IMG/VR virus record: IMGVR_UViG_3300037115_000242 | DNA from: an uncultured virus (IMG/VR IMGVR_UViG_3300037115_000242) | Taxonomy: Duplodnaviria; Heunggongvirae; Uroviricota; Caudoviricetes | DNA length: 64,000 nt | Strand: one strand, 5' to 3' | Shown here: positions 1 through 64,000 of the stretch, in pieces | Layout: every line of letters begins with the position of its first letter | Numbering within the stretch: the stretch's first letter is position 1 | Notes under the pieces: generated by a model | Databases searched by the model: none | What the model saw: only the letters and a program-made list of their open reading frames with translations | Told to the model about the DNA's origin: nothing | Position numbers and translations under genes: made by a program

Positions 1-2085
1 TTACCGAATCGGGCAGGATGAGCCGACACACTCACCGGAGTTGGAGTCGCCGACCACTTGCACGGGACCGGCGCTGGCCTCGTACTCAGCGGCGCTCAGG
101 ACCTCGTAGGGCGACTGTGGGCGCGAGACCGAGGGAAACACGGTAAAGCCCTTCACCTTGCCTAAGAAGCCTGTGAGGGCGTTGCTGAGTTCACGGGGGT
201 CGGTGTCCGGGGCGATCTGCGCGGTGGCTGAGATGCTGTTGCCGTCGCCGAAGCCGCAGAAGGTGCTCTGGACCGCCGCCATGAGCCCGAGGAACTGGGA
301 CAGCGTCACCTCGTCGCTCTGCTCGATCAGGTCGGCAGGGAAGCGATCAAGGATGGCGTCGCGCACCACGTACTCCACCACGCTGGTCTGCGCGGTGTAG
401 ATGTCCGGCTCAATGTGGTAGCCCATCTGAGCCAGTTCGACCAACTGGGAGTCGGAGTTGGCGTAGCGGACGCGGCGCTTGAAATACTTCGCGAAGACGG
501 GGTGCAGACCGGGCTGGGTACCCCGCAACTGGGCAATCGTGCCGGTGGGAGCAATAGCGGTCACCTTGACGCTCTTGGGGGTCCCAAGTTCGGTCGCGAG
601 GTCGTCCGCCGCCGTACGGATGTGCTGACGAAAGCCCGTGAGCGTCGCCAGCATCTCGTCGTTGGTCGCCAGGTCGGTCAACCGGACGCCGTGAGCCGCT
701 GTCCACCCCTGGAGCCCCATGAAGCCCACGCCGATGCGACGGCTGGTCTCTTCGATGCGGTTCGCCCGAGGATCGATGTGGGGGTTCAGCGTCGAGCGGT
801 AAAGGAAGCGAGCCATGAGCGCGAACGCCTCGCTCGCGCCCTCGTGGTCGGTCCCGAAGGCGTCGAGGTCGATGGAGCCGAGGTTGCAACTCTCACCAAT
901 CACGCCGAGTTCGGAGTCGAAACTGGCGAGCCCGATCTCGCCACAGGGGTTGGTGATGCGGATGTGCGACTGCTCATCGGCGGACAGCATCTCGGTGTCC
1001 ACGAGCCCTGGTTCACCGTTCGCGGCCATGCCCGCCGTCACCGCGTCCAGCACGGAGCGTGCCAGTTCGTGGTCCTCGTGGGTGATGTCGCCGACCGCCT
1101 CACGGAACACCGAGTCGATCTCGACCGAGATGTTGGTGGTCCAGTGCGAGCCACTGTTCGACTTGGCGTTGATGAAGTCCATGATCGACTCGTCACGCCA
1201 CGACATGATCGACATCCTCGCACTGCGGCGAGCACCACCGGCCACAACCGCGCAAGCGATCTCGTGGTCGATGCGCATGGTGTCGAGACCCGAGAGTTTC
1301 GCGCCGACCGCACCCGTGAGGATGTTATTGACAGCGACGAGTGAGCGCACCAACGCGGTGGGGCCTGACGCCTTGCCACCGAACGTCTTGAGTGGGGTGC
1401 CGTAGGGACGCACGTCATTGATGTCAATGACGATGTTCACGTGCTCCTGTGCGCGACACACGATGGAGAAGAGGGCGACCCACGTCGAGACCCATCCTTC
1501 GCGAGTGTCGGCCACACGGATCACGACCGCGTCACTGGGAATCGAAGCATTGAGATCGACGACCTCTGCGACTTCGCTGTAGTCACTGTGTGTGTCGTAG
1601 AGACGAAAGAAAAGACTCGCGGTCGAGCGAATGGGTTCGGTGACGTCGGTGAGGTCGCTGCTGTAGTTCGAACCAACACCGCCGCCTTCGAAGAGACGCT
1701 CGGCGAGAAACTGAAAGTGGCTGTAGGTGTTCTTGCCGAACCCCACGCTCCAGCAGTTCTTCGAGAGCGTGGAAACAGGCGTGCCGGTGACCCACAAGTG
1801 ACGACCGGCGGGGATCGCCTTGAACTCGTAGAGCAACTGGAACAACTTCACGGGCTCGTTCTCTAGCCACACTTTTTCTTCGGTGTACGACATCGACCCG
1901 AGCACAACGCGACGCACAGTCTCGCCCCACACTTCACCATCACGTGAGTAGGTGCGCTGGTAAACCTCTCGACCAATTGGACCCCACGAAGGCTCTGGCA
2001 AAACGCTTGCGGCAACTTCGAAGTTAAGAAACTTCGCGACCACTTCGCTGTCGAGCGAGTTGGTCGGAGAGAGTGAGAGGGACAT
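1..2085 (-). CDS. nrdJ: Adenosylcobalamin-dependent (class II) ribonucleotide reductase
   Basis: PAGRHLW, GGGVG, VVAGGARRSA, TNPCGEI (radical Cys), ESCNLG, IAPTGT, C-terminal ECVGSSCPIR redox pair. Confidence 0.93.
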   Translation of the reverse strand: MSLSLSPTNSLDSEVVAKFLNFEVAASVLPEPSWGPIGREVYQRTYSRDGEVWGETVRRVVLGSMSYTEEKVWLENEPVKLFQLLYEFKAIPAGRHLWVTGTPVSTLSKNCWSVGFGKNTYSHFQFLAERLFEGGGVGSNYSSDLTDVTEPIRSTASLFFRLYDTHSDYSEVAEVVDLNASIPSDAVVIRVADTREGWVSTWVALFSIVCRAQEHVNIVIDINDVRPYGTPLKTFGGKASGPTALVRSLVAVNNILTGAVGAKLSGLDTMRIDHEIACAVVAGGARRSARMSIMSWRDESIMDFINAKSNSGSHWTTNISVEIDSVFREAVGDITHEDHELARSVLDAVTAGMAANGEPGLVDTEMLSADEQSHIRITNPCGEIGLASFDSELGVIGESCNLGSIDLDAFGTDHEGASEAFALMARFLYRSTLNPHIDPRANRIEETSRRIGVGFMGLQGWTAAHGVRLTDLATNDEMLATLTGFRQHIRTAADDLATELGTPKSVKVTAIAPTGTIAQLRGTQPGLHPVFAKYFKRRVRYANSDSQLVELAQMGYHIEPDIYTAQTSVVEYVVRDAILDRFPADLIEQSDEVTLSQFLGLMAAVQSTFCGFGDGNSISATAQIAPDTDPRELSNALTGFLGKVKGFTVFPSVSRPQSPYEVLSAAEYEASAGPVQVVGDSNSGECVGSSCPIR

Positions 2086-2132
2086 GCGGTGACTCCTTGA
2101 AGGGCTTCGGTTGGTGTTTTGGTATTGACTAT

Positions 2133-2141
2133 TATGGGTGC
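2133..2141 (-). promoter_or_regulatory. GCACCCATA motif upstream of nrdJ
   Basis: Reverse complement reads CGCACCCATAATAG, about 48 bp before the nrdJ start; one of 17 copies. Confidence 0.6.
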
Positions 2142-2287
2142 GCTAAGGGCACATGTGGGTGACTTGCGAAGGTATTTGCGAAAGATTTTTCTTCCTCAAA
2201 AACGTCCGGTGTTTCACTCGAATTTTGGTCGAGTGGTGTGACGTGAGAGGTCAAAATTAGATGACGTGTCTAACTACAGAGGTGGCA

Positions 2288-2596
2288 TTAGGCCGCGATA
2301 GTTGTCACGAAAGAGTTGACTTTTCTCTCTCGATGCTCCATTTGCCGAGTACACTCCGCCGCCAGCCAGCCATACCTCTCGGAGATGGCCGAGCAGAACT
2401 TCATGAAGTTCTCGGAGGTCTGGCGTCGGTCGTAGTTGCTGTGCCGATGGCGCAACATATTGACGACGTAGCGATCAATTTTGCCCTTGCAATTCTTCGC
2501 TGATTGTCCTTCGCGCAATTGTCGTCGCATCATGAGTACAAGTTCTTCTTTGCTCCAATTTTGAAGACTGATACGAAGAACGAACTCGTCACTCAC
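2288..2596 (-). CDS. Hypothetical protein
   Basis: 102-aa ORF overlapping the end of the upstream gene; contains NMLRHRHSNYD. Confidence 0.6.
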   Translation of the reverse strand: MSDEFVLRISLQNWSKEELVLMMRRQLREGQSAKNCKGKIDRYVVNMLRHRHSNYDRRQTSENFMKFCSAISERYGWLAAECTRQMEHRERKVNSFVTTIAA

Positions 2597-3623
2597 TGGC
2601 GAATCTGCTCCGTTCGATCAGACTCAACTTGTCGCAGAGTTTTTCGTAAAAGAGATGTGCATCACCAAGGCCAGTAACCTCTTGCTCGAACTCGACCCAA
2701 TCGTTCTCGCGATCTGTGAGTGACTTGGGCTCCAGTGTCTTGTGTGAATACTCAGAGTGATACGTCTCGGAGTAGTGCCGAGCGAACGCCTTGACGATGC
2801 GACCAGCCTTGTGCTTGGGTAGGTGAAGTTCGTCGCGCAGTGCACGCAAATCCATTGCGGTAGGTGGAGAAACAGGGGTGAGAGCCGCGAGCGCAAGTGC
2901 GTGAGTGATGATGGTGAACAACTCCGAGAATGCCTCTAGTTGGTTCGGCCAAAGCACTGCAATTCCTTCGGTTTTGCCGGTTTCGAGCGAGCGAATAGTG
3001 TCAGCCGACGCACGCTTCGGATCATCGAGTGACGTGAGCAACTCGTCACGATTTGTCAGGTACACCCCACGTAGTGGCGGCTCCAAGTGGTACGCGCCGA
3101 TCAAGACTTTGGCTCGCAGATGTATCTGCTCGTTGCGCAGTCGAGCGGATGGTGATTGACGAACGAACTCGTCCTCCCAGGCGTTCAACCACTCGTCATC
3201 GTCGCTGTGAGTATCTTCGACGAAGTTCATGTTGAATCCCACCATCTCAATGAGGTTCTGCTCCGCTCGGTGACTCCGTTTGTTATGTGGTTGCACCACT
3301 TCGCGCACCGAAGCGCGAGAGATAGCCGACGAGCAGATCGCGTACATCCAGCCCGACAGACTCGCGCCCTCGGCAAGGAGTTCGAGGTCGCAGGTTTTAC
3401 TCGCGATGAGGAAGGTGAGTTTCTCGCGCAGGTACTCGGCGTAGTCCTCTTGAGCCTGCTGTCCGTAGAAGCGAGCGTCGCGAAAGGCGACACGCATGGG
3501 CACAGTGGACTGGGGGACGAGTGCGGCGATTTGCCACTTCACGTTCGGCTCGTCAAGGTCTTGTTCAAACACTTGACGAGCCAACGCGGTGGCCTTCTCG
3601 TCGACTAGATCGTCGACGATCAT
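2589..3623 (-). CDS. Hypothetical protein, possibly a divergent sigma-70 region-2-like protein
   Basis: 344 aa within a coupled operon; segment RFYGQQAQEDYAEYL...ASLSGWMYAI loosely resembles ECF sigma region 2. Confidence 0.45.
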   Translation of the reverse strand: MIVDDLVDEKATALARQVFEQDLDEPNVKWQIAALVPQSTVPMRVAFRDARFYGQQAQEDYAEYLREKLTFLIASKTCDLELLAEGASLSGWMYAICSSAISRASVREVVQPHNKRSHRAEQNLIEMVGFNMNFVEDTHSDDDEWLNAWEDEFVRQSPSARLRNEQIHLRAKVLIGAYHLEPPLRGVYLTNRDELLTSLDDPKRASADTIRSLETGKTEGIAVLWPNQLEAFSELFTIITHALALAALTPVSPPTAMDLRALRDELHLPKHKAGRIVKAFARHYSETYHSEYSHKTLEPKSLTDRENDWVEFEQEVTGLGDAHLFYEKLCDKLSLIERSRFASE

Positions 3624-3626
3624 TGC

Positions 3627-4142
3627 TTAGGCTTCGGTGTTGACGTCGTTGGTTGCGGCAACGATGTTGCACAACTCGCGGACGTTCTCTTCTCCATGTG
3701 AGGCGTAGAGAATTTCGTAGACCACATCAGCCTGCTCACCGACGAGAGCCTCCACCTGATACGAAAGGTAGAGCCCCACCGAAGTGTTCTGCGCTGGTGT
3801 GCCGATACGAACGATCTTCTCACTGCCGTCGGGTTGGAACTCCAAGAGTCCACCTTCGATCATCTGTCCCGTAGGACTGACGTCAAACGACAACACGGTG
3901 CCGGTGACGCGCTTGGTGGCTTCCAGGCGTTCGGACCGAATGTCGTCGAGCGAGTGAGTTGAGACGGGCAGGTGCAGGACGTCACTGACGTAGGCCATGA
4001 CCTCGGCCAAGGGGTCGGGACGCATCGGGCCGGTGGTGACACCATTCGGCTCAACGACCGCCAACTCCCACAGGCCGTTGCCGACCTCCCAAATGTTGAC
4101 GCTCTTGCTGTCGAGCGCCTTGGGTCGTGATTTGAGCAACAT
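3627..4142 (-). CDS. Hypothetical protein
   Basis: 171-aa ORF coupled to neighbours. Confidence 0.65.
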   Translation of the reverse strand: MLLKSRPKALDSKSVNIWEVGNGLWELAVVEPNGVTTGPMRPDPLAEVMAYVSDVLHLPVSTHSLDDIRSERLEATKRVTGTVLSFDVSPTGQMIEGGLLEFQPDGSEKIVRIGTPAQNTSVGLYLSYQVEALVGEQADVVYEILYASHGEENVRELCNIVAATNDVNTEA

Positions 4143-4516
4143 TATTCATCCTCCGAATCGACGCCCTTGTCAACAACGTGGCGAAGGACGCGTACCTTGC
4201 GGTCGCTTCCCTTCATGGTTTCCAACTGGACGTACACGAGGACCTTGTGGCCCTTGAGTGACTGAACTTTCTTTGCCATGAGCAACCCATCGGGGTCGTC
4301 AGTGCGGTCGGTGCGAACCGTTTCGTTCCCATCGGGGTCACGGTCGGTGCCGGTGTGCAAGGTGACGATGGCCCGAGTCGACGACTCCTCTTTCTTCACC
4401 GAGAGAACGGTGCCGATGAAGGACTTGTCGGACTTGGCAATCGCGTCTTGAATCTTGACGACTTGATCGGCCACGTCACTGACCAACTGGTCGTAGTTGA
4501 GGTCGGCGATATCCAT
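4142..4516 (-). CDS. Hypothetical protein, possibly OB-fold
   Basis: 124 aa, AGGAGG RBS, beta-rich pattern, directly follows the nuclease gene. Confidence 0.65.
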   Translation of the reverse strand: MDIADLNYDQLVSDVADQVVKIQDAIAKSDKSFIGTVLSVKKEESSTRAIVTLHTGTDRDPDGNETVRTDRTDDPDGLLMAKKVQSLKGHKVLVYVQLETMKGSDRKVRVLRHVVDKGVDSEDE

Positions 4517-6022
4517 TTACGCCTCCTTGCGAACGAGGGCGTCCCACGGAGTCGCCGTCGTCGGCGCTTCCCACAGGCTGAGAGCGACACCGAAGATTCC
4601 GGCAACTCGCTTGGTGGTGGTAGCGGCCCACTCGACCCACGCATCTTCATCCGCGCCGAAGGGCGGCGGCGTAGCGTCAACCGCGCTGTGTAAGGCACCA
4701 CGCAGTCGGGTGTGGCGACCGGCCTGGAAGGAGAGTGACTCATCACCGCCGAGGCTGGCGTTCGCGTCGTTGATCACCTTCACGAAGGTTGCGGCCAGCG
4801 CGTAGACGGACTTGCCGGTCGTGCGCTGGTTGAACTTTTTGAGGGTATCGAACGACATCGACGTGAGTCCGAAAGCGGCAGTCGCCGCGTACGAATTCAA
4901 GTTCAGATTGTCGCCGTCGTACTCCTCCCACGGCTTCAATTCGTAGGCCATACTGCTCTCCTTTGCCGGTGGCTCCTTCTGAACCACCGCTTCTGTTTTT
5001 GGTGCTACATCCTCACTAGCCCCATCGGACGACGTCGGCCCCTCAACTTCGGCCACTGTCTCGGTGATGACTTCGATTTCGGCGACAACCTCAACGACGG
5101 TTTCGACTGGCGCAGGGTTGATGAGCGCCTCTAGGTCGTCAGGGAGCGGCTGTTCTTGCGGAGCGGCTGACTTGGTAGACCCGTCGTCCTTGAGAGTGCT
5201 CGACGCGGGGCAGACCAACTGCGCGGGACACCAGCCACAGAGAGCACTCGGCTTCGTTGGGAACATACCCTCGTCGAGCATCTTGTTCAACTTTTCCCAC
5301 GAGGTCTTGAAGTCGCGCAGGGTGATGGTGATGGCGTCCTCGGAGATGTCCGCCTCACGCACAGTGTTAAAGGATGTGTAGAGGTCTTCGGCCCGAGTAG
5401 GTATGTGCTCGCCGAGTTCACGCAACGCGGCGACGTAGATGCGCAGTTGGTCGCCGTGCTTGTCACCCCATCGGGTGTTGGGCACCTTGCCGGACTTGAA
5501 GTCGCTGACGGTGACGGACTTGTTCTTCACACCAAGACGGTCGATGTAGCCGAGCACCGGCACTCCATTGACCGTTGTCTCGATCTTGAGTTCGTTAGCG
5601 ATGACTTCGATCTTGGTGGGGTCTTCGACGAGGAAGATACCGCCCGCGAGTTGGTTCACTGAGGCGAGCCAACGGTTGCGCTCTGACCTCGGTCCTTTAC
5701 TCGACTTGCCAAGTTTGACGATCAACTCTGAGACTGCCGCCATCGTTCTTTTCTCGGCGGGCATGTTGAACAGTGCCTCAAAGATTGAGTGTGCGCTGGT
5801 GCCGAGTTCGGCGGGGCCGAAGGGGTCTTCGACGCGAGGAAGAATCTTGTCGAAGACCATTCTCGCGGCACAACCACGAACCGAGTCCGAGGTGCTCGAA
5901 CTTAGGTAGGGGCGTCGGACCTTGTTGATGACGACAGCCGTCGCGACGAGTTGCTTCCCGTTCTTACCACCCCACGACACGGTGTCGGGGAGTTGACTGA
6001 TGGCGTTCGTGGTATCACCCAT
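4517..6022 (-). CDS. PD-(D/E)XK RecB/Cas4-like exonuclease with C-terminal extension
   Basis: N-terminal Cys (GCAARM), GTSAHSIFE, GYIDRL, SDFKSGK, QLRIY, CGWCPAQLVC Fe-S-type cluster. Confidence 0.85.
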   Translation of the reverse strand: MGDTTNAISQLPDTVSWGGKNGKQLVATAVVINKVRRPYLSSSTSDSVRGCAARMVFDKILPRVEDPFGPAELGTSAHSIFEALFNMPAEKRTMAAVSELIVKLGKSSKGPRSERNRWLASVNQLAGGIFLVEDPTKIEVIANELKIETTVNGVPVLGYIDRLGVKNKSVTVSDFKSGKVPNTRWGDKHGDQLRIYVAALRELGEHIPTRAEDLYTSFNTVREADISEDAITITLRDFKTSWEKLNKMLDEGMFPTKPSALCGWCPAQLVCPASSTLKDDGSTKSAAPQEQPLPDDLEALINPAPVETVVEVVAEIEVITETVAEVEGPTSSDGASEDVAPKTEAVVQKEPPAKESSMAYELKPWEEYDGDNLNLNSYAATAAFGLTSMSFDTLKKFNQRTTGKSVYALAATFVKVINDANASLGGDESLSFQAGRHTRLRGALHSAVDATPPPFGADEDAWVEWAATTTKRVAGIFGVALSLWEAPTTATPWDALVRKEA

Positions 6023-6076
6023 TGATGTCTCTCTGCGAGTCTCTGTTTGCTACAGGGGCTCTAACCCCGGTCTCGA

Positions 6077-7186
6077 CTACTCGCCCCACTCAACAACGGA
6101 CGCCTTAGTGGGACGCTTTCCGAAGGCAAACTTGGCATCATCCTGGCTTCGCTCTAAAGAGGCGTCGAACTGAATCTTGTCGCCCTTGCCCGCGCTGATC
6201 CGAGTGGTCTTGCCGTCACGCTCGATCTCCACATCGGTGAGTGAGACTGGCATAGAGACCCACACCTTCCACCCCTCGTCACTCTGGACGAGCATCTTCA
6301 GTTGACCGGCTCCTCCGTAAACGTAGGGCTCCTGGTACTTGGTCGAGAGGATGGTCCCGACGACGGTGTTCTTGCCCACGGGGGCATCTGGCGCGGTGGC
6401 GGCGAGAGCATCGGCTTCCGCTCGTTCGGCGGCGTGTTCGATGCTGGAGGTGGCGATCTTCTTCACGAGGGCTACTTGCCTCTCGCTGAGTGACCCGTAC
6501 TGACGAAGTTTGTGCTTGATGTCGTTGACGGTGGAGTTCTCACTGGCCGTCGCGAATGCTTCACGTAGTCCTTCGTTCTCGTCACAGCATCGTTCGAAGT
6601 TTCGATCTCCGCGTGTGCGTGCGGCCGCATTGCGTGCTTTGTACTGAGCGTTGACGAGTCCGTCGGTGACCGCGTTGTACGTGGCGAGACAGTCGAATCC
6701 GACCATCGTGCCATCGTGGAGTTCAAGGTCAACGAGCACCCCGCCGTACTTGAGTGCGTGACCGCACACACCACACCTCGACCACTTCTCGGTGGTGATG
6801 CCCGCGAGGTCGTAGAACTCCATCAGTTCGAGGCGAGCGTTGCTGTCGGTGGTGTTCTCAAATTGAATCGGTAGAGCGTCTTTGATGATGTAGTCGTAGG
6901 CATAGGTGTAGGACTTGCCGGTCTCGTGATCGAAGTCTTCTTCGGGCTCGACGACCATGACGAGTTCGAGGCGCTTCCAATCGATATTGGAAGGACTCCA
7001 CTTGTCCTCACGCTTCTTACGGGCGGGCTTGGGGATATCGGGATCGGTTCCCGAGAGATCGAGGTCGCCACCATCAGGCTTACGATCTTCGGCGAACTGT
7101 CCACCGGCCTTCGGAGTGCCCTTGGGGACGCGTGGTTGGGTCTTGCTGGTCTTCACTTCGGCGTTGAGGAACGACTGGGATGGCAT
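6077..7186 (-). CDS. Leader-tagged protein; cargo has CxxC/HxxC Zn motif and a C-terminal OB-like region
   Basis: TQPRVPKGTPKAGGQFAEDRKPDGGDL near the N-terminus; start moved to ATG 7186 (GTG 7192 possible) after GGAGAGGAG RBS; GCACCCATA at 7234-7242. Confidence 0.8.
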   Translation of the reverse strand: MPSQSFLNAEVKTSKTQPRVPKGTPKAGGQFAEDRKPDGGDLDLSGTDPDIPKPARKKREDKWSPSNIDWKRLELVMVVEPEEDFDHETGKSYTYAYDYIIKDALPIQFENTTDSNARLELMEFYDLAGITTEKWSRCGVCGHALKYGGVLVDLELHDGTMVGFDCLATYNAVTDGLVNAQYKARNAAARTRGDRNFERCCDENEGLREAFATASENSTVNDIKHKLRQYGSLSERQVALVKKIATSSIEHAAERAEADALAATAPDAPVGKNTVVGTILSTKYQEPYVYGGAGQLKMLVQSDEGWKVWVSMPVSLTDVEIERDGKTTRISAGKGDKIQFDASLERSQDDAKFAFGKRPTKASVVEWGE

Positions 7187-7260
7187 CTTCACATCAGTCT
7201 CCTCTCCACTTCGATCTTCTGTCTGTTCTTCACTATGGGTGCGACGGCTGTCATTCCCAC

Positions 7261-7734
7261 TCACGCATCTGACTCGATTGGCGCTGGGTGATAAATCACT
7301 ACATCAGTTCCGACGCATTCCATAGCAACGGCACGAATGAGGGGTTCCACGTGACCCCAGTCGAGCCCACCGAGACCGCACCCGAGCGGGGGTATAGCGA
7401 TGGAATCGATCTCCATTCTGGAGATGACCTCTATCAGTCCGACTATCCCATTCGCGATGTCGTCAAATTTCGACTTGTCGCGCCAGTGTCGCTTGGTGGG
7501 AAAGTTGATGACGAAGCGAGGACGGGTGCCAACTGAGTGAACGTCCATAGTCCCCGGAATGATTTCTTTGCGGTCACAGGACTCTCGATACGTGGTGAAC
7601 ATGTCGGGATATTTCTGCTTGAACTGGAGTGCGAGACCTTTGCCCATGACCCCTACACAGTTCACGGGGTTCACGAGCGCATCGACATTTGCTTCGAGGA
7701 TGTCGCCGTTGTGGATGTTGGTCACATTGATCAT
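7261..7734 (-). CDS. Macrodomain ADP-ribose glycohydrolase, DarG-like, stand-alone
   Basis: GDILEANVDALVNPVNCVGVMGKGLALQFK, INFPTKRHWR, SIAIPPLGCGLGGLDW; ATG 7734 overlaps the upstream stop. Confidence 0.88.
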   Translation of the reverse strand: MINVTNIHNGDILEANVDALVNPVNCVGVMGKGLALQFKQKYPDMFTTYRESCDRKEIIPGTMDVHSVGTRPRFVINFPTKRHWRDKSKFDDIANGIVGLIEVISRMEIDSIAIPPLGCGLGGLDWGHVEPLIRAVAMECVGTDVVIYHPAPIESDA

Positions 7735-8561
7735 GGGGCTGACTTGACGATCCCCTTCTTCACGTTGGTGATCTGACTTTTGACTCCATTGTGCACGGTG
7801 TTGGTGACACCGGTTTTTGCACGGTGCAGGATGTTGTTCACGAACCCGAAGTTGGCGTGACGGTTCCACTCCATGATGGCCGAGTGGTACGCCGGAACGC
7901 CCACGAGTCGGAGAGCGAACCAGAGAACTCCGAGCGACATGAGTATGCCAAGAAAGGTCTCTCGCTCAGACCCACAGTGTCCAACGAGAGGTACGGCGAT
8001 ACGGACGTCTTTCAGTCTCGGCACGAGTGGCAACCAGAACCACGGGACACCTTCAACGGTGAGAGAGTCACCCACCAGGTGCCAGATGACTCCGCCCGCC
8101 GTGGCGAGAAGCAAGACCTTTGTCGGCAACAGGGGGTGATGGTAGACCCAGTACGCACCCACGAAGGGGAGGATGAAGAGTGGGATCGAGAATCGTAGAA
8201 CCTTGGGTAAAATCATCCGAAGCGCGAGCATGAAGCCTGCCCCAATGATGATCGCCATCGCCCAATCGTGCCCGTTGGCGAAGTAACACAGGACACCCAC
8301 GATGGCCGCGAAGAAGAGGCTATGAGTCGCTTCGCGGTGACCACCGGCCACACTACGTATGCCGCCAGAGAGTGTCTGACTGATTAAGCCCAGTTTGCGA
8401 GAGACGGTTGATCCAGGCTCGTCGATGTCCGGCAAGAGAGCGAACGCCGCCGATGTCACAGTGCCCACACCGATCTCTTCCCACGTCATGCCGGGAACAA
8501 GTGCGGGGGCTATAGCGAGGAAGCCCACTGCGCCAAGCAGGGCGTGGTCCCTACCGAGCAT
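7731..8561 (-). CDS. Membrane-bound metal-dependent hydrolase (YdjM-like)
   Basis: N-terminal H, LLPDIDEPGS, HREATHS, HLVGDSLT, several TM segments. Confidence 0.85.
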   Translation of the reverse strand: MLGRDHALLGAVGFLAIAPALVPGMTWEEIGVGTVTSAAFALLPDIDEPGSTVSRKLGLISQTLSGGIRSVAGGHREATHSLFFAAIVGVLCYFANGHDWAMAIIIGAGFMLALRMILPKVLRFSIPLFILPFVGAYWVYHHPLLPTKVLLLATAGGVIWHLVGDSLTVEGVPWFWLPLVPRLKDVRIAVPLVGHCGSERETFLGILMSLGVLWFALRLVGVPAYHSAIMEWNRHANFGFVNNILHRAKTGVTNTVHNGVKSQITNVKKGIVKSAP

Positions 8562-8567
8562 GGTGGG

Positions 8568-11177
8568 TCACTCGGGGTCGTTCCAGTCGGACCTCTTGAT
8601 GACGAAGCATCGAGCAGTCATGGTGCCGTCGATACGGACTGATCGAGTTCTGCGGCCTGCGCTGTCACGTACCAGCAGTTTGTCGAGTCGACCGGGGAGG
8701 TTGTTGGGGCCAGCGATCTGCCCCACGATGCCGGGAAGGAGCGCGATGCACTCCACCGACTCTCCGTCGATCTTGACGGTGGTGGGAACACCAACAGTGG
8801 TTTGGTTGGCGACAGCCGGACCTATGGCGAATCGACCTGAGGCCACCGCGTCTACGACCTTCGAGATGACCACGTCAGCCTCACCACCGGAGTAGAGGTT
8901 CACGACCGAGTGACGCTGAGTGGCTGTGATCAACTGGTCATGCCACTTCGTCTCGGTCGCAATGAGTTGTTCTTCGGTGAAGTACCCGGTTCCTTGAACC
9001 CATTCGAGGAAGGTCGACGCGCCTGCGAGGAAGGTTCCCGCGACGTCGCGTACTCGTGGCGAGGTGTCGGCAACTCTTGTGGCGACCGCTTCGGAAGTGA
9101 TGCGAGTGCGCTCACTGGAGAGTGATGCCTTCCATTTCTCAAGCCCGCCCTCATATGCAATCCATTGGCACGCCGCCACCAAGAAAGCGGATGAGATGGG
9201 AACGAGCGCGTGGTCGCGGGAGAGTTCAGTGAAGTGTTCGTGGCCCGAGATTCCGCTCGGAGTGTCACCGGCTGGACGAAGTGACGTGGCCTTGTCGACT
9301 TCGATGACGAGGCAACGCTCGATGGACGACTGACGCTCCGCCTCGGGGAGAACCTCACCGACAATGCAGAGGAAGAAGCGGTTGTACTTGGGCTTCTCTT
9401 GCACCCAGTCACCGTTGGCGTTGCGAACTTGCTTAGGAGCGAACGCACCACCGCCACCGTACGCGGGACGAATCAGTGCTTCGAGTCCATCGGCCTGAGT
9501 GTCTTGTGCTCGACTTGATGAACGACCACGAACGTCGTCCACCACGAGGAGCATGTTGTGGGGTTGCTTCACGAGGTCACGGAGATATGCGCTGGAGCCG
9601 TCAGCCGACGCCATTGGGTTCATGGCGGTGCCCCACTGTGGGGAGAGGAAACTGGAGACGAGTCCCATGATTGATGACTTGCCTGACCCCTCTCCACCAA
9701 GGATGTAGAGCACCGCGTCGGGGTCGCCGCCAGCGAGTGCCCAAAAGAGTGCCGAGACACTGGCAATCCAGGGAGTTGAGTCAACGAGGTAATTCTCCAC
9801 GTCGAAGAATTTGTCGAGGGCATCGAAGAGAATCTTCATATCGAAGTTCTCGTTGAAGCCAGGGATGCTGAGTGAGGCGAGACTGCCTTCGAGTTTGGCT
9901 ACGACGTCGGTGCGCTTGCGAGACGTGGTGTGTGAGCCATCGACGTCGCTCCACATCGGCTCTCCGTCATACTCATACCAGCCGGAGTTTGGTCGCGAGA
10001 CACGCTGCTTGAACTCTCTCGTCTTCATGTCGGCACGGATGGCCTCAGCGATGCGGAGTCCGCCCATGAGTCCGAGTCCGTTGCTTCCGAGTTCCGTCTG
10101 GAGTCCTTCGATACCGGCGCGGGCGAGCCACCTGCGCACGTTCCCGAGGTCGTTGTCGGGCACGTCGTAGATCACCTGCTCTCGGCAGTCGTCTTCGGGA
10201 CCGAACTGCACTTTGAGGTCGAAGGAATATGACGCCTCGACGCCGGGGGTGAGGTCGTTGTCGTTGACGATCACTGATTCCACCGTCACAGCGGCGTGGA
10301 GCAATGTATCAACTCGACGGACGTTTCGTTCATCGACCACTCCCGCGATAGGACGTGCCTCTTGCTCGCGGGGTACCGATCCGTCGTCATCGATCTTCTC
10401 GAATTCCACGGTGCAGATTTCACCGAGCAACACCGACACGTAGGAGAATGTGGCGTCCTTGGAGTCGACTGAGACCTTGCGTTTGGCGGGCTTCTTCACC
10501 TTGTTGAATGGCACCGCCTTGGCAAGAATTTCGGAGAAGGCCGAGCCACGATTAGCGACGGCGCGGTTCGCAAGAAAGTCATCGAGACCGACTGACCGAG
10601 AGCCAGGGATTGGAGCGAACTTGACCGACTTCGCTCCAATGACGGAGAGTGTCTCAGTGAGAGACTCACCAGCGTTGTAGACATCGGGGTTGCTGGAGAC
10701 GTCGGCGTCGAAGATGACGATGACATCCTTGCCTTGCACCACGTCGTCAAGAGCGGCAAGACCCTGACCGTTGGATGACCAACCCCAACACCCTTGAATA
10801 CCGACGACGAGCACGTCATCAGGTGCATACGTCGTGGCGAAGATCATTTGCTTGGTTCCTTCAATGATGGCGACCGTGGGGCGGTCGGTTGTCATGAGTG
10901 GGTTGATCGAGAGCACTGAACCGGAGTTACGAGGGAAGATGTATTTTGGTCCGTCCTTCGGGTTGTCGGGACGGAACTGAGGGACGATTTCGCCATCGGG
11001 CGAGTGGTGTGCGAAGAGGAGACCGGGAAGAAAACCCTTGAGGTATTTCAGTGATTCGGGAAGTTCGGCCTCAGTCGTGACGGTGGTGACTTCTTGGGCG
11101 ACTGCGGTGGCGATGATGGCTGGGTCATCGGCGAACTGAGAGAGTGCGTGGGCCGGTGAGATGGACTTCGTGCTCAC
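8568..11177 (-). CDS. Toprim primase / P-loop helicase replication protein
   Basis: IIEGTKQ, IFDAD, GLDDFL (Toprim, DUF3854-like); Walker A GGEGSGKSS and Walker B LLVVDD. Confidence 0.75.
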   Translation of the reverse strand: MSTKSISPAHALSQFADDPAIIATAVAQEVTTVTTEAELPESLKYLKGFLPGLLFAHHSPDGEIVPQFRPDNPKDGPKYIFPRNSGSVLSINPLMTTDRPTVAIIEGTKQMIFATTYAPDDVLVVGIQGCWGWSSNGQGLAALDDVVQGKDVIVIFDADVSSNPDVYNAGESLTETLSVIGAKSVKFAPIPGSRSVGLDDFLANRAVANRGSAFSEILAKAVPFNKVKKPAKRKVSVDSKDATFSYVSVLLGEICTVEFEKIDDDGSVPREQEARPIAGVVDERNVRRVDTLLHAAVTVESVIVNDNDLTPGVEASYSFDLKVQFGPEDDCREQVIYDVPDNDLGNVRRWLARAGIEGLQTELGSNGLGLMGGLRIAEAIRADMKTREFKQRVSRPNSGWYEYDGEPMWSDVDGSHTTSRKRTDVVAKLEGSLASLSIPGFNENFDMKILFDALDKFFDVENYLVDSTPWIASVSALFWALAGGDPDAVLYILGGEGSGKSSIMGLVSSFLSPQWGTAMNPMASADGSSAYLRDLVKQPHNMLLVVDDVRGRSSSRAQDTQADGLEALIRPAYGGGGAFAPKQVRNANGDWVQEKPKYNRFFLCIVGEVLPEAERQSSIERCLVIEVDKATSLRPAGDTPSGISGHEHFTELSRDHALVPISSAFLVAACQWIAYEGGLEKWKASLSSERTRITSEAVATRVADTSPRVRDVAGTFLAGASTFLEWVQGTGYFTEEQLIATETKWHDQLITATQRHSVVNLYSGGEADVVISKVVDAVASGRFAIGPAVANQTTVGVPTTVKIDGESVECIALLPGIVGQIAGPNNLPGRLDKLLVRDSAGRRTRSVRIDGTMTARCFVIKRSDWNDPE

Positions 11178-11319
11178 GACACGACCCCCTGAAACTTCTG
11201 CATATGGTGACTCCTCTGGCTGTGGTCTCCCACTAGCCCTGCGCCGCGACTTTAGCCCCGCGCACTGCCGATGGAGTGGACCCTATTGAGAACCCCATCG
11301 TGGGGCTCCTTGGTGCAAC

Positions 11320-11700
11320 CATAACACGTTGTCACACTAGGTCACGCCTTTTGTGACAGACCAAAAACCAAGGCGCAACACGGCGAAAACCCTTATATAT
11401 AAATAAATATGAACTATTTTCAGTATATAGATATAGGAAGAGTCACGCATAAACACTCGTTTCGAGAGTAATACCTATGTAAACTCATATTTTCATCATC
11501 TCAGACTGTCGATCACGTGGTCGTAATTTTCATCCCTATTACACATACATCTCCCGGTGGTTACGCGTGACAAACTGGTATTTATTGCTTTTGATCAGGT
11601 AAATCTAGTGTCCAATCCGTGACCAAATGGCTTATTTTGTGCCACTTTTCGGTCCGAAACCGGCCATTTCTTACCCAAAATCTATGGTCTAAAGATCATG
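11320..11700. other. AT-rich non-coding region, putative replication origin
   Basis: Marked AT enrichment (TTATATATAAATAAATATG), repeated GTCAC/GTGAC words, directly upstream of the primase-helicase gene. Confidence 0.45.
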
Positions 11701-11894
11701 GGTCGTGTAATTTTGACCCCTTATGACCCATTCTCCGACCACCAAAAAGCCCCATCGGGGCTCCATCACCGTCATCAAGGGCGGTCGTCGTGTCAGAACC
11801 GTGGTCGAGTGCCGTCAGGAGACATGCCACCACATCGAGCGCCCCGTTCCAGCCATCGTCAGGTAGGGCTAGTACCTCCCATAAGGAGGCAATC

Positions 11895-12158
11895 ATGGCT
11901 ACGAAGATCAAAGGTCTCGACATCTCCGACCTCGATCTCATTCGTGCCGAGCACGGCGGCGTTGATGGTGCCGGTCGTGACGACGACGTCCTCTGGACTG
12001 TCGTCTTTCGTGCCAAGAAGAAGCGCGGCCAGCCCGAAGAACTGCTCCCCATGAACTTGCACATTGCCCCGAGGTTCGATGCCAGGTCGCTCGCTCGCGA
12101 GTACGGATATCGGTCGCTCAACGGCTCCACTGTCGTCTCGATGGAGGCTTACTCGTAG
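11895..12158 (+). CDS. Hypothetical protein (87 aa)
   Basis: AAGGAGG RBS before ATG 11895 (MATKIKGLDISD...). Confidence 0.65.
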   Translation: MATKIKGLDISDLDLIRAEHGGVDGAGRDDDVLWTVVFRAKKKRGQPEELLPMNLHIAPRFDARSLAREYGYRSLNGSTVVSMEAYS

Positions 12159-12391
12159 CACCCATAGACGAAGGTGGGAATAGTGCCCGAGTCACCAACC
12201 AAGGAGTTCATAGATGGCCATGATTGAGATGCAACTCACGAAGGACTGCACAGAAGTTGACTGCCCCGGCCAGATTCCGTTCGACCATATCGAGCAGTCT
12301 CGTTGCGACGCTCATGGAGAAACCACTGACGAGGCATAGCCCTACCCTCATGAAGAATTCACGGGTGAAGGTCCACAAATACACTCCCTCA

Positions 12392-12422
12392 TCGCACCCA
12401 TAGTTAGGGTTAGATACGGAGG
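12392..12422 (+). promoter_or_regulatory. GCACCCATA motif plus RBS block, near-identical to 30121-30151
   Basis: TCGCACCCATAGTTAGGGTTAGATACGGAGG versus TCGCACCCATAGTTAGGGTTAGAGACGGAGG. Confidence 0.75.
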
Positions 12423-12427
12423 CAGTG

Positions 12428-13342
12428 ATGGCACGAGCACAGAAGCGCCAAGCAAAGGGCACACCCAAGGGTGGAGAGTTCGCGGAAGATCGCAAGCCCG
12501 ACGGCCCCGAACTGCGCAAGCCAGCCAAGACCGAAGCGATGCTGGCCGAACTCTCCGCTGGTGTCCGTGATCTCACCACGTCAGAAAAGTGGACAGCGTA
12601 TCTCGACACACAGAGCAAGTTTCATGCGTACTCATTCAACAACGCGCTTCTCATCGCACTTCAAAATCCCACCGCTACCCGCGTCGCGGGCTACAACAAG
12701 TGGAAGGAACTTGACCACCAAGTCAAGAAGGGTGAGCACGGCATCGTGATCCTCGCGCCTATCGTTCGCACTAAGAAAGACGAAGACGGAGACAAAGAGA
12801 AGGACAAGAAATACATCGCTGGCTTCACCACGGTCTCCGTCTTCGACGTCAGTCAAACAGACGGTCCGCCACTTCCCGAGGCTGTCACCAAACTGGAAGG
12901 GGTCGACGCCGAGGGGCAATTTAAGAGCCTCTCAGACGTCGCAGAGACCTTCGGATTCAGCGTCGAGAAAGTAGATGACGCAACTCTCGGCGGAGCCAAC
13001 GGTGACTGTGATCCCAGGACCAAGCGCATTCGGGTCAAGGCCAGCAACGGTGGAAAACAGCAGGTCAAGACCCTTGCTCACGAACTCGGCCATGCTCTCC
13101 TCCACGAAGAGGACAGTGATCTCCCTCGTGGTCACAAGGAAGTCGAGGCGGAGTCGGTGGCCTACGTAGTGAGTCAATCACTCGGCATCGACAGCAGTGA
13201 CTACTCCTTCGGGTACCTCGCACACTGGTTGAAGGGTGACCCGGACGAGGCTGAGAAGACGATCAAGTCGTCAGGGATGCGTATTCAGAAGGCCGCTCAT
13301 CAGATCATCGAAGCGTTCGACAAGATTCCGGTGACGGCATAA
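12428..13342 (+). CDS. ardC: Leader-tagged ArdC-like antirestriction/ssDNA-binding protein with metallopeptidase-like domain
   Basis: KRQAKGTPKGGEFAEDRKPDGPEL leader; FHAYSFNNALLI, VAGYNKW, VKKGEHG, VFDVSQT; LAHELGH and EVEAESVAY. Confidence 0.8.
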   Translation: MARAQKRQAKGTPKGGEFAEDRKPDGPELRKPAKTEAMLAELSAGVRDLTTSEKWTAYLDTQSKFHAYSFNNALLIALQNPTATRVAGYNKWKELDHQVKKGEHGIVILAPIVRTKKDEDGDKEKDKKYIAGFTTVSVFDVSQTDGPPLPEAVTKLEGVDAEGQFKSLSDVAETFGFSVEKVDDATLGGANGDCDPRTKRIRVKASNGGKQQVKTLAHELGHALLHEEDSDLPRGHKEVEAESVAYVVSQSLGIDSSDYSFGYLAHWLKGDPDEAEKTIKSSGMRIQKAAHQIIEAFDKIPVTA

Positions 13343-13656
13343 AAGACGACAGCGAACACTCCGAAGAATGTCCGCTGTCGCTGCCCAGAGTCACCTGTCA
13401 AGCAAAAACGATTGTAGACGGAGAACTTATGCAATCTCGCAAGAACCAAATAATTCTCCCTGTGACGTTAGGATGTGTTCATGTCAACTAAGTCGCCAGT
13501 CAAATCGGTTGCCACTACACGAAGCATCATTGAAGAGAGCGGCTTTACGATTGCTGAGTTCGAGATACTCGCCTACGAAGACTTCTACACCGAGGATTTC
13601 GACGGCGATGACTTGGTTGAAACTTGGGTTGCATGTCAGCCACACGCAATCGCTAG

Positions 13657-14082
13657 TTAGTCTCCGAAATCCCCAAAGTCTTTGCTGGCGTACGCGCTGG
13701 CGTCGAGTGAAACCTGTGCAAGCGATTCGTCGAGCACACCTTCTACCTCACCTTTGATCTTGCCCCGGAAGATTCTCTGCACGGTGTAGTCATCCTCGTT
13801 CGTGAGGTAGATATGCACCGAATACCCCTGACTCACCGGCAGAGCCATCCCGACCGGCTTACGGGTTTCGTCACTAATGATGAGCACTCGTCCACCACTG
13901 ATCGCGAGCACGTTCCTCGTGCCGAGCACCTTGAGAGCACCCGCGTGATTGAATCCATAGCCACCGACATTCTCCGGCATCGTGGCGAGACGAACCGCTG
14001 GACGGAGTTCCGTCCCTTCGGGCTTACGTCCCTCAGCGAACTGTCCGCCTTCTGGTGTGCCTCTCGGTACTCGTGGGGTCAT
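13657..14082 (-). CDS. Leader-tagged hypothetical protein
   Basis: MTPRVPRGTPEGGQFAEGRKPEGTEL followed by about 115 aa cargo. Confidence 0.85.
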   Translation of the reverse strand: MTPRVPRGTPEGGQFAEGRKPEGTELRPAVRLATMPENVGGYGFNHAGALKVLGTRNVLAISGGRVLIISDETRKPVGMALPVSQGYSVHIYLTNEDDYTVQRIFRGKIKGEVEGVLDESLAQVSLDASAYASKDFGDFGD

Positions 14083-14093
14083 GACGTGCTCTC

Positions 14094-14561
14094 TTAGTGG
14101 AGGTCGTAGGAGGGTTGTGCGTGGGTGGACTTCTGCGCTGCGTCCCCCGACACCAGAGCAATCGTATTGCGCGTGAGCGAGTGTACGACGTTCATCTGGT
14201 TCGTTCGATTTGAGCGGCCACGAGTGGCAAGACCACGAAGTGTCTCACTGACACGTTCGTCGATCCAGTTCTCCGCCAACTTGCGAGTGTCTACACCCTT
14301 GGCGAATCCCGTGCCCACTACTTTGCGAGGTGGGACGATCTTGTCGTCGAGATCAGCCTGAAGTTTCTGGAGGTACGAGAGATCGTTCCTCAGATCATGT
14401 TCGCTGAATCCCGTCTTCGTGCCCGACCAGATTGCTTCGAACTCGGCGAGGGCTTCGGGGGTGTAGTACGAATCGCTGGCGAGGTCGCCGCCGTCGGGCT
14501 TACGTGACTCGGTGAACTGTCCGCCGACAGGTGAGCCTTTGGGTGCTCGTCGCTGATTCAT
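14094..14561 (-). CDS. Leader-tagged hypothetical protein
   Basis: MNQRRAPKGSPVGGQFTESRKPDGGDL; GGAGGT RBS; GCACCCATA at 14588-14596. Confidence 0.85.
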   Translation of the reverse strand: MNQRRAPKGSPVGGQFTESRKPDGGDLASDSYYTPEALAEFEAIWSGTKTGFSEHDLRNDLSYLQKLQADLDDKIVPPRKVVGTGFAKGVDTRKLAENWIDERVSETLRGLATRGRSNRTNQMNVVHSLTRNTIALVSGDAAQKSTHAQPSYDLH

Positions 14562-14613
14562 CTTTCACCTCCTTCTCTACCCCTAGTTATGGGTGCGAAT
14601 TGAGGTGTGTCCT

Positions 14614-14793
14614 TTACGAGGTGATGACGTACTGTCGATATCGCTCACTGGGTTTGGTCCCAGTCGGATTTTTTGGGCAATTATGGGACACTGTCGTGGC
14701 AATTGCCTTAACCCGGTCCTTGCAAAGCGGGCATTCAAATGTCTTCATCTTCGACTTCGGTGTCTCTGCGGTCTTTGTCTCAGTCATTGTCAT
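14614..14793 (-). CDS. Small Zn-finger-like protein (59 aa, below the ORF track cutoff), probably leaderless mRNA
   Basis: MTMTETKTAETPKSKMKTFECPLCKDRVKAIATTVSHNCPKNP...; ATG 7 nt after GCACCCATAAC (core at 14803-14811). Confidence 0.6.
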   Translation of the reverse strand: MTMTETKTAETPKSKMKTFECPLCKDRVKAIATTVSHNCPKNPTGTKPSERYRQYVITS

Positions 14794-14827
14794 GCCTCTA
14801 GTTATGGGTGCGATCCCGAATCTCTAT

Positions 14828-15385
14828 CTACGAGAGCGCATAGAGCGTGGCGGCGGAGAACTGGCAGTACCCATCCAAGAAGGTGGTCTCGGTGTACGGA
14901 TCGACTAACACCACATTGCCTTGGGGCTTCGGGCGCTCGGAGTAAGGGGCGTAGTCAACCGCGATCAACAGGAGAGGGACCGGGTGGTTCCACACAGGCG
15001 CACTTCCGTCCTTGTTCTCGAAGGGGACCGTGCGCTCTTGGAAGAGAACTGTGAGCACGTCTTCGCTGGTGTCTTCGAGGTTGAACTCGTCGGCGTACAG
15101 CGCGTCTTGAATCTTGATCGTCTGAAAGAACGCGACGAAGGAGAGCATGAAGTCATAACGGAGACCAAACGCTTCATCGTTGCCAGCATCGTTGTCGGGG
15201 AGACCTTCGTACTCCATGCCGATGATCTTGGCTACCAAGTCGGTCGTTGAGTCGGAGACGAGTGCTTCACCATTGGGCTGGAACAACAAGAAGCGCCACG
15301 CGCCGTCTGCGTTCGGGTACTCCGGTAATGCCGCCGCTCCATTTGCATCAGTCACCGGAGCGTCAGCGGGGATGACTGCCAACAT
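14828..15385 (-). CDS. Hypothetical protein
   Basis: 185 aa with AAAGGA RBS. Confidence 0.7.
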   Translation of the reverse strand: MLAVIPADAPVTDANGAAALPEYPNADGAWRFLLFQPNGEALVSDSTTDLVAKIIGMEYEGLPDNDAGNDEAFGLRYDFMLSFVAFFQTIKIQDALYADEFNLEDTSEDVLTVLFQERTVPFENKDGSAPVWNHPVPLLLIAVDYAPYSERPKPQGNVVLVDPYTETTFLDGYCQFSAATLYALS

Positions 15386-15555
15386 GGTTTTCCTTTCGTC
15401 TTCTGCTCATCTCTATAGCCCACCCTTGTATCCACGCCACCCATTTGAAAACCAGCCCGTTGTCACAGACTGGGGCTATAGATGTGAGTGGAACCGCATG
15501 TTGCGGTTTGAAAAGTAAGCGGTGCTCGACACCGGCAAAGAGAAAGCAGAACCAA

Positions 15556-16056
15556 ATGTCACAGACGAAACTGTCAGGCAACCTGACTAAGGACCCGCAG
15601 TTCTTCAGCAATGAGAACTCGTCCGATGTGGTGATGTTCACCATCGCGGAAAACGTGAACAAGGACACGGAGTACGCAAAAACGTACTACCACTCTGTCA
15701 AGGTTCGTGGGGCCAAGGCTAAGGCGGTTGCCAGCGCACTCTCAAAGGGTGCCCTCGTGAAGATCGAGGGAGCGTTGGAGTCGTACACGAAGGAAGGCGT
15801 CTTCCAAACCGACAAAGATGGGGCCGTCACGACGTACCCTGTTGTCTTTTGGGGTCTCACTGCTTTCGTGGTCGATGTCTACGACCGCGAGAACAGCGGT
15901 TGGAAGTCAGTCATTAAGTCCGAGCCCAAGGGTGACAAGACTGAGTCGAAGTCTGGTGACGACGACGAAGCCGGTGAAGTCAAGACCAAGGACAAGGCCA
16001 AGAAGACTGAGTCGAAGGCGGCTACCCCCGCTTCCGATGACGACGACGAGTTCTAG
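15556..16056 (+). CDS. ssb: Single-stranded DNA-binding protein
   Basis: SGNLTKDP, FTIAEN, LSKGALVKIEGAL, acidic tail DDDDEF; start corrected to ATG 15556. Confidence 0.85.
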   Translation: MSQTKLSGNLTKDPQFFSNENSSDVVMFTIAENVNKDTEYAKTYYHSVKVRGAKAKAVASALSKGALVKIEGALESYTKEGVFQTDKDGAVTTYPVVFWGLTAFVVDVYDRENSGWKSVIKSEPKGDKTESKSGDDDEAGEVKTKDKAKKTESKAATPASDDDDEF

Positions 16057-16071
16057 TCACATCAACCTCAC

Positions 16072-16114
16072 CCACAAAACCCGCGAGCAGATACAACGCT
16101 CGCGGGTTTTGTGG
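16072..16114. terminator. Perfect 17-bp inverted repeat after ssb
   Basis: CCACAAAACCCGCGAGC ... GCTCGCGGGTTTTGTGG. Confidence 0.8.
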
Positions 16115-16129
16115 TCGTAGGCTTCTCTA

Positions 16130-16918
16130 ATGCCAACCAACGAAGATGACGGGTTTGCACCAAGGCCGTCAGAACATTCGTTGCTACGAAATGTTCCTCC
16201 TGTCACTCCGCCGGTCGTTAGTGCGAAACGAACGAAGCGTGTAAAGAGCGAGAAGGTTCCCAAGGAGCCGAAGCCGCCGAAAGAGCCGACCCCACCGAAG
16301 GGACCAAAGCCTCCGAAGAAAGCGAAGGTTCTCAATCCAGATCGCAAGCCGAGGAAACTCGCGACCATCATTCTCATCGTGATCATCTTCATTGCGGCGT
16401 TGGCTGGAGTCAGATCACTGATCGGATCATCGAAGCCCCTCGGCATCACGACAACCACGACGACGACACATCCAGTCACCACCACTACACATCCGGTGAC
16501 GACCACCACGCATCCCACGACGACAACCACCCTGCGTCATCACCATCGTCCTCCTCCGACAACCACGACGACACATCCAGTCACCACCACCACTCATCCC
16601 GTGACGACCACCACGCATCCTCCAACTACGACGACGACTCGTCCTCCTCCGACAACCACAACGACATTGCCCAAGCGTTCGTTCACAATCTCACTCAGTT
16701 GCCTCGCGGGGGTGCGGGTGACGTTCAATGGCTCCGGCACCGGTACAAGGAACTCAATGAGTGTTTCAGGACCGGGTGCCTCAGGAACGAGAGACGGGGC
16801 GAACGTGTCGTTTTCCTTCACCTCTCAAGCGGGGAACTACACTGCGACCGATACTGACAACGGTGGCTCGGTGAACGTGAATGTCGTTACAAACAACGGC
16901 AATTGCTCTCTCCAGTAA
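16130..16918 (+). CDS. Membrane-anchored protein with Thr/His/Pro-rich stalk
   Basis: Lys/Pro-rich N-terminus, one TM helix, (H)PVTTTT repeats, small disulfide-bonded beta domain. Confidence 0.75.
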   Translation: MPTNEDDGFAPRPSEHSLLRNVPPVTPPVVSAKRTKRVKSEKVPKEPKPPKEPTPPKGPKPPKKAKVLNPDRKPRKLATIILIVIIFIAALAGVRSLIGSSKPLGITTTTTTTHPVTTTTHPVTTTTHPTTTTTLRHHHRPPPTTTTTHPVTTTTHPVTTTTHPPTTTTTRPPPTTTTTLPKRSFTISLSCLAGVRVTFNGSGTGTRNSMSVSGPGASGTRDGANVSFSFTSQAGNYTATDTDNGGSVNVNVVTNNGNCSLQ

Positions 16919-17072
16919 TCGTTGGGGCGGAGCACTTCGGATGGGGCCAGAGTGCTTGTAGAAGGAAACTTCTGATAGCACCCATAGAAGTAGAAGAGAG
17001 GCAAGTTGCCAATCTTTCAGATCAATTGGATTGACAGAGTTTCTCTGCCCCTACCAAGACAAGGAGAATCAA

Positions 17073-17543
17073 ATGAAGTTAAGTAAATTCACACGAGGCA
17101 CAGTTGTTGCTCTCATGTTTGGTGCAGTGTTGCCAATCGTGGGCATCGGTGTCCTTTCCAATGCCGCTGGTGCGGCCACGACCTATACCGCTACTTCAAC
17201 CGACGGCACCGTCTTCACGGCGTCTTCGTTGCAGGACGCGCAGGTCGAAGCGGCGGCAGAGAACATTTCAGTTGGTCTCGTCGCTAACCCCACCGGAGCC
17301 TTTGACTTCGCCGGGTTCAACCAGTCAGTGTGCATGGAGGCGGGTGAGCACTACAACGGTGACTTCACCAAGTGGCTCGGTGCCACGGCGTCTGCCACGG
17401 CCAACTGCCAGTACAACAGCACTCCTCCCACGACCCTTTTCTGCTACAAGGTTTCGAACCGAAACGTTGTGAAGGCTGAGATTGGTGTGGACGTGAAGTG
17501 CCCCGCCGGTTACACCAAGAACATCAAGGCGGCGAAGAAGTAA
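17073..17543 (+). CDS. Secreted hypothetical protein
   Basis: AAGGAG RBS, signal peptide ending AAGA, 4 Cys; GCACCCATA at 16978-16986. Confidence 0.75.
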   Translation: MKLSKFTRGTVVALMFGAVLPIVGIGVLSNAAGAATTYTATSTDGTVFTASSLQDAQVEAAAENISVGLVANPTGAFDFAGFNQSVCMEAGEHYNGDFTKWLGATASATANCQYNSTPPTTLFCYKVSNRNVVKAEIGVDVKCPAGYTKNIKAAKK

Positions 17544-17559
17544 CCCCATCCCTCTAAGA

Positions 17560-17599
17560 CAAAAATCTGCTCCGGGTATTCCACCGGAGCGGATTTTTG
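17560..17599 (+). terminator. Intrinsic terminator
   Basis: CAAAAATCTGCTCCGG ... CCGGAGCGGATTTTTG hairpin after the stop codon. Confidence 0.8.
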
Positions 17600-17716
17600 C
17601 TGTCTGTATGGCTTTTCACGCTCCTGAATTAAGTCGCGGAACCGGCCAAGAAACAAAGGGATCGAGAGTATCATGACGTGCGAGTCTCAGGTCGAGTCCA
17701 CGGAGGGTTCTCAAAC

Positions 17717-19840
17717 ATGCACGTCACCAAGTCTTCAAGCAAGATCGCCGCGACTGTCAGCACGCTGTTCTTGCTGGCGACGCTCGCGTTTTCATCTATA
17801 GGTCCGGTATCAACGGCGGGGGCCAGTACAGTCGTCGCACACGACACCACCACGTACACGTGTCCAAACGGGGGCACTCTCAACGGGGAAACGTGTGACG
17901 TCACGACCGTTCAGACGTACTCGGCGACGGGAACCGTGGGGTACACCTGCGCGACCGGCACGCTCTCGGGTGAGACCTGCTCGGTGGTCACTGACACACC
18001 GGCAACCCCCAACACCACGTACTCGTGTTCGACCGGAACACTAAGCGGCAACCAGTGCGACGTCACCGCTACAACACCAGCGACGGATACCCCGACGTAT
18101 TCGTGTCCGAATGGTGGGACACTTGATGGCGTCTCATGCGACACCGTCACCACAGTTCCGGCTACGGAAGTTCAAACGGGATCGACACCTACCTATAGTT
18201 ACGTCTGTACGAGCGGTGGGTCACTGAGCGGATCAACCTGTTCTTCCACCTACGCGGCTACAGAAACGCAAATCCAAGACGGCACGGTCCCATCATGTAA
18301 CAGTGGTTGGACATTGAGTGGTTCGGCGTGCTATCGGTACACCTCGGTGTCCGAAGCCACATGTACGAATAACGGTGGCATTTACCTCGGCAACAACGAT
18401 TGTCAGTTTGAAACTGCGGCTACTCAAGTTCCTTACTACATCACTGGCTACACCTGTCCAAGCGGAGGAACCTCCGATGGTCTAGGCAACTGCGACGTTT
18501 CATACGCGGCCACATACGAAGCAACTGGCTCGACACCAACGTACAGTTATGAATGTCCCGGCGGCGGCACGCTCGATGGCAACAACAACTGTGACACGAC
18601 GACCACGAGCGCCGCAGTGTCGACTCCCTCCTACACCTGTCCCAACGGCGGGACGTTGAGCGGTACGACGTGCACGACTACGACAACGGTCGACGCTACC
18701 CCGCACACCACGTACTCGTGTTCGACTGGAACACTCTCGGGACAACAGTGTGCAGTGACGACGACCACTCCGGCGACCGCAGGCGGCACGACGTACTCGT
18801 GCACCAACGGCGGCACCTTGGCTGGTCAGACATGCACCGTGACGACAGATACCACGTATCCCGCAACCGGAACTGACACCGGCACCGGAGGATCGGGTGG
18901 AAGCGGTGGCACCGGAGGAACTGGTGGCTCAGGAGGAACCGGAACAGGTGGCACCGGAGGTAGCGGCGGGACTGGTGGAAGCGGTGGTGGCACAACGACT
19001 CCGACCACCCCAACCGGCGTGACCACTCAGGTAGGCAACGAGTCAATTCTCGTGTCATGGACTCTCGGTGCGCCGGGTACGACCTACACCGTGACCGCAA
19101 CCGATAACACGGTCGCATCGCGAGGCGGAGAGACCTGCACCACGACGTTGGACTCGTGCCTCGTCACTGGTCTCACCAACGGCGACTCCTACACCTTCGT
19201 CGTGACCGCGACTCTTAACGGGACTTCGGCTTCTTCATCACCGACGAATCCGGTCGACCCGGCACCAGTGCCCAACGCTCCCGTGTCATTGCACGCGACC
19301 GCTGGTAGTGGTTCCGCTGTCGTCACCTGGAAGACCCCTCCGTCAAACGGCACTCCGGTGATCACTGGCTACACGATCACCGCGACGGACACCAACGACT
19401 CGAAGAATGGTGGGCAGTCCTGCATCACCATCAAGAACGTGTGTCATGTGACGGGACTCACCGATGGTGACTCGTACTTCTTCATCGGCACTTCGACGAA
19501 CAAGACGGGGCCATCGTTGCCCTCCTTGCCGTCGAACGACGTGACGCCGATCAAGCCTTTTACGTGGAGCACCAACTTCACCAAGACCGCAGTCCACTTG
19601 TCGAAGTCACAGACGAAGAAGTTGCTATCCTTGGTAGAGAAGATCAAGGCGTCAGACCCCTACACCGCCGTTTCGGTCAGCACCTACGCGTCGAGCAAGA
19701 CGTCGGTCGCGACAGTGCGACTGCACGTTGTTGAGGCGTACCTGCGCACCGAGATGAAGAAGTTGAAGGTGACTGGAGTCACTGTCTCTGGCAAGTCGAC
19801 CCACAACCACACCAACCGAGCCGTCGTTACCCTTTCGTAG
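17717..19840 (+). CDS. Secreted adhesin-like protein: Cys repeats, Gly linker, two FN3 domains, degenerate OmpA-C-like tail
   Basis: Signal peptide; about 11-12 YxCPxGGTLxGxxC repeats; (GGTGGS)n; two GLTxGDSYxF FN3 motifs. Confidence 0.8.
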   Translation: MHVTKSSSKIAATVSTLFLLATLAFSSIGPVSTAGASTVVAHDTTTYTCPNGGTLNGETCDVTTVQTYSATGTVGYTCATGTLSGETCSVVTDTPATPNTTYSCSTGTLSGNQCDVTATTPATDTPTYSCPNGGTLDGVSCDTVTTVPATEVQTGSTPTYSYVCTSGGSLSGSTCSSTYAATETQIQDGTVPSCNSGWTLSGSACYRYTSVSEATCTNNGGIYLGNNDCQFETAATQVPYYITGYTCPSGGTSDGLGNCDVSYAATYEATGSTPTYSYECPGGGTLDGNNNCDTTTTSAAVSTPSYTCPNGGTLSGTTCTTTTTVDATPHTTYSCSTGTLSGQQCAVTTTTPATAGGTTYSCTNGGTLAGQTCTVTTDTTYPATGTDTGTGGSGGSGGTGGTGGSGGTGTGGTGGSGGTGGSGGGTTTPTTPTGVTTQVGNESILVSWTLGAPGTTYTVTATDNTVASRGGETCTTTLDSCLVTGLTNGDSYTFVVTATLNGTSASSSPTNPVDPAPVPNAPVSLHATAGSGSAVVTWKTPPSNGTPVITGYTITATDTNDSKNGGQSCITIKNVCHVTGLTDGDSYFFIGTSTNKTGPSLPSLPSNDVTPIKPFTWSTNFTKTAVHLSKSQTKKLLSLVEKIKASDPYTAVSVSTYASSKTSVATVRLHVVEAYLRTEMKKLKVTGVTVSGKSTHNHTNRAVVTLS

Positions 19841-19923
19841 TCGTAGTCAGCCGTCGTAGATACCACATCTGCGGCGGCTGACTCGATAGCCTGTTTCACA
19901 ACAGAGTCACACAAAGGGGTCAC

Positions 19924-20127
19924 ATGTTAGCCACGCTGGTTGTAACCGTGAATGGTCACTACTACTCGATCTCAACAGGATTCGAATGGGTAGGAGCCGC
20001 AGTCGTCTCCGTCGAACTCTGCGTGATCACCTTCTTCGTCCGTCGTCGGATGCGTCGCAATCGTCAGAGGTATCTCCCTGATCCACCGATGCCCAAGAGC
20101 GTCTCGGTACCACCACTCGCCAAGTAA
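19924..20127 (+). CDS. Small membrane protein
   Basis: RBS-like AAAGGGG; TM segment followed by RRRMRR. Confidence 0.5.
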   Translation: MLATLVVTVNGHYYSISTGFEWVGAAVVSVELCVITFFVRRRMRRNRQRYLPDPPMPKSVSVPPLAK

Positions 20128-20130
20128 CGC

Positions 20131-20421
20131 ATGAAGCGAGGCGTCGAGTTACTTCTCGCAGCGGCATACGCCCTCGATCACGGGGTGGACCCCTTCTCCG
20201 TAGGGTGGTTGCTGGAGCACGACGTCACAATGTCCGAAGGATACGAACTGGCTGCTCGGCTCTCGCTCGGCGCTCAGATGTTCGTCGTCATCATCGATCC
20301 AGAGGTAGAGAATAAGAAGGGGTACGCGTGGATCGCAGCGGCGGTTCGCTCCATGACGAGCCATCTGCGAGGATCAATCGACTTCTTTACCCATGACCCA
20401 CCACCAGCACCACGGGGTTAG
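20131..20421 (+). CDS. Hypothetical protein
   Basis: 96-aa ORF directly after the previous stop. Confidence 0.5.
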   Translation: MKRGVELLLAAAYALDHGVDPFSVGWLLEHDVTMSEGYELAARLSLGAQMFVVIIDPEVENKKGYAWIAAAVRSMTSHLRGSIDFFTHDPPPAPRG

Positions 20422-20462
20422 AGGACCTATGAAGCCCGTCCCATTTTCACCAAGGAGAAGCC

Positions 20463-20996
20463 GTGACATTCATCGTTGACGACGTCGTGCGCCTCACCGA
20501 GGGCGATGTTGATGGCAGATTCGATGGAGACCTCACGGTCGTGGACCACTACTCCGACGGAGGACACGTCTACTACACGTTGCGTGACATCTCTACCGAC
20601 ATGGTGATCGCCTCGATTGAAGGGAAGCAACTCACCTTCGTGCGTCACGCCCGAGAACTGCGCGTGGTCACCAACGAGGGCAAGGTCTCTCTTCGTGATG
20701 CGGTCGATCAAGTGCTCAAGATGCACGTAGACGACCGATGCTCCGAGTGTGGCAAGGGCTCACCGTGCCCCACGCGCACGATGTTGCTCCGAGGAACCGA
20801 GGACACCGGATTCGCGGCTGAGGTTCAGCGACTCGAAGAGATCATCGATCAGATCGAACTCCTTCACCGCCAAGACGGGGTGCTCTTTCTCGTTGACGAC
20901 GAGCCGAGGTCAAGATGCTCCGCGTGCAAGGAACTCTGGCCGTGCGAAACCACCAAGGTCATTGACCACAGGAACGAGACAGTCGATGGCAACTAA
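20463..20996 (+). CDS. Phage-like protein with two H..CxxC...PCxT Zn motifs
   Basis: AAGGAG RBS; CSECGKGSPCPT and CSACKELWPCET. Confidence 0.7.
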   Translation: MTFIVDDVVRLTEGDVDGRFDGDLTVVDHYSDGGHVYYTLRDISTDMVIASIEGKQLTFVRHARELRVVTNEGKVSLRDAVDQVLKMHVDDRCSECGKGSPCPTRTMLLRGTEDTGFAAEVQRLEEIIDQIELLHRQDGVLFLVDDEPRSRCSACKELWPCETTKVIDHRNETVDGN

Positions 20997-21243
20997 GTCG
21001 TTCGTCACTGTCACTGAGAGTGGTCCGGTCGTCACCAAGTTGACGATCACTTGCTCCACCTGTCACGAGACGTCCACCTTGAGTCTGCTCACTGAGGGCT
21101 TCGACGCGTGGTGCAACGGTGCGCTGATCCAAAACGCCATACCGGAACTCGACAACTCCGAGCGCGAACTGCTCATCTCGGGAACGTGCGGAAAGTGCTT
21201 CGACATCATGTTTCCCGAAGAGGATGATGAGGAGTCGTCGTGA
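20986..21243 (+). CDS. Small Zn-ribbon protein
   Basis: CSTC, IQNAIPEL..ERELLISGTCGKCFD; start corrected to ATG 20986. Confidence 0.7.
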   Translation: MATKSFVTVTESGPVVTKLTITCSTCHETSTLSLLTEGFDAWCNGALIQNAIPELDNSERELLISGTCGKCFDIMFPEEDDEESS

Positions 21244-22991
21244 AGAAACTCGCAATCTCAAAAGAGATTTCACTCACCGACGACATCGTTACCAAGACGA
21301 TTGCCATTCTCGCACAACGTCGCAAGGGCAAGACGTACACCGCCTCGGTGCTTGCCGAGGAGATGGTCGCGGCCAAGATACCCTTCGTGGCGCTCGACCC
21401 GACCGGAGCGTGGTGGGGTCTTCGTTCGTCCGCCGACGGCAAGAAGCCCGGTCTCCCCGTGGTCATTCTTGGCGGCAAGCACGGCGACCTCCCTCTCGAA
21501 CGTACGGCAGGGAAGTTCGTAGCCGACTTGGTGCTCGATCACCCCGGTTGGTACGTCATCGACTTCTCCCTCTTCGAGTCCGGCAGTGCGGAACGACAGT
21601 TCGCTACCGATTTCGCCCTGCGTCTCTATCGTCGCAAGGCTCAAGAAGAGGGCATGGACTTCCCTCTGCACCTCTTCGTGGATGAGGCCGACAAGTTCGT
21701 ACCGCAACGCGTGAGCGGTGGCCGGGGCGAAGATCGCGAGACCGACCAACGACTGCTCGGGGCTTTTGAAGCCATCGTTCGCCGTGGCGGTCTGCATGGT
21801 CTTGGCACCACACTGATCAGTCAGCGAGCGGCGGTGGTGAACAAGAACGTGCTCGAACAGATCGACATGCTCATCATGCTTCGCATCATGGGACCCAACG
21901 ACCGCAAGGCCATTGATGACTACCTCAAAGCCGACGCCGACGACGAGCAACGCAAGATTCTCATGGGATCGCTGGCGAGCCTGGACATTGGCGAGGCGTG
22001 GCTGTGGGAACCAGGTGGCGAACCTCCGCTCTTTGACCGCGTTCACATCCGTGAGCGCCACACCTTCAACAGTTCCGCCACCCCCAAGCCCGGACAGCGA
22101 CGTGTAGAGCCGAGCAAGTTCGCCAAGGTTGACCTCGAAGCGGTGAAGGACGAAATGGCGGCGGCTATCGAACGTGCCGCCGCGAACGACCCGGTAGCCC
22201 TCAAGAGTCGCATCGCCACGCTGGAGAAGGAACTCGCCAAGAAGGTGCCCGAGCAGATTACGAAAGTGGAGACAGTCACAGAGACCGTAGAGATCGTTGT
22301 CGAAGTGATCCCACCCGAAGTGCAGGAGTTCTTGAACACACTCAGGATCGACGTCGAGACTCTTCTCACTGCCCCTGAGAAGCCTCGTCTTAGTTTGGTG
22401 AAGCCCCCGACTCGCACCACCTCGACTCCTGCCCCGAGCCCTAAGCCCGCTATAGCGCGACCTACCTCGCCAGTCGTTGAGCGTCCTCGTGCGACCCCAG
22501 CAGAGCAGTCCGGCGACACGGTCTTGTCGAAGGCGGAGCGCATGATCCTTTCGGTGCTCGCGCAGTTCCCTGACGGACGGTCGCGCAGTCAACTCGCCAT
22601 GCTGAGTGGCTACTCATCCAAGAGTGGCGGATTCAACAATGCGCTCGCTCGGTTGCGCGTCAGCAATCTCATCAATCGTGGTGATCCGATCAAAGCCACT
22701 GGCGAAGGATTCGCCGCCATTGACGGCCTGTACGAGCCTCTGCCGACGGGTCGCGCCCTCATCGAGCACTGGAACTCGAAGTTGGGCAAGGCGGAGCGCA
22801 TGATTCTCGGCGTCGTTCTCGACGCGTGGCCGAACCCCCTCGACCGCGAGACGGTCGCAGAGAGGACCGGCTACTCCTCGGGGAGCGGTGGATTCAACAA
22901 TGCGCTCGCTCGGTTACGTACACTCGAACTCATTACGCGTGGGGTGGACATCCTGCCCGACGAGGTACTGGCACAGGAGGCTCATTCATGA
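21240..22991 (+). CDS. HerA/FtsK-superfamily (DUF87-like) ATPase with two tandem C-terminal wHTH-like repeats
   Basis: AQRRKGKT Walker A, LDPTGAW, LFVDEAD Walker B, ISQRAA; duplicated KAERMIL...GYSS.SGGFNNALARLR. Confidence 0.8.
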   Translation: MKKLAISKEISLTDDIVTKTIAILAQRRKGKTYTASVLAEEMVAAKIPFVALDPTGAWWGLRSSADGKKPGLPVVILGGKHGDLPLERTAGKFVADLVLDHPGWYVIDFSLFESGSAERQFATDFALRLYRRKAQEEGMDFPLHLFVDEADKFVPQRVSGGRGEDRETDQRLLGAFEAIVRRGGLHGLGTTLISQRAAVVNKNVLEQIDMLIMLRIMGPNDRKAIDDYLKADADDEQRKILMGSLASLDIGEAWLWEPGGEPPLFDRVHIRERHTFNSSATPKPGQRRVEPSKFAKVDLEAVKDEMAAAIERAAANDPVALKSRIATLEKELAKKVPEQITKVETVTETVEIVVEVIPPEVQEFLNTLRIDVETLLTAPEKPRLSLVKPPTRTTSTPAPSPKPAIARPTSPVVERPRATPAEQSGDTVLSKAERMILSVLAQFPDGRSRSQLAMLSGYSSKSGGFNNALARLRVSNLINRGDPIKATGEGFAAIDGLYEPLPTGRALIEHWNSKLGKAERMILGVVLDAWPNPLDRETVAERTGYSSGSGGFNNALARLRTLELITRGVDILPDEVLAQEAHS

Positions 22992-23287
22992 GTGCGACCG
23001 ACGTTCCCGAGTTCGCAGTTCTTCACTTCCGCAACATCGGATTTCGGTCAGCCGGTACTGACACCGGAGGTCCCATGTTCATCACGGCAGTGCATTCCGC
23101 CAAAGGCGCGTGGAAGGATAACGTCGCCGCGAACCGACGTTTCTCCACCGAGGCACTCACGCGACTACAGAGCGAAGGCGTCCTCGATGTCGAACTCTCG
23201 TACAGCGGTCGTCGAGCACGGTTCTCTATCGCGGACTTGCTCGCTCCCGTCAAGGTCAAGACCCCCAAGGAGAAAGTCTCCTCATGA
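22988..23287 (+). CDS. Hypothetical protein
   Basis: ATGA-coupled to the ATPase; AGGAGG RBS. Confidence 0.6.
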   Translation: MSATDVPEFAVLHFRNIGFRSAGTDTGGPMFITAVHSAKGAWKDNVAANRRFSTEALTRLQSEGVLDVELSYSGRRARFSIADLLAPVKVKTPKEKVSS

Positions 23288-23595
23288 GTGCCTACGTCTC
23301 GCGCCAGAACGTGCTCGACACGTTGGGCGCGGGGCTCTCTGACTACCAGCGCATCTTGCTAGAGAGCATGGATTCGGCTGAACTTCTCACCACCGAGTTG
23401 ATCAATGAGTTGATTGAAGACATAACGCCAGAGCGTGAGACCGAGGATGAGGCGTGGCCGACCGCTGGCCGAAACACCTGGATGCACACGGGGAGAGCAA
23501 AGAGCGAACGATTCGCGATGAAAAGACTCCGTGACGCCCTCATAGCGCGTTCCGTGGCGCTCGCCGGTACCGAGAGGTCGAGCGATGGCTCCTAA
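23284..23595 (+). CDS. Hypothetical protein
   Basis: ATGA-coupled. Confidence 0.6.
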   Translation: MSAYVSRQNVLDTLGAGLSDYQRILLESMDSAELLTTELINELIEDITPERETEDEAWPTAGRNTWMHTGRAKSERFAMKRLRDALIARSVALAGTERSSDGS

Positions 23596-23763
23596 CTCAA
23601 CCAAGTGCCCTTTGTCGGAGTGCGACATCCCCTGGAGTGAGCACGACAACATCAAGAAGTTGGTTCATAAAGAGCGGGCCGAAGATCAAGCGCCGCTCGG
23701 TCGCAATGGTGGGATTCCCTGCTCGACGCGAAGCGGCCCCTGCGCGTGTGGAGCGTGGCACTA

Positions 23764-24471
23764 ATGACCGACAGTCACGTCAACGACCCCATCTCACGAA
23801 CGGCTCTCTTAGGGTCGTTGCACGAAGAACGAAGTACGCAACATCGACGCAACTCAGCCAGAGAACGTCAGGTTCAAGAGGACATGATGCTCGTGAAGGC
23901 CCAGCCTTCGTTGGTAGAACTTTCGCAGGATTATCTCGACGACATAATTAAGAAAGTCGAAGCAGAGTGTGCCGAGCACGGGGAGTCTGATACCCACCAC
24001 GTGCTCAACGCCCTGCGTGACGCCATCGTGGGCTCCACCGTGGCGAGCGTTGAACTCGCTCGATTGACTGCGGTGATTGAAGAGGTTCGCGGTGAGTGCA
24101 ACAACACGTTGGCGAGTCGGATCACCAATAGGTCTGACTACGGAGAGGGGCTCAAGGAGCAAGCGAAATGGGTGCTCGAAATTCTCTCCAAGGTATCGCC
24201 GTCGAGTGACGTTCGACCGGAACTCAATCACGACGTCGTGTGCGACCAGTACCCGGACACTCCTCACCGCTGGACGAATCGTTGTGCCGCGTGGCGTCTC
24301 GCGGATGACGACTACGAGACTCTCGTTCTCACCGGGCAAGCCCCGCCCAAGGGAGCCACGAGAGATGGTTGGGTCGCCGCTGAACCAGGAGTGATGCCGA
24401 GTCCCAAATTCCGATGGGACGGGTACGCCAAACCCCACGGTGAGTGGGTCTACGTGGGGAACCGCTCATGA
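23764..24471 (+). CDS. Hypothetical phage-like protein
   Basis: TAATG-coupled to a 59-aa Cys-rich ORF at 23585-23764. Confidence 0.6.
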   Translation: MTDSHVNDPISRTALLGSLHEERSTQHRRNSARERQVQEDMMLVKAQPSLVELSQDYLDDIIKKVEAECAEHGESDTHHVLNALRDAIVGSTVASVELARLTAVIEEVRGECNNTLASRITNRSDYGEGLKEQAKWVLEILSKVSPSSDVRPELNHDVVCDQYPDTPHRWTNRCAAWRLADDDYETLVLTGQAPPKGATRDGWVAAEPGVMPSPKFRWDGYAKPHGEWVYVGNRS

Positions 24472-24731
24472 GCGCCGGATGGATCGAAGAAGGGGTCTCC
24501 ACCCGCACGATGTTCGGACACCCGAATCCAGTGGTGCACATCGTCGTCGTGGAGCGCAACGAACTGTGGTGCTCAGGAGGTCCTAGTCGGGTCGCCTCGA
24601 TAGAAGCGCAACGAGGAACCGGCGGAGGACGTCCGTGTCGCAAGTGCGCGGCACTGGCCCAAGATGCCGTTGCCGAAGGAGATGCAGAAGTCAGTGACTT
24701 CTCTCGATTCTTACTAGAGATGGCGAACTGA
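24468..24731 (+). CDS. Small Cys/His protein
   Basis: ATGA-coupled; H..LWC..PCRKC. Confidence 0.55.
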   Translation: MSAGWIEEGVSTRTMFGHPNPVVHIVVVERNELWCSGGPSRVASIEAQRGTGGGRPCRKCAALAQDAVAEGDAEVSDFSRFLLEMAN

Positions 24732-24732
24732 G

Positions 24733-25032
24733 ATGCAGTGGTACGACTGGGTTCTGTTGGGAGCATTCGGACCCTACGCGCTCATGCTGGTCGTCTACGT
24801 GGACTGGGGCGTCTTCGCGGTTGTGCGCAAGTTCCGTTATCGGATCGCCAACAAACTCGATGCACCGCGTCCGATCTTCGCTATTGGGCAACGCAAAAGC
24901 GGCATGTATTTCATCGTGGCAAAGAAGGCCGGGACACATAAGGTCGCGACTCATCTCTTCAAGACCCTGCCCGAAGTTGCATCGGAACTCGACGCGTTTT
25001 TTGCGCCAACACTAGAGGAGAGTCATGGCTGA
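24733..25032 (+). CDS. Small membrane protein
   Basis: N-terminal TM segment. Confidence 0.5.
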   Translation: MQWYDWVLLGAFGPYALMLVVYVDWGVFAVVRKFRYRIANKLDAPRPIFAIGQRKSGMYFIVAKKAGTHKVATHLFKTLPEVASELDAFFAPTLEESHG

Positions 25033-25648
25033 GGCTCGGAAGTTTCAACCCAAGCGAGTCGTTATCGAAGCGATGCAGAACGTCGGCGGAGACTCCGCCC
25101 GCGACATCTTTACGTGGGTACAGTTGCACGACGGCGAGGTCTACCTCGACAGCGAGGAGCGGGCGGGCATCAAGCACTGGCGCGTGCAGGTTCGTTGTGT
25201 CGACGGACAGCGTCGTGACGCCCGAGAGGGAGACTGGATAGTTCGCGGAATAAACGGCGACTTCTATCCCTGCACGTCGGCAGAGTTCGATCGCATGTAT
25301 CAAGTGCTGAAGGTCGAGTTGAGCCACGAGCAAGAGATGCTCGAAGTGATCGACGAGCGCGACAAGGCCGAGGAGTGGGCTGACAAACTGGCGCACGCGA
25401 TTGGCAACGGGGCTGAGGGCGAGCACTCGAACCTCAACAACCCGTGGGAGAACGCTCTGAGGATCATGGCGATCAAGACCGGACTCTTGGAGGCGCACGT
25501 TCCCCCTGCGAGCCTGGAGAGCCTTGCGATGAGTGACGACGCGACCTCGGACTGCCCGTGGGAGTGGCAACACGAGTTTTTCTCCAAGGAAAGAGATGGG
25601 TGCCCCCGTTGTGGACGCTCGCTCGACTTACCGGAGACAGTGACATGA
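25025..25648 (+). CDS. Conserved phage-type hypothetical protein
   Basis: VVIEAMQ ... GDWIVRGINGDFYPC..AEFDRMY resembles a widespread phage domain; GAGGAG RBS. Confidence 0.7.
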   Translation: MAEARKFQPKRVVIEAMQNVGGDSARDIFTWVQLHDGEVYLDSEERAGIKHWRVQVRCVDGQRRDAREGDWIVRGINGDFYPCTSAEFDRMYQVLKVELSHEQEMLEVIDERDKAEEWADKLAHAIGNGAEGEHSNLNNPWENALRIMAIKTGLLEAHVPPASLESLAMSDDATSDCPWEWQHEFFSKERDGCPRCGRSLDLPETVT

Positions 25649-26196
25649 AAAGGTACGTCGGCTACTACGTCTATCAGTGTGAGCAAGGAGACTGTGACCT
25701 GGAAGCACCGACGATTCTGCGCCCCTCGGACTCAACCCTTCCGCCCGGTTGGGGTCACATCAACGAACGCGTCGCCTGCGCACGACACATGCGCGAAGAA
25801 CTACGGCGACAACGCGCAGAGGTGGCGACACCAAAGCCTCTGACCAACCAAGAGATAGATCGGATTACCGATCCTCTCACTCGCGACGGCCACTACGAGG
25901 ACTGCTTCGATGAGGAGGGTACGCCCACCTGTGGGCAATCTCGTTGTCCCCTGCGCCCACTCACGACAAGGTGCCAGAAGTGCGACGGCACGGGCTGGAT
26001 CAACGTTGGCCTAGGGATAGACGCTGACCCCCGCGACGCGATTCGATGCGACTGCCCGGTGGGAAGACCCCAGTGCCAACACGGACGGGTCTACATGGAG
26101 TGCATCGTCTGTCGTCAATTCCCGGCTGACGAACCAAGGCCGTCGCACATGCAAAATCGTGGCGATATGTTCCATCGACCAGAGACGGTGAACTGA
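25645..26196 (+). CDS. Cys-rich Zn-binding hypothetical protein
   Basis: ATGA-coupled; CQKCDGTG..CDC DnaJ-like Zn motif. Confidence 0.6.
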   Translation: MKRYVGYYVYQCEQGDCDLEAPTILRPSDSTLPPGWGHINERVACARHMREELRRQRAEVATPKPLTNQEIDRITDPLTRDGHYEDCFDEEGTPTCGQSRCPLRPLTTRCQKCDGTGWINVGLGIDADPRDAIRCDCPVGRPQCQHGRVYMECIVCRQFPADEPRPSHMQNRGDMFHRPETVN

Positions 26197-26197
26197 G

Positions 26198-26866
26198 ATG
26201 TTGGACGACTACCAGACCTTTGGGAAGAAGACCTCTTCCGCGACAGGTCGCACCGAGCCGACCGAGCAGGAGGCGTTGAGTGCCCGCAGAGCGGAGGCGC
26301 TGGAATTTGCCAGGGTTCGTGCAAGGAGCGACTGCGACTGGGAGTTCATCTTTGACTTTCTCAACAGCGACCTGACTTCTCACCCCGATTCCTTGTCTGA
26401 TCTCTTGGCCGAGTTGGAATCTCTTCGCACCCATGACGCCAGTTCAGTGTCGAACTGGGAGTTCGCGCTACGAGAGCGTGACGAAGCCAGGGCCGAAGTT
26501 GCCCTCCTTCGTGCAGGACTGACCACCGACTGTGACAACTTCATCGGCGTCACGTGCTTCGAGTGCGGTGGTCCGATAGGCCACCTTGGGGTTATAGCCA
26601 CAGACGATGATCTGATTCAGCGCGGTGTGCTGATGCGAGAGATCAATGACCTTGAAGGGCGACTGGGGTACAACGCGCACTCCGCGCTCCAAGACGCTCG
26701 CAGCGTTATTCGTACTCTTGAACGCTCTGCATCAACGATCACGAGAGCCTCTCTTGACGCACTGATCAACAAGAGGTTCTCGGACGACCCTTCTTCACGT
26801 CGAAACGACCACATCGCGGGAGCGACCATGCTCCGTGACGCTCTCTTCGCGAAAGAAGGCGGCTGA
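26198..26866 (+). CDS. Hypothetical phage-like coiled-coil protein
   Basis: ERDEARAEV coiled coil, CFECGG. Confidence 0.6.
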   Translation: MLDDYQTFGKKTSSATGRTEPTEQEALSARRAEALEFARVRARSDCDWEFIFDFLNSDLTSHPDSLSDLLAELESLRTHDASSVSNWEFALRERDEARAEVALLRAGLTTDCDNFIGVTCFECGGPIGHLGVIATDDDLIQRGVLMREINDLEGRLGYNAHSALQDARSVIRTLERSASTITRASLDALINKRFSDDPSSRRNDHIAGATMLRDALFAKEGG

Positions 26867-27041
26867 TGGGTTGCATGGACCAAGCCGGAGAGCGGTACGA
26901 CCGTTGCGACAAGTGCCACACCTGGCACTTCGATGGCGAGTCGTGTCCGACCGGACGTCGCTTGCGCGAAGCCTTGGTGAAAGCAAAGAGGCACTACGAC
27001 CCTCCCGAGTGGCACGCACGCAAACGACTGCTGAGTAGGTC

Positions 27042-27245
27042 ATGAGTACGCGCCGCGACAACTTCCATCGGTGGGGTGGTGTACGACGCATCCTTTGCTC
27101 GGTCATCGGCCATCGTTACGAGGAAGACGTGGACTACATGAGCGGCGACATCCAAGACTGGTGCTCACGTTGCGAGACGAGCCCCGTGCCGTGGCTATGG
27201 ATCGACCGCATCAAGTCACGGGCACTCTCATTGGTGAAATCATGA
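27042..27245 (+). CDS. Small phage-like protein
   Basis: LCSVIGHRY...CSRC. Confidence 0.55.
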   Translation: MSTRRDNFHRWGGVRRILCSVIGHRYEEDVDYMSGDIQDWCSRCETSPVPWLWIDRIKSRALSLVKS

Positions 27246-27466
27246 CGACTCCCAACGACCCGTTCGTCTCGACCATCACGTCTAACGTGATTGCGCTTCT
27301 CCGCGAGGCGGGACTCGACGGACTCCTTCTGCGCATCGAGGCCGAACCTAAGGACGGTGGTGGTTTCGACTATTCCATTCATCACGTGGGCAGTGACGAG
27401 GACGAACTGGCGATTACTGGCGCGTTCAAGGCGGTGCTCGAACGTCATGGAGTCTCTGTCAAGTGA
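27242..27466 (+). CDS. Hypothetical protein
   Basis: ATGA-coupled. Confidence 0.55.
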   Translation: MTTPNDPFVSTITSNVIALLREAGLDGLLLRIEAEPKDGGGFDYSIHHVGSDEDELAITGAFKAVLERHGVSVK

Positions 27467-27702
27467 AGAACCCTCTCCAGATTCGACGCGAGCGTCGTCA
27501 GATGACCAAGGAGATACTCGAACTCTTCTTCCAGGCGGGTTACGACAACAGCACGGACGTGAGTCTCGACATGTACGTCATTAATTCTGTGCTCGTGTTT
27601 CAGATCAGCGGAGAAGACCTCGTAGCCAGAGAGGTCCTCGGAGGCATCTTGAAGATTGTCATGGACGATCACGGCGTCGATGTCGAGATGGCGGATGTCT
27701 AA
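27463..27702 (+). CDS. Hypothetical protein
   Basis: GTGA-coupled, abuts the helicase gene. Confidence 0.55.
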   Translation: MKNPLQIRRERRQMTKEILELFFQAGYDNSTDVSLDMYVINSVLVFQISGEDLVAREVLGGILKIVMDDHGVDVEMADV

Positions 27703-29567
27703 TGGCTCGCCGCGTCGCAGTTATTCATCCTGATAACTCGGTCTCGCTCACTTTCGACGTCAACGCGACGTACGGGGAGAGCGACAAGTACGGGCGGTCC
27801 AAACTGCTCCGTGACTTTGTGTCGGGAATGTCCGGGGCCTCCTGGTCGAAGAAGACCACCACGTGGGAGTTGCCCGACGTCTACGACTACCGTCCGGGCA
27901 CCTTGAAGCGGCTCGGCTTCGACATCGAAGACGACGACGGGAACCCCATCAAGCGCGAGAAGCGTTCTCCGAGGCCACCACGCTCGACCGAACTGAGTCC
28001 CCTCCCCGAGACGTTCAACTTGCCGCTCTACGACTACCAGCGCGAGGGTTCACTTATCGTGGCCGAGAAGAATCGGGTACTCGCTGACGCTCCCGGCGTG
28101 GGCAAGACCAACCAGGCCCTCGCCAGTGCCGCCATGCTGAGATCGACGCGCACGCTGGTCGTGTGTCCGCCGGTCGTCGTGACCCACTGGTCGAGGACCT
28201 CTTCGAAGTCTGGCCTTGGCCCGGTGCTCGCGATCCGTGACACGGGATTCTCCACCCCTATCGAGGGAGCGACATCCACCACCCCAGCGAAGTTGAAGAG
28301 TAGCAAGACGAGTCTTCCCGACCGAGGCGTCGTGGTGGTCTCGACGTCGTTGCTGTCCCTCCAGACCGATCTTCACCAGATGATGCTGGAGTGGCAACCC
28401 ACGGTGTTCATCGTGGACGAAGCACACTCGTGTAAGACGTGGAGTTCGCTCCGTGCTCGACGGATGCGGGCCATCGCTCGGGTAACTCCCGACACCATTC
28501 CCACGACCGGCACCCCGACTCCGGCGGCGAACCCTCTGGAGATGGCCCCGCTGCTGGAGATGACCGGCGATCTCCAACGACTCTTCGGCGACTTCGAGTC
28601 GTACCGCGACGAGTTCTGCTACCGCTCGAAGTTCGGCTGGCTCCCGCGCAAGCGCGAACTCAAGCGTCTGCGCAAGATTCTCGACGAAGAGGTGTGGATT
28701 CGCCGCACTAAGGCCGAGGTGCTCCCCGGTCTCCCGCCAAAGATTCGGGTGCCGTACTGGGTCGACGCCATCAATAAGGAGTACAAGGACGCGCTCACCA
28801 AGGTCTACGCCGAGATCGACGCGTGGCTCAAGACCATGCGCTGGGACCCGAGCGACGACGAGATCACGTTGTGGGCTCAGGGCAAAGTCGGTCTCATCTC
28901 GCGTCTGCGCCAAGCCGCCGGACTCGCCAAAGTGCCCGCCGCCGTGGAGTTCGTCGCGGCGCGGCCGCAAGAGCCAATTTTGGTGTGGGCTCACCACCAA
29001 GAAGTAGTCGAGCGTCTCCACGACAGCATCCCCGGCTCCGAGATGATCTACGGCAACACCACCGACCGCGAGCGCGACCGCCTGGTCGATGCGTACGAGG
29101 CGGGCGAGATCAAGGTGCTGATTCTCTCTATCCAGAAGGTGGGAGTGGGCGTCACCTTAGTGCGCGGCAACGAGGCACTCTTCGTCGAGAGCGACTGGAC
29201 GCCGGACAACATCACCCAAGCCGAAGACCGTCAGCACCGCCCCGGACAAGAGGCCGATCACGTCACGTACACCACGATGGTCTGTGCGGGTACCATCGAC
29301 GAGAACGTACAGGCCGTGCTGACCGACAAGGTAGAGCGCCTCGACGTGCTGGTGAGCGGGGACCACGCGGTCAACACCGAGATGGAACTGACGGGCAACG
29401 TTCTCGTCAACATGGTCCGCGAACGACGTGATGCCCACTGGGGCCGCACCTCCCAGCCAATAGTGGTAGACGTGGACACCGCGTTCGAGACAGAACTCGA
29501 AGAAGAGATCAAAGCGGCCAGCGATGAGCAACGCAAAGTCCTTATCGACATGAACGAGGAGTGGTAG
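27702..29567 (+). CDS. SNF2/SWI2-family (HARP-like) helicase/translocase
   Basis: YDYQREG, LADAPGVGKT, VVCP, IVDEAH, TGTP, RRTKAEVL..LPPK, GVGVTL, QAEDRQHRPGQ. Confidence 0.9.
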   Translation: MARRVAVIHPDNSVSLTFDVNATYGESDKYGRSKLLRDFVSGMSGASWSKKTTTWELPDVYDYRPGTLKRLGFDIEDDDGNPIKREKRSPRPPRSTELSPLPETFNLPLYDYQREGSLIVAEKNRVLADAPGVGKTNQALASAAMLRSTRTLVVCPPVVVTHWSRTSSKSGLGPVLAIRDTGFSTPIEGATSTTPAKLKSSKTSLPDRGVVVVSTSLLSLQTDLHQMMLEWQPTVFIVDEAHSCKTWSSLRARRMRAIARVTPDTIPTTGTPTPAANPLEMAPLLEMTGDLQRLFGDFESYRDEFCYRSKFGWLPRKRELKRLRKILDEEVWIRRTKAEVLPGLPPKIRVPYWVDAINKEYKDALTKVYAEIDAWLKTMRWDPSDDEITLWAQGKVGLISRLRQAAGLAKVPAAVEFVAARPQEPILVWAHHQEVVERLHDSIPGSEMIYGNTTDRERDRLVDAYEAGEIKVLILSIQKVGVGVTLVRGNEALFVESDWTPDNITQAEDRQHRPGQEADHVTYTTMVCAGTIDENVQAVLTDKVERLDVLVSGDHAVNTEMELTGNVLVNMVRERRDAHWGRTSQPIVVDVDTAFETELEEEIKAASDEQRKVLIDMNEEW

Positions 29568-29604
29568 TGAGGCAACGCTCACCAAGCAGGGTTAGAACGT
29601 CACC

Positions 29605-29886
29605 ATGAGCAAAGAGATCGAGGCCGTGGCGCTCTACCTAGCCGTGCAGAAGGACAAGTCGTGGAGTCTGACGCCCGAGGACCGCGAACTACTCGACGCG
29701 CATCGCACTCTGACGGAGTGCATCAATCCCAAGAGCAAGATTCGCGCCATCGGCTGTCCCGAGTGCGGTCGAGTGGGATTCACCACGACGGCGACCATCC
29801 CGAAGTGCCGACTCACCATCAATTGCTCGGGCAAACCAGTCATCATCGTTGCCAAAGAAAAAGCAGAGGCCGAGGACTTCGAGTGA
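29605..29886 (+). CDS. Small Zn-ribbon protein
   Basis: CPECG...CRLTINC. Confidence 0.6.
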   Translation: MSKEIEAVALYLAVQKDKSWSLTPEDRELLDAHRTLTECINPKSKIRAIGCPECGRVGFTTTATIPKCRLTINCSGKPVIIVAKEKAEAEDFE

Positions 29887-29888
29887 TA

Positions 29889-30113
29889 ATGCGTCAAGTG
29901 AAGCACGTGTTCACTCCTTACGAAGAGGCGGCATCACTCAACTTCCAACTGAGGTGTCTCATGAAGCCGCAGTTACAGAAGATGTGCAAGGACGAACACA
30001 TCACCGGATTTTCTCAGATGAACCGGATGCAGATGCGTCACGCGATTCTTCGCAAGAAGTTCTCGTGGTCCAAGGATTGGTCCGAAGATTGGCTCTTGGA
30101 TTGGGTCGATTGA
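29889..30113 (+). CDS. Small hypothetical protein, possibly Rho-N/SAP-like helical
   Basis: LQKMCKDEHITGFSQMNR pattern. Confidence 0.5.
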   Translation: MRQVKHVFTPYEEAASLNFQLRCLMKPQLQKMCKDEHITGFSQMNRMQMRHAILRKKFSWSKDWSEDWLLDWVD

Positions 30114-30155
30114 TCATCCTTCGCACCCATAGTTAGGGTTAGAGACGGAGGTTTT

Positions 30156-30671
30156 ATGGTCAAGCGCCAGCCCAAAGGCACACCAGTCGGAGGTCAGTTC
30201 GCCGAAGGACGCAAGCCCGAAGGCAACGACCTCACTACCTCCTCCGTCAACCCCGGATTCGGCTCGCGCTACGGCGGCGGCGAGCACTACCTCACCGACG
30301 AGGGAGTCACCGTCACCATGTGGCGCAAGGGTCAGAAAGTCCGCTTCTATGACAACGAGGGGAACCAAGTTGGACCTGAGCAGTCCAACGTGGCTCCCGC
30401 TGTGGCGTACATCCACGCCAATGGCTGGCAATCGGAACTCGACTACACGGTCGTCAAGGCTCGCGAAGTGAAGAAGGGCGAGTACATCCTCCTGCACGGG
30501 ACTATCTGCGAGGTCATGGACGAAGCGGAGATCGAGGCCGAGGAAGACATCTTCGGCCAAAAACTCGACCGGCTTCGCCTTCGTCGCACGGACACTGACG
30601 AGGTAGGAACCATGCCCTTCGGCCCTCAAGGGATCGTGCGCTCACTGCCCTCCATGACCCGTACCAACTAA
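30156..30671 (+). CDS. Leader-tagged protein 1
   Basis: MVKRQPKGTPVGGQFAEGRKPEGNDL; motif at 30123-30131. Confidence 0.88.
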   Translation: MVKRQPKGTPVGGQFAEGRKPEGNDLTTSSVNPGFGSRYGGGEHYLTDEGVTVTMWRKGQKVRFYDNEGNQVGPEQSNVAPAVAYIHANGWQSELDYTVVKAREVKKGEYILLHGTICEVMDEAEIEAEEDIFGQKLDRLRLRRTDTDEVGTMPFGPQGIVRSLPSMTRTN

Positions 30672-30714
30672 GCGACCTGTCGCACCCATAGTGAAGGATG
30701 AGACGGAGGACCGT

Positions 30715-31518
30715 ATGACCAATCGACAGCCGAAGGGCACACCCGTGGGTGGACAGTTCTCTGAAGGACGCAAGCCGGACGGCAGCGACTTAGTGGACGA
30801 CCGCGACATTGCCACGCGGGACTACATGAACTCGCAGAGGGGGAAACAGTTGCCCGCCCGCGATTACTCCCGTGAGGCTATCGACGCGCACAAGGACGCG
30901 ATTCTCGACGCAGAGCAGAATGTGGAGTCAACCATCGGCTCCTACGCCCCGGACGCGCTTTTCAACAGCACGACCCGCGAACTTCACGACAACATGCAAA
31001 CCATCGTTGACAACCAGAAAGAGATCATCTACGAACTCGAATCGCAACTTCGCGCCATCCGCGAACAGCCGAGTCCGCGTGTCTACATTTCTCCCGACGG
31101 AAACTGGGGTGGGGCCGAAGGTCTACTTCTCTTGAGTGACGCCGACGTCGAGAAGGTAGGCGACCTGAGCGAACTGTACGAGGAGTACGGGGACAACATG
31201 ATCGACGGGGTGCGCGAGCGTCTCGAACCAAAGCCCGAGTTGGTGCTCTCCTACAACGACTGGCACGACGTCGCCGAAGCAGTGGGCAATCTCACCGACG
31301 CGTGGAATACGACTCAAAACTTCTCGCCAGAGATGGATACCGCCATGAGTCGTCTGTACTTCTCATATGACACGCCTCACGACATGGTGGTCAAGTCGAT
31401 TGTGGACATTCAGAACGCATGGCGAGATGTCGATTGGGGTGATGACCCGGACGCGGTGAAGATCGACAAACTGGTGGACTCACTCGGAGACTTCCTCACC
31501 ACCAAGGAGCCGTCATGA
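30715..31518 (+). CDS. Leader-tagged protein 2 (acidic, helical)
   Basis: MTNRQPKGTPVGGQFSEGRKPDGSDL; motif at 30682-30690; GGAGGA RBS. Confidence 0.88.
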   Translation: MTNRQPKGTPVGGQFSEGRKPDGSDLVDDRDIATRDYMNSQRGKQLPARDYSREAIDAHKDAILDAEQNVESTIGSYAPDALFNSTTRELHDNMQTIVDNQKEIIYELESQLRAIREQPSPRVYISPDGNWGGAEGLLLLSDADVEKVGDLSELYEEYGDNMIDGVRERLEPKPELVLSYNDWHDVAEAVGNLTDAWNTTQNFSPEMDTAMSRLYFSYDTPHDMVVKSIVDIQNAWRDVDWGDDPDAVKIDKLVDSLGDFLTTKEPS

Positions 31519-32204
31519 CCAACCGCCAACCCAAGGGCACACCCGTGGGTGGACAGTTCTCAGAAGGACGTAAGCCCGAAGGCGGAGACCTCTACGACGA
31601 GGTAAACGACAGTGTTGAGGTCGAGGAGTTCGAGGGTAACCTCACCGCATCCTACGAGGGGTACGTCTTCACCATCTCACCGCCGGACCCCGAGGCGCAT
31701 CGCGCTCATTGGACCGCAGAGTTTCGCGCCGACGAAAGTTCCGTCGAGCAGTACGCGACCAAGGGGGAGTTCGCTTCTTTCGAAGAGGCCACCGACCTGT
31801 TCAAGGAATGGCCCGCAGTCGTGAAGTCGATGACACACGCCAATGACGGATTGAAGGCCAGCGCCGGAGACCTCGAACTCACGGAACGACTCAATGATGT
31901 CCATATCCTGTGGCAGGAATTCGACGACAACGAGCAACTCTACGACGGAGAGTTTGAGCAAATCTATGCCGTGTTAGATGAGGCTACTCGACGACTCGAC
32001 GGCGACCCGAACGATCCGACATCTACCAACGCGAAGAACCTCGAACTCTCTGACAAAGTACACAACGCACACATTTTGATTCTGAACTTCGACAAGGACG
32101 GCACAGCGATCAGCCGAGATGACTTCGACTACATCACTGAGGCCATTGAGGAAGCCCGAGAGACGCTGGGGGCTGGTGGTCCTCACGGGGCCGTCGCCGA
32201 GTAA
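31515..32204 (+). CDS. Leader-tagged protein 3 (very acidic, internal helical duplication)
   Basis: Leader; ATGA-coupled; LELTERLN.. and LELSDKVH.. repeats. Confidence 0.88.
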   Translation: MTNRQPKGTPVGGQFSEGRKPEGGDLYDEVNDSVEVEEFEGNLTASYEGYVFTISPPDPEAHRAHWTAEFRADESSVEQYATKGEFASFEEATDLFKEWPAVVKSMTHANDGLKASAGDLELTERLNDVHILWQEFDDNEQLYDGEFEQIYAVLDEATRRLDGDPNDPTSTNAKNLELSDKVHNAHILILNFDKDGTAISRDDFDYITEAIEEARETLGAGGPHGAVAE

Positions 32205-32206
32205 CG

Positions 32207-32920
32207 ATGAACCGGCAACCTAAGGGCTCGCCGGTCGGTGGTCAGTTCGCGCAAGGTCGCAAACCTGACGGACCAGAACTCGACTTCGAGGATGACGAGT
32301 TTGAGATCACCACTCTTGAGCATGACGGTCTTCCTGCGGCGACGTTCTCGCACGTAGTCCACATCGGATCGCTCGACGCGGACGAGAAGCGGGGGTGGTC
32401 GCTCGAAGGCGATGGTCTTTCCGTGTCAACGGAACCCGAGGCGTGGGAAGAGATCGCTGGTCTCGGAGGCAATCAGTGGTGGACGCTCACCAAGAGCAAC
32501 AATGTCTTTCTGGATGCGCACGAACTCTCCGACGAGCAGCGTGACGTCATCAACAATTGGGGTGTTGAACGCGGCTATCTGGTCAAGCAGGACGGCTGGC
32601 GTATCGAGTGGTTCGACGACGAGATGGATGACACCATGAGCACTGTCCTCGACACCGAAGAAGAAGCGCGGGAGGAACTCGACACAATGGAGGTCGATCA
32701 AGAGCCGGTCCTCGTCGAGCAACTCGTCGCTGGTCCGAACTTTCCCGATGCGGCGGGAGCAAGCAACGCGGATCAGGTCATTTTGTCCGTATGGGCTGAC
32801 GAAATGTCCGACTTCGATGGCGTGTGGTGGAATGACGACCTCGCGCCCGAGCATCTCAGTGCTCCCCGAGCCGTCATTTTCAAGAGCAGACTGGCGGAGT
32901 GGGGTCGCACCCATAACTAG
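32207..32920 (+). CDS. Leader-tagged protein 4 (very acidic)
   Basis: MNRQPKGSPVGGQFAQGRKPDGPEL; VHIG...SLEGDGLSVS..PEAW; FDGVWW. Confidence 0.88.
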   Translation: MNRQPKGSPVGGQFAQGRKPDGPELDFEDDEFEITTLEHDGLPAATFSHVVHIGSLDADEKRGWSLEGDGLSVSTEPEAWEEIAGLGGNQWWTLTKSNNVFLDAHELSDEQRDVINNWGVERGYLVKQDGWRIEWFDDEMDDTMSTVLDTEEEAREELDTMEVDQEPVLVEQLVAGPNFPDAAGASNADQVILSVWADEMSDFDGVWWNDDLAPEHLSAPRAVIFKSRLAEWGRTHN

Positions 32921-32924
32921 AGAT

Positions 32925-34040
32925 ATGACTAAGCGCCAGCCCAAGGGCACTCCCGTAGGTGGACAGTTCGCCGAAGATCGCAAACCAGATGGTGCCGACC
33001 TGGTGAGACTTCCTGACGGTCGCGAGTTCCCCAGTGACTATGAAGATGAGTTACGTGGTGAGACAGCGGCTCACGAACGTTCTGAGCCGAACGAGCACTC
33101 AATGCCGTCTGCTCTGGCCGGAAATGTCTCAAACGTGCAGGTGGGCTCACGAACTCCGTGGGGAACTGCCGACTACGTGAACCACATCGCACCAGGCATC
33201 GTCTCGGTCGCCACGCCGGGACACGGCGGAGTCAAACTCTCGCCCGAGCGCAACAAGAAGGTGCCCGTACCTTTGCGCACGAAGTCGGGCTGGTACGAAG
33301 AGGACTGCGAAGCGTACATCCCCATGATGGTCCACGCGGGTGACATGAAGCGAACGGGCGAGTCCACCGAAGACGCATTCAAGCGATCCGAACTCGGCGT
33401 CATGAACTGGTTCCCCGAGGGATACGAGGAGGCTTACTCGGTGGAGTTGCCCGTCGGCGCGTCACTCATGAAGGACGAAAAGACCTGGCTGACGACACAC
33501 GCTCTCGACGAGATCGCGATCTCCGCCATTGGGACGGGTGACGGAATGGTCAAGGTCACGGTCTGCGTAGGTGGTCGCGCCAAGTACGGACACGATGGAG
33601 TATCCGAGCGCGAGATTCTCGTTCCTAAAGAGGAGTACGACAGCCCTGATTTCCGTCACCCCATCGGTAAGCACAGCGGGTCGTTCGTGGTGGATTCTCG
33701 ACAGAACTACGAGGACGTAACTCCACCGCCGAAGGCCCCGAACCCTCCGGCCCCGCGCTATCGCGAGATCAATTTAGGGTTAGTAACGAACGCTCAACGT
33801 GAGAGAGCCCAACGCGACCTGGACAAGAGATATCGCTTCAGTAACGGCAGTGTCCAATCAGTGCGTGAGGTCATCGAGAGTGGTGGCATCGCCAGCAAGT
33901 CGTCAATGGAGAACAACGGTCGACGCACCTACTACCTACGACGAGCGATTGAGGCCGAGGGAGAACCGGGACAGGACACCTTCAACGCTCTGGAGGTTTC
34001 CAAGGCTCTATGGGACGCGGTCGTCGCGCCAGCGAATTAG
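32925..34040 (+). CDS. Leader-tagged protein 5 with DUF7007-like domain
   Basis: MTKRQPKGTPVGGQFAEDRKPDGADL; TPWG..APGI..TPGHGG..LSPERN..GWYEEDCE; ATG 7 nt after CATAAC. Confidence 0.85.
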   Translation: MTKRQPKGTPVGGQFAEDRKPDGADLVRLPDGREFPSDYEDELRGETAAHERSEPNEHSMPSALAGNVSNVQVGSRTPWGTADYVNHIAPGIVSVATPGHGGVKLSPERNKKVPVPLRTKSGWYEEDCEAYIPMMVHAGDMKRTGESTEDAFKRSELGVMNWFPEGYEEAYSVELPVGASLMKDEKTWLTTHALDEIAISAIGTGDGMVKVTVCVGGRAKYGHDGVSEREILVPKEEYDSPDFRHPIGKHSGSFVVDSRQNYEDVTPPPKAPNPPAPRYREINLGLVTNAQRERAQRDLDKRYRFSNGSVQSVREVIESGGIASKSSMENNGRRTYYLRRAIEAEGEPGQDTFNALEVSKALWDAVVAPAN

Positions 34041-34063
34041 TTTTCGCACCCATAACTAGAGGT

Positions 34064-34306
34064 ATGACTAAGCGACAGCCAAAGGGCACACCAGTGGGCG
34101 GGCAGTTCGCCGAAGGCCGCAAGCCCGAGGGTGCAGAACTGACTACCTCTCCCGATGAAAAGACGACCACCGTCAAGTGCTCAGACTGTCAAACGGAAAT
34201 CGATCCACTTGACGTGTTCCCCGAGGGGCGTTGTCTCAACTGTCATGCAGCCGTGACGCCGATGCCCACCGCCGAAGAAGTTCGACGAGCATGGGGGGTT
34301 CGATGA
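34064..34306 (+). CDS. Leader-tagged protein 6 (Zn finger)
   Basis: Leader, CSDC...CLNC; ATG 7 nt after CATAAC. Confidence 0.85.
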   Translation: MTKRQPKGTPVGGQFAEGRKPEGAELTTSPDEKTTTVKCSDCQTEIDPLDVFPEGRCLNCHAAVTPMPTAEEVRRAWGVR

Positions 34307-34851
34307 CCACACGTCAGCCCAAGGGCACCCCCGTCGGTGGACAGTTCGCAGAAGGACGCAAGCCCGAAGGGGTCGTGTTAGCGCCGGTTTCACCGCTGTT
34401 CAATAAGGCCACCGTCGTCGATCACCAACGTCAGGTCAAGATACTCGAAGCGGAGATCGAAGACCTCTATCAGGACGCCTTCGTCAACGACACGAAGCCC
34501 GACAGTAGCGATCTACTTGCTTTGAAGAACGACTTGATTCATCAGCAGCACGAGATCATCCGCAAGCAGGCCAAGGAACTCGCAGACCTCCAGAGAGATG
34601 CTGGTGACTTTCAACTGCGTGGCATCATTCGTGCCAACGTTCGCGACCGTCTATCCAACGTCGTTGATCTTGGCGATGATGATGCCCGTATCCGCGAGTT
34701 CTACGCTCAGATTGACGAACTTATGGAGCACCACTTCGCTAGGTTCGCCCCTGAGGAGAATGATGCGCTAGACGGCGTTGCGGCATCGGAGACGAACTTC
34801 TTCATGAAGCGGCTCGACCTCGACACGATGTCACTGAAAAAGGATGCGTAA
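34303..34851 (+). CDS. Leader-tagged protein 7 (coiled coil)
   Basis: MTTRQPKGTPVGGQFAEGRKPEG; ATGA-coupled. Confidence 0.87.
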   Translation: MTTRQPKGTPVGGQFAEGRKPEGVVLAPVSPLFNKATVVDHQRQVKILEAEIEDLYQDAFVNDTKPDSSDLLALKNDLIHQQHEIIRKQAKELADLQRDAGDFQLRGIIRANVRDRLSNVVDLGDDDARIREFYAQIDELMEHHFARFAPEENDALDGVAASETNFFMKRLDLDTMSLKKDA

Positions 34852-35705
34852 TGACCAATCGACAGCCCAAGGGCTCACCCGTAGGTGGACAGTTCGCAGA
34901 AGGACGCAAGCCCGAAGGCGGAGACCTTTCCGTCACCGGGGAGAACGATGCGAACATGGAACTTGCCGAGCGACTGAACCGACTCGACTGCATGATGCAA
35001 GACCTCGAAGAGTTCGGAGCATCCGTTCTCGATGGGGAGATGTCCTTCATCCACGCCACTCTCACGGATGCTCGTACCGCCCTCGCCGAGCCTGGTGCCA
35101 CCTTCGAAGGCAGGTACAAGGACACGTTGCCCGACGTGAATCAAGAAGATGGCGTCTTCACTCTTGGCGATCACACCTATGAGTTCAAAAAGACGGGACC
35201 AGAGAACGACATCACGGAGTACACACTCACCAACGCCGAGGGTGGCGGAGGATGGCGTTTCGGCTACGACCGCCTGACCCGTCGCGTCACGGCGCATGGC
35301 GTCGCTCCAGTTCGCCCCTCGGCGGAGTGGCGTGACAAAGGTGAGGCGGACATCCGCACCGTGGCTCGCTTGTTCGAACCAGACGCGAGACTGATTCAAC
35401 TCGATGGCGAGACATATCTCATCGGCGGAAATCCGTGGCCCCTCAGCCCCTCACACCTGCAAGGAATCGCTACCGGCGAGATGATGCTGAACAGTGGCAA
35501 GACCGAGCATGACCTTCGCGCCTACGTGTCCCAGCAGCGCAGCGACACGGCCCGAAGTGAGACCGAGCGTCCTGACATGGCGAAGTCGTTCGCGGAGACG
35601 CGTAGTTACATCGACGGAATTGAGATCGCCATCAACCTCGGCGAGGAAGCGGCGAAAGCCAACACCGTGGGTGCAATGGACGCACGCTTCAAGGAGAAGT
35701 CATGA
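34851..35705 (+). CDS. Leader-tagged protein 8
   Basis: Leader; TAATG-coupled; MELAERLN..DGE.. shared with protein 3. Confidence 0.87.
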   Translation: MTNRQPKGSPVGGQFAEGRKPEGGDLSVTGENDANMELAERLNRLDCMMQDLEEFGASVLDGEMSFIHATLTDARTALAEPGATFEGRYKDTLPDVNQEDGVFTLGDHTYEFKKTGPENDITEYTLTNAEGGGGWRFGYDRLTRRVTAHGVAPVRPSAEWRDKGEADIRTVARLFEPDARLIQLDGETYLIGGNPWPLSPSHLQGIATGEMMLNSGKTEHDLRAYVSQQRSDTARSETERPDMAKSFAETRSYIDGIEIAINLGEEAAKANTVGAMDARFKEKS

Positions 35706-36196
35706 CCAATCGACAGCCCAAGGGCACACCCGTTGGTGGACAGTTCGCAGAAGGACGCAAGCCCGAGGGTGCTGATCTAGCATTCGTTAATCCTGACTTC
35801 AGTGTCAGGAATGAAGGAGCGAGCGCAGTGGTCTTAACTCCCGAGCAAGAAGAGGTAGCCGCTGCCTACAAGGTCGCGGCGCTCTGGTCGACCAGTGGTG
35901 ACGACGACGAGCCGTTAGACGCCGAATACGGGATCGACCAGATCAGCGAAGAATCCAATGAGGAGATCGCCAAGGACGTCGTCGAGTTTTGGGAGCGAGC
36001 GAAGGCCGAAGGTCTCACCGAGCATTGGACACCGGGGCAGTTCGGCCACGACTTCTATCTGACGCGGGCGGGGCACGGAGCCGGATTTTGGGATCGAGGA
36101 TTCGGCTACGCGGGCGGGCGTCTCACCGAGATGGCCAAGTCCTACAAGGAAAAGACCCCTATCGTCGGGGACGACGGTTCAATCTATTTCGAGTAA
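35702..36196 (+). CDS. Leader-tagged protein 9 (phage-type domain)
   Basis: Leader; AALWS, GHDFYLTRAGHGAGFWDR. Confidence 0.87.
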   Translation: MTNRQPKGTPVGGQFAEGRKPEGADLAFVNPDFSVRNEGASAVVLTPEQEEVAAAYKVAALWSTSGDDDEPLDAEYGIDQISEESNEEIAKDVVEFWERAKAEGLTEHWTPGQFGHDFYLTRAGHGAGFWDRGFGYAGGRLTEMAKSYKEKTPIVGDDGSIYFE

Positions 36197-36238
36197 TCCT
36201 CTGTCGCACCCATAGTGAAGGATGAGACGGAGGATCGT

Positions 36239-36748
36239 ATGACCAATCGCCAACCCAAGGGAACGCCAGTGGGTGGACAGTTCGCGGAAGGTCGCAAGCC
36301 CGAGGGTGGCGACTTGGAAGTTTCAAGCACATCCGTCGAGCCTCTCAAGAAGAAAATCTCGTTCGGAAAAGTTGACGGCTACGGCAACGGTCGCAAGAGT
36401 TGCTCCGTCGATGTTCAGGTCTCCATCTCGGAGAACAACGAAGGTCAAGCACGGTTGAGCATCCAGGGCAACGTATGGAACGCAGGCCACACTGACATCA
36501 TCAGTGGCGGGCAGAACGTTGACGAAATGTTGCGACTCGTCGATGACCCCAAGATGCGCGAGATCGCCGAAGTGTGGAAACGTTGGCATCTCAACGACAT
36601 GCGTGTCGGGTGTGAACACCAGCGGACGCAGCCGAAGGGCTCTGTCGAGGTTGGACAGGAATGTCCCGAATGCAGTTATCGCTACGGTTCGGCGTGGCTC
36701 TACGAGGAACTCCCACCGGAGGTCATCGAGCAAGTGAGGTCGTGGTGA
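36239..36748 (+). CDS. Leader-tagged protein 10 (phage-type domain)
   Basis: Leader; WKRWHLNDMRVGCEHQ, CPEC.YRYGSAW; motif at 36206-36214. Confidence 0.87.
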   Translation: MTNRQPKGTPVGGQFAEGRKPEGGDLEVSSTSVEPLKKKISFGKVDGYGNGRKSCSVDVQVSISENNEGQARLSIQGNVWNAGHTDIISGGQNVDEMLRLVDDPKMREIAEVWKRWHLNDMRVGCEHQRTQPKGSVEVGQECPECSYRYGSAWLYEELPPEVIEQVRSW

Positions 36749-37548
36749 CAAATCGCCAGCCCAAGGGCACACCCGTGGGAGGTCAGTTCTCCGAAGGCCG
36801 TAAGCCCGAGGGCGACGACCTGACCAACATCGAAGTTGATGGAGTTACGGTTGCCGGATATCGCCACGTGGACATCGACGGCAATACCGAGACTCTCAAC
36901 GCGGGCAACCAGTGCATCTCGTGTGGCCGGAGCAGTGGCCTCGTCAATCGCGTCTCGTCAGAGCGTTCGAGTGAGGACGGCATCCGTGTCGCGGGCTATA
37001 TGTGCGCGGAGTGCGACGGCTGTGAGGACGGAACAACCCTTCGTTGGTGCAGCGAATGTGGGGACTTCACCGCTGGAGATGAAGAAGGCGTCTGTCACGA
37101 GTGTGGCAGTGAGCAAGACGGCTCTGTTCCCACCGATGGCGTTGACGAAGACTCCTACCTTGCACGTTGTACCCAGTGCACGGGTGAGACGACCTTCGAC
37201 TTCGAGGTGTTCGCACACCGACTGAAGGGCGACAACTTGATGACCAAAGTTGGGACGACCTACGGAGAAGTCAAGATTGGCGAATGGGTGCCAGCGGTGT
37301 TCCCCGAGACCTTGATGCAGATTTTGAGGATAGAGCACGAAGGTCCAGAGGACTACGAAGGGTGGAGTGCACAGAGCCTCGCTCAGATTCTCAAAGAGCG
37401 TGATCTCACGACGGCCAAGGTAACGGACGTGCTCGACATCTTCAATGACGGCAGTGGTGACGTCGCGTCGGTGGCCTTCGATCCAAAACGCGGCATCAAC
37501 CAAGTCATGCTGGAGATCAACGGAACGTTGGAGAGGATCACGCAATGA
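36745..37548 (+). CDS. Leader-tagged protein 11 (multiple CxxC)
   Basis: GTG start coupled by GTGA; leader; CISC, CAEC, CSEC, CHEC, CTQC. Confidence 0.85.
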   Translation: MTNRQPKGTPVGGQFSEGRKPEGDDLTNIEVDGVTVAGYRHVDIDGNTETLNAGNQCISCGRSSGLVNRVSSERSSEDGIRVAGYMCAECDGCEDGTTLRWCSECGDFTAGDEEGVCHECGSEQDGSVPTDGVDEDSYLARCTQCTGETTFDFEVFAHRLKGDNLMTKVGTTYGEVKIGEWVPAVFPETLMQILRIEHEGPEDYEGWSAQSLAQILKERDLTTAKVTDVLDIFNDGSGDVASVAFDPKRGINQVMLEINGTLERITQ

Positions 37549-38162
37549 ATCGCCAGTCAAAAGGCACACCCGTTGGTGGACAGTTCGCGCAAGACCGCAA
37601 GCCGGAGGGCGGTGACATCTTCACTGGAATAAGTCAAGACCGAGGGTTCGAGATACTTCGTGAGATGGGGGCGAATGACGATGACGTCTATCGCTTCCTC
37701 GAAGAAGTGGGAGATCGTGACCGCTACGAGCGCGAAGACGTAGAAGAGTGGTGGGCCGCTAGGTCGGGCCGTGTGGTCGAGGTCGACAGTTCTGGCACGG
37801 CATGTCTTGTCCATCCCGACGGAAGGCGCGAGTGGTCGAAGAATGGTGAGCCGGTGCCGCCGCCTATCGGGACAGAGATCAGCCCTTCTGAAGCCCGTGC
37901 TCTGCCGAGTTACACCGAAGTGATGGTGACGTTCGACACGACTCCTGATCGAGAGTTCCGACTCATGGCTCGGGACCTTCCACGCTGGACCTTCCTCGGA
38001 GTCGGTGCGGGTTCTGACCGAGAGACGCGAGACTCGCACTTGCCGAGACGATTCACCAACCTCGACACCGGCTTTGAAGTTTTCCTCGGAGGAGATGAAG
38101 GCATGAACTCGGCAGAGAGCACCGTCAACATGACCAAGATTCGAGTGAGCGGTCACGGATGA
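37545..38162 (+). CDS. Leader-tagged protein 12
   Basis: MNRQSKGTPVGGQFAQDRKPEGGDI. Confidence 0.87.
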   Translation: MNRQSKGTPVGGQFAQDRKPEGGDIFTGISQDRGFEILREMGANDDDVYRFLEEVGDRDRYEREDVEEWWAARSGRVVEVDSSGTACLVHPDGRREWSKNGEPVPPPIGTEISPSEARALPSYTEVMVTFDTTPDREFRLMARDLPRWTFLGVGAGSDRETRDSHLPRRFTNLDTGFEVFLGGDEGMNSAESTVNMTKIRVSGHG

Positions 38163-38821
38163 CCAATCGTCAGCCCAAGGGCACACCCACCGGAGGTCAG
38201 TTTGCAGAGGGTCGCAAGCCCGAAGGTCTTGACTTATCGGCGGAAGACCTCATTAGATCAGTAAGGGGAGACGCACTGCGAGGACTGAAAAGGATTGGCG
38301 ATGGAGCCTATGGCTACAAGGGCCACACCATCACTAAGAGCGACTGGACTGGTTGGGAATGTCACACGGAGACTGGTACGGTCAGTCGTGACTCTCTTAC
38401 CGAGATGAAGTACGCGCTCGACAGCATCGTCATCAAAGAGACTGAGCCACGTACAAAGATGCGCGTCACCAACAGTTCTGGCAACGAGTTTGAAGTTCGA
38501 GTGATCCGCAAAGGTGAGCGGTACGGTCGAGACGACTGTCTCGTGAATGACGAGGGTAATAAGTTCTTCAACCCCAACGACCCAATCCTGGTGGAGTTTT
38601 GGGACGCGGAGCAAGACTCCGCTCACTTCCCCGGCGGGTGTCAATTCGTAAGTCGTTACGGGCTCAAAACGCTCACCGAGCGTTCAGGTGCTCACGCCTA
38701 TGCTGGCCTGAACCTTTACGGGGGTGAGCCGAAGTGGTCAATCGACGCCACTACCATGTCGGATGTCTACGAATGGCTAACACCAATTCTCGCCGAGACC
38801 GAACAGACGGAGAAATCGTGA
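38159..38821 (+). CDS. Leader-tagged protein 13
   Basis: Leader; GERYGRDDCL..VEFWD..QFVSRY..GLNLYGG..W. Confidence 0.87.
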   Translation: MTNRQPKGTPTGGQFAEGRKPEGLDLSAEDLIRSVRGDALRGLKRIGDGAYGYKGHTITKSDWTGWECHTETGTVSRDSLTEMKYALDSIVIKETEPRTKMRVTNSSGNEFEVRVIRKGERYGRDDCLVNDEGNKFFNPNDPILVEFWDAEQDSAHFPGGCQFVSRYGLKTLTERSGAHAYAGLNLYGGEPKWSIDATTMSDVYEWLTPILAETEQTEKS

Positions 38822-39501
38822 CAAACCGACAGCCAGGTGGCTCACCAGTTGGAGGTCAATTCGCCGAAGGCCGCAAGCCCGAAGGCGGTGACCTCGGCAA
38901 GATCACCGAACTCGCTATCGACTTCGGATACGGCATCAAGGTGCCCGCACACCAGCACAAGAATCCCGATGGATCGACAGGTGGCTGGGTCGCCGACACC
39001 GCACTGGTCGATGAGACTGCGTACGTGAGCAAGGACGCTTTGGTGTTTGGTTACGCCAAGGTACTGGGTACCGCGAAGATACTCGACTCCGCCTCTATCT
39101 CTCAATCCGCCAATGTCTTCACTGGAGCCAGCGTCGGTGGCAAGGCCAAGGTTTCTGGTCACTCGGTGATCCTCTCAACCAGCAGTGTCAAAGGCAATGC
39201 TGAAGTCTTTGGTACCGCCGAGATCAACGGAGCCATCGTGGAAGGTGATGCCAAGGTCTTCGGCAACAGTCGTCTGCACAGCAGTTCCTTGGTGTCGGGC
39301 AATGCTCAGATATACGACAACGCAAAGATTCGCGGGCACGTCGATGGACATGCCGACATCTGTGGCAACTCAATGATTAGTGCGGGCGCTCACGTCGGAG
39401 GGCACGTCTGTGTCTTCGGTGACGCCACGGTCTACGGCGAGTTCATCGGCAACGAAACGTTCCACGAAGGTGTGCACGGCAGAGATGCGGCGGAAGAATA
39501 A
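38818..39501 (+). CDS. Leader-tagged protein 14, left-handed beta-helix (hexapeptide repeats)
   Basis: GTG start; leader; GGWVADTA followed by A.V.G.A.V repeats. Confidence 0.87.
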   Translation: MTNRQPGGSPVGGQFAEGRKPEGGDLGKITELAIDFGYGIKVPAHQHKNPDGSTGGWVADTALVDETAYVSKDALVFGYAKVLGTAKILDSASISQSANVFTGASVGGKAKVSGHSVILSTSSVKGNAEVFGTAEINGAIVEGDAKVFGNSRLHSSSLVSGNAQIYDNAKIRGHVDGHADICGNSMISAGAHVGGHVCVFGDATVYGEFIGNETFHEGVHGRDAAEE

Positions 39502-39731
39502 TGAGCCAGCCACGCTCACCACAAGGAACTCCTACCGGAGGACAGTTCGCGGAAGACCGCAAGCCCGACGGCGGTGATCTCGCGACGGACGTGAAGCCAC
39601 TGCCACCTGGCGCGGTTGCCGGTTGCACCATTTGCGAGAGACAAGGTGGAGGTATCGCTCCTCGTCATTTCGCCAGCAAGCGATGTGAGTCCGGCGGCTC
39701 TAACCACTGTTCCTGCGACGTCTGCTTCTAA
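39501..39731 (+). CDS. Leader-tagged protein 15 (Cys/His-rich)
   Basis: MSQPRSPQGTPTGGQFAEDRKPDGGDL; CTIC..H..C..HCSCDVCF. Confidence 0.85.
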   Translation: MSQPRSPQGTPTGGQFAEDRKPDGGDLATDVKPLPPGAVAGCTICERQGGGIAPRHFASKRCESGGSNHCSCDVCF

Positions 39732-39741
39732 GAGGAGAAGG

Positions 39742-40113
39742 ATGACCGACCGACAGCCGAGCGGCACACCAGTGGGAGGTCAGTTCGCCGAAGGACGCAA
39801 GCCCGAAGGCAACGACCTTTCTCAAACGCCAGAGATGATTGTGGTCATGCCTAGTGCTGACGGTGAGCGTGCCGTGGAGTCTCCTTCGATGCGCTGTCAC
39901 GACTGCGACGGAGTCATGACCATAGGCGATGATGGCATTTCAAATCACCGCGATGACGACGGCAACATCGACTACGACACCGACCTCAACCACGTGGCGT
40001 TCACCTTGGAGGACAGCGAAGACGAGGAAGACGACGAGCCTGACGAGATGAGCGACGATTTCCCTATTTCGCTGGAATACGACACCTCCTACGAGGACGG
40101 CGATTACCAGTAG
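39742..40113 (+). CDS. Leader-tagged protein 16 (very acidic)
   Basis: MTDRQPSGTPVGGQFAEGRKPEGNDL; GAGGAG RBS; CHDC; D/E tail. Confidence 0.85.
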   Translation: MTDRQPSGTPVGGQFAEGRKPEGNDLSQTPEMIVVMPSADGERAVESPSMRCHDCDGVMTIGDDGISNHRDDDGNIDYDTDLNHVAFTLEDSEDEEDDEPDEMSDDFPISLEYDTSYEDGDYQ

Positions 40114-40151
40114 CCGTCTGCACCCATAGTGAAGGGTGAGACGGAGGACGC

Positions 40152-40979
40152 ATGACCAAACGACAGCCAGGTGGCACACCAGTCGGCGGACAGTTCGCTG
40201 AAGACCGCAAACCTGAAGGCGGCGACCTCGCACACCGTTCAACTGCGCAGAAGATCGCCGCACGCCTCACCGTGGGGACTCGGGTTCTCTGCGTAGAGAA
40301 CACCTTCATCCCTAACTCGTCAGGGGTCATCCTTGAGATTCAGAAGTCCGGCGCGAAATCGTTTGTCGGGATCGTGGTCGACCCAGCGGATCGGGAGCGT
40401 CTGAGGGCGGGATCGGCCTTCGACCTCTCTATCGGCACCGGAGCGGTACTCGACGAGGTGAACAACCAGTTCTCTAGCAACATCGTGATCAACAAAGAAG
40501 TCAAGGGACGCTCGACGTGGGAGTTCTTGCCTGACGCCACCGACGCCGAGTTTGACGACGATGCACAGCAAGACGAGTCCATCCCCGAGGAAACCAAGCA
40601 GCGATACATCGACGGCATCAAGGCTGGCTACGCCGATCTCGCGGCCATGATTCCGAGCCTCGACGTATCGAGGTATTTGCCGAACGACAAGGGACTCAAA
40701 CTCATTCACGAGTCGTCACTCACCATTACCAATGAGATGGAAATTAGCACCGGCATTGCGTGGACAGCGATCTTGAAGATGGACGGCAGAACCATCAACG
40801 TCGAGAATGACGGACGTGGTGGCTCAAACAAGTATTGGGTCGCAGACGGTCCTCACGGCTGGCAACTGGAGGCGGCACTCAACGAGGAAGTGAAGGCGGG
40901 GTTCCCCGGTCTCGCCGACGACCAAGAGCAGATCGACGACTTCTGCTCCATTCTCGATATGGCTCACGGGAGAGAGTAG
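40152..40979 (+). CDS. Leader-tagged protein 17
   Basis: Leader; motif at 40120-40128; C-terminal domain shared with protein 22. Confidence 0.87.
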   Translation: MTKRQPGGTPVGGQFAEDRKPEGGDLAHRSTAQKIAARLTVGTRVLCVENTFIPNSSGVILEIQKSGAKSFVGIVVDPADRERLRAGSAFDLSIGTGAVLDEVNNQFSSNIVINKEVKGRSTWEFLPDATDAEFDDDAQQDESIPEETKQRYIDGIKAGYADLAAMIPSLDVSRYLPNDKGLKLIHESSLTITNEMEISTGIAWTAILKMDGRTINVENDGRGGSNKYWVADGPHGWQLEAALNEEVKAGFPGLADDQEQIDDFCSILDMAHGRE

Positions 40980-41242
40980 TGACGACTCGGAATCCGAAAG
41001 GAACCCCGGTTGGCGGTCGATTCGCACAAGAGCGCAAGCCCGATGGTGTCGACTTCGTAGGAGTTGTCGAGGACACCGAGGACGAGGAATACAAAGAACG
41101 GTACTGCGGCTACTGCAAAGTCGAAGGTCACAACTTCGCGCATTGTTCGAGACGCGACATCGACGGCATCGCGATTGGCGTTGACAGCGACGACTTTCAC
41201 GAAGACATGCTCACCTATAGAGATCGAGACGAGAATGACTAA
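40979..41242 (+). CDS. Leader-tagged protein 18 (Zn knuckle)
   Basis: GTG start; TTRNPKGTPVGGRFAQERKPDG; CGYCKVEGHNFAHC (CCHC). Confidence 0.82.
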   Translation: MTTRNPKGTPVGGRFAQERKPDGVDFVGVVEDTEDEEYKERYCGYCKVEGHNFAHCSRRDIDGIAIGVDSDDFHEDMLTYRDRDEND

Positions 41243-42029
41243 CCGTCAGCCCAAGGGCACACCCACCGGAGGACAGTTCGCAGAAGGGCGCAAGCCTGAG
41301 GGCAGTGATCTCCCGGCGATCACCCGATCCAAGGGCACGGCTGTCGGCGGCTTCGTCGTTGGTGGAGGATATCGAGGCATCACCGACGACCTTGACAGTG
41401 TGGTCGAAGCAACTGCCGAGTACATGACCACCGAGTTCAATATGCCGGTCGAGATTCGTTTCAACTCTGATCGTCGCCGTGGCGGTGCGTGGCTCAACTT
41501 CGATGGGAACACCTCAGCGGTCGGTATCAGCGCAAACCAGCACGAGACGAAAAAAGAGGCTAAAGAAGGTCGGTACTACAAGTCGTTCGGCGACGACAAG
41601 GCTGGGGCTCAGGAATACCTCGCTAGTTGCGACGGAGAGGTACACCTCGACGTCTACGTCGTTGGAGAGTTCTTGCGCGACCCCAGTGAAGCCGAGGAGA
41701 CCGCCAACGGCTCTCGTCGATTGATGACACCGATTGGTAACGTCGGCGACGCTCTTACCTTCGTGCGCGAGCACACCATCGTTGGCGACTTTGCCGAGAT
41801 AGAGCGTCGTACCCTCATTCGCCTAGAGAGCATCAAAAAGCGTGATGCCCTGAAGGAGAAGGCGAACAAAGACTACGAACTAGCGGTGGGCATCATTGTC
41901 AAGAACGGTGAACACACTCGTGAGCAAGCGATCAAAGAAATACAGCCCGCGTACGCCGCTCAGTACAGAGAGTTCGAGCAGGAACTCTTCGACGACTACT
42001 GGGCTCAAATCGCGAAAGGATCATCGTGA
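41235..42029 (+). CDS. Leader-tagged protein 19
   Basis: MTNRQPKGTPTGGQFAEGRKPEGSDL. Confidence 0.87.
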   Translation: MTNRQPKGTPTGGQFAEGRKPEGSDLPAITRSKGTAVGGFVVGGGYRGITDDLDSVVEATAEYMTTEFNMPVEIRFNSDRRRGGAWLNFDGNTSAVGISANQHETKKEAKEGRYYKSFGDDKAGAQEYLASCDGEVHLDVYVVGEFLRDPSEAEETANGSRRLMTPIGNVGDALTFVREHTIVGDFAEIERRTLIRLESIKKRDALKEKANKDYELAVGIIVKNGEHTREQAIKEIQPAYAAQYREFEQELFDDYWAQIAKGSS

Positions 42030-42433
42030 ACCGTGAACCCAAGGGGACGCCGACTGGCGGACAGTTCGCACCAGGACGCAAGCCCGAAGGCGGAGACCTC
42101 CCGGTCGAGCCGATTATGACGCCGCACGGTCAACTCGTCATCAACGCCTTTCGTGCTGACAGTGGACAAGTGGTCGCCCTCATGGGTATTTTGACACCGT
42201 GCTGCAACGCCTCCGGCAAGGGGCTCTACGACGAAGATGCTGACCGTGGATACGTGGGATGTCGTCGTTGTTTCAATCCGGTCGACGACATTCACGGCTC
42301 GTGTTTCAGCGATGAAGAGTTCAAGGACGACACTCTGACGCAAGCGATTGCCGACTATTGGTTTGATGGCGACAGTGAGAAAGTCGTGGGGCTACGCACG
42401 GTGATCGCCGAACGTATGAAGGACCCCTCGTAG
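42026..42433 (+). CDS. Leader-tagged protein 20 (Zn-binding)
   Basis: MNREPKGTPTGGQFAPGRKPEGGDL; TPCCNASGKG..CRRC. Confidence 0.87.
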   Translation: MNREPKGTPTGGQFAPGRKPEGGDLPVEPIMTPHGQLVINAFRADSGQVVALMGILTPCCNASGKGLYDEDADRGYVGCRRCFNPVDDIHGSCFSDEEFKDDTLTQAIADYWFDGDSEKVVGLRTVIAERMKDPS

Positions 42434-42476
42434 TCGCACCCATAACTAGGGGTAGAACGTTCGCAAGGAGACATCA

Positions 42477-42707
42477 ATGAGGAAGCGTCAACCCAAGGGC
42501 ACTCCCGTCGGCGGACAGTTCGCTGAAGACCGCAAACCAGAAGGCGCTGACCTGTCCGAGCCGAAGTCGTATCTGCCTTCTGAATTGGAGCCGCGTCCTG
42601 ACTCCAAGTTGACGAACTTCATGCTGAAGCCCCGGTCACGATCTTTTGCGTTGGACTGGGCAGACCGGCGTCGGAAGCGGGAAGAAAAGAAGACCACGAA
42701 GTCATGA
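42477..42707 (+). CDS. Leader-tagged protein 21 (short)
   Basis: Leader plus about 50 aa; motif at 42436-42444; AAGGAG RBS. Confidence 0.8.
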   Translation: MRKRQPKGTPVGGQFAEDRKPEGADLSEPKSYLPSELEPRPDSKLTNFMLKPRSRSFALDWADRRRKREEKKTTKS

Positions 42708-43528
42708 CCAATCGTCAACCCAAAGGAACGCCAGTCGGCGGGCAATTCTCTGAAGATCGCAAGCCCGAAGGCAACGAACTATCGGAACCCTCACTCGCCA
42801 GTTGGAGACCAGTTCTTCGCAACGGAACCAGAGTGGTCGACTGGGTTCCCTCTGAACTGACCGAAGACCAATTGATGGTGCAGGTCTGGTTCCGTGGTGA
42901 CGAAGATGAAGACGACGTCAGTGACGCAGTGATGGGCGGACTCAGTCCTCGCGAAATCGCCAACACCATGTTTCAGATGGGAGACGAAGCGGTCACGCCG
43001 AGGGACTTCTACGACTTCTTCGCGGACGACGACTACGTCAAGATTGCCTTTCGACCCGACGCGGACCTCCAGACAATGATTCAGAAGATCAACGAACTCG
43101 GAGATAGTGACCGTCGATTCAATTTCTCACCCCACGACGTAGATCGCTACCGTCAGATCATCAACGACGAATTCGCCACACCAGATGGAAGTCCCGTGGC
43201 CTACTTGCCGAACGAGAAGGGCGCTGAACTGCTCTCCCGTTCGTCACTGGAAACGATGGAGGAGCACAGCACCGATGAGGGCACTTACTGGAGAGCAAAA
43301 CTCAAGGTCGAGGACTTCGTGCTCAACGTTCGCAACGATGGATTAAGCGGACCGAACTCGTACGTCTTCATGGGCATTCCTGCTGCCAGTCAGACGGACA
43401 TGCTCACCTCACTCAACGCCGAAGTGCTCAACGGCTTCCCCGGACTCGAACGAAGTGACGGCGGCAAAGACACTGAAGCACTCGATGTTCTCTGTACGCT
43501 TATCCAAGTGATCGAAGAGAACTCATGA
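42704..43528 (+). CDS. Leader-tagged protein 22
   Basis: Leader; YLPNEKG...NVRNDG...GFPGL domain shared with protein 17. Confidence 0.87.
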   Translation: MTNRQPKGTPVGGQFSEDRKPEGNELSEPSLASWRPVLRNGTRVVDWVPSELTEDQLMVQVWFRGDEDEDDVSDAVMGGLSPREIANTMFQMGDEAVTPRDFYDFFADDDYVKIAFRPDADLQTMIQKINELGDSDRRFNFSPHDVDRYRQIINDEFATPDGSPVAYLPNEKGAELLSRSSLETMEEHSTDEGTYWRAKLKVEDFVLNVRNDGLSGPNSYVFMGIPAASQTDMLTSLNAEVLNGFPGLERSDGGKDTEALDVLCTLIQVIEENS

Positions 43529-44091
43529 GTCAGTCGCGAGTTCCCAAGGGCACCCCCAAGACGGGTGGGCAGTTCGCGGCAGGCCGTAAGCCTGAAGGCG
43601 ACGACCTCGTTCTTCCTCAACGTGGTCAGGCCGTAACGACCGCCCCGTGGACACAAGAGAAACTCATTGAGCGCAAGGTCTTCTTCGCCAAGCGAGTCGC
43701 CGCACAGAACAAAGAGACGACTGGCTACGCCTACGACTGGTACGCGATGGAGAGGGTCATGGTCGCCTACGGAGGAGTGGCTGCGGTGCCACCGATGGAA
43801 CCCGAAGACAACATCTTTGAATTAGTGGACAACGGAACATTCAGTAGCGATCCCGCAATCATGAGAGAAGGAGACCCTAGCCAATGTCATGCCAACACCG
43901 CCCAGTTGTGGACCGACGGAGAGATCGACGAAATCTGTACCGGGTACGCACTCAGCGGAGACGGCCTGTGGAGACAACACAGTTGGGGACGGAAGAACGG
44001 CAAAACGGTCGAGACGACTGAGCCACGTCTGGCGTACTACGGCTACGTCGTTGAAGACCCGAAAGACTGGTCCGAAAAGCAACTTCGCTAG
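43525..44091 (+). CDS. Leader-tagged protein 23, possible transglutaminase/papain-like Cys-His domain
   Basis: MSQSRVPKGTPKTGGQF; QCHAN..TGYALS.DGLWRQHSW..ETT. Confidence 0.82.
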   Translation: MSQSRVPKGTPKTGGQFAAGRKPEGDDLVLPQRGQAVTTAPWTQEKLIERKVFFAKRVAAQNKETTGYAYDWYAMERVMVAYGGVAAVPPMEPEDNIFELVDNGTFSSDPAIMREGDPSQCHANTAQLWTDGEIDEICTGYALSGDGLWRQHSWGRKNGKTVETTEPRLAYYGYVVEDPKDWSEKQLR

Positions 44092-44123
44092 TCGCACCCA
44101 TAGTGAAGGAGAGAAGGAGTCAC

Positions 44124-45104
44124 ATGACCAATCGACAGCCGAAGGGCACCCCCGTAGGTGGACAGTTCGCCGAAGGACGCAAGCCCGAGGGCGGGGACCT
44201 CTATGTAGACGACGGACCTCAGTACCACATCTCAATGACTGAGGGCGACATCCTGACGGGCACCAAGGTGCTCGCGGCTGATGTCGCTACCGGAGACTCG
44301 CTCTACTTAGATCAGAACGACATCGAGACTGCGAGTGACTCTGCGTACGACGAGGACAAAGGCGAAGTCCGACTCGAACTCACTAACGGACGGATCGTCG
44401 ATGTCAATGCGGACGACGTGTTCATTGTCGAAGTTGCGCGAGCGGGCAGTGGTTCCACGTTCGACTTCGGCGACGGACCGGTAGCCGCGCACCAGCACCG
44501 CTTCGGACTCGGATGGGTTGCCGATACCGCCGATGTTGCCGACACCGTGTGGGTCGATCCCGAGGCGCGAGTCAAGGACAACGCTGTGGTGAAGGGTCAT
44601 GTACGAATCTTCGATCAGGCAGTCATCAGTGGCAACGCCTGGGTAGCCGACGACGCGATGGTGTGCAACCATGCAGAAATCTCGGATGACGCCAAGGTGT
44701 TCGGTCGTGCGTCAGTGAGTGGAAACGCCAAGGTGCGTAACCGGGCTCGGGTCTTCGGCAGTGCGCGAGTTCTCGACTTCGCAGAAGTACGTGGCAACGG
44801 ACTCGTCTCAGGTTTCGCACGCATCTCTTCTGAAGCGAAGGTCGCACAGAATGCCAACGTCACGGACGACGCGCACGTCACCGGCTCTGCGATCATCAGC
44901 GGACAGGCGTGGGCGAGTGGACACTCGATCATCTCCGATGGTGCCAAGGTTCATGGCGAGGCGTGGGTGTGCAACGAGTCTCGGGTGGGCGGCATGGCAG
45001 TCGTCGCGGGCACTGTCATGGTCTGTGACAAAGCGTGGGTACACGTCAACGCCGAACTCAGCGGTAGCGAGAAGATCACTGGAGATACCGAACTCCGGGG
45101 ATGA
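44124..45104 (+). CDS. Leader-tagged protein 24, left-handed beta-helix
   Basis: Leader; motif at 44094-44102; GWVADTA plus hexapeptide repeats; paralog of protein 14. Confidence 0.87.
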   Translation: MTNRQPKGTPVGGQFAEGRKPEGGDLYVDDGPQYHISMTEGDILTGTKVLAADVATGDSLYLDQNDIETASDSAYDEDKGEVRLELTNGRIVDVNADDVFIVEVARAGSGSTFDFGDGPVAAHQHRFGLGWVADTADVADTVWVDPEARVKDNAVVKGHVRIFDQAVISGNAWVADDAMVCNHAEISDDAKVFGRASVSGNAKVRNRARVFGSARVLDFAEVRGNGLVSGFARISSEAKVAQNANVTDDAHVTGSAIISGQAWASGHSIISDGAKVHGEAWVCNESRVGGMAVVAGTVMVCDKAWVHVNAELSGSEKITGDTELRG

Positions 45105-45196
45105 AATTCGTTGCACACACCGGATTTTTTGAGAAACCCCAATTGTGTAGTTTTTGCACCCATAATTAGAGATAGCAAAAAGCACGAGGAGTGAGC

Positions 45197-46231
45197 ATGG
45201 CAACGAACGTAAACCGACAGCCCAAGGGCACTCCCGTCGGTGGACAGTTCGCGGAAGGACGCAAGCCCGAGGGCGGCGACCTTTTCGAGACCACCAAGCC
45301 CCAAGATCCTGAACTTCAGGACCGTCAGGCCGCACTGATCGCCGGACTCGGCATGAAGGCCACCGTCATCGCTGCCGGAGATCGCCCACGGTTCGCTGGC
45401 GACCAGAAGAAGGTAGATCGCTGGTGGGAGCGTAAGTTCATTGCGGGTGAATACTCACCCGGCGTCTCTCCCGAGGACCGGGACTTCAAGAAGATGCCCG
45501 ATGACTACACCCCGAGCATGACGCCGGGTAACGCCACCACTCATAATCGCCGGACTCACCGTATGCACTACGCCGGTCCCGAAGTTGACATGAGAATGCC
45601 GTCGTACGCCTCGGTCAATCGTTTCGCATCGGAGAACCCCGGCGAATCATTCGACGTCCCCGTCACCGCCGAGTACCCCGGTGGCTCCATCGAAGGATGG
45701 GTCCGCGTCGCCCGCACCGAGAACGGTACGTGGCGGGCCAAGGGCCTCGGTTTCTCTCCCGAGCAGACCGCCTACGTTGACGAGGCCGTGCTGTGCGTTC
45801 TCGAAGCACGCCGACCCTCGCGAGCACTGAGTGGCGTGGCCTCACTGGTTGAAAGTCGCCGCGAGCGTTTCGCCCGACAGGGTGTGCAGGTCCCTCAGTT
45901 GGTGACGTCGGGCTGGATAAAGAATCTCGGCTACGACTCCGCCACCGACACCATGATGATGGAGACCGAGACCGGGAAGTCCTACGGCTACAAGGTGCCA
46001 CTGCGTACCTACCAGGCCGTGGCACTGGCCCACTCCCCCGGATCAGTCTTCAACCGCATCGTGAAGAAGAACGCCGAGCGGGTCGAGGTGACGAAATGCC
46101 CGAACTGCAAGCGCACGTCCGCCGTACCTGGACACAAATGTCCACCCACCATGTCCGCGCCGCGCAATGACGACGAGGTTCGTGGGGACAACACGCGCAT
46201 CCGTCGCTGGGTGAGCAAGCACCGCGTCTAA
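45197..46231 (+). CDS. Leader-tagged protein 25 with C-terminal KTSC-like domain
   Basis: Leader; SGWIKNLGYDS..GKSYGYKVP..Y..A.SPGSVFNRIVK; motif at 45156-45164. Confidence 0.85.
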   Translation: MATNVNRQPKGTPVGGQFAEGRKPEGGDLFETTKPQDPELQDRQAALIAGLGMKATVIAAGDRPRFAGDQKKVDRWWERKFIAGEYSPGVSPEDRDFKKMPDDYTPSMTPGNATTHNRRTHRMHYAGPEVDMRMPSYASVNRFASENPGESFDVPVTAEYPGGSIEGWVRVARTENGTWRAKGLGFSPEQTAYVDEAVLCVLEARRPSRALSGVASLVESRRERFARQGVQVPQLVTSGWIKNLGYDSATDTMMMETETGKSYGYKVPLRTYQAVALAHSPGSVFNRIVKKNAERVEVTKCPNCKRTSAVPGHKCPPTMSAPRNDDEVRGDNTRIRRWVSKHRV

Positions 46232-46233
46232 TC

Positions 46234-46470
46234 GTGAAGCGTCAACCGAAGGGCACACCCAAGGGTGGTCAGTTCGCGGAAGGTCGCAAGCCAGACGGAC
46301 CTGATTTCCCGGCTACAGGCGATCTTCATCTCGGTAGTGGCGCAGTTGTCGAGGCCACCATCCATGACACAGGTGTAGTTCGTGGTGAAGCCACTCTGTA
46401 CGCGAGTCGTGGGGTCGAGCCGAAGCGGAGCCTCGCCCAAAAACTCAAGAACTCACTGCGCCGCCCGTAA
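46234..46470 (+). CDS. Leader-tagged protein 26 (short)
   Basis: MKRQPKGTPKGGQFAEGRKPDGPDF. Confidence 0.8.
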   Translation: MKRQPKGTPKGGQFAEGRKPDGPDFPATGDLHLGSGAVVEATIHDTGVVRGEATLYASRGVEPKRSLAQKLKNSLRRP

Positions 46471-46527
46471 CTCCGACCGACTTATCTGATTTGCACCCAT
46501 AACTAAGGGTAGGAAAGAGGAGCACCC

Positions 46528-47421
46528 ATGACCGCACGTCAGCCAAAAGGCATCCCTGTTGGAGGCCAGTTCGCCGAGAGTCGCAAGCCCGACGGTGGCG
46601 ATCTCGCAACATCAGTCGATACATTGCCGCCGCCCGTCGCTTCCTCGACCAAGGGGATATGGGACATCGAGCACGCCTCGAAGCCGAAGCCAATCGACCG
46701 AGGCAACGGGATCATCTCTACCTCGTTCAATCTCTCCGGCGAGCCATCGGCCAACACCGACATTTCGGCACGCATCGCGGCCTACGAGAAGCCGAATGAT
46801 CTCGACGAGAAAATTGCGGCCGCAATTGCGAGCAACGAGCCGGTCACTGTTCTCAGTGTGGGTGACGGGGCCTTCGGCGGATCGTTTCCTCGAATCGTCC
46901 AAGGCAAACTCTTTCGAGGACGTAGTGGCGATGTTGCCTTCTTGCCAACCGGGAAGCGTACGCAAGGCTTCAAGTTGAAGACGCCTCTCGACATCATCTC
47001 CGACAAGAAGCCCGCGTCCATCACCGAGTTGAATCGTCGCTGGTATGAAGGAACTGGTATCCCGCCCACCGAGCCGCTCACCTTAGAGATGCTCCGTGGC
47101 GCAAGCGAAGAGAATCCCATCGCCCTGATCTACACGCACCCCGGATTCGATGGTGAGCCCACACCGGGCTGTGTCTGGTACATCGACTACTACGAAGAGG
47201 ACGAAGACCAGGAGCCAGGAACCGGCATCGCGGGTGGCTACATGTGGGCTCCCGACGACCACGGACTCACCTCCGAGCACGGGTCGACCTACGCCAAGGA
47301 GATACTCACCAAGGGAGCCGTGGTGCCACTGAAGCCGGGGGTCAACTTCAAGACGATGACAGAGTTGCCGGAAGATCGCGCAGGTGCGTACAAGCAGTTG
47401 TTCGGAGGGGCCGATGACTAA
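46528..47421 (+). CDS. Leader-tagged protein 27
   Basis: MTARQPKGIPVGGQFAESRKPDGGDL; motif at 46493-46501. Confidence 0.87.
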   Translation: MTARQPKGIPVGGQFAESRKPDGGDLATSVDTLPPPVASSTKGIWDIEHASKPKPIDRGNGIISTSFNLSGEPSANTDISARIAAYEKPNDLDEKIAAAIASNEPVTVLSVGDGAFGGSFPRIVQGKLFRGRSGDVAFLPTGKRTQGFKLKTPLDIISDKKPASITELNRRWYEGTGIPPTEPLTLEMLRGASEENPIALIYTHPGFDGEPTPGCVWYIDYYEEDEDQEPGTGIAGGYMWAPDDHGLTSEHGSTYAKEILTKGAVVPLKPGVNFKTMTELPEDRAGAYKQLFGGADD

Positions 47422-48322
47422 TCGTCAGCCGAGGGGCATCCCAGTTGGAGGTCAATTCGCCGAAGGTCGCAACCCTGAGGGCGGAGACCTCGCGTCCGAT
47501 GGCTTGCTCGCTACTTACAGCCAGATGAGGCAAGTCTTCGAGAGTTCCGTGGTGGAGATAGCCGACGGCGACGGTTCACAACTCAACGAGACCGACCACG
47601 ACCGACTCATGGTCGCGGCTCGCAACTTCTTTGACAACCAGACGTTTCACCCACCCACCCGAAGTGGCATGAGAGAGATCGCCGAAAAGTTCGTGTATGA
47701 AGACCCCGCCGCGAAACTGATTCTTAGTCACGGCGCAACACCTCCACCGACACCACCAGAAGACCTGAAGGCGACGTTGGAGGCCATGTGGCAAGAGGCC
47801 GAGTCTGAGTACAACGAAGCGTCCAAAGACAGCGCCGATGACGAAGAGAACGTCGGATACTGGGACGGGATGAAAGCGGGAATCGGCAAGGCGCAGGTCG
47901 CTCTCGCTGACTCTGGCTGGACTCCACCGACGACCTACCCCGAGAACGAAGACGAACTTATGGTCATCTCAATGACCGTGAACCGTCGAACCGGAGAAGT
48001 CAACGTGACCACCGATGGAAAACTCTCGGGCAACACGGGGTTCCAGTACGCCTACGATCAACTCACCGAAGCGGCCAGCGACATCGTGTCGAGCAATCCT
48101 GAAGCGTTCATCACCGATCCTCTGCCTCGCACGATCACACTGAAGCACGGCACCGTATCCGCGAGCAACTACGACAACGAGCACTTCTTCCTCTCCGAAG
48201 AGGCCGTCAAGGACGCCGAGTTCCTTCAGGACGATGGTGCGTACGTCTACCTGAAACTCAAGGACGGTCAAGTCGTCCTTCTCGACCCCATCGACGTTGA
48301 GGTCTCTGACCCACCGTTTTAG
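47414..48322 (+). CDS. Leader-tagged protein 28
   Basis: MTNRQPRGIPVGGQFAEGRNPEGGDL; GGAGG RBS. Confidence 0.87.
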   Translation: MTNRQPRGIPVGGQFAEGRNPEGGDLASDGLLATYSQMRQVFESSVVEIADGDGSQLNETDHDRLMVAARNFFDNQTFHPPTRSGMREIAEKFVYEDPAAKLILSHGATPPPTPPEDLKATLEAMWQEAESEYNEASKDSADDEENVGYWDGMKAGIGKAQVALADSGWTPPTTYPENEDELMVISMTVNRRTGEVNVTTDGKLSGNTGFQYAYDQLTEAASDIVSSNPEAFITDPLPRTITLKHGTVSASNYDNEHFFLSEEAVKDAEFLQDDGAYVYLKLKDGQVVLLDPIDVEVSDPPF

Positions 48323-48397
48323 GGAATTGGCGGGGCGTAGTCATCTTCGTGGGGCTAGGAAACCATTGAAGCGAGCAAGCCCTATGGAGACAACTAG

Positions 48398-49396
48398 ATG
48401 AAACTCAGTGACTACGACGACGCTAAATTCGCCGAGAGCCGAGACTCAGTCGCCAGGGGTGGTTTGCCTCTTCGTCGCACCACTCTTCCCGGCACTATTA
48501 AGCCCCTCGGCGAGTCACTGGTCTTGACTCCCGACAGCAACTTCGCCACGATCACGTTGACGCAACCGCAGATCATTCTGCTCGACGACGAGACACTCCA
48601 CAAACTCCAACGCTCGATGGAAGCGAGTCTTGGTCACGCCCTCAAGATCGCCGCTCGTAACCCCTTCATCACGTGCGTCGCTGTCGTGACCGACGCGCTC
48701 GCTCGTTCTTACTGGTCGCCCGACGTCGATCAATCCGGCAACGCGGCGATGTGGGCGAGGGCATTCAAACTCGATCCCAAAGACATCAACACCCCCAAGA
48801 GACTTTTTCGCCTCGCCGCCGAGTCCACCCAAGGCATGATGACCGGCGGAGCAACCGCACTCAAGGACGACGGAGTTATGGACCTTCTGCTCGATGAAGA
48901 AACCTCCTACGCGACGTCGTACAAGGCACTTTCGCTCATGGACAAGTTGGAAGAGATCAGTGAAGTTGGTTCGTCACTTCTTCGCTCTGACCCGTTACTG
49001 CGCGAACGCTACGTGTGCAATGGCGAAGTCTCGACGTTCACCAACGCTTCACTCACGGGCGGTGGAGAAATCAAGGGCATCCTCTCGTCACCCTCGAAAT
49101 TGCGCGTGGCGAAGCCGCTCCTCGTCATGATTGGTCGCGAAGCGTTCAACACAGAGATACTCAGAATGTCGTATAAGAAAAGCGAAGGTGGACTCATCGC
49201 GACCATCAAGGCCACGGGCAAGGGAGTGTCCATCTCGAAGTTCATGGCTCGCGAAACGCCGTACCTCACGAACAAGCCGTACACGGGGAGTGGGTTCACC
49301 CCCAAGATGGCTTTGCGTGAGAGACTCACTACTCGTGAAGTACCCCTCGACGTGACGCTCGCCGCGTTCGGAGAACAGGAAGAGGAAGCATCTTGA
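48398..49396 (+). CDS. Hypothetical protein
   Basis: 332 aa, GGAGA RBS, overlaps thyX. Confidence 0.7.
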   Translation: MKLSDYDDAKFAESRDSVARGGLPLRRTTLPGTIKPLGESLVLTPDSNFATITLTQPQIILLDDETLHKLQRSMEASLGHALKIAARNPFITCVAVVTDALARSYWSPDVDQSGNAAMWARAFKLDPKDINTPKRLFRLAAESTQGMMTGGATALKDDGVMDLLLDEETSYATSYKALSLMDKLEEISEVGSSLLRSDPLLRERYVCNGEVSTFTNASLTGGGEIKGILSSPSKLRVAKPLLVMIGREAFNTEILRMSYKKSEGGLIATIKATGKGVSISKFMARETPYLTNKPYTGSGFTPKMALRERLTTREVPLDVTLAAFGEQEEEAS

Positions 49397-50262
49397 CGTC
49401 AACACTTCAAATCGAAGCGCACATAGTCGCCGATTCCATCTCGACAACCGGGGCTCGCATCACCACGGTGCAGGTCACCATTCACCGCTTCATGTTGCCC
49501 GAACTCAACACCCATCGAGTGTTCAGTCGCAACTCCGCATCGAGCCGCGCCATTCCCGTCAAGACGCAACTCGAACGTATCGAGGCATCACCCGCGTTCC
49601 CGATTTCGTGGCCCTTTGAGAAGCCCGGTATGCAGGGCGGCGGTGAACTCGAAGGGAAGGACCTCGCCGAGGCGCAGGCTCTCTTTACTGAGGTCCACGC
49701 CTTCGTTATGAACGCGGTCAAGACCTACGTGGACGACCACCCCGAGATCGAACACCGACTCCACAAGTCGGTCTTGAATCGCCTCCTCGAACCCTTCATG
49801 TGGCATACCGTGGTCATCACTTCGACCGAGTGGGATAACTTCTTCGGACTCCGTTGTTCACCACTCGCCCAGCCGGAGATTCGTCGAGCCGCCGAGTTAA
49901 TCAAGGTGGCGTACGACGCCAGCACCCCCGTGAAGCGGAGTGAGTTCTCGATCAACAACGAATTCGACAGTTGGCACTTGCCGTACATCACGCTCATCGA
50001 GAGGGCGTCTCTGCCTCTGCGCGACCTACAGAAGATCAGTGTGGCTCGATGCGCTCGCGTGTCATCACTCCACGCCGGAGATGCTCGCGATTACGAGCAG
50101 GACTACCGTCTTGTTGACTCACTCACGAGTGCCTTTCCTCCTCACGCCTCACCACTGGAGCACGTCGCCGTTCCGTGTGACGACGCCGCCCACCACGAGC
50201 ACGCCAACTTTGAGGGGTGGCACCAGTTACGCCACTTCGCAGGTTGGAACACCCGTGACTAA
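49393..50262 (+). CDS. thyX: FAD-dependent thymidylate synthase (phage-type ThyX)
   Basis: IVADS, ELNTHRVFSRNSASSRAIP, NRLLEPF, NFFGLR, AQPEI, SVARCARVS, HASPLEH. Confidence 0.85.
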   Translation: MTSTLQIEAHIVADSISTTGARITTVQVTIHRFMLPELNTHRVFSRNSASSRAIPVKTQLERIEASPAFPISWPFEKPGMQGGGELEGKDLAEAQALFTEVHAFVMNAVKTYVDDHPEIEHRLHKSVLNRLLEPFMWHTVVITSTEWDNFFGLRCSPLAQPEIRRAAELIKVAYDASTPVKRSEFSINNEFDSWHLPYITLIERASLPLRDLQKISVARCARVSSLHAGDARDYEQDYRLVDSLTSAFPPHASPLEHVAVPCDDAAHHEHANFEGWHQLRHFAGWNTRD

Positions 50263-50551
50263 AACTGAAACATCTTGCGCCTGTAGCGAGGTCTACGCCG
50301 GAAGCGAGCCGACAGGCTCCTTCAACTGGAACCCGGATTGTCTCATCCACGGCACCGAATCAAAGTGGTGGAACTCGACCGCGCAGGTAGCGCAACGTCG
50401 CAAAGACGATGAGCGTCTTCGGCTGATACAGACCAAGGCAAGATTCGCTCGTCAACTCGGTGTTGGTTGCCACGGACGTCCCATAGAAGAACTGGAGCCC
50501 GAGGGAGACTGTGAAGTCTGTGACCTCACTCGATCCGCACTAGAAAGGTAG
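50255..50551 (+). CDS. Small Cys-rich protein
   Basis: GTG start; CAC..CLIHG..CEVC. Confidence 0.5.
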   Translation: MTKTETSCACSEVYAGSEPTGSFNWNPDCLIHGTESKWWNSTAQVAQRRKDDERLRLIQTKARFARQLGVGCHGRPIEELEPEGDCEVCDLTRSALER

Positions 50552-50553
50552 CA

Positions 50554-50856
50554 GTGGACTATTTTCTCGCAGTGCTTGCCGTGGTAGTGACAGCCGTGGG
50601 ATTCTTCTTCCGACGTCGGCCAAGCGCGGTCGTTCGCATCGTCGGTGACGTCATCATTGTGACGGGACTCCTCACGCTCGTCGAGTCGTTACTGACCATC
50701 CTCGGGGTAGTGTCGCCGTCTCCCACCAACATCAATGACCACGTGACATCTCACGGGATCATGTTTGCGATCTTGATGGTCCTCTTAGACGCAGGGTTCT
50801 TCACGTTCGTATTCTTTCGCGCCCGAGGACGCAAGAGCCACGAGTTAAGCGAGTAG
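50554..50856 (+). CDS. Small membrane protein (three TM)
   Basis: Three hydrophobic segments; AAAGG RBS. Confidence 0.6.
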   Translation: MDYFLAVLAVVVTAVGFFFRRRPSAVVRIVGDVIIVTGLLTLVESLLTILGVVSPSPTNINDHVTSHGIMFAILMVLLDAGFFTFVFFRARGRKSHELSE

Positions 50857-51636
50857 CGCGGACACCAGTTCGATGTTCGCGTCGGCGTACGAGTCGACGA
50901 TTGTTCGTAACTGTTCTCGCAAGGCCAGCACCGAGGAAAGTGACGCCTTGAATGCCACGTCCGTCCACTCGTCGCATCCTCGAAACCAGGTTGACGCCAC
51001 GTCCGCTATGGGTCTGATCGCGGCGAGTTCACCAGCGGACAGAACCTCGTCAAGGGTATCGACCAACGACAACGCTCCGTCATGCCACGCACATCGATAC
51101 AGCGGAGCCTGGAGCCACAACGCCGAGTCGAGGATCGACCGACCTTGACCGGAAACTTCGACACCCTTTTCGTCGAGCATGTCGAGAACCTCGTCGAAAC
51201 TGCCGTCGAGCCACTTCTGGATTCGTCGTACTCCGTCCTCAGTCGTGGTGTCGATGCCCAGTGGCGCAAGCACGTCGGTCCACAGTCCGGTGATCGGGTC
51301 ATAGAGTCCCGAGGCTTCTAGTTCGAGGCACAGCCGCACAGCCATGACGTTTGTTCCTTCGGTCTGTCCGTCGTCGAGGAGCCAGAGCGCCGTGGTAGTT
51401 CGTGGGAGCCACCAGAGCGGTAGCCACATCGACGACGGATTGATGGAGCGCGGTCGTCCACTTTCGAGAAGCCTGCCTCCGTTGAACGGAAGGGGAAGTC
51501 TCGTGAGTGGTGACGCCACCACGTTGCTGACCCCGAGAGAGTGCATGACCCTCTGCATACGAAGCGCCGCCTCAATCGGGTCGTGCGAGAGCAGCAACGA
51601 GTCACCTGGTTCGGTGAAGAATGTACGGTCGGTCAC
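50845..51636 (-). CDS. Hypothetical protein
   Basis: 263 aa, GAGGAGG RBS, GTGA-coupled. Confidence 0.7.
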   Translation of the reverse strand: MTDRTFFTEPGDSLLLSHDPIEAALRMQRVMHSLGVSNVVASPLTRLPLPFNGGRLLESGRPRSINPSSMWLPLWWLPRTTTALWLLDDGQTEGTNVMAVRLCLELEASGLYDPITGLWTDVLAPLGIDTTTEDGVRRIQKWLDGSFDEVLDMLDEKGVEVSGQGRSILDSALWLQAPLYRCAWHDGALSLVDTLDEVLSAGELAAIRPIADVASTWFRGCDEWTDVAFKASLSSVLALREQLRTIVDSYADANIELVSALLA

Positions 51637-52199
51637 GAAGCCTCCTCGGAAAGTGCAGCAATTCTGGCAAGCCCCATCCGGTCGCGCAGTGCGTCAAGCC
51701 ACAGGTGCGCCGGAGCCACGTAGATGCCTCGCGCCGTCACTAACTCTCCCGTCTTGAGAACATGAGTGATGGCGGCGGGCATCGACTTCATCAAGATGAC
51801 TGGTTCACCATTATCGAAGGGCCATTCAATACATGACGCGAGCCACCTGGTGCCGTTGACGCGAGCGTGTTGCACGATAGAGAGTCCGACGGCGTACTCC
51901 AAAGGGGCCTTGGCGTTCTTCGCTTGGACGTGTGCGCCCTGAGCCGCCTGGATCAACGCTTGGCTGAGGTACTGACGCTTGAACGACTTGATCTGGATAG
52001 TCACTGCTCGGTCGTCGAAGCCGAATCCAAAGATGTCGCCGGTATCCATTGCTCGACCAGCACCGAGTTTGCGGTCGAGGTCGGCAACGGTATATTCGCC
52101 TTTGGCGAAGTGCCCGATCAAATCAGCGGCGTGCAACCGAAGGAAGTCTCGGGCCTCGCGTTCGCCGCGATCACCCTTGTTCTTATTGGCGTTCGCCAT
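51633..52199 (-). CDS. Holliday-junction-resolvase-like PD-(D/E)XK nuclease
   Basis: MANANKNKGDRGERE..DTGDI..TIQIK; GAGGAG RBS before ATG 52199. Confidence 0.7.
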   Translation of the reverse strand: MANANKNKGDRGEREARDFLRLHAADLIGHFAKGEYTVADLDRKLGAGRAMDTGDIFGFGFDDRAVTIQIKSFKRQYLSQALIQAAQGAHVQAKNAKAPLEYAVGLSIVQHARVNGTRWLASCIEWPFDNGEPVILMKSMPAAITHVLKTGELVTARGIYVAPAHLWLDALRDRMGLARIAALSEEAS

Positions 52200-52333
52200 A
52201 CGCTCCTCTAGCGGTCTGTTGCCCAAAGGATAATGCCAAAAGGGTTGGTACGGTGGTATCTGCTCTCGTTCCAAGGTCGGTCAACTAGGGATAGATAGTC
52301 GTTAAGCGCATCACCCACATGGAGGAATTCAAA

Positions 52334-52747
52334 ATGACTACGCTCACCAAAATTGACCGAAACGCCCTCAGACTGATTGACGCAGAGATCACTGTTGCAA
52401 TGACGGCCATCGCCGAAAAGTTCGGCTTGACCTACAAGCACGGCTCGGGACGATTCTCGGCCACCACCTATCGGACCAGCGCCGAGTTCGCTCTCCCCGC
52501 TGACCCCGAGACTGACCGCGCCGAGTTCGCTCGCAACGCCATGTTCATACGCGACATCAAAGGTAACCAGGCGTTCACCGAGGATGACTTCGGTCGCACC
52601 TTCGTGCAGAACCGTCGCACCTACACTGTCACCGGACTTCACCCCAACCGCCCTGCCTACCCCGTGACCGCGACTCGCGATGACGGTCGTGGCTACAAGT
52701 TCCCGGCCTCAATGGTGAGGTTGCTCTTGGACGCCGCCAAGAAGTAA
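52334..52747 (+). CDS. Conserved phage-type hypothetical protein
   Basis: GGAGG RBS; DFGRTF..YTVTGL.PNRPAYPV..DGRGYKF. Confidence 0.7.
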   Translation: MTTLTKIDRNALRLIDAEITVAMTAIAEKFGLTYKHGSGRFSATTYRTSAEFALPADPETDRAEFARNAMFIRDIKGNQAFTEDDFGRTFVQNRRTYTVTGLHPNRPAYPVTATRDDGRGYKFPASMVRLLLDAAKK

Positions 52748-53227
52748 ATGTTCTCATTCGTTTTCTGGCAGTCCGCCGTACAATTCGGTTTGCTCGGTGT
52801 TGCTGGCCTCGCTCTCAATGTCGCGTTGGTCGGCACCACCGGGTCTACCGGAACTCCACGAAAGAAACTCGCGGTGCGAGGACTCGTCGTCATGCTGATC
52901 GCCCTCGTGCTGGTAGCCGGTTCGGTACCACTGTTCGACAACGCGCCCGTGAGAAATTCGACTCTCTCACGCAACGACGCCCAGTTGATCGCGACCGACG
53001 CCGACCTCCTATCCAAGCCCACGTCACCCACGCAAGCGTTGTCGGTCATCAAAGAGGCGGCGGAGTCGGTCGAGACGCGCACCAACGACATCATCAAGGT
53101 CAACGAGGCGTATTTCTACCACTTCAACATCACGTCCTCCAACGGCCACGGCAAGAACACGTTCGCCGTCTGTGTGGCCTACAGCCACAACGACAATGTC
53201 TGGATTCCCTCCGTATCACCCTGCTGA
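52748..53227 (+). CDS. Membrane protein
   Basis: Two TM segments plus an extracellular domain with two Cys. Confidence 0.6.
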   Translation: MFSFVFWQSAVQFGLLGVAGLALNVALVGTTGSTGTPRKKLAVRGLVVMLIALVLVAGSVPLFDNAPVRNSTLSRNDAQLIATDADLLSKPTSPTQALSVIKEAAESVETRTNDIIKVNEAYFYHFNITSSNGHGKNTFAVCVAYSHNDNVWIPSVSPC

Positions 53228-53390
53228 CCCAATGAACCGCAGGTCGCCAAGAGGGGCTAGAGAGTCGGCAAGCAACGATGGAGAGGAAAAGTGATCAAGA
53301 CGCAAAACCACCTTCACCTATCCGCCCGTCGTAACACCATCCCGATAATCTGGATTCCTGTTCGTATGTCGCGACAGCGGCGAGGGTCAC

Positions 53391-56300
53391 ATGGCAGTTG
53401 ATAATTCAGACTCATTCGTGCATCTGCACACCCATAGTGACTTCTCCGTACGCGACTCCATTGCTCGACTGAACGATCTCTGCGTGGCCGCGATGCTCGA
53501 CGAGCAACCCGCGCTCGCCATCACCGACCACGGCAACCTCGGAGCGAGTCGCTTGTTGCGCGACGCCGCCGAACACAACGGGATCAAACCGATCTACGGA
53601 GTAGAGGCGTACCTCGCTATCGAGGACGGCGAGCCGAACGCTCGACTTCGCCAGAACACGGTCACCCGTGACAAGGCAGACGACGAGGACGACACCGTCT
53701 CCGCCGACAATGAGGGTGAGAAGGAGAAGAAGTACAACCACCTAACGATCCTCGCGGAGACTCCCGAGGGCTGGTCGAACTTGTTGCGCATCCAAGCCGA
53801 AGCCAACGACGCTTTCTGGAGCAAGCCTCGCGCCGACCTCGACCTCCTACAGGAGCATCACGAGGGACTCATCGTTCTGACCGGGTGTCTCGGTGGTCCG
53901 ATCAAGGAACCGCTCGCGCACGGTGACGTCGAGGGCGCACGCAAGAACCTCGGACGCCTCGTGGACATCTTCGGCAAGACCAACGTCTTCATTGAGGTCA
54001 TGAGTCACGGGATTCCCCAAGAGGATCGACTCAATGGGCAACTGGAGAAGTTCGCCAAGGAGTTCGGTCTGCGCTCAGTCGCCACCAACGACTCTCACTA
54101 CGTCCACGAGAGTGACGAGCACGCCCACGATGCGTGGCTCTGTGTCTCCTCGAACTCCACGCTCGACAATCCCAACCGATGGAAGTTCTCCGGTAGTGGC
54201 TTTCACCTTCGTAGCGCGGCGGAGATGCGCGAACTCTTCACCCTCGACCAGTGTGACCTCACCCTAGAGATCGCTGAACGATGCACCCAGTACGACATGA
54301 TGCCCAAGCACGGCCTCCGTCTACCGACCTACGACCCGAGCGATGAGCGCGACAGTGACCGCATCCTCTACGAGATGACTCGCGACGCCGCTCCGAAACG
54401 ATACGGCTCACCTCTGCCCGCTGTGGTGAAGGAGCGCCTGCGCTACGAACTCGACATCATCGCCAACGCCCACCTCTCGGACTACTTCCTCATCGTTGCC
54501 GACATGATTCACTGGGCCAAGGCACAGGGCATCCGTGTCGGTCCCGGTCGAGGTTCCGCCGCTGGATCGTGCGTGTCGTACTCGCTCGGCATCACCAACA
54601 TCGACCCCATCAAGCACGGACTCCTGTTCGAGCGATTCTTGAACCCCACCCGTGTGAAGATGCCGGACATTGACTCCGACTTCGAGCAGAACCGTCGTGA
54701 AGAGGTCATTGCCTACCTCGCCCAACGTTGGGGTGACGACCGCGTGGCGCGTATCGGCACGCACGGAACGTCGATGGCGAAGAACTCACTCCGAGCGGCG
54801 GGCAAGGTACTCAGTGAGGGAGGGATGGCGAACAAACTCGCCTCGATGGTTCCCACGATGACCGGTGGCCGCACTGCCTCCATGAAAGAACTGGTCAGCG
54901 GATCAGCCAGTCACGAATTCAAAGAGATGGCCGAAGGTGCGCCTCGCGTCATTGAGATTGCGACGGCCTTCGAGGGCATCGTCAACACCGAAGGTATTCA
55001 CGCCTGTGGCGTCGTGGTCAGCGACGAGTCACTCCTCGGACTGGTGCCCCTGCGACGTGACCGCAAGACCAACAGTCGTGTCACCGAGTGGGACGGCACC
55101 GAGATCGAAGACGCGAACTTCTTGAAGATGGACGTGCTCGGACTCACCGCGCTCGACATCATTCAGTCCACGGCACGTCTCGCTGGTATCGATCCCGACG
55201 AGATTGACTTCGAGGACGAGAAGGCATGGGACCTGATCGCCAAGGGGCACACCTCTGGCTTGTTCCAACTTGAGTCGACGGGTATGACCGACCTCGCGAG
55301 ACGCATCAACGCACGTTCGGTTGACGACCTCGGAGCCGTCATTGCTCTCTATCGTCCTGGTCCGCTCGGCATCGGTATGCACATCATGTACGCCGACCGC
55401 AAAGCGGGAACCGCACCCGTGGACTACGGCATCTTTAGTAACGACGAAGCCGAAGTCGAGATCATCAAGTCGATCCTCGGCGAGACCTACGGCGTCATCA
55501 CCTACCAGGAGCAGATTCTCCGACTCGCCGACGTGGTGGCTGGTTTCGGTCCGCCGGAACGAAGCAACCTCCTCACCGCCATCGGTAAAAAGATTCGTGA
55601 GCAGATGGACCTCTCGGGTGAGTTGTTCTTGAAGATGGCCGTTCAAAATGTTGACCACGCGGGCGAATCCAAGATGGCCTTCTCGACGTTGACCGCGAAT
55701 AAGTTGTGGGACTCCTTCAAGTCGGCGGGAGACTACCTCTTCAACAAGTCGCACGCGGTGGGCTACGCCTACGTGACCTATCAGATGGCGTGGCTCAAGG
55801 CGAACTACCCCGCTGAGTTCGCGGCTGGTTGGTTGTCGCACACTGACGACGCCGACAAGCGAGCGACCTTCTTAGCCAACCTCGAAGGCGTGCCGCTGGC
55901 GTGCCCCGACGTCAACCACTCACTCGCCACTCCAAGCGTGCACGAAGGAAGTGTGACACTCGGACTTGGTGGTATCTCGGACGTGGGATCGGTAGCAGAC
56001 GCCATCGTGAGCGAACGTCTGGCGAACGGTCCTTTCACCTCTCTGCACAACCTCGCCTCGCGGGTCAAGATCGACGACAAGCGCATCTCGGTCACGGCAC
56101 TGAACGCGCTGGTGGACTGCGGTGCGTGCGACGCCTTCGGACCACGACTCGGCCAAGTGATGATGATGGGCACGGTCAAAGACGTTGACGCGCCCGTGCC
56201 CGACTTCGAGTTCGACGTCCTAGAGCGCAGTGCTCGCGAACGTCAGCGTCTCGGCATCCTCGTCTCCGAGAACCCTCTGCGGGTGTTGCGTGGTCAACTG

Positions 56301-57152
56301 AAACTGTGGAAGCCGCCCAGTGGCCGCTCCGTGACCCCGGTGCACAAACTGGCAGCGGGCAACGTGTCAACACTCGGCATCGTGGCATCGTTCGAGATCA
56401 TCAAGAAGCGCAGTCGCTTCGTCAAGATGCGTCTCGCAGGAACCAACGCCACCATCTCGTGCCTCATTTGGGAGCGCACCCTCTCACTCATTGAGAAGGG
56501 CGAAGGAGTGCCCCGCATCGGTGACGTCATTGGGGTCGACGGACTCGTCAAGACCAGCGTGAAGGTGTTAGACGAGGACGAGGAGACTGACGAGGACGAG
56601 ACGTTGGAGATGACGGTCAACGACATCTGGCGAGGTCCACTCGTTCCCCCGAGGTGGGGAGAGGAGGCTCGGCCCCTCACAACAGAGCAGGACGAGGCCG
56701 ATTTCGAGGAATCTGAACCCGAGGTCGTTTTGGAGGTCGAAATCGAGCCTTCGGACGTCGTGGAGTTCGATTTCACCGCCGAAGACGCCTTCCAAGCGAG
56801 CGAGGGGCTAAATCCCGAGGATCAGGCCCCTGTGATTGATTCTGGCGACTCTGAGCCTTCCGTCGTCGAAGAACCGGCTGAGGCCCAAGAAGAGGCTTAC
56901 AGCCCCTTAGAATCGCCCATTTGGGACGAAGACGACGAGGAATGGGGCTCTTTCGGGAAACGGACCACTGCGAAGGGCTCAAAGCCCCTCGTGGAGGTGA
57001 CTGAGACCCTCCAGGCCGAGAAAAGGACCGTCAAGGTGAAGACCGAATCTGCGCCGAAATCTCCTACCCAAAATGGGTCAAAACCAAGCCAGCCGAAGAC
57101 GCGATCCACTCGATTCATCAAGCCCTTCACGCAGGCGCAGAATCAGGACTGA
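53391..57152 (+). CDS. dnaE: DNA polymerase III alpha subunit with acidic C-terminal tail
   Basis: HLHTHS PHP, AITDHG, ATNDSHY, GPGRGSAAGS, FERFLNP, MPDIDSD, HACG, KMDVLGL, YQEQ, FNKSH, OB fold. Confidence 0.95.
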   Translation: MAVDNSDSFVHLHTHSDFSVRDSIARLNDLCVAAMLDEQPALAITDHGNLGASRLLRDAAEHNGIKPIYGVEAYLAIEDGEPNARLRQNTVTRDKADDEDDTVSADNEGEKEKKYNHLTILAETPEGWSNLLRIQAEANDAFWSKPRADLDLLQEHHEGLIVLTGCLGGPIKEPLAHGDVEGARKNLGRLVDIFGKTNVFIEVMSHGIPQEDRLNGQLEKFAKEFGLRSVATNDSHYVHESDEHAHDAWLCVSSNSTLDNPNRWKFSGSGFHLRSAAEMRELFTLDQCDLTLEIAERCTQYDMMPKHGLRLPTYDPSDERDSDRILYEMTRDAAPKRYGSPLPAVVKERLRYELDIIANAHLSDYFLIVADMIHWAKAQGIRVGPGRGSAAGSCVSYSLGITNIDPIKHGLLFERFLNPTRVKMPDIDSDFEQNRREEVIAYLAQRWGDDRVARIGTHGTSMAKNSLRAAGKVLSEGGMANKLASMVPTMTGGRTASMKELVSGSASHEFKEMAEGAPRVIEIATAFEGIVNTEGIHACGVVVSDESLLGLVPLRRDRKTNSRVTEWDGTEIEDANFLKMDVLGLTALDIIQSTARLAGIDPDEIDFEDEKAWDLIAKGHTSGLFQLESTGMTDLARRINARSVDDLGAVIALYRPGPLGIGMHIMYADRKAGTAPVDYGIFSNDEAEVEIIKSILGETYGVITYQEQILRLADVVAGFGPPERSNLLTAIGKKIREQMDLSGELFLKMAVQNVDHAGESKMAFSTLTANKLWDSFKSAGDYLFNKSHAVGYAYVTYQMAWLKANYPAEFAAGWLSHTDDADKRATFLANLEGVPLACPDVNHSLATPSVHEGSVTLGLGGISDVGSVADAIVSERLANGPFTSLHNLASRVKIDDKRISVTALNALVDCGACDAFGPRLGQVMMMGTVKDVDAPVPDFEFDVLERSARERQRLGILVSENPLRVLRGQLKLWKPPSGRSVTPVHKLAAGNVSTLGIVASFEIIKKRSRFVKMRLAGTNATISCLIWERTLSLIEKGEGVPRIGDVIGVDGLVKTSVKVLDEDEETDEDETLEMTVNDIWRGPLVPPRWGEEARPLTTEQDEADFEESEPEVVLEVEIEPSDVVEFDFTAEDAFQASEGLNPEDQAPVIDSGDSEPSVVEEPAEAQEEAYSPLESPIWDEDDEEWGSFGKRTTAKGSKPLVEVTETLQAEKRTVKVKTESAPKSPTQNGSKPSQPKTRSTRFIKPFTQAQNQD

Positions 57153-57208
57153 GTCAATGCACAATGATTCTCCGACGCCCCTCTCTGTTTGAGTGGAAGG
57201 TGCGTGAT

Positions 57209-58069
57209 CTAGTTCCACCAACTGGCTAGGTCGAGAGGCTTCGAACCTTCAGCCCACGCGAACATCTGATCGAGTCGGGTACTTATAGCCTTAACGCGCT
57301 CAACCGTCGGGTCGAAGGTGAGACCGAATGTCGTCGTCAAGGTGGCCTTCACTAGAGCCGAGTTCTCTAACGCCATTGGTTCATCAACCCCGCCAAACGC
57401 CTCGACCACGGCATCGAACGCAGCGGAATTGCCAGACTCAAGAACCAAGTTGTTGTGGCCGCTCGCGAGGTCCCAATACTTCGGACGCCACCCCGCTTGA
57501 TCGAGGTCGATAAGGAGCACTCTGCCGTCGTCTAAACAGAGGCAGTTCGAAATTGCCACGTCACCATGAGCGAACGAATGAGGCCCGTCAAAAATCAATT
57601 CCGCTATCGGTCGAACACACTCCACGAGTCGTTGAGTTCTCTCTCTAATCGACCAAGGAAATGTCGTATTTTCGATCCGTGAAGCGACGCGTCCAAATGG
57701 ATTCCAGGGGGTCGGTACACCAACATCGGCGAGAGAAATGATTCTCAAAGCAGAGCCCAATGAGGTCGCGTGGCTCTCTTGCACGTTACTGGCGGTCACG
57801 TTAGCGTGCTCAACGAGAGGCCAGAGTGACGCGGAACCAAGTTCGGTTTGCTCGATGGAATCGTGTAGTGGCAATACCACCGGCACACCGATGTCGTGAA
57901 AGGCAAACGCCATCTCTACGCCGTTTACTAGACCGGTCAGTCTGTCGGGGTATTTCGCCACTTTCACCACACTCGTTGCATCAACGTAAACGTCATTGTC
58001 GCGTGACGTGAGTAGACGCCACGGTCCTCCACCAAACGCTTTGGTAAGCGCGTCGCTACTGTTTCCCAT
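57209..58069 (-). CDS. Aminoglycoside-phosphotransferase-like (APH/choline kinase family) kinase
   Basis: VVKV, HGDVAISN, LIDLD, WDLA. Confidence 0.8.
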   Translation of the reverse strand: MGNSSDALTKAFGGGPWRLLTSRDNDVYVDATSVVKVAKYPDRLTGLVNGVEMAFAFHDIGVPVVLPLHDSIEQTELGSASLWPLVEHANVTASNVQESHATSLGSALRIISLADVGVPTPWNPFGRVASRIENTTFPWSIRERTQRLVECVRPIAELIFDGPHSFAHGDVAISNCLCLDDGRVLLIDLDQAGWRPKYWDLASGHNNLVLESGNSAAFDAVVEAFGGVDEPMALENSALVKATLTTTFGLTFDPTVERVKAISTRLDQMFAWAEGSKPLDLASWWN

Positions 58070-58072
58070 CGA

Positions 58073-60601
58073 CTAATGGACCTGCGCCAGAGCCGCTCGG
58101 CGGCGGATGTCCTCGGGGTTGGTCGATGCTCGCTCAAGGAAGTCCTTGGGCAGTTTGATCTCCACGGGAACCGCTCGTCCGGCGAGGTCAACGTAGATGC
58201 CGATGGCTCCTCGAACGACCTTGCCGTCCTTGTCACGGAGGGCTCGCATGGAGTTCCAGTTCGGCGCGGTGGACGTCTCGGTGTTGCCGCCGACGTACGC
58301 CTTGGCCGTGATCCGCTCCATGCGCTCCGGGGTCGCTTCGAGACGGAAGAGTTCACACGCGGCCTCGGCTTCCTCTCGGTCTTGGATCGGCAAAATGAGA
58401 CCCCGCGAGATGTAGCCCGCGAGTCCGGCGTCGAGCGCGTCGGAGATTCGCTGCGTGAACAACATGGGGAGAATCTGCTGGGACCTGGCGAGACGACCAA
58501 GACGGTTCATCTCGGATCGACCGGCGGAGAGCATGACCCACGCTTCATCGAGCATGAGGACGCCCGAACGCATGGAGAGCGCCGCCGCCGATCCGAAGAC
58601 CATCATTCGCACGAGCGCGAGCGCGATACGTTGCTGCTGAGTCGCCACATGGATGTCACCGGGCTCAGGAAGGTCGAGTACGCCTTCTCCGACCTTGATG
58701 AGGGTGATGCCTTCGGAGGTGCGCAGGCTCGTGCCACCGTGCTTCATACCGACACAGGCCCGGAACATGGGCGAACCACCCGCGAGGTCGAAGACCTTGG
58801 TGACCATCTCGTGAGGAGCCTGTCCGTCGTCGAGCGCAATCTGGAGTGCCTCGCCGATGCAGTCCGCTCCTTGTCCCGCCCCGTACGCCAGGGCCTTGAT
58901 GAGTGGAGTTTCGTAGTCTTCTTTCATCGTGCCCCACGGGTTGATCGAGAGGAGCATGGTGGACGAGAGTTCCACGCCGACGTTGATGGTCGAAGAGAAT
59001 CGCATCGGGTCGAAGACACCATCGGAGTGAATCAGGTCGTCGAGCGAGTGGACCTTGCCGCCCGACATCTGTACCGCCGCGTCGTGTGACGAACTCGACT
59101 TCGGGTCGATGATGACCACAGGTGTCTTCTCGCCGTAGGCCGTGGTGATGCGAGCGAGTTGGTCAGCCAGGTAGAGCATGGTGACCGACTTACCCGAGCC
59201 CGACTGTCCCACGGTCACAAAGATCGGGAGGCTATCTTCGTCAGCGGCGGCGGTCGGCGAGATATACCCCGGTTGATGGTCGCGCTCGGTGAAGCCGAGC
59301 AGTGCGCCGCTTTGGTCACCCACCATCGACTGAGCGGTGAGACCAGAGGCCGCGAGAGCGTGGCTCGGGATGTCGTGCAGGTGAGGCACGGCTCTGATCG
59401 GTGAGCAGAGCATTGTCTCCATGATGGCGCTGTCTTGCCGGTCGGTCATCGTGTCGATGACCACGGACGTGCCTTGCCCGAAGTCGGAGATGTCGTAGCC
59501 GGTGCGTTTGTCGTAGCCACCCACGGCGATCATGATCGCTCCGTCCATCAGAGTGGCCGGTCCGCCCGTGGCGTAGATGCCTTCCATCTCGTCAAGGTTT
59601 TGGAGGAGTTCAGTCTGTTCCTGACGCTCCATCTTGTTCTGGTTCGACCGCTCATTGATGTCGTCGATGTAGTTCTTTTTGCGACGGCGAAGTTCACCAC
59701 GAGTGACGTTCGGCGGCTCCACCTTGCCGTGAATCGAAACGCAGAGGGCTCCCCGGTCAACGAGTGCCGCTCCCCAGCGAGCCGCATTGGTCGTGGGGTT
59801 CACGTACTCAAGATCGAACTCTCGAACACAGCCGAAGGTGATGGTGTGATGTCCACTATCGAGACCCCACTCTTCGCACTTCAGTTCGCTGTCTTCTTTC
59901 ATGATCACTGCGGCCGCACGGAGGGAGTCCGATGAGCGGAAGATGTGAAGATGGTCGAGGTGGGTCAGCATCGGAGTGTCGGGAGCCTGTCCGTAGTTCC
60001 ACCATCCGTTCAAAAGCGAGTAATCGGACGGACTGAGCGAGAGAAGACCGTTGCGCGACATGATGGCGTCGATCTCGGCGTAGTCACGGTCGTAGTCACT
60101 CATAGGAGTGGCCCCGGTGATGACTGATTCGGCGAGGGAAGATACCGACGCCATCGCTGTCTCCAGTGGACCACCCACACTTTTCGCACCGATGTTGCTT
60201 CTCAACTTGACACCCATGACCAGCAAGCGACGGTCGGTGTCCACGTTGTTGAAGGCCGTGGAGAGATACGAGTAGAGAGGCGAGTCGACCGGCGGGGTGT
60301 AGCGCCACGGAATGTTGACGAGAAGCGTGTGCACTTCTCGATAGTTGTTCTTCGACGTCTGTCGGCGCAAGAGTCCCCTGAGGTGCGTGATGGCGGACAG
60401 TTCTTCAAGCACGTCTTGTATCGGGTCGCCGGTTGCGAGACCCTCTTCGGGTGAGCGGGCGTCGATCACCGGAGCCAGAGGCACGGCGCGGTAGACCCAC
60501 ACCGACTTATCGACACCGATGGCGCGACCGTCTTTGGTCAAGCCCTTCATGGTGGTCGGCCACACCTGGTTGTCGATCAACTTCTTACTGAAGACTGCCA
60601 T
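58073..60601 (-). CDS. VirB4-like conjugation ATPase (TcpF/ConE type)
   Basis: 842 aa; GQSGSGKS, IIDPK, LMLDEAW, RLARSQ..FTQR. Confidence 0.8.
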   Translation of the reverse strand: MAVFSKKLIDNQVWPTTMKGLTKDGRAIGVDKSVWVYRAVPLAPVIDARSPEEGLATGDPIQDVLEELSAITHLRGLLRRQTSKNNYREVHTLLVNIPWRYTPPVDSPLYSYLSTAFNNVDTDRRLLVMGVKLRSNIGAKSVGGPLETAMASVSSLAESVITGATPMSDYDRDYAEIDAIMSRNGLLSLSPSDYSLLNGWWNYGQAPDTPMLTHLDHLHIFRSSDSLRAAAVIMKEDSELKCEEWGLDSGHHTITFGCVREFDLEYVNPTTNAARWGAALVDRGALCVSIHGKVEPPNVTRGELRRRKKNYIDDINERSNQNKMERQEQTELLQNLDEMEGIYATGGPATLMDGAIMIAVGGYDKRTGYDISDFGQGTSVVIDTMTDRQDSAIMETMLCSPIRAVPHLHDIPSHALAASGLTAQSMVGDQSGALLGFTERDHQPGYISPTAAADEDSLPIFVTVGQSGSGKSVTMLYLADQLARITTAYGEKTPVVIIDPKSSSSHDAAVQMSGGKVHSLDDLIHSDGVFDPMRFSSTINVGVELSSTMLLSINPWGTMKEDYETPLIKALAYGAGQGADCIGEALQIALDDGQAPHEMVTKVFDLAGGSPMFRACVGMKHGGTSLRTSEGITLIKVGEGVLDLPEPGDIHVATQQQRIALALVRMMVFGSAAALSMRSGVLMLDEAWVMLSAGRSEMNRLGRLARSQQILPMLFTQRISDALDAGLAGYISRGLILPIQDREEAEAACELFRLEATPERMERITAKAYVGGNTETSTAPNWNSMRALRDKDGKVVRGAIGIYVDLAGRAVPVEIKLPKDFLERASTNPEDIRRRAALAQVH

Positions 60602-60604
60602 CGG

Positions 60605-61657
60605 CTATCCGTTCCCGTAGGGCTTGAGCGACGGACCAGTTCCCGGCTGTCCCCACGCCACCACGACCGGAGCGGCGGTGTTCGCTCGCTCGATGAGCAG
60701 GTCAGTGGTGGTGGGTGGCCCATCAACAGAGGTGTTGGGCGCGAGTGCCTTTTCACCATTCCATTGGATGTTGAGCGACACCTCGACGAGGAGCGCGTCG
60801 GGAGAGGAGTTGTTGGGCGCTGGCGCGACGTTGGGAGCCTCACGAGGAGCGGCGTAGAGAACGGAGAAATTCGCAGAAGCAACACCTTGCAGAGCCCGGT
60901 AGTGGTGTGAGGTGTCCGGGTCGCCGACCGCCACCGCAAGTTGCGAGGACGATCCCGATACGTACGCGTCTAGCCATCCGGTGATGGCTTGAGTAACCGC
61001 CGGAGTCACCGACGTCGTAATGGCACCAGAAGAAACGGTCGGCCAAGGAGAGAGTGTGTTAGTGCTTCCACTGGTGCCATTGATCGGCTGTAGTCCAGGG
61101 CCACCAATCGGCACGAGACCGTCCAAATCTATTTCAACAGTGGCTTCGTAGTATTTGTCCTGAAGACCCGTCGGACTAGTCGCTGTCGCCGCGAGGGGCG
61201 TCTCCAATGTGAACGTGTCGAGTTCGACTTTTCCATTGGCCCCCTTGATGGTCTTGGCTCCATCCCACGAGAGGATTTGACCTCCAGGCAGCGGCGAAGG
61301 AACTTCAGCCAGCCACGCCTGAATGGTGGTGGTTGCTACGTTCCTTCCTTTGGATGTGAGTTGCGTGTGGCCCCCGCCACCCGTGGGCTTCTTTGAGCCT
61401 TCCACCGACGTGATGAGTCCGATCATCGCTATGAAACCGAGCACCAGAGATGCAACGATGGCGATCCTCATCCTCTTGGCTATGCGGTTGGTGTGGTCAA
61501 CTGCCGGGGTACCCGGTCGAGGGATCAGGACCGATTCTTCGAGCCAGTCGAGCGAGTTGTTGTTGTTGTTCCTCCCGGTCTTGGCGGTCCTCGTATTCTT
61601 GACGACCTTGGGAGTTTTCTTCTTCGGTTCCGACTTAGATCGGAAGAGGTCTACCAT
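60605..61657 (-). CDS. Conjugal transfer protein, TcpC/VirB8-like
   Basis: Basic N-terminus, one TM, two extracellular domains (ITGWLDAY; VVAWG.PG); directly upstream of the VirB4-like gene. Confidence 0.6.
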   Translation of the reverse strand: MVDLFRSKSEPKKKTPKVVKNTRTAKTGRNNNNNSLDWLEESVLIPRPGTPAVDHTNRIAKRMRIAIVASLVLGFIAMIGLITSVEGSKKPTGGGGHTQLTSKGRNVATTTIQAWLAEVPSPLPGGQILSWDGAKTIKGANGKVELDTFTLETPLAATATSPTGLQDKYYEATVEIDLDGLVPIGGPGLQPINGTSGSTNTLSPWPTVSSGAITTSVTPAVTQAITGWLDAYVSGSSSQLAVAVGDPDTSHHYRALQGVASANFSVLYAAPREAPNVAPAPNNSSPDALLVEVSLNIQWNGEKALAPNTSVDGPPTTTDLLIERANTAAPVVVAWGQPGTGPSLKPYGNG

Positions 61658-62061
61658 CCGAGAGCGTCCTCGTCTTCGATCTCTTCGACGTCTTCAATGG
61701 GTTCGTCGACCATCACATCAGAGTGACCTTGGTCTTCATCACGAGGACCCTCGACGACGTGTTCCTTCGGCCCTATGCCTGGTCGATTCGTCATGTGCCA
61801 GCGAGCAGTACCCGCGACGGAGAAGTTGCCATCATCGACCAACGCAACGACCACGTAGTCCGGGGGATTCTCTTCGTTGATGAGGAGACGTCGAACCCAG
61901 CCGACCTTCGACCCAGCGAGGGCCTCGTAGCAGGATCGACAGCGAGGGTGCCCTTCTTCGGCTTCATTGGTGCACTCGACCCAGCACGTGGGGCATTCGC
62001 CCGGATAGTGCAACGGGTCGTGCAGCGACTCCCCGAACTTCCAAGATTGACAGGTGGACAT
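61651..62061 (-). CDS. Hypothetical Cys-rich protein
   Basis: AGGAGG RBS; CPTC, CRSC. Confidence 0.6.
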   Translation of the reverse strand: MSTCQSWKFGESLHDPLHYPGECPTCWVECTNEAEEGHPRCRSCYEALAGSKVGWVRRLLINEENPPDYVVVALVDDGNFSVAGTARWHMTNRPGIGPKEHVVEGPRDEDQGHSDVMVDEPIEDVEEIEDEDALGW

Positions 62062-62121
62062 CTTCCTCCTAAGGGGACGCCCTAATGCTAGTGACGCAAA
62101 TACTTAAATGAGTGGATTGAA

Positions 62122-62769
62122 CTACTGCTGGGCTGGCAGTAAAAGTCGGTACTTGGTCCGCTCGAACAAGGCTGGCTCGATCTCCCACAGTGTGTACTGG
62201 TTCCACACCTGTCGTGGCGTCTTCGTTTCGGTGCCGAAGGAAAAGACAGCATCGCGACATTTGTCTCCCTCTTCTTTGGGCAGACTTCTCGCCTGCACAA
62301 AAACGTGAGCCATGCGCGACACTTGCTGTAACTCCTCCGGCGGAATCGCCCGAGGACCTTCTTGGATCGCCTGGAACTGCTGACTGAGGAGATTTTGCAA
62401 CCCTGGAACGTCCGCTTCGTTGTAGTGATTCTTGCGACGCCACGCGGGACGATGGATGTCCTTCAAACGTTCCTTGTGCTCCTTGACCGCGTCCTTGTAG
62501 TACAGGCGAGCACCACCGACGCCTACCGCGAGGTCGGCGACCGCGATGTTGTTAAGCAGGTGGTCGGGCATGTCGACATTCGTCCAGAACTCCAAGACCT
62601 GTCGCGCATCGCGAGGAAGAGGCGGGTGAATCGCGGAGCCCTGTGAGTTGTACGACTTGTTGTCGGTCAACTTGACCTCGATGAGGTCAACATCACTTGG
62701 CTTGCGGTCTTCTGCAAACTGGCCTCCTATTGGAGTCCCTCTGTGCCGACGTGGAAGATCACTCACCAT
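62122..62769 (-). CDS. Leader-tagged protein within the transfer region
   Basis: MVSDLPRRHRGTPIGGQFAEDRKPSDVDL (divergent leader). Confidence 0.8.
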   Translation of the reverse strand: MVSDLPRRHRGTPIGGQFAEDRKPSDVDLIEVKLTDNKSYNSQGSAIHPPLPRDARQVLEFWTNVDMPDHLLNNIAVADLAVGVGGARLYYKDAVKEHKERLKDIHRPAWRRKNHYNEADVPGLQNLLSQQFQAIQEGPRAIPPEELQQVSRMAHVFVQARSLPKEEGDKCRDAVFSFGTETKTPRQVWNQYTLWEIEPALFERTKYRLLLPAQQ

Positions 62770-63299
62770 GTACTCGATTCATCTAGTCGTTCTTCAAGCG
62801 GACTTTCTACGGAGATCGCACTCGGCGCAATGCCAAGTTGTTCTCGGACGATGGCGTCAACGGTCATTGCGAACCAGAGTGAGGCCCACTCGGGACCATC
62901 GGTCTCATCGGACAGTCCGACTGATGCGGCGAACTCCCAAAAGATGCTCGCGCCTAAGAGAATGTCGCCGACCGACTCTTGCTTCTCTTTCGGAATCTCT
63001 TGATTCGGGTCGTAGACTTTCCACACGTCATCGAGTAATTCGCGACGCACGTTCGACAAAAAGTTCTTCCACTCTTCGAGAGACTCACTTCCTTCGATGT
63101 ACGCGTGAACCCACTCGGCAAGATCGCTGGCGATTTCCGCGAAGTCGTTGTTGCCTTCATCGGAGAGGAAAGAGTTGGGATACGTCGTTGAACCGACGCA
63201 GAGAGCAACAGTCAACGCGGAGAATTGGCGACATGTTGAATCTTGTGCCCATATGGTCGGCTCGTCACTCGACAGAATGGACAAATCAACAGATGACAT
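62763..63299 (-). CDS. Acidic hypothetical protein
   Basis: 178 aa; TAGACT lies 6 nt before the ATG, suggesting a leaderless mRNA. Confidence 0.65.
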   Translation of the reverse strand: MSSVDLSILSSDEPTIWAQDSTCRQFSALTVALCVGSTTYPNSFLSDEGNNDFAEIASDLAEWVHAYIEGSESLEEWKNFLSNVRRELLDDVWKVYDPNQEIPKEKQESVGDILLGASIFWEFAASVGLSDETDGPEWASLWFAMTVDAIVREQLGIAPSAISVESPLEERLDESSTW

Positions 63300-63350
63300 G
63301 CCCGTAGTCTACCCATGCGATGTTGAAAATTGGGTGCTTTTGGTTGCTGA

Positions 63351-63998
63351 TTAGTTGCCCAGTGGTGAAGGTTCGGTGCTCACCAACCACGACCGACCGA
63401 CCTTGGTGAGAGAGACAGAAACCGCGTTCACCGCCGCTCCCGTCACGGGAGGCAGACGTGTCCCGCTACTAGTGAACGAGCCGTACGTCCAGGTGACTTG
63501 CACAACGCAATGAAGGGCGCACGTACCCACTCCTTCGGGCAGTTCTGCATCCGAAATGTATGGATAGATGCCGGTCTTGTCCACCGTTAAGAGCGTCCAC
63601 GCGTTCTTCGATCCAGGGCTGGTGACAGTCCCGTTATGCGTGCTGTCGTAGGCGTAGAACGACGGAGTCTCAAAGGGCTTCGCGAGCACGTCTTCGCCGT
63701 GAAGAATGTTCGGCCACTTGTAGAACTCCGAGTAATAGTTCGTGACCCATTGAGCCGCCGACCAGATCACTGACCCTTTGTCGTTGATGCCATCAGGACC
63801 CGACGGTCCTGTCGTGAAGAGTGTGGTCGTCGTCGTTCCCGGCTTGGTAGTCGTCGTGCTTGGTGACGTCGTAGTCGTTGCGCTTGCTCCACCTCCGGGG
63901 TACGTGGGTGTCGGCGTAGAACGACTCGTGAAATACCAGATGACTGACGTGAGTACGACGACCACGACAACGAGATAGATGACTCCAGTCCGTCTCAT
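63351..63998 (-). CDS. Membrane-anchored extracellular protein, possibly transfer-related (NTF2/VirB8-like)
   Basis: N-terminal TM, Thr-rich linker, AAQWVTNYY..VSLTKVGRSWLV. Confidence 0.6.
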   Translation of the reverse strand: MRRTGVIYLVVVVVVLTSVIWYFTSRSTPTPTYPGGGASATTTTSPSTTTTKPGTTTTTLFTTGPSGPDGINDKGSVIWSAAQWVTNYYSEFYKWPNILHGEDVLAKPFETPSFYAYDSTHNGTVTSPGSKNAWTLLTVDKTGIYPYISDAELPEGVGTCALHCVVQVTWTYGSFTSSGTRLPPVTGAAVNAVSVSLTKVGRSWLVSTEPSPLGN

Positions 63999-64000
63999 TT

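Follow-up and report, generated by a model that had tools for sequence, protein, structure and literature searches.

Organization of the leader genes

The window analysed here, a single stretch of 64,000 nucleotides, contains 33 genes whose products begin with variants of one 26-residue N-terminal leader, with the consensus M-T-N-RQPKGTPVGGQF-AEGRKPEGGDL, and 28 of these genes follow one another on the plus strand at 30156–48322 (Table 1). Both counts had been given in the original prediction and are confirmed by pattern counts; the five outlying copies lie where it had placed them. The array genes fill 98% of their interval, and with the gene starts chosen in this analysis 15 of the 27 junctions overlap by 1–8 nt. 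A promoter-like 9-mer, GCACCCATA, occurs 17 times in the window, as against 0.22 expected, and leader genes follow closely downstream of 13 of these copies. The element itself is peat actinobacterial and giant plasmid-like, with one of its proteins carried on a contig of at least 332 kb.

Table 1. Leader genes, GCACCCATA sites and neighbouring genes in the window
Feature	Coordinates	Strand	Remarks
Outlying leader gene	6077..7186	-	longer N-terminus, QPR form as in polyvalent proteins; cargo phrog_4265
Outlying leader gene	12428..13342	+	cargo ArdC-N + M78 metallopeptidase (anti-restriction type)
Outlying leader gene	13657..14082	-	141 aa
Outlying leader gene	14094..14561	-	155 aa
Leader gene 1	30156..30671	+	171 aa
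Leader gene 2	30715..31518	+	267 aa
Leader gene 3	31515..32204	+	229 aa
Leader gene 4	32207..32920	+	237 aa
Leader gene 5	32925..34040	+	cargo DUF7007 (105 bits); W01/W02 homologues also tagged
Leader gene 6	34064..34306	+	80 aa, Cys-rich
Leader gene 7	34303..34851	+	182 aa
Leader gene 8	34851..35705	+	284 aa
Leader gene 9	35702..36196	+	cargo phrog_1915; many homologues without tag; AF2 model
Leader gene 10	36239..36748	+	169 aa
Leader gene 11	36745..37548	+	GTG start, Cys-rich
Leader gene 12	37545..38162	+	leader variant RQSKG
Leader gene 13	38159..38821	+	220 aa
Leader gene 14	38818..39501	+	GTG start; beta-solenoid/YdcK-like cargo; paralogue of 44124-45104
Leader gene 15	39501..39731	+	76 aa, QPR form
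Leader gene 16	39742..40113	+	123 aa
Leader gene 17	40152..40979	+	paralogue of 42704-43528
Leader gene 18	40979..41242	+	GTG start, GGRF variant
Leader gene 19	41235..42029	+	264 aa
Leader gene 20	42026..42433	+	GTG start; cargo phrog_6276
Leader gene 21	42477..42707	+	76 aa
Leader gene 22	42704..43528	+	274 aa; paralogue of 40152-40979
Leader gene 23	43525..44091	+	one-residue insertion, PKTGGQF
Leader gene 24	44124..45104	+	beta-solenoid cargo (phrog_7964, E 1.4e-47); paralogue of 38818-39501
Leader gene 25	45191..46231	+	KTSC-like cargo; W01/W02 homologues also tagged
Leader gene 26	46234..46470	+	GTG start, 78 aa
Leader gene 27	46528..47421	+	297 aa
Leader gene 28 (array end)	47414..48322	+	302 aa
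Outlying leader gene	62122..62769	-	215 aa; leader the most diverged; VirB4-like ATPase two genes away
GCACCCATA, first copy	30123..30131	+	promoter-like 9-mer
GCACCCATA, other sites	12158, 12394, 16978, 30682, 32907, 34046, 36206, 40120, 42436, 44094, 45156, 46493	+	
GCACCCATA, other sites	2133, 7234, 14588, 14803	-	
VirB4/TraC-like AAA_10 ATPase	58073..60601	-	best-conserved protein common to window and leader-rich plasmids
350-aa protein	60605..61657	-	one TM-like segment, Pro/Thr/Gly-rich outer part; adjoins the ATPase in W01/W02 as well

The leader peptide

The leader consists of a core, R-x-P-x-G-x-P-x-G-G-Q-F/W, followed by a lineage-specific tail. The strict pattern P.G.P.{1,3}GG[QR]F has 30 six-frame matches in the window and the looser pattern G.[PA].{1,3}G[GA][QRKEH][FWY] has 33, all in long ORFs, whereas 200 mononucleotide and 200 triplet shuffles yield means of only 1.09 and 0.67, respectively, with a maximum of 4. 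GGQF begins at residue 11–17 in 32 of the 33 proteins and at residue 28 in the product of 6077–7186 (nearest start codon used). In 31 gapless copies compared over 23 codons, two copies with a one-codon insertion being excluded, the non-consensus fractions at codon positions 1, 2 and 3 are 0.07, 0.07 and 0.40; pooled pS is 0.63, pN is 0.13 and dN/dS is 0.10, with synonymous sites near saturation. Strong purifying selection acts on the peptide and not on the DNA, as the original prediction had read from third-position differences, and a passively carried DNA repeat is not supported.

The leader also lacks a hydrophobic core and a Tat consensus, as had been claimed: TM-like segments occur in none of the 33 leader proteins, as against 11 of the 41 other window ORFs, and there is no twin-arginine consensus. 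Pfam, NCBIfam, PHROG and PDB have no entry for the peptide and a literature search returned no description of it, so that the module is, as judged from these searches, undescribed. In an AF2 model of 35702–36196, residues 1–45 are coil (pLDDT 50–57) and residues 46–164 form a domain (pLDDT 85–97); the leader is predicted to be disordered and separable from its cargo.

Cargos and related plasmids

The cargo bodies that follow the leader range from 48 to 344 aa, and an all-against-all BLASTP (E<1e-3) links only the two paralogue pairs marked in Table 1, in agreement with the claim of unrelated cargos of about 50–350 aa. The original prediction had proposed a search for untagged homologues, and the cargo family of 35702–36196 has at least 24, which begin directly with the domain; other homologues bear another element's leader variant. 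Families recognized among tagged proteins of relatives are NAD-dependent DNA ligase, CCA-adding enzyme, pentapeptide-repeat, DUF2958 and DUF7007. Because no known family could be assigned to 124 of the 139 tagged relatives or to most window cargos, an “anti-defence arsenal” is for most of them a guess. The ArdC-N + metallopeptidase protein, the ligase, the CCA-adding enzyme and other cargos would fit a role in early establishment. The leader is absent from the window's own replication proteins (the element has DnaE, SSB, a primase-like protein, RNR and ThyX), but the earlier statement to this effect, made for the window, does not extend to relatives, which have a tagged ligase and CCA-adding enzyme.

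Far from being one-off, as it had first seemed, the leader is present in 18–43 N-terminal copies in each of several related 400-kb Micrococcaceae plasmids, one of them pACHL01 from Pseudarthrobacter chlorophenolicus A6, a cultured strain; judged from these sequences, a whole class of Micrococcales giant plasmids has it as a common feature. The second half differs from plasmid to plasmid. Over the 12 residues that follow the aromatic, identity is 68% within the window, 46% within the relative W01 and 36% within the relative W02, but only 13–17% between the window and W01/W02. Orthologous DUF7007 and KTSC-like cargos bear the local version in each element, the leader being retained on orthologous cargos at ~40% identity. 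Because the tails are element-specific, they are compatible with a partner evolving together with the element.

One candidate for part of such a leader machine is the VirB4-like ATPase. Four plasmids with a 47–51% identical ATPase have 18, 28, 43 and 2 leader matches (E<=1e-3) and three other DnaE-bearing actinobacterial plasmids have 0, in a sample of 7 records plus the window in which kinship confounds the association, all positives being Micrococcales. The proposed co-occurrence with machinery is thus seen for this ATPase among close relatives only; neither W01 nor W02 has PF02534 (T4CP), and in the related plasmids, which PLSDB types as non-mobilizable, no relaxase, capsid, portal or terminase was found. 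Apart from the AAA_10 ATPase, the transfer-type parts detected come down to two FtsK/SpoIIIE-like ORFs, a CHAP hydrolase and an A24 prepilin-peptidase-like ORF, the last located in W01.

The core in phage polyvalent proteins

A leader profile search retrieves 136 proteins at E<=1e-3, and about 18 of these are long proteins with 2–7 internal motif copies, one before each module. The statement in the original prediction that motifs like PRxPxGxxxGGQF occur in some phage and plasmid proteins was right. Eight of 19 scanned long motif-bearing proteins contain Phage_Mu_F; the other domains include ADP-ribosyltransferase, Gln amidase, zeta toxin, Acb1, NUDIX and GNAT. In two IMG/VR contigs the motif-bearing polyvalent genes directly follow the portal gene. 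Pattern matches at module junctions number 74 in about 20 proteins, a few being counted twice, and the residue that follows GGQ is always an aromatic (F/W/Y). Packaging and injection are presumed for MuF-bearing or portal-adjacent phage polyvalent proteins. Since packaging should need no more than the MuF domain, an address before every module is not obviously needed, and at MuF-fusion junctions a processing role is as likely as a repeated address.

A possible address tag

Because the core precedes modules of phage head proteins, the leader probably marks proteins that move or act with mobile DNA. Our leading reading, held tentatively, is that it is a disordered address tag for proteins carried along with the element's DNA. 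It would be the free-standing N-terminal form of an intrinsically disordered peptide module: phages place the core before each effector module of MuF-type and portal-adjacent polyvalent proteins, and the element encodes the modules as separate genes, all of which retain the peptide at the start. An element-encoded partner would recognize this handle and bring the soluble, mostly acidic tagged proteins with the element DNA into a new cell, where their early tasks would be anti-restriction and further roles in establishment or anti-defence. The address role itself, an exit of the tagged proteins from the cell and a route through the VirB4-like ATPase system are inferences.

Directly supported are the peptide and the selection on it, its modularity and lineage-specific tail, and its presence in related plasmids and phage head-cargo proteins; the core in MuF/portal-adjacent proteins, the ArdC-type cargo and the predicted disorder indirectly suggest an address. 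Neither the Pfam comparison nor the dN/dS value, far below 1, refutes the address idea of the original prediction, which is partly supported and stands as the leading reading, but candidate machinery (T4CP, relaxase, capsid, portal, terminase) was not found. The missing relaxase, the absence of PF02534 from W01/W02 and the non-mobilizable typing weigh against it. DNA ligase and CCA-adding enzyme would be equally sensible cargos if they remained intracellular, and the leader is N-terminal, whereas known T4SS translocation signals are C-terminal or internal.

Several known systems resemble this arrangement in part. In polyvalent proteins (Iyer, Burroughs, Anand, de Souza and Aravind, 2017, J Bacteriol; PMC5512222) the same core stands before each MuF-type module. 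They too are encoded by mobile elements (phages and conjugative elements), combine many disparate, mostly uncharacterised modules, including ArdC-N + metallopeptidase, and have solo-domain versions; the window modules, however, are 33 separate genes, 28 of them consecutive. That paper mentions neither linkers nor glycine nor boundaries, and none of its passages covered on motifs (12 of 24 places) and on short or separating peptides (12 of 23 places) describes a peptide at module junctions. In phage T4, IPI-III and Alt carry a capsid targeting sequence (Rao and Black, 2010, Virol J; PMC3012670), likewise a short N-terminal peptide that is the sole common feature of diverse, defence-countering proteins co-delivered with DNA. 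It has no sequence likeness to the leader, tagged genes are far more numerous in the window, and neither the window nor the 90 largest ORFs of W01 include a capsid, portal, scaffold or prohead protease. T4SS effector signals and the anti-defence leading regions of conjugative plasmids (Samuel et al., 2024, Nature; PMC11541004) are further comparison systems. The likeness is that, in the window, small genes of mostly unknown kind lie close together in one orientation, an anti-restriction gene included, on a plasmid-like element with a VirB4-like ATPase, but genes of leading regions are presumed to be expressed in the recipient and lack a common peptide tag, and no oriT, relaxase or T4CP was identified for the window's element. 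MuF polymorphic toxins of temperate phages place variable toxin modules after an N-terminal MuF (Jamet et al., 2017, BMC Biol; PMC5576092), a domain shared by the eight motif-bearing proteins noted above and missing from the window; the text of that paper contains none of “motif”, “linker” and “cleav”, and hence does not describe the junction peptide.

Alternative explanations

A classical signal (Sec, Tat, type IV prepilin or double-glycine bacteriocin-type leader) is suggested by the N-terminal position, the basic residues, the GG near residue 13 and the A24 ORF in W01. Such an identity is highly improbable, being largely refuted by the leader sequence itself, which lacks the hydrophobic segment and the twin-arginine consensus and has Q after GG, where prepilin leaders, cut between G and F, would have the cargo start; nor do the scanned window ORFs include a C39 peptidase/ABC transporter or signal-peptidase-type gene. 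It is also improbable, though less so, that the peptide, itself functionless, is a repeat for cassette shuffling or the relic of a split polyvalent protein. Assemblies do break at leaders, which at k=31 therefore behave as repeats for some pairs; 5 of 528 leader pairs share exact runs of at least 30 nt, and cargo families occur both tagged and untagged. The longest exact run shared by two copies, however, has a median of only 11 nt, reaching at least 20 nt in 37 of the 528 pairs; such a role also sits poorly with the dN/dS and near-saturated synonymous sites, with the tag's retention on diverged orthologues and with an array that is the same in contigs of four runs from different studies.

Recruitment inside the host cell is a more serious contender, if a rather unlikely one: the leader would dock nucleic-acid enzymes and other factors, without export, on a hub such as the element's own DNA, replisome, SSB or partition complex. 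The tagged ligase and CCA-adding enzymes, the ssDNA-binding ArdC-type protein, the element's own replication genes and the relatives without relaxase or T4CP are all consistent with this, and element-specific tails would suit an element-encoded hub equally well. Yet the phage context of the core, in portal-adjacent MuF-fused proteins, is the virion head and not the replisome, and none of the window's replication proteins is tagged. Slightly less probable again is a processing site, at which a protease would cut at or near the bond between G-G-Q and F/W, splitting polyvalent modules and trimming single-module N-termini; the cut may expose an aromatic N-terminal residue that sets protein lifetime. 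The bacterial N-end rule covers F/W/Y/L. The exact placement of the motif at module junctions, the invariant aromatic and a tagged cargo that is itself a metallopeptidase argue for processing, as does the proposal of Iyer et al. (2017; PMC5512222) that zincin-like metallopeptidases process polyvalent proteins. Against it, there is no evident reason for a single-domain protein to lose ~14 residues, ORF scans found no protease common to the window and the phage loci, and the conserved element-specific tail, C-terminal to the putative cut, would stay on the cargo. Processing and an address would be compatible, by analogy with phage T4.

A shared leader peptide on unrelated proteins

All 28 consecutive plus-strand ORFs of the array begin with a variant of MTNRQPKGTPVGGQFAEGRKPEGGDL, just as the original prediction had it, and the five outlying copies that it had also listed were recovered at their places with a looser peptide pattern. 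This looser pattern finds 33 six-frame matches in the window, every one inside a long ORF (the strict pattern finds 30), as against a mean of 1.09 in 200 mononucleotide shuffles and 0.67 in 200 triplet shuffles, with a maximum of 4. The observation of the leader, a shared N-terminal peptide of about 26 residues, is genuine, and its statistical support is overwhelming. In 32 of the 33 proteins GGQF starts at residue 11-17, and in the other at residue 28; the residues R, G, P, G, G, F, R and P do not vary in the 33-row alignment. The array is 98% coding, with overlaps of 1-8 nt at 15 of its 27 junctions, a count that depends on the start codons chosen. Its 33 leader copies within 64 kb, 28 of which are consecutive, make the window an unusually rich case.

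It had been claimed that selection acts on the peptide, DNA differences between copies falling largely at third codon positions, and the codon analysis bears this out. Across 23 codons of the 31 gapless copies (two copies with a one-codon insertion being excluded), the fraction departing from the consensus is 0.07 at the first codon position, 0.07 at the second and 0.40 at the third, with pooled pS of 0.63, pN of 0.13 and dN/dS of 0.10. The longest exact DNA run between two copies has a median of 11 nt, reaching at least 20 nt in 37 of 528 copy pairs and at least 30 nt in 5. Because dN/dS is so low and common DNA runs are so short, the conserved unit is the peptide, not a DNA repeat.

Behind the leader, each of the 33 genes encodes a single body of 48-344 aa, and two Pfam domains are found in the ArdC-like gene only. 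The bodies had been described as unrelated cargos; this holds for most of them, which have no relatives in the set, the exceptions being two paralogue pairs. TM-like segments are found in 0/33 leader proteins vs 11/41 other window ORFs. The bodies are net acidic in 28 of 33 cases, with a mean charge of -0.064 per residue as compared with -0.027 for the other ORFs (Mann-Whitney p = 0.017). For one cargo, of the phrog_1915 family, many homologues (121-224 aa) begin directly with the domain, such untagged proteins making up at least 24 of 33 inspected sequences, and a few bear another leader variant. An AlphaFold2 model of this protein (26-row alignment) has coil over residues 1-45 (pLDDT 50-57), followed by a helical domain predicted with confidence over 46-164 (pLDDT 85-97); Foldseek returned no PDB match for the model at E<=0.001. 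From the untagged homologues and the modeled coil, it follows that the leader is an add-on to its cargo, predicted to be disordered. Two protein-library sequences, P0068 and P0072, start with two tandem leaders, the core occurring twice within the first 32 residues.

Features of the window and of a phage contig bearing related motifs
Feature	Position	Strand	Match or content
Leader-gene array	30156-48322	+	28 consecutive leader ORFs
Leader gene, ArdC-like	12428-13342		ArdC-N (ArdcN), 53.9 bits; Peptidase_M78, 31.8 bits
Leader gene	32925-34040	+	DUF7007
Leader gene	35702-36196	+	phrog_1915 family
HerA/FtsK-type ATPase	21240-22991	+	PDB HerA, E 8e-7; PHROG labelled terminase large subunit, E 1e-11
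VirB4-like ATPase	58073-60601	-	842 aa; AAA_10 (VirB4/TraC-like), 37.8 bits vs cut-off 27.5
Macro-domain ORF and YdjM-like ORF	7261-7869 and 7731-8561	-	139-nt overlap as listed
GCACCCATA sites	12158, 12394, 16978, 30123, 30682, 32907, 34046, 36206, 40120, 42436, 44094, 45156, 46493	+	
GCACCCATA sites	2133, 7234, 14588, 14803	-	
Small proteins, phage contig L044 (contig positions)	14070-14645, 19908-20726, 21782-22261		start K-[FY]-N-P-Y-H-D-x-x-G-R-F

Known families and literature

Whether the leader is a characterised Pfam domain, a question raised with the original prediction, is answered in the negative for the 28 array proteins and the five outlying ones; nor does any NCBIfam or PHROG family cover it (33 proteins each). 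Matches above curated cut-offs are confined to bodies, namely DUF7007 and the ArdC-N/Peptidase_M78 pair, and weaker body matches include beta-solenoid/YdcK-like and KTSC. The leader profile has 0 matches to PDB sequences at E<=10. Resemblances to the GGQ motif of release factors, the GGQ at the C-terminus of Pup, AT-hooks and SH3 ligands were put aside as presumably due to chance. For residues 1-30, the best named cluster in a protein atlas is LPD28 ("large polyvalent protein associated domain"), which at 0.75 falls under the bar and is a lead only. The peptide is not described in the literature searched, subscription journals and supplements lying outside that search. In term searches of the two most relevant papers, "linker" is absent from PMC5512222 and PMC5576092, "motif" and "cleav" are absent from PMC5576092, and no junction peptide figures in the PMC5512222 passages around 12 of 24 places with "motif" or 12 of 23 with "short", "peptide" or "separated by".

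The leader on related plasmids

A tblastn search with a 28-aa leader gave no match in phages and only 4 weak ones in plasmids, which led to the related plasmids. These nearest named relatives are Micrococcales plasmids of 400-600 kb with DnaE 37-40% identical. At E<=1e-3 the leader profile matches 18 times in a Pseudarthrobacter sp. plasmid (W01, NZ_CP061722.1), 28 times in an Arthrobacter sp. plasmid (W02, NZ_CP104273.1), 43 times in pACHL01 of P. chlorophenolicus A6 (W04, NC_011879.1) and twice in a Curtobacterium plasmid (W03), as opposed to 0 matches in three other DnaE-bearing actinobacterial plasmids (Euzebya, Nonomuraea, Rhodococcus). Scanning IMG/VR with the profile gave no relative, and scanning one genome per species gave one Brevibacterium contig.

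In W01 and W02, 52 of 57 pattern matches lie 2-12 codons past the start codon. The tail that follows the core reads AEGRKPEGGDL in the window, AATAHSEPxVSL in W01, A-x-T-A-H-S-E-A-x-G-V-L in W02 and AEGxKAEAExTL in the Brevibacterium contig; identity among tails is 0.68 in the window, 0.46 in W01 and 0.36 in W02, vs 0.13-0.17 between the window and W01/W02. The cargos with DUF7007 and KTSC-like domains have W01/W02 homologues (39-42% identical) that bear the local leader.

Of 139 tagged proteins drawn from W01, W02 and the protein library, 15 match Pfam at E<=1e-3, which leaves 124 without any match; because most are without a known family, the tagged proteins would, if the leader is an address, form a pool of candidate anti-defence and host-takeover functions. 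The matches are NAD-dependent DNA ligase (1), CCA-adding/poly(A) polymerase-type enzymes (2, one clustering with a member from a Microthrixaceae MAG), DUF7007 (2), DUF2958 (2), pentapeptide repeats (2), hexapeptide repeats (2), GNAT and KTSC, with weak matches to DHHA1 and DUF6745 under the curated cut-off. W01, W02 and W04 have jumbo-phage-like gene content (DnaE, RNR, CCA-adding enzyme, peptidyl-tRNA hydrolase, NAD ligase and NAD salvage genes) despite the label "non-mobilizable plasmid", and annotation gaps that possibly hold tRNA arrays.

The leader core in phage proteins

PRxPxGxxxGGQF-like motifs had been put forward for some phage and plasmid proteins, and a profile search of 1.84 billion representatives now documents them: 136 proteins match at E<=1e-3 and 53 at E<=1e-10, long phage-type proteins included. 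Fourteen of the 136 come from the window itself or are nearly identical to its proteins, and most of the others are N-terminally tagged proteins of 44-467 aa. Long proteins (468-2335 aa), each with 2-7 internal copies, account for some 18 matches; a further long match, P0082, is a spurious repeat protein. In the 19 long or multi-copy proteins scanned, Phage_Mu_F (MuF) occurs in 8, the set also containing ADP-ribosyltransferase, glutamine amidase, zeta toxin, ART-PolyVal, Acb1, NUDIX, GNAT and HNH domains; the motif itself lies outside every Pfam family. Each module is preceded by h-x-K-[YF]-[NDS]-P-x-Q-[PA]-R-x-P-K-G-[TS]-P-x-G-G-Q-[WF] (74 pattern matches, a few counted twice), of which the stretch from R through the aromatic is the core of the window leader.

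On one IMG/VR phage contig (L045), the portal gene is directly followed by one for a MuF polyvalent protein with four motif copies, then by a protease/scaffold-like gene, the major head protein and tail genes. On another IMG/VR contig (L044), the portal is followed by three motif-bearing multi-module proteins and by small proteins that start with short motif forms; three of these small proteins lack the P-K-G-x-P-x-G-G insert. Because the L044 short form is without the insert, the long core is apparently one branch of a wider family of junction motifs.

Candidate machinery

The VirB4-like ATPase has homologues 47-51% identical in the Pseudarthrobacter, Arthrobacter and Curtobacterium plasmids, and its family (homologues P0197-P0302), with further members recorded in Citricoccus, Rathayibacter, Cellulosimicrobium and Phytoactinopolyspora, occurs on 200-600-kb replicons of Micrococcales and their kin. 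Intein-type domains (PF05204, PF14528) are present in at least 8 of the homologues (1080-1414 aa), which is unusual in a conjugation ATPase. On the question of which machinery co-occurs with the leader, all four leader-bearing plasmids, W01-W04, encode a close homologue, with only a 30% relative in the Euzebya plasmid and none in the Nonomuraea or Rhodococcus ones; this is co-occurrence within a handful of related records, which do not make an independent test. The ATPase has no PDB relative at E<=0.1, and prediction of its complex with the leader (score 0.00 in two runs, controls not folded) speaks neither for nor against an interaction. Together with a neighbor having one TM-like segment, the ATPase is conserved, and the two may be regarded as candidate machine parts only.

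The HerA/FtsK-type ATPase has no tblastn match (E<1e-5) in W01 or W02. No capsid, portal, scaffold or prohead protease was found among the 41 non-leader window ORFs (Pfam; PHROG on 40), and scans of the window, W01 and W02 detected no MuF, relaxase or T4CP. The related plasmids are typed non-mobilizable, and PF02534 (T4CP), PF05065, PF04860 and PF04233 are absent from W01 and W02. Capsid, portal and terminase PHROGs matched 0 of the 90 largest W01 ORFs, though diverged virion genes may have escaped all these scans; these 90 ORFs include two FtsK/SpoIIIE-like ATPases, a tailspike-like GH28 protein and a CHAP hydrolase.

Comparison with known systems

Sec signals are built around a hydrophobic h-region, to which Tat signals add a twin-arginine motif. 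The earlier statement that the leader is neither stands, the alignment containing no RR-x-F-L-K and no hydrophobic run. Double-glycine leaders of the bacteriocin/PCAT type have a helical consensus and end in GG, where a C39 peptidase ABC transporter cuts; GG is present in the window leader but the helical consensus is absent, and the window ORFs scanned contain no C39 peptidase or ABC transporter family. Substrates of T4SSs (VirB/D4, Dot/Icm) usually carry their signals at or near the C-terminus. A VirB4-type ATPase is indeed encoded in the window, whereas the leader is N-terminal in all 33 window genes and in the great majority of W01/W02 matches.

Polyvalent proteins combine 2 to 15 disparate domains per polypeptide (Iyer et al. 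2017, PMC5512222), unlike the window genes with their leader and one body. They are specified by phages or conjugative elements and lie among virion or T4SS genes, of which the window scans showed the VirB4-like ATPase but no capsid, portal, MuF, relaxase or T4CP. Only the ArdC-like gene, 1 of the 33, shares with them an ArdC-N plus zincin-like metallopeptidase module, and the leader genes are nearest in kinship to the solo-domain relatives of polyvalent proteins. The capsid targeting sequence of phage T4 is described as the sole feature common to diverse injected proteins that counter host defence (PMC3012670). The leader is alike in logic, being a short N-terminal peptide on otherwise unrelated proteins, but the T4-type sequence goes with a genome that encodes a capsid, portal, scaffold and prohead protease, the last of which removes the leader, and the window scans found none of these four. 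Being single-module proteins, with no virion genes found, the leader genes fall outside both classes as defined.

What the leader may do

The leader would belong with the shared address-type tags, borne by cargo that is delivered or associated with DNA. We tentatively read it as an address or handle: a partner encoded by the element would recognize it on proteins that travel, or work, together with the element's DNA. In phages the tagged modules would be head cargo, and in plasmids the tagged proteins would be handed on during transfer. This reading is suggested by a disordered but selected peptide with a universal core and an element-specific tail, on soluble, acidic cargos; by its position, N-terminal where the protein has a single module and ahead of every module in head-cargo proteins; and by its restriction to mobile elements, the recognisable cargos acting on DNA, tRNA and host defences. 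The weak point of the address reading is the machine.

The leader might instead dock enzymes, as a recruitment handle, at a hub on element DNA inside the cell, a role that the ligase and CCA-enzyme cargos would suit but that we consider rather unlikely. A protease site, separating modules and trimming N-termini, would fit both the junction position and the invariant aromatic after GGQ; unlikely as we hold this to be, it is compatible with an address, as in T4. That the leader is a recombination junction or fission relic is very improbable in light of the dN/dS value and the short common DNA runs, and a classical secretion leader is scarcely credible for a peptide with no hydrophobic segment.

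To return to the address reading, it may extend, doubtful as this is, to one ancient "travel with the DNA" ticket, serving both phage heads and a VirB4-type machine of giant actinobacterial plasmids. If so, some 3-8% of annotated plasmid features (18-43 genes each; 33 in the window) would be injectable effectors, an actinobacterial counterpart to the large effector arsenals of Gram-negative T4SSs, readable from sequence via the tag. As an address, the leader would make it possible to list, by a rule read from sequence, which proteins giant actinobacterial plasmids and some phages dispatch or use along with their DNA; it would also be a portable tag for cargo loading. It links two usually separate fields, phage head cargo and plasmid establishment genes. 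Even should the address reading fail, the leader itself would still call for an explanation. Strong selection keeps this disordered peptide of 26 residues on dozens of unrelated proteins in each element, and it is missing from Pfam, NCBIfam, PHROGs and the searched literature. Because pACHL01, with its many matches, resides in a cultured and harmless soil bacterium, Pseudarthrobacter chlorophenolicus A6, the question is directly testable.

A promoter-like 9-mer

The 9-mer GCACCCATA occurs at 17 sites in the window vs 0.22 expected. Every site faces a downstream gene, a leader gene in 13 of 17 cases, and no conserved -35-like sequence is visible upstream. GCACCCATA thus looks like an element-specific promoter or operator that would divide the array into ~10 units. 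At 32907 and 34046, only 9 nt separate GCACCCATA from the ATG, which suggests leaderless mRNAs.

The element and its assemblies

Array sequence is present in 20 public runs, from peat and other metagenomes in 17 studies; 4 of the runs are marked as possible sources, and no RNA run is listed among the 20. Contigs of four runs span the whole array at >=99% identity, bar ~1% SNPs in one run. Public peat assemblies (runs X3, X7, X10 and X13; 29500-49000) break exactly at leaders, and joints in the run assemblies are short contigs bridging leader/promoter repeats or other leader genes; they are not read as rearrangements. Because assemblies fragment at leaders, leader arrays are likely under-assembled and under-counted in metagenome catalogues. 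The DNA of 27702-33000 has no match in the phage collection, and one window protein is also recorded on a 331,861-bp contig.

Beyond the HerA-like and VirB4-like ATPases, the window encodes a class II ribonucleotide reductase, ThyX, DnaE, SSB and a primase-like protein, along with a PD-(D/E)XK nuclease, an SNF2 helicase, a Macro-domain protein and a YdjM-like membrane protein; no tRNAs are found in it. Since the Macro-domain and YdjM-like ORFs overlap as listed, one of the two starts probably lies further downstream.
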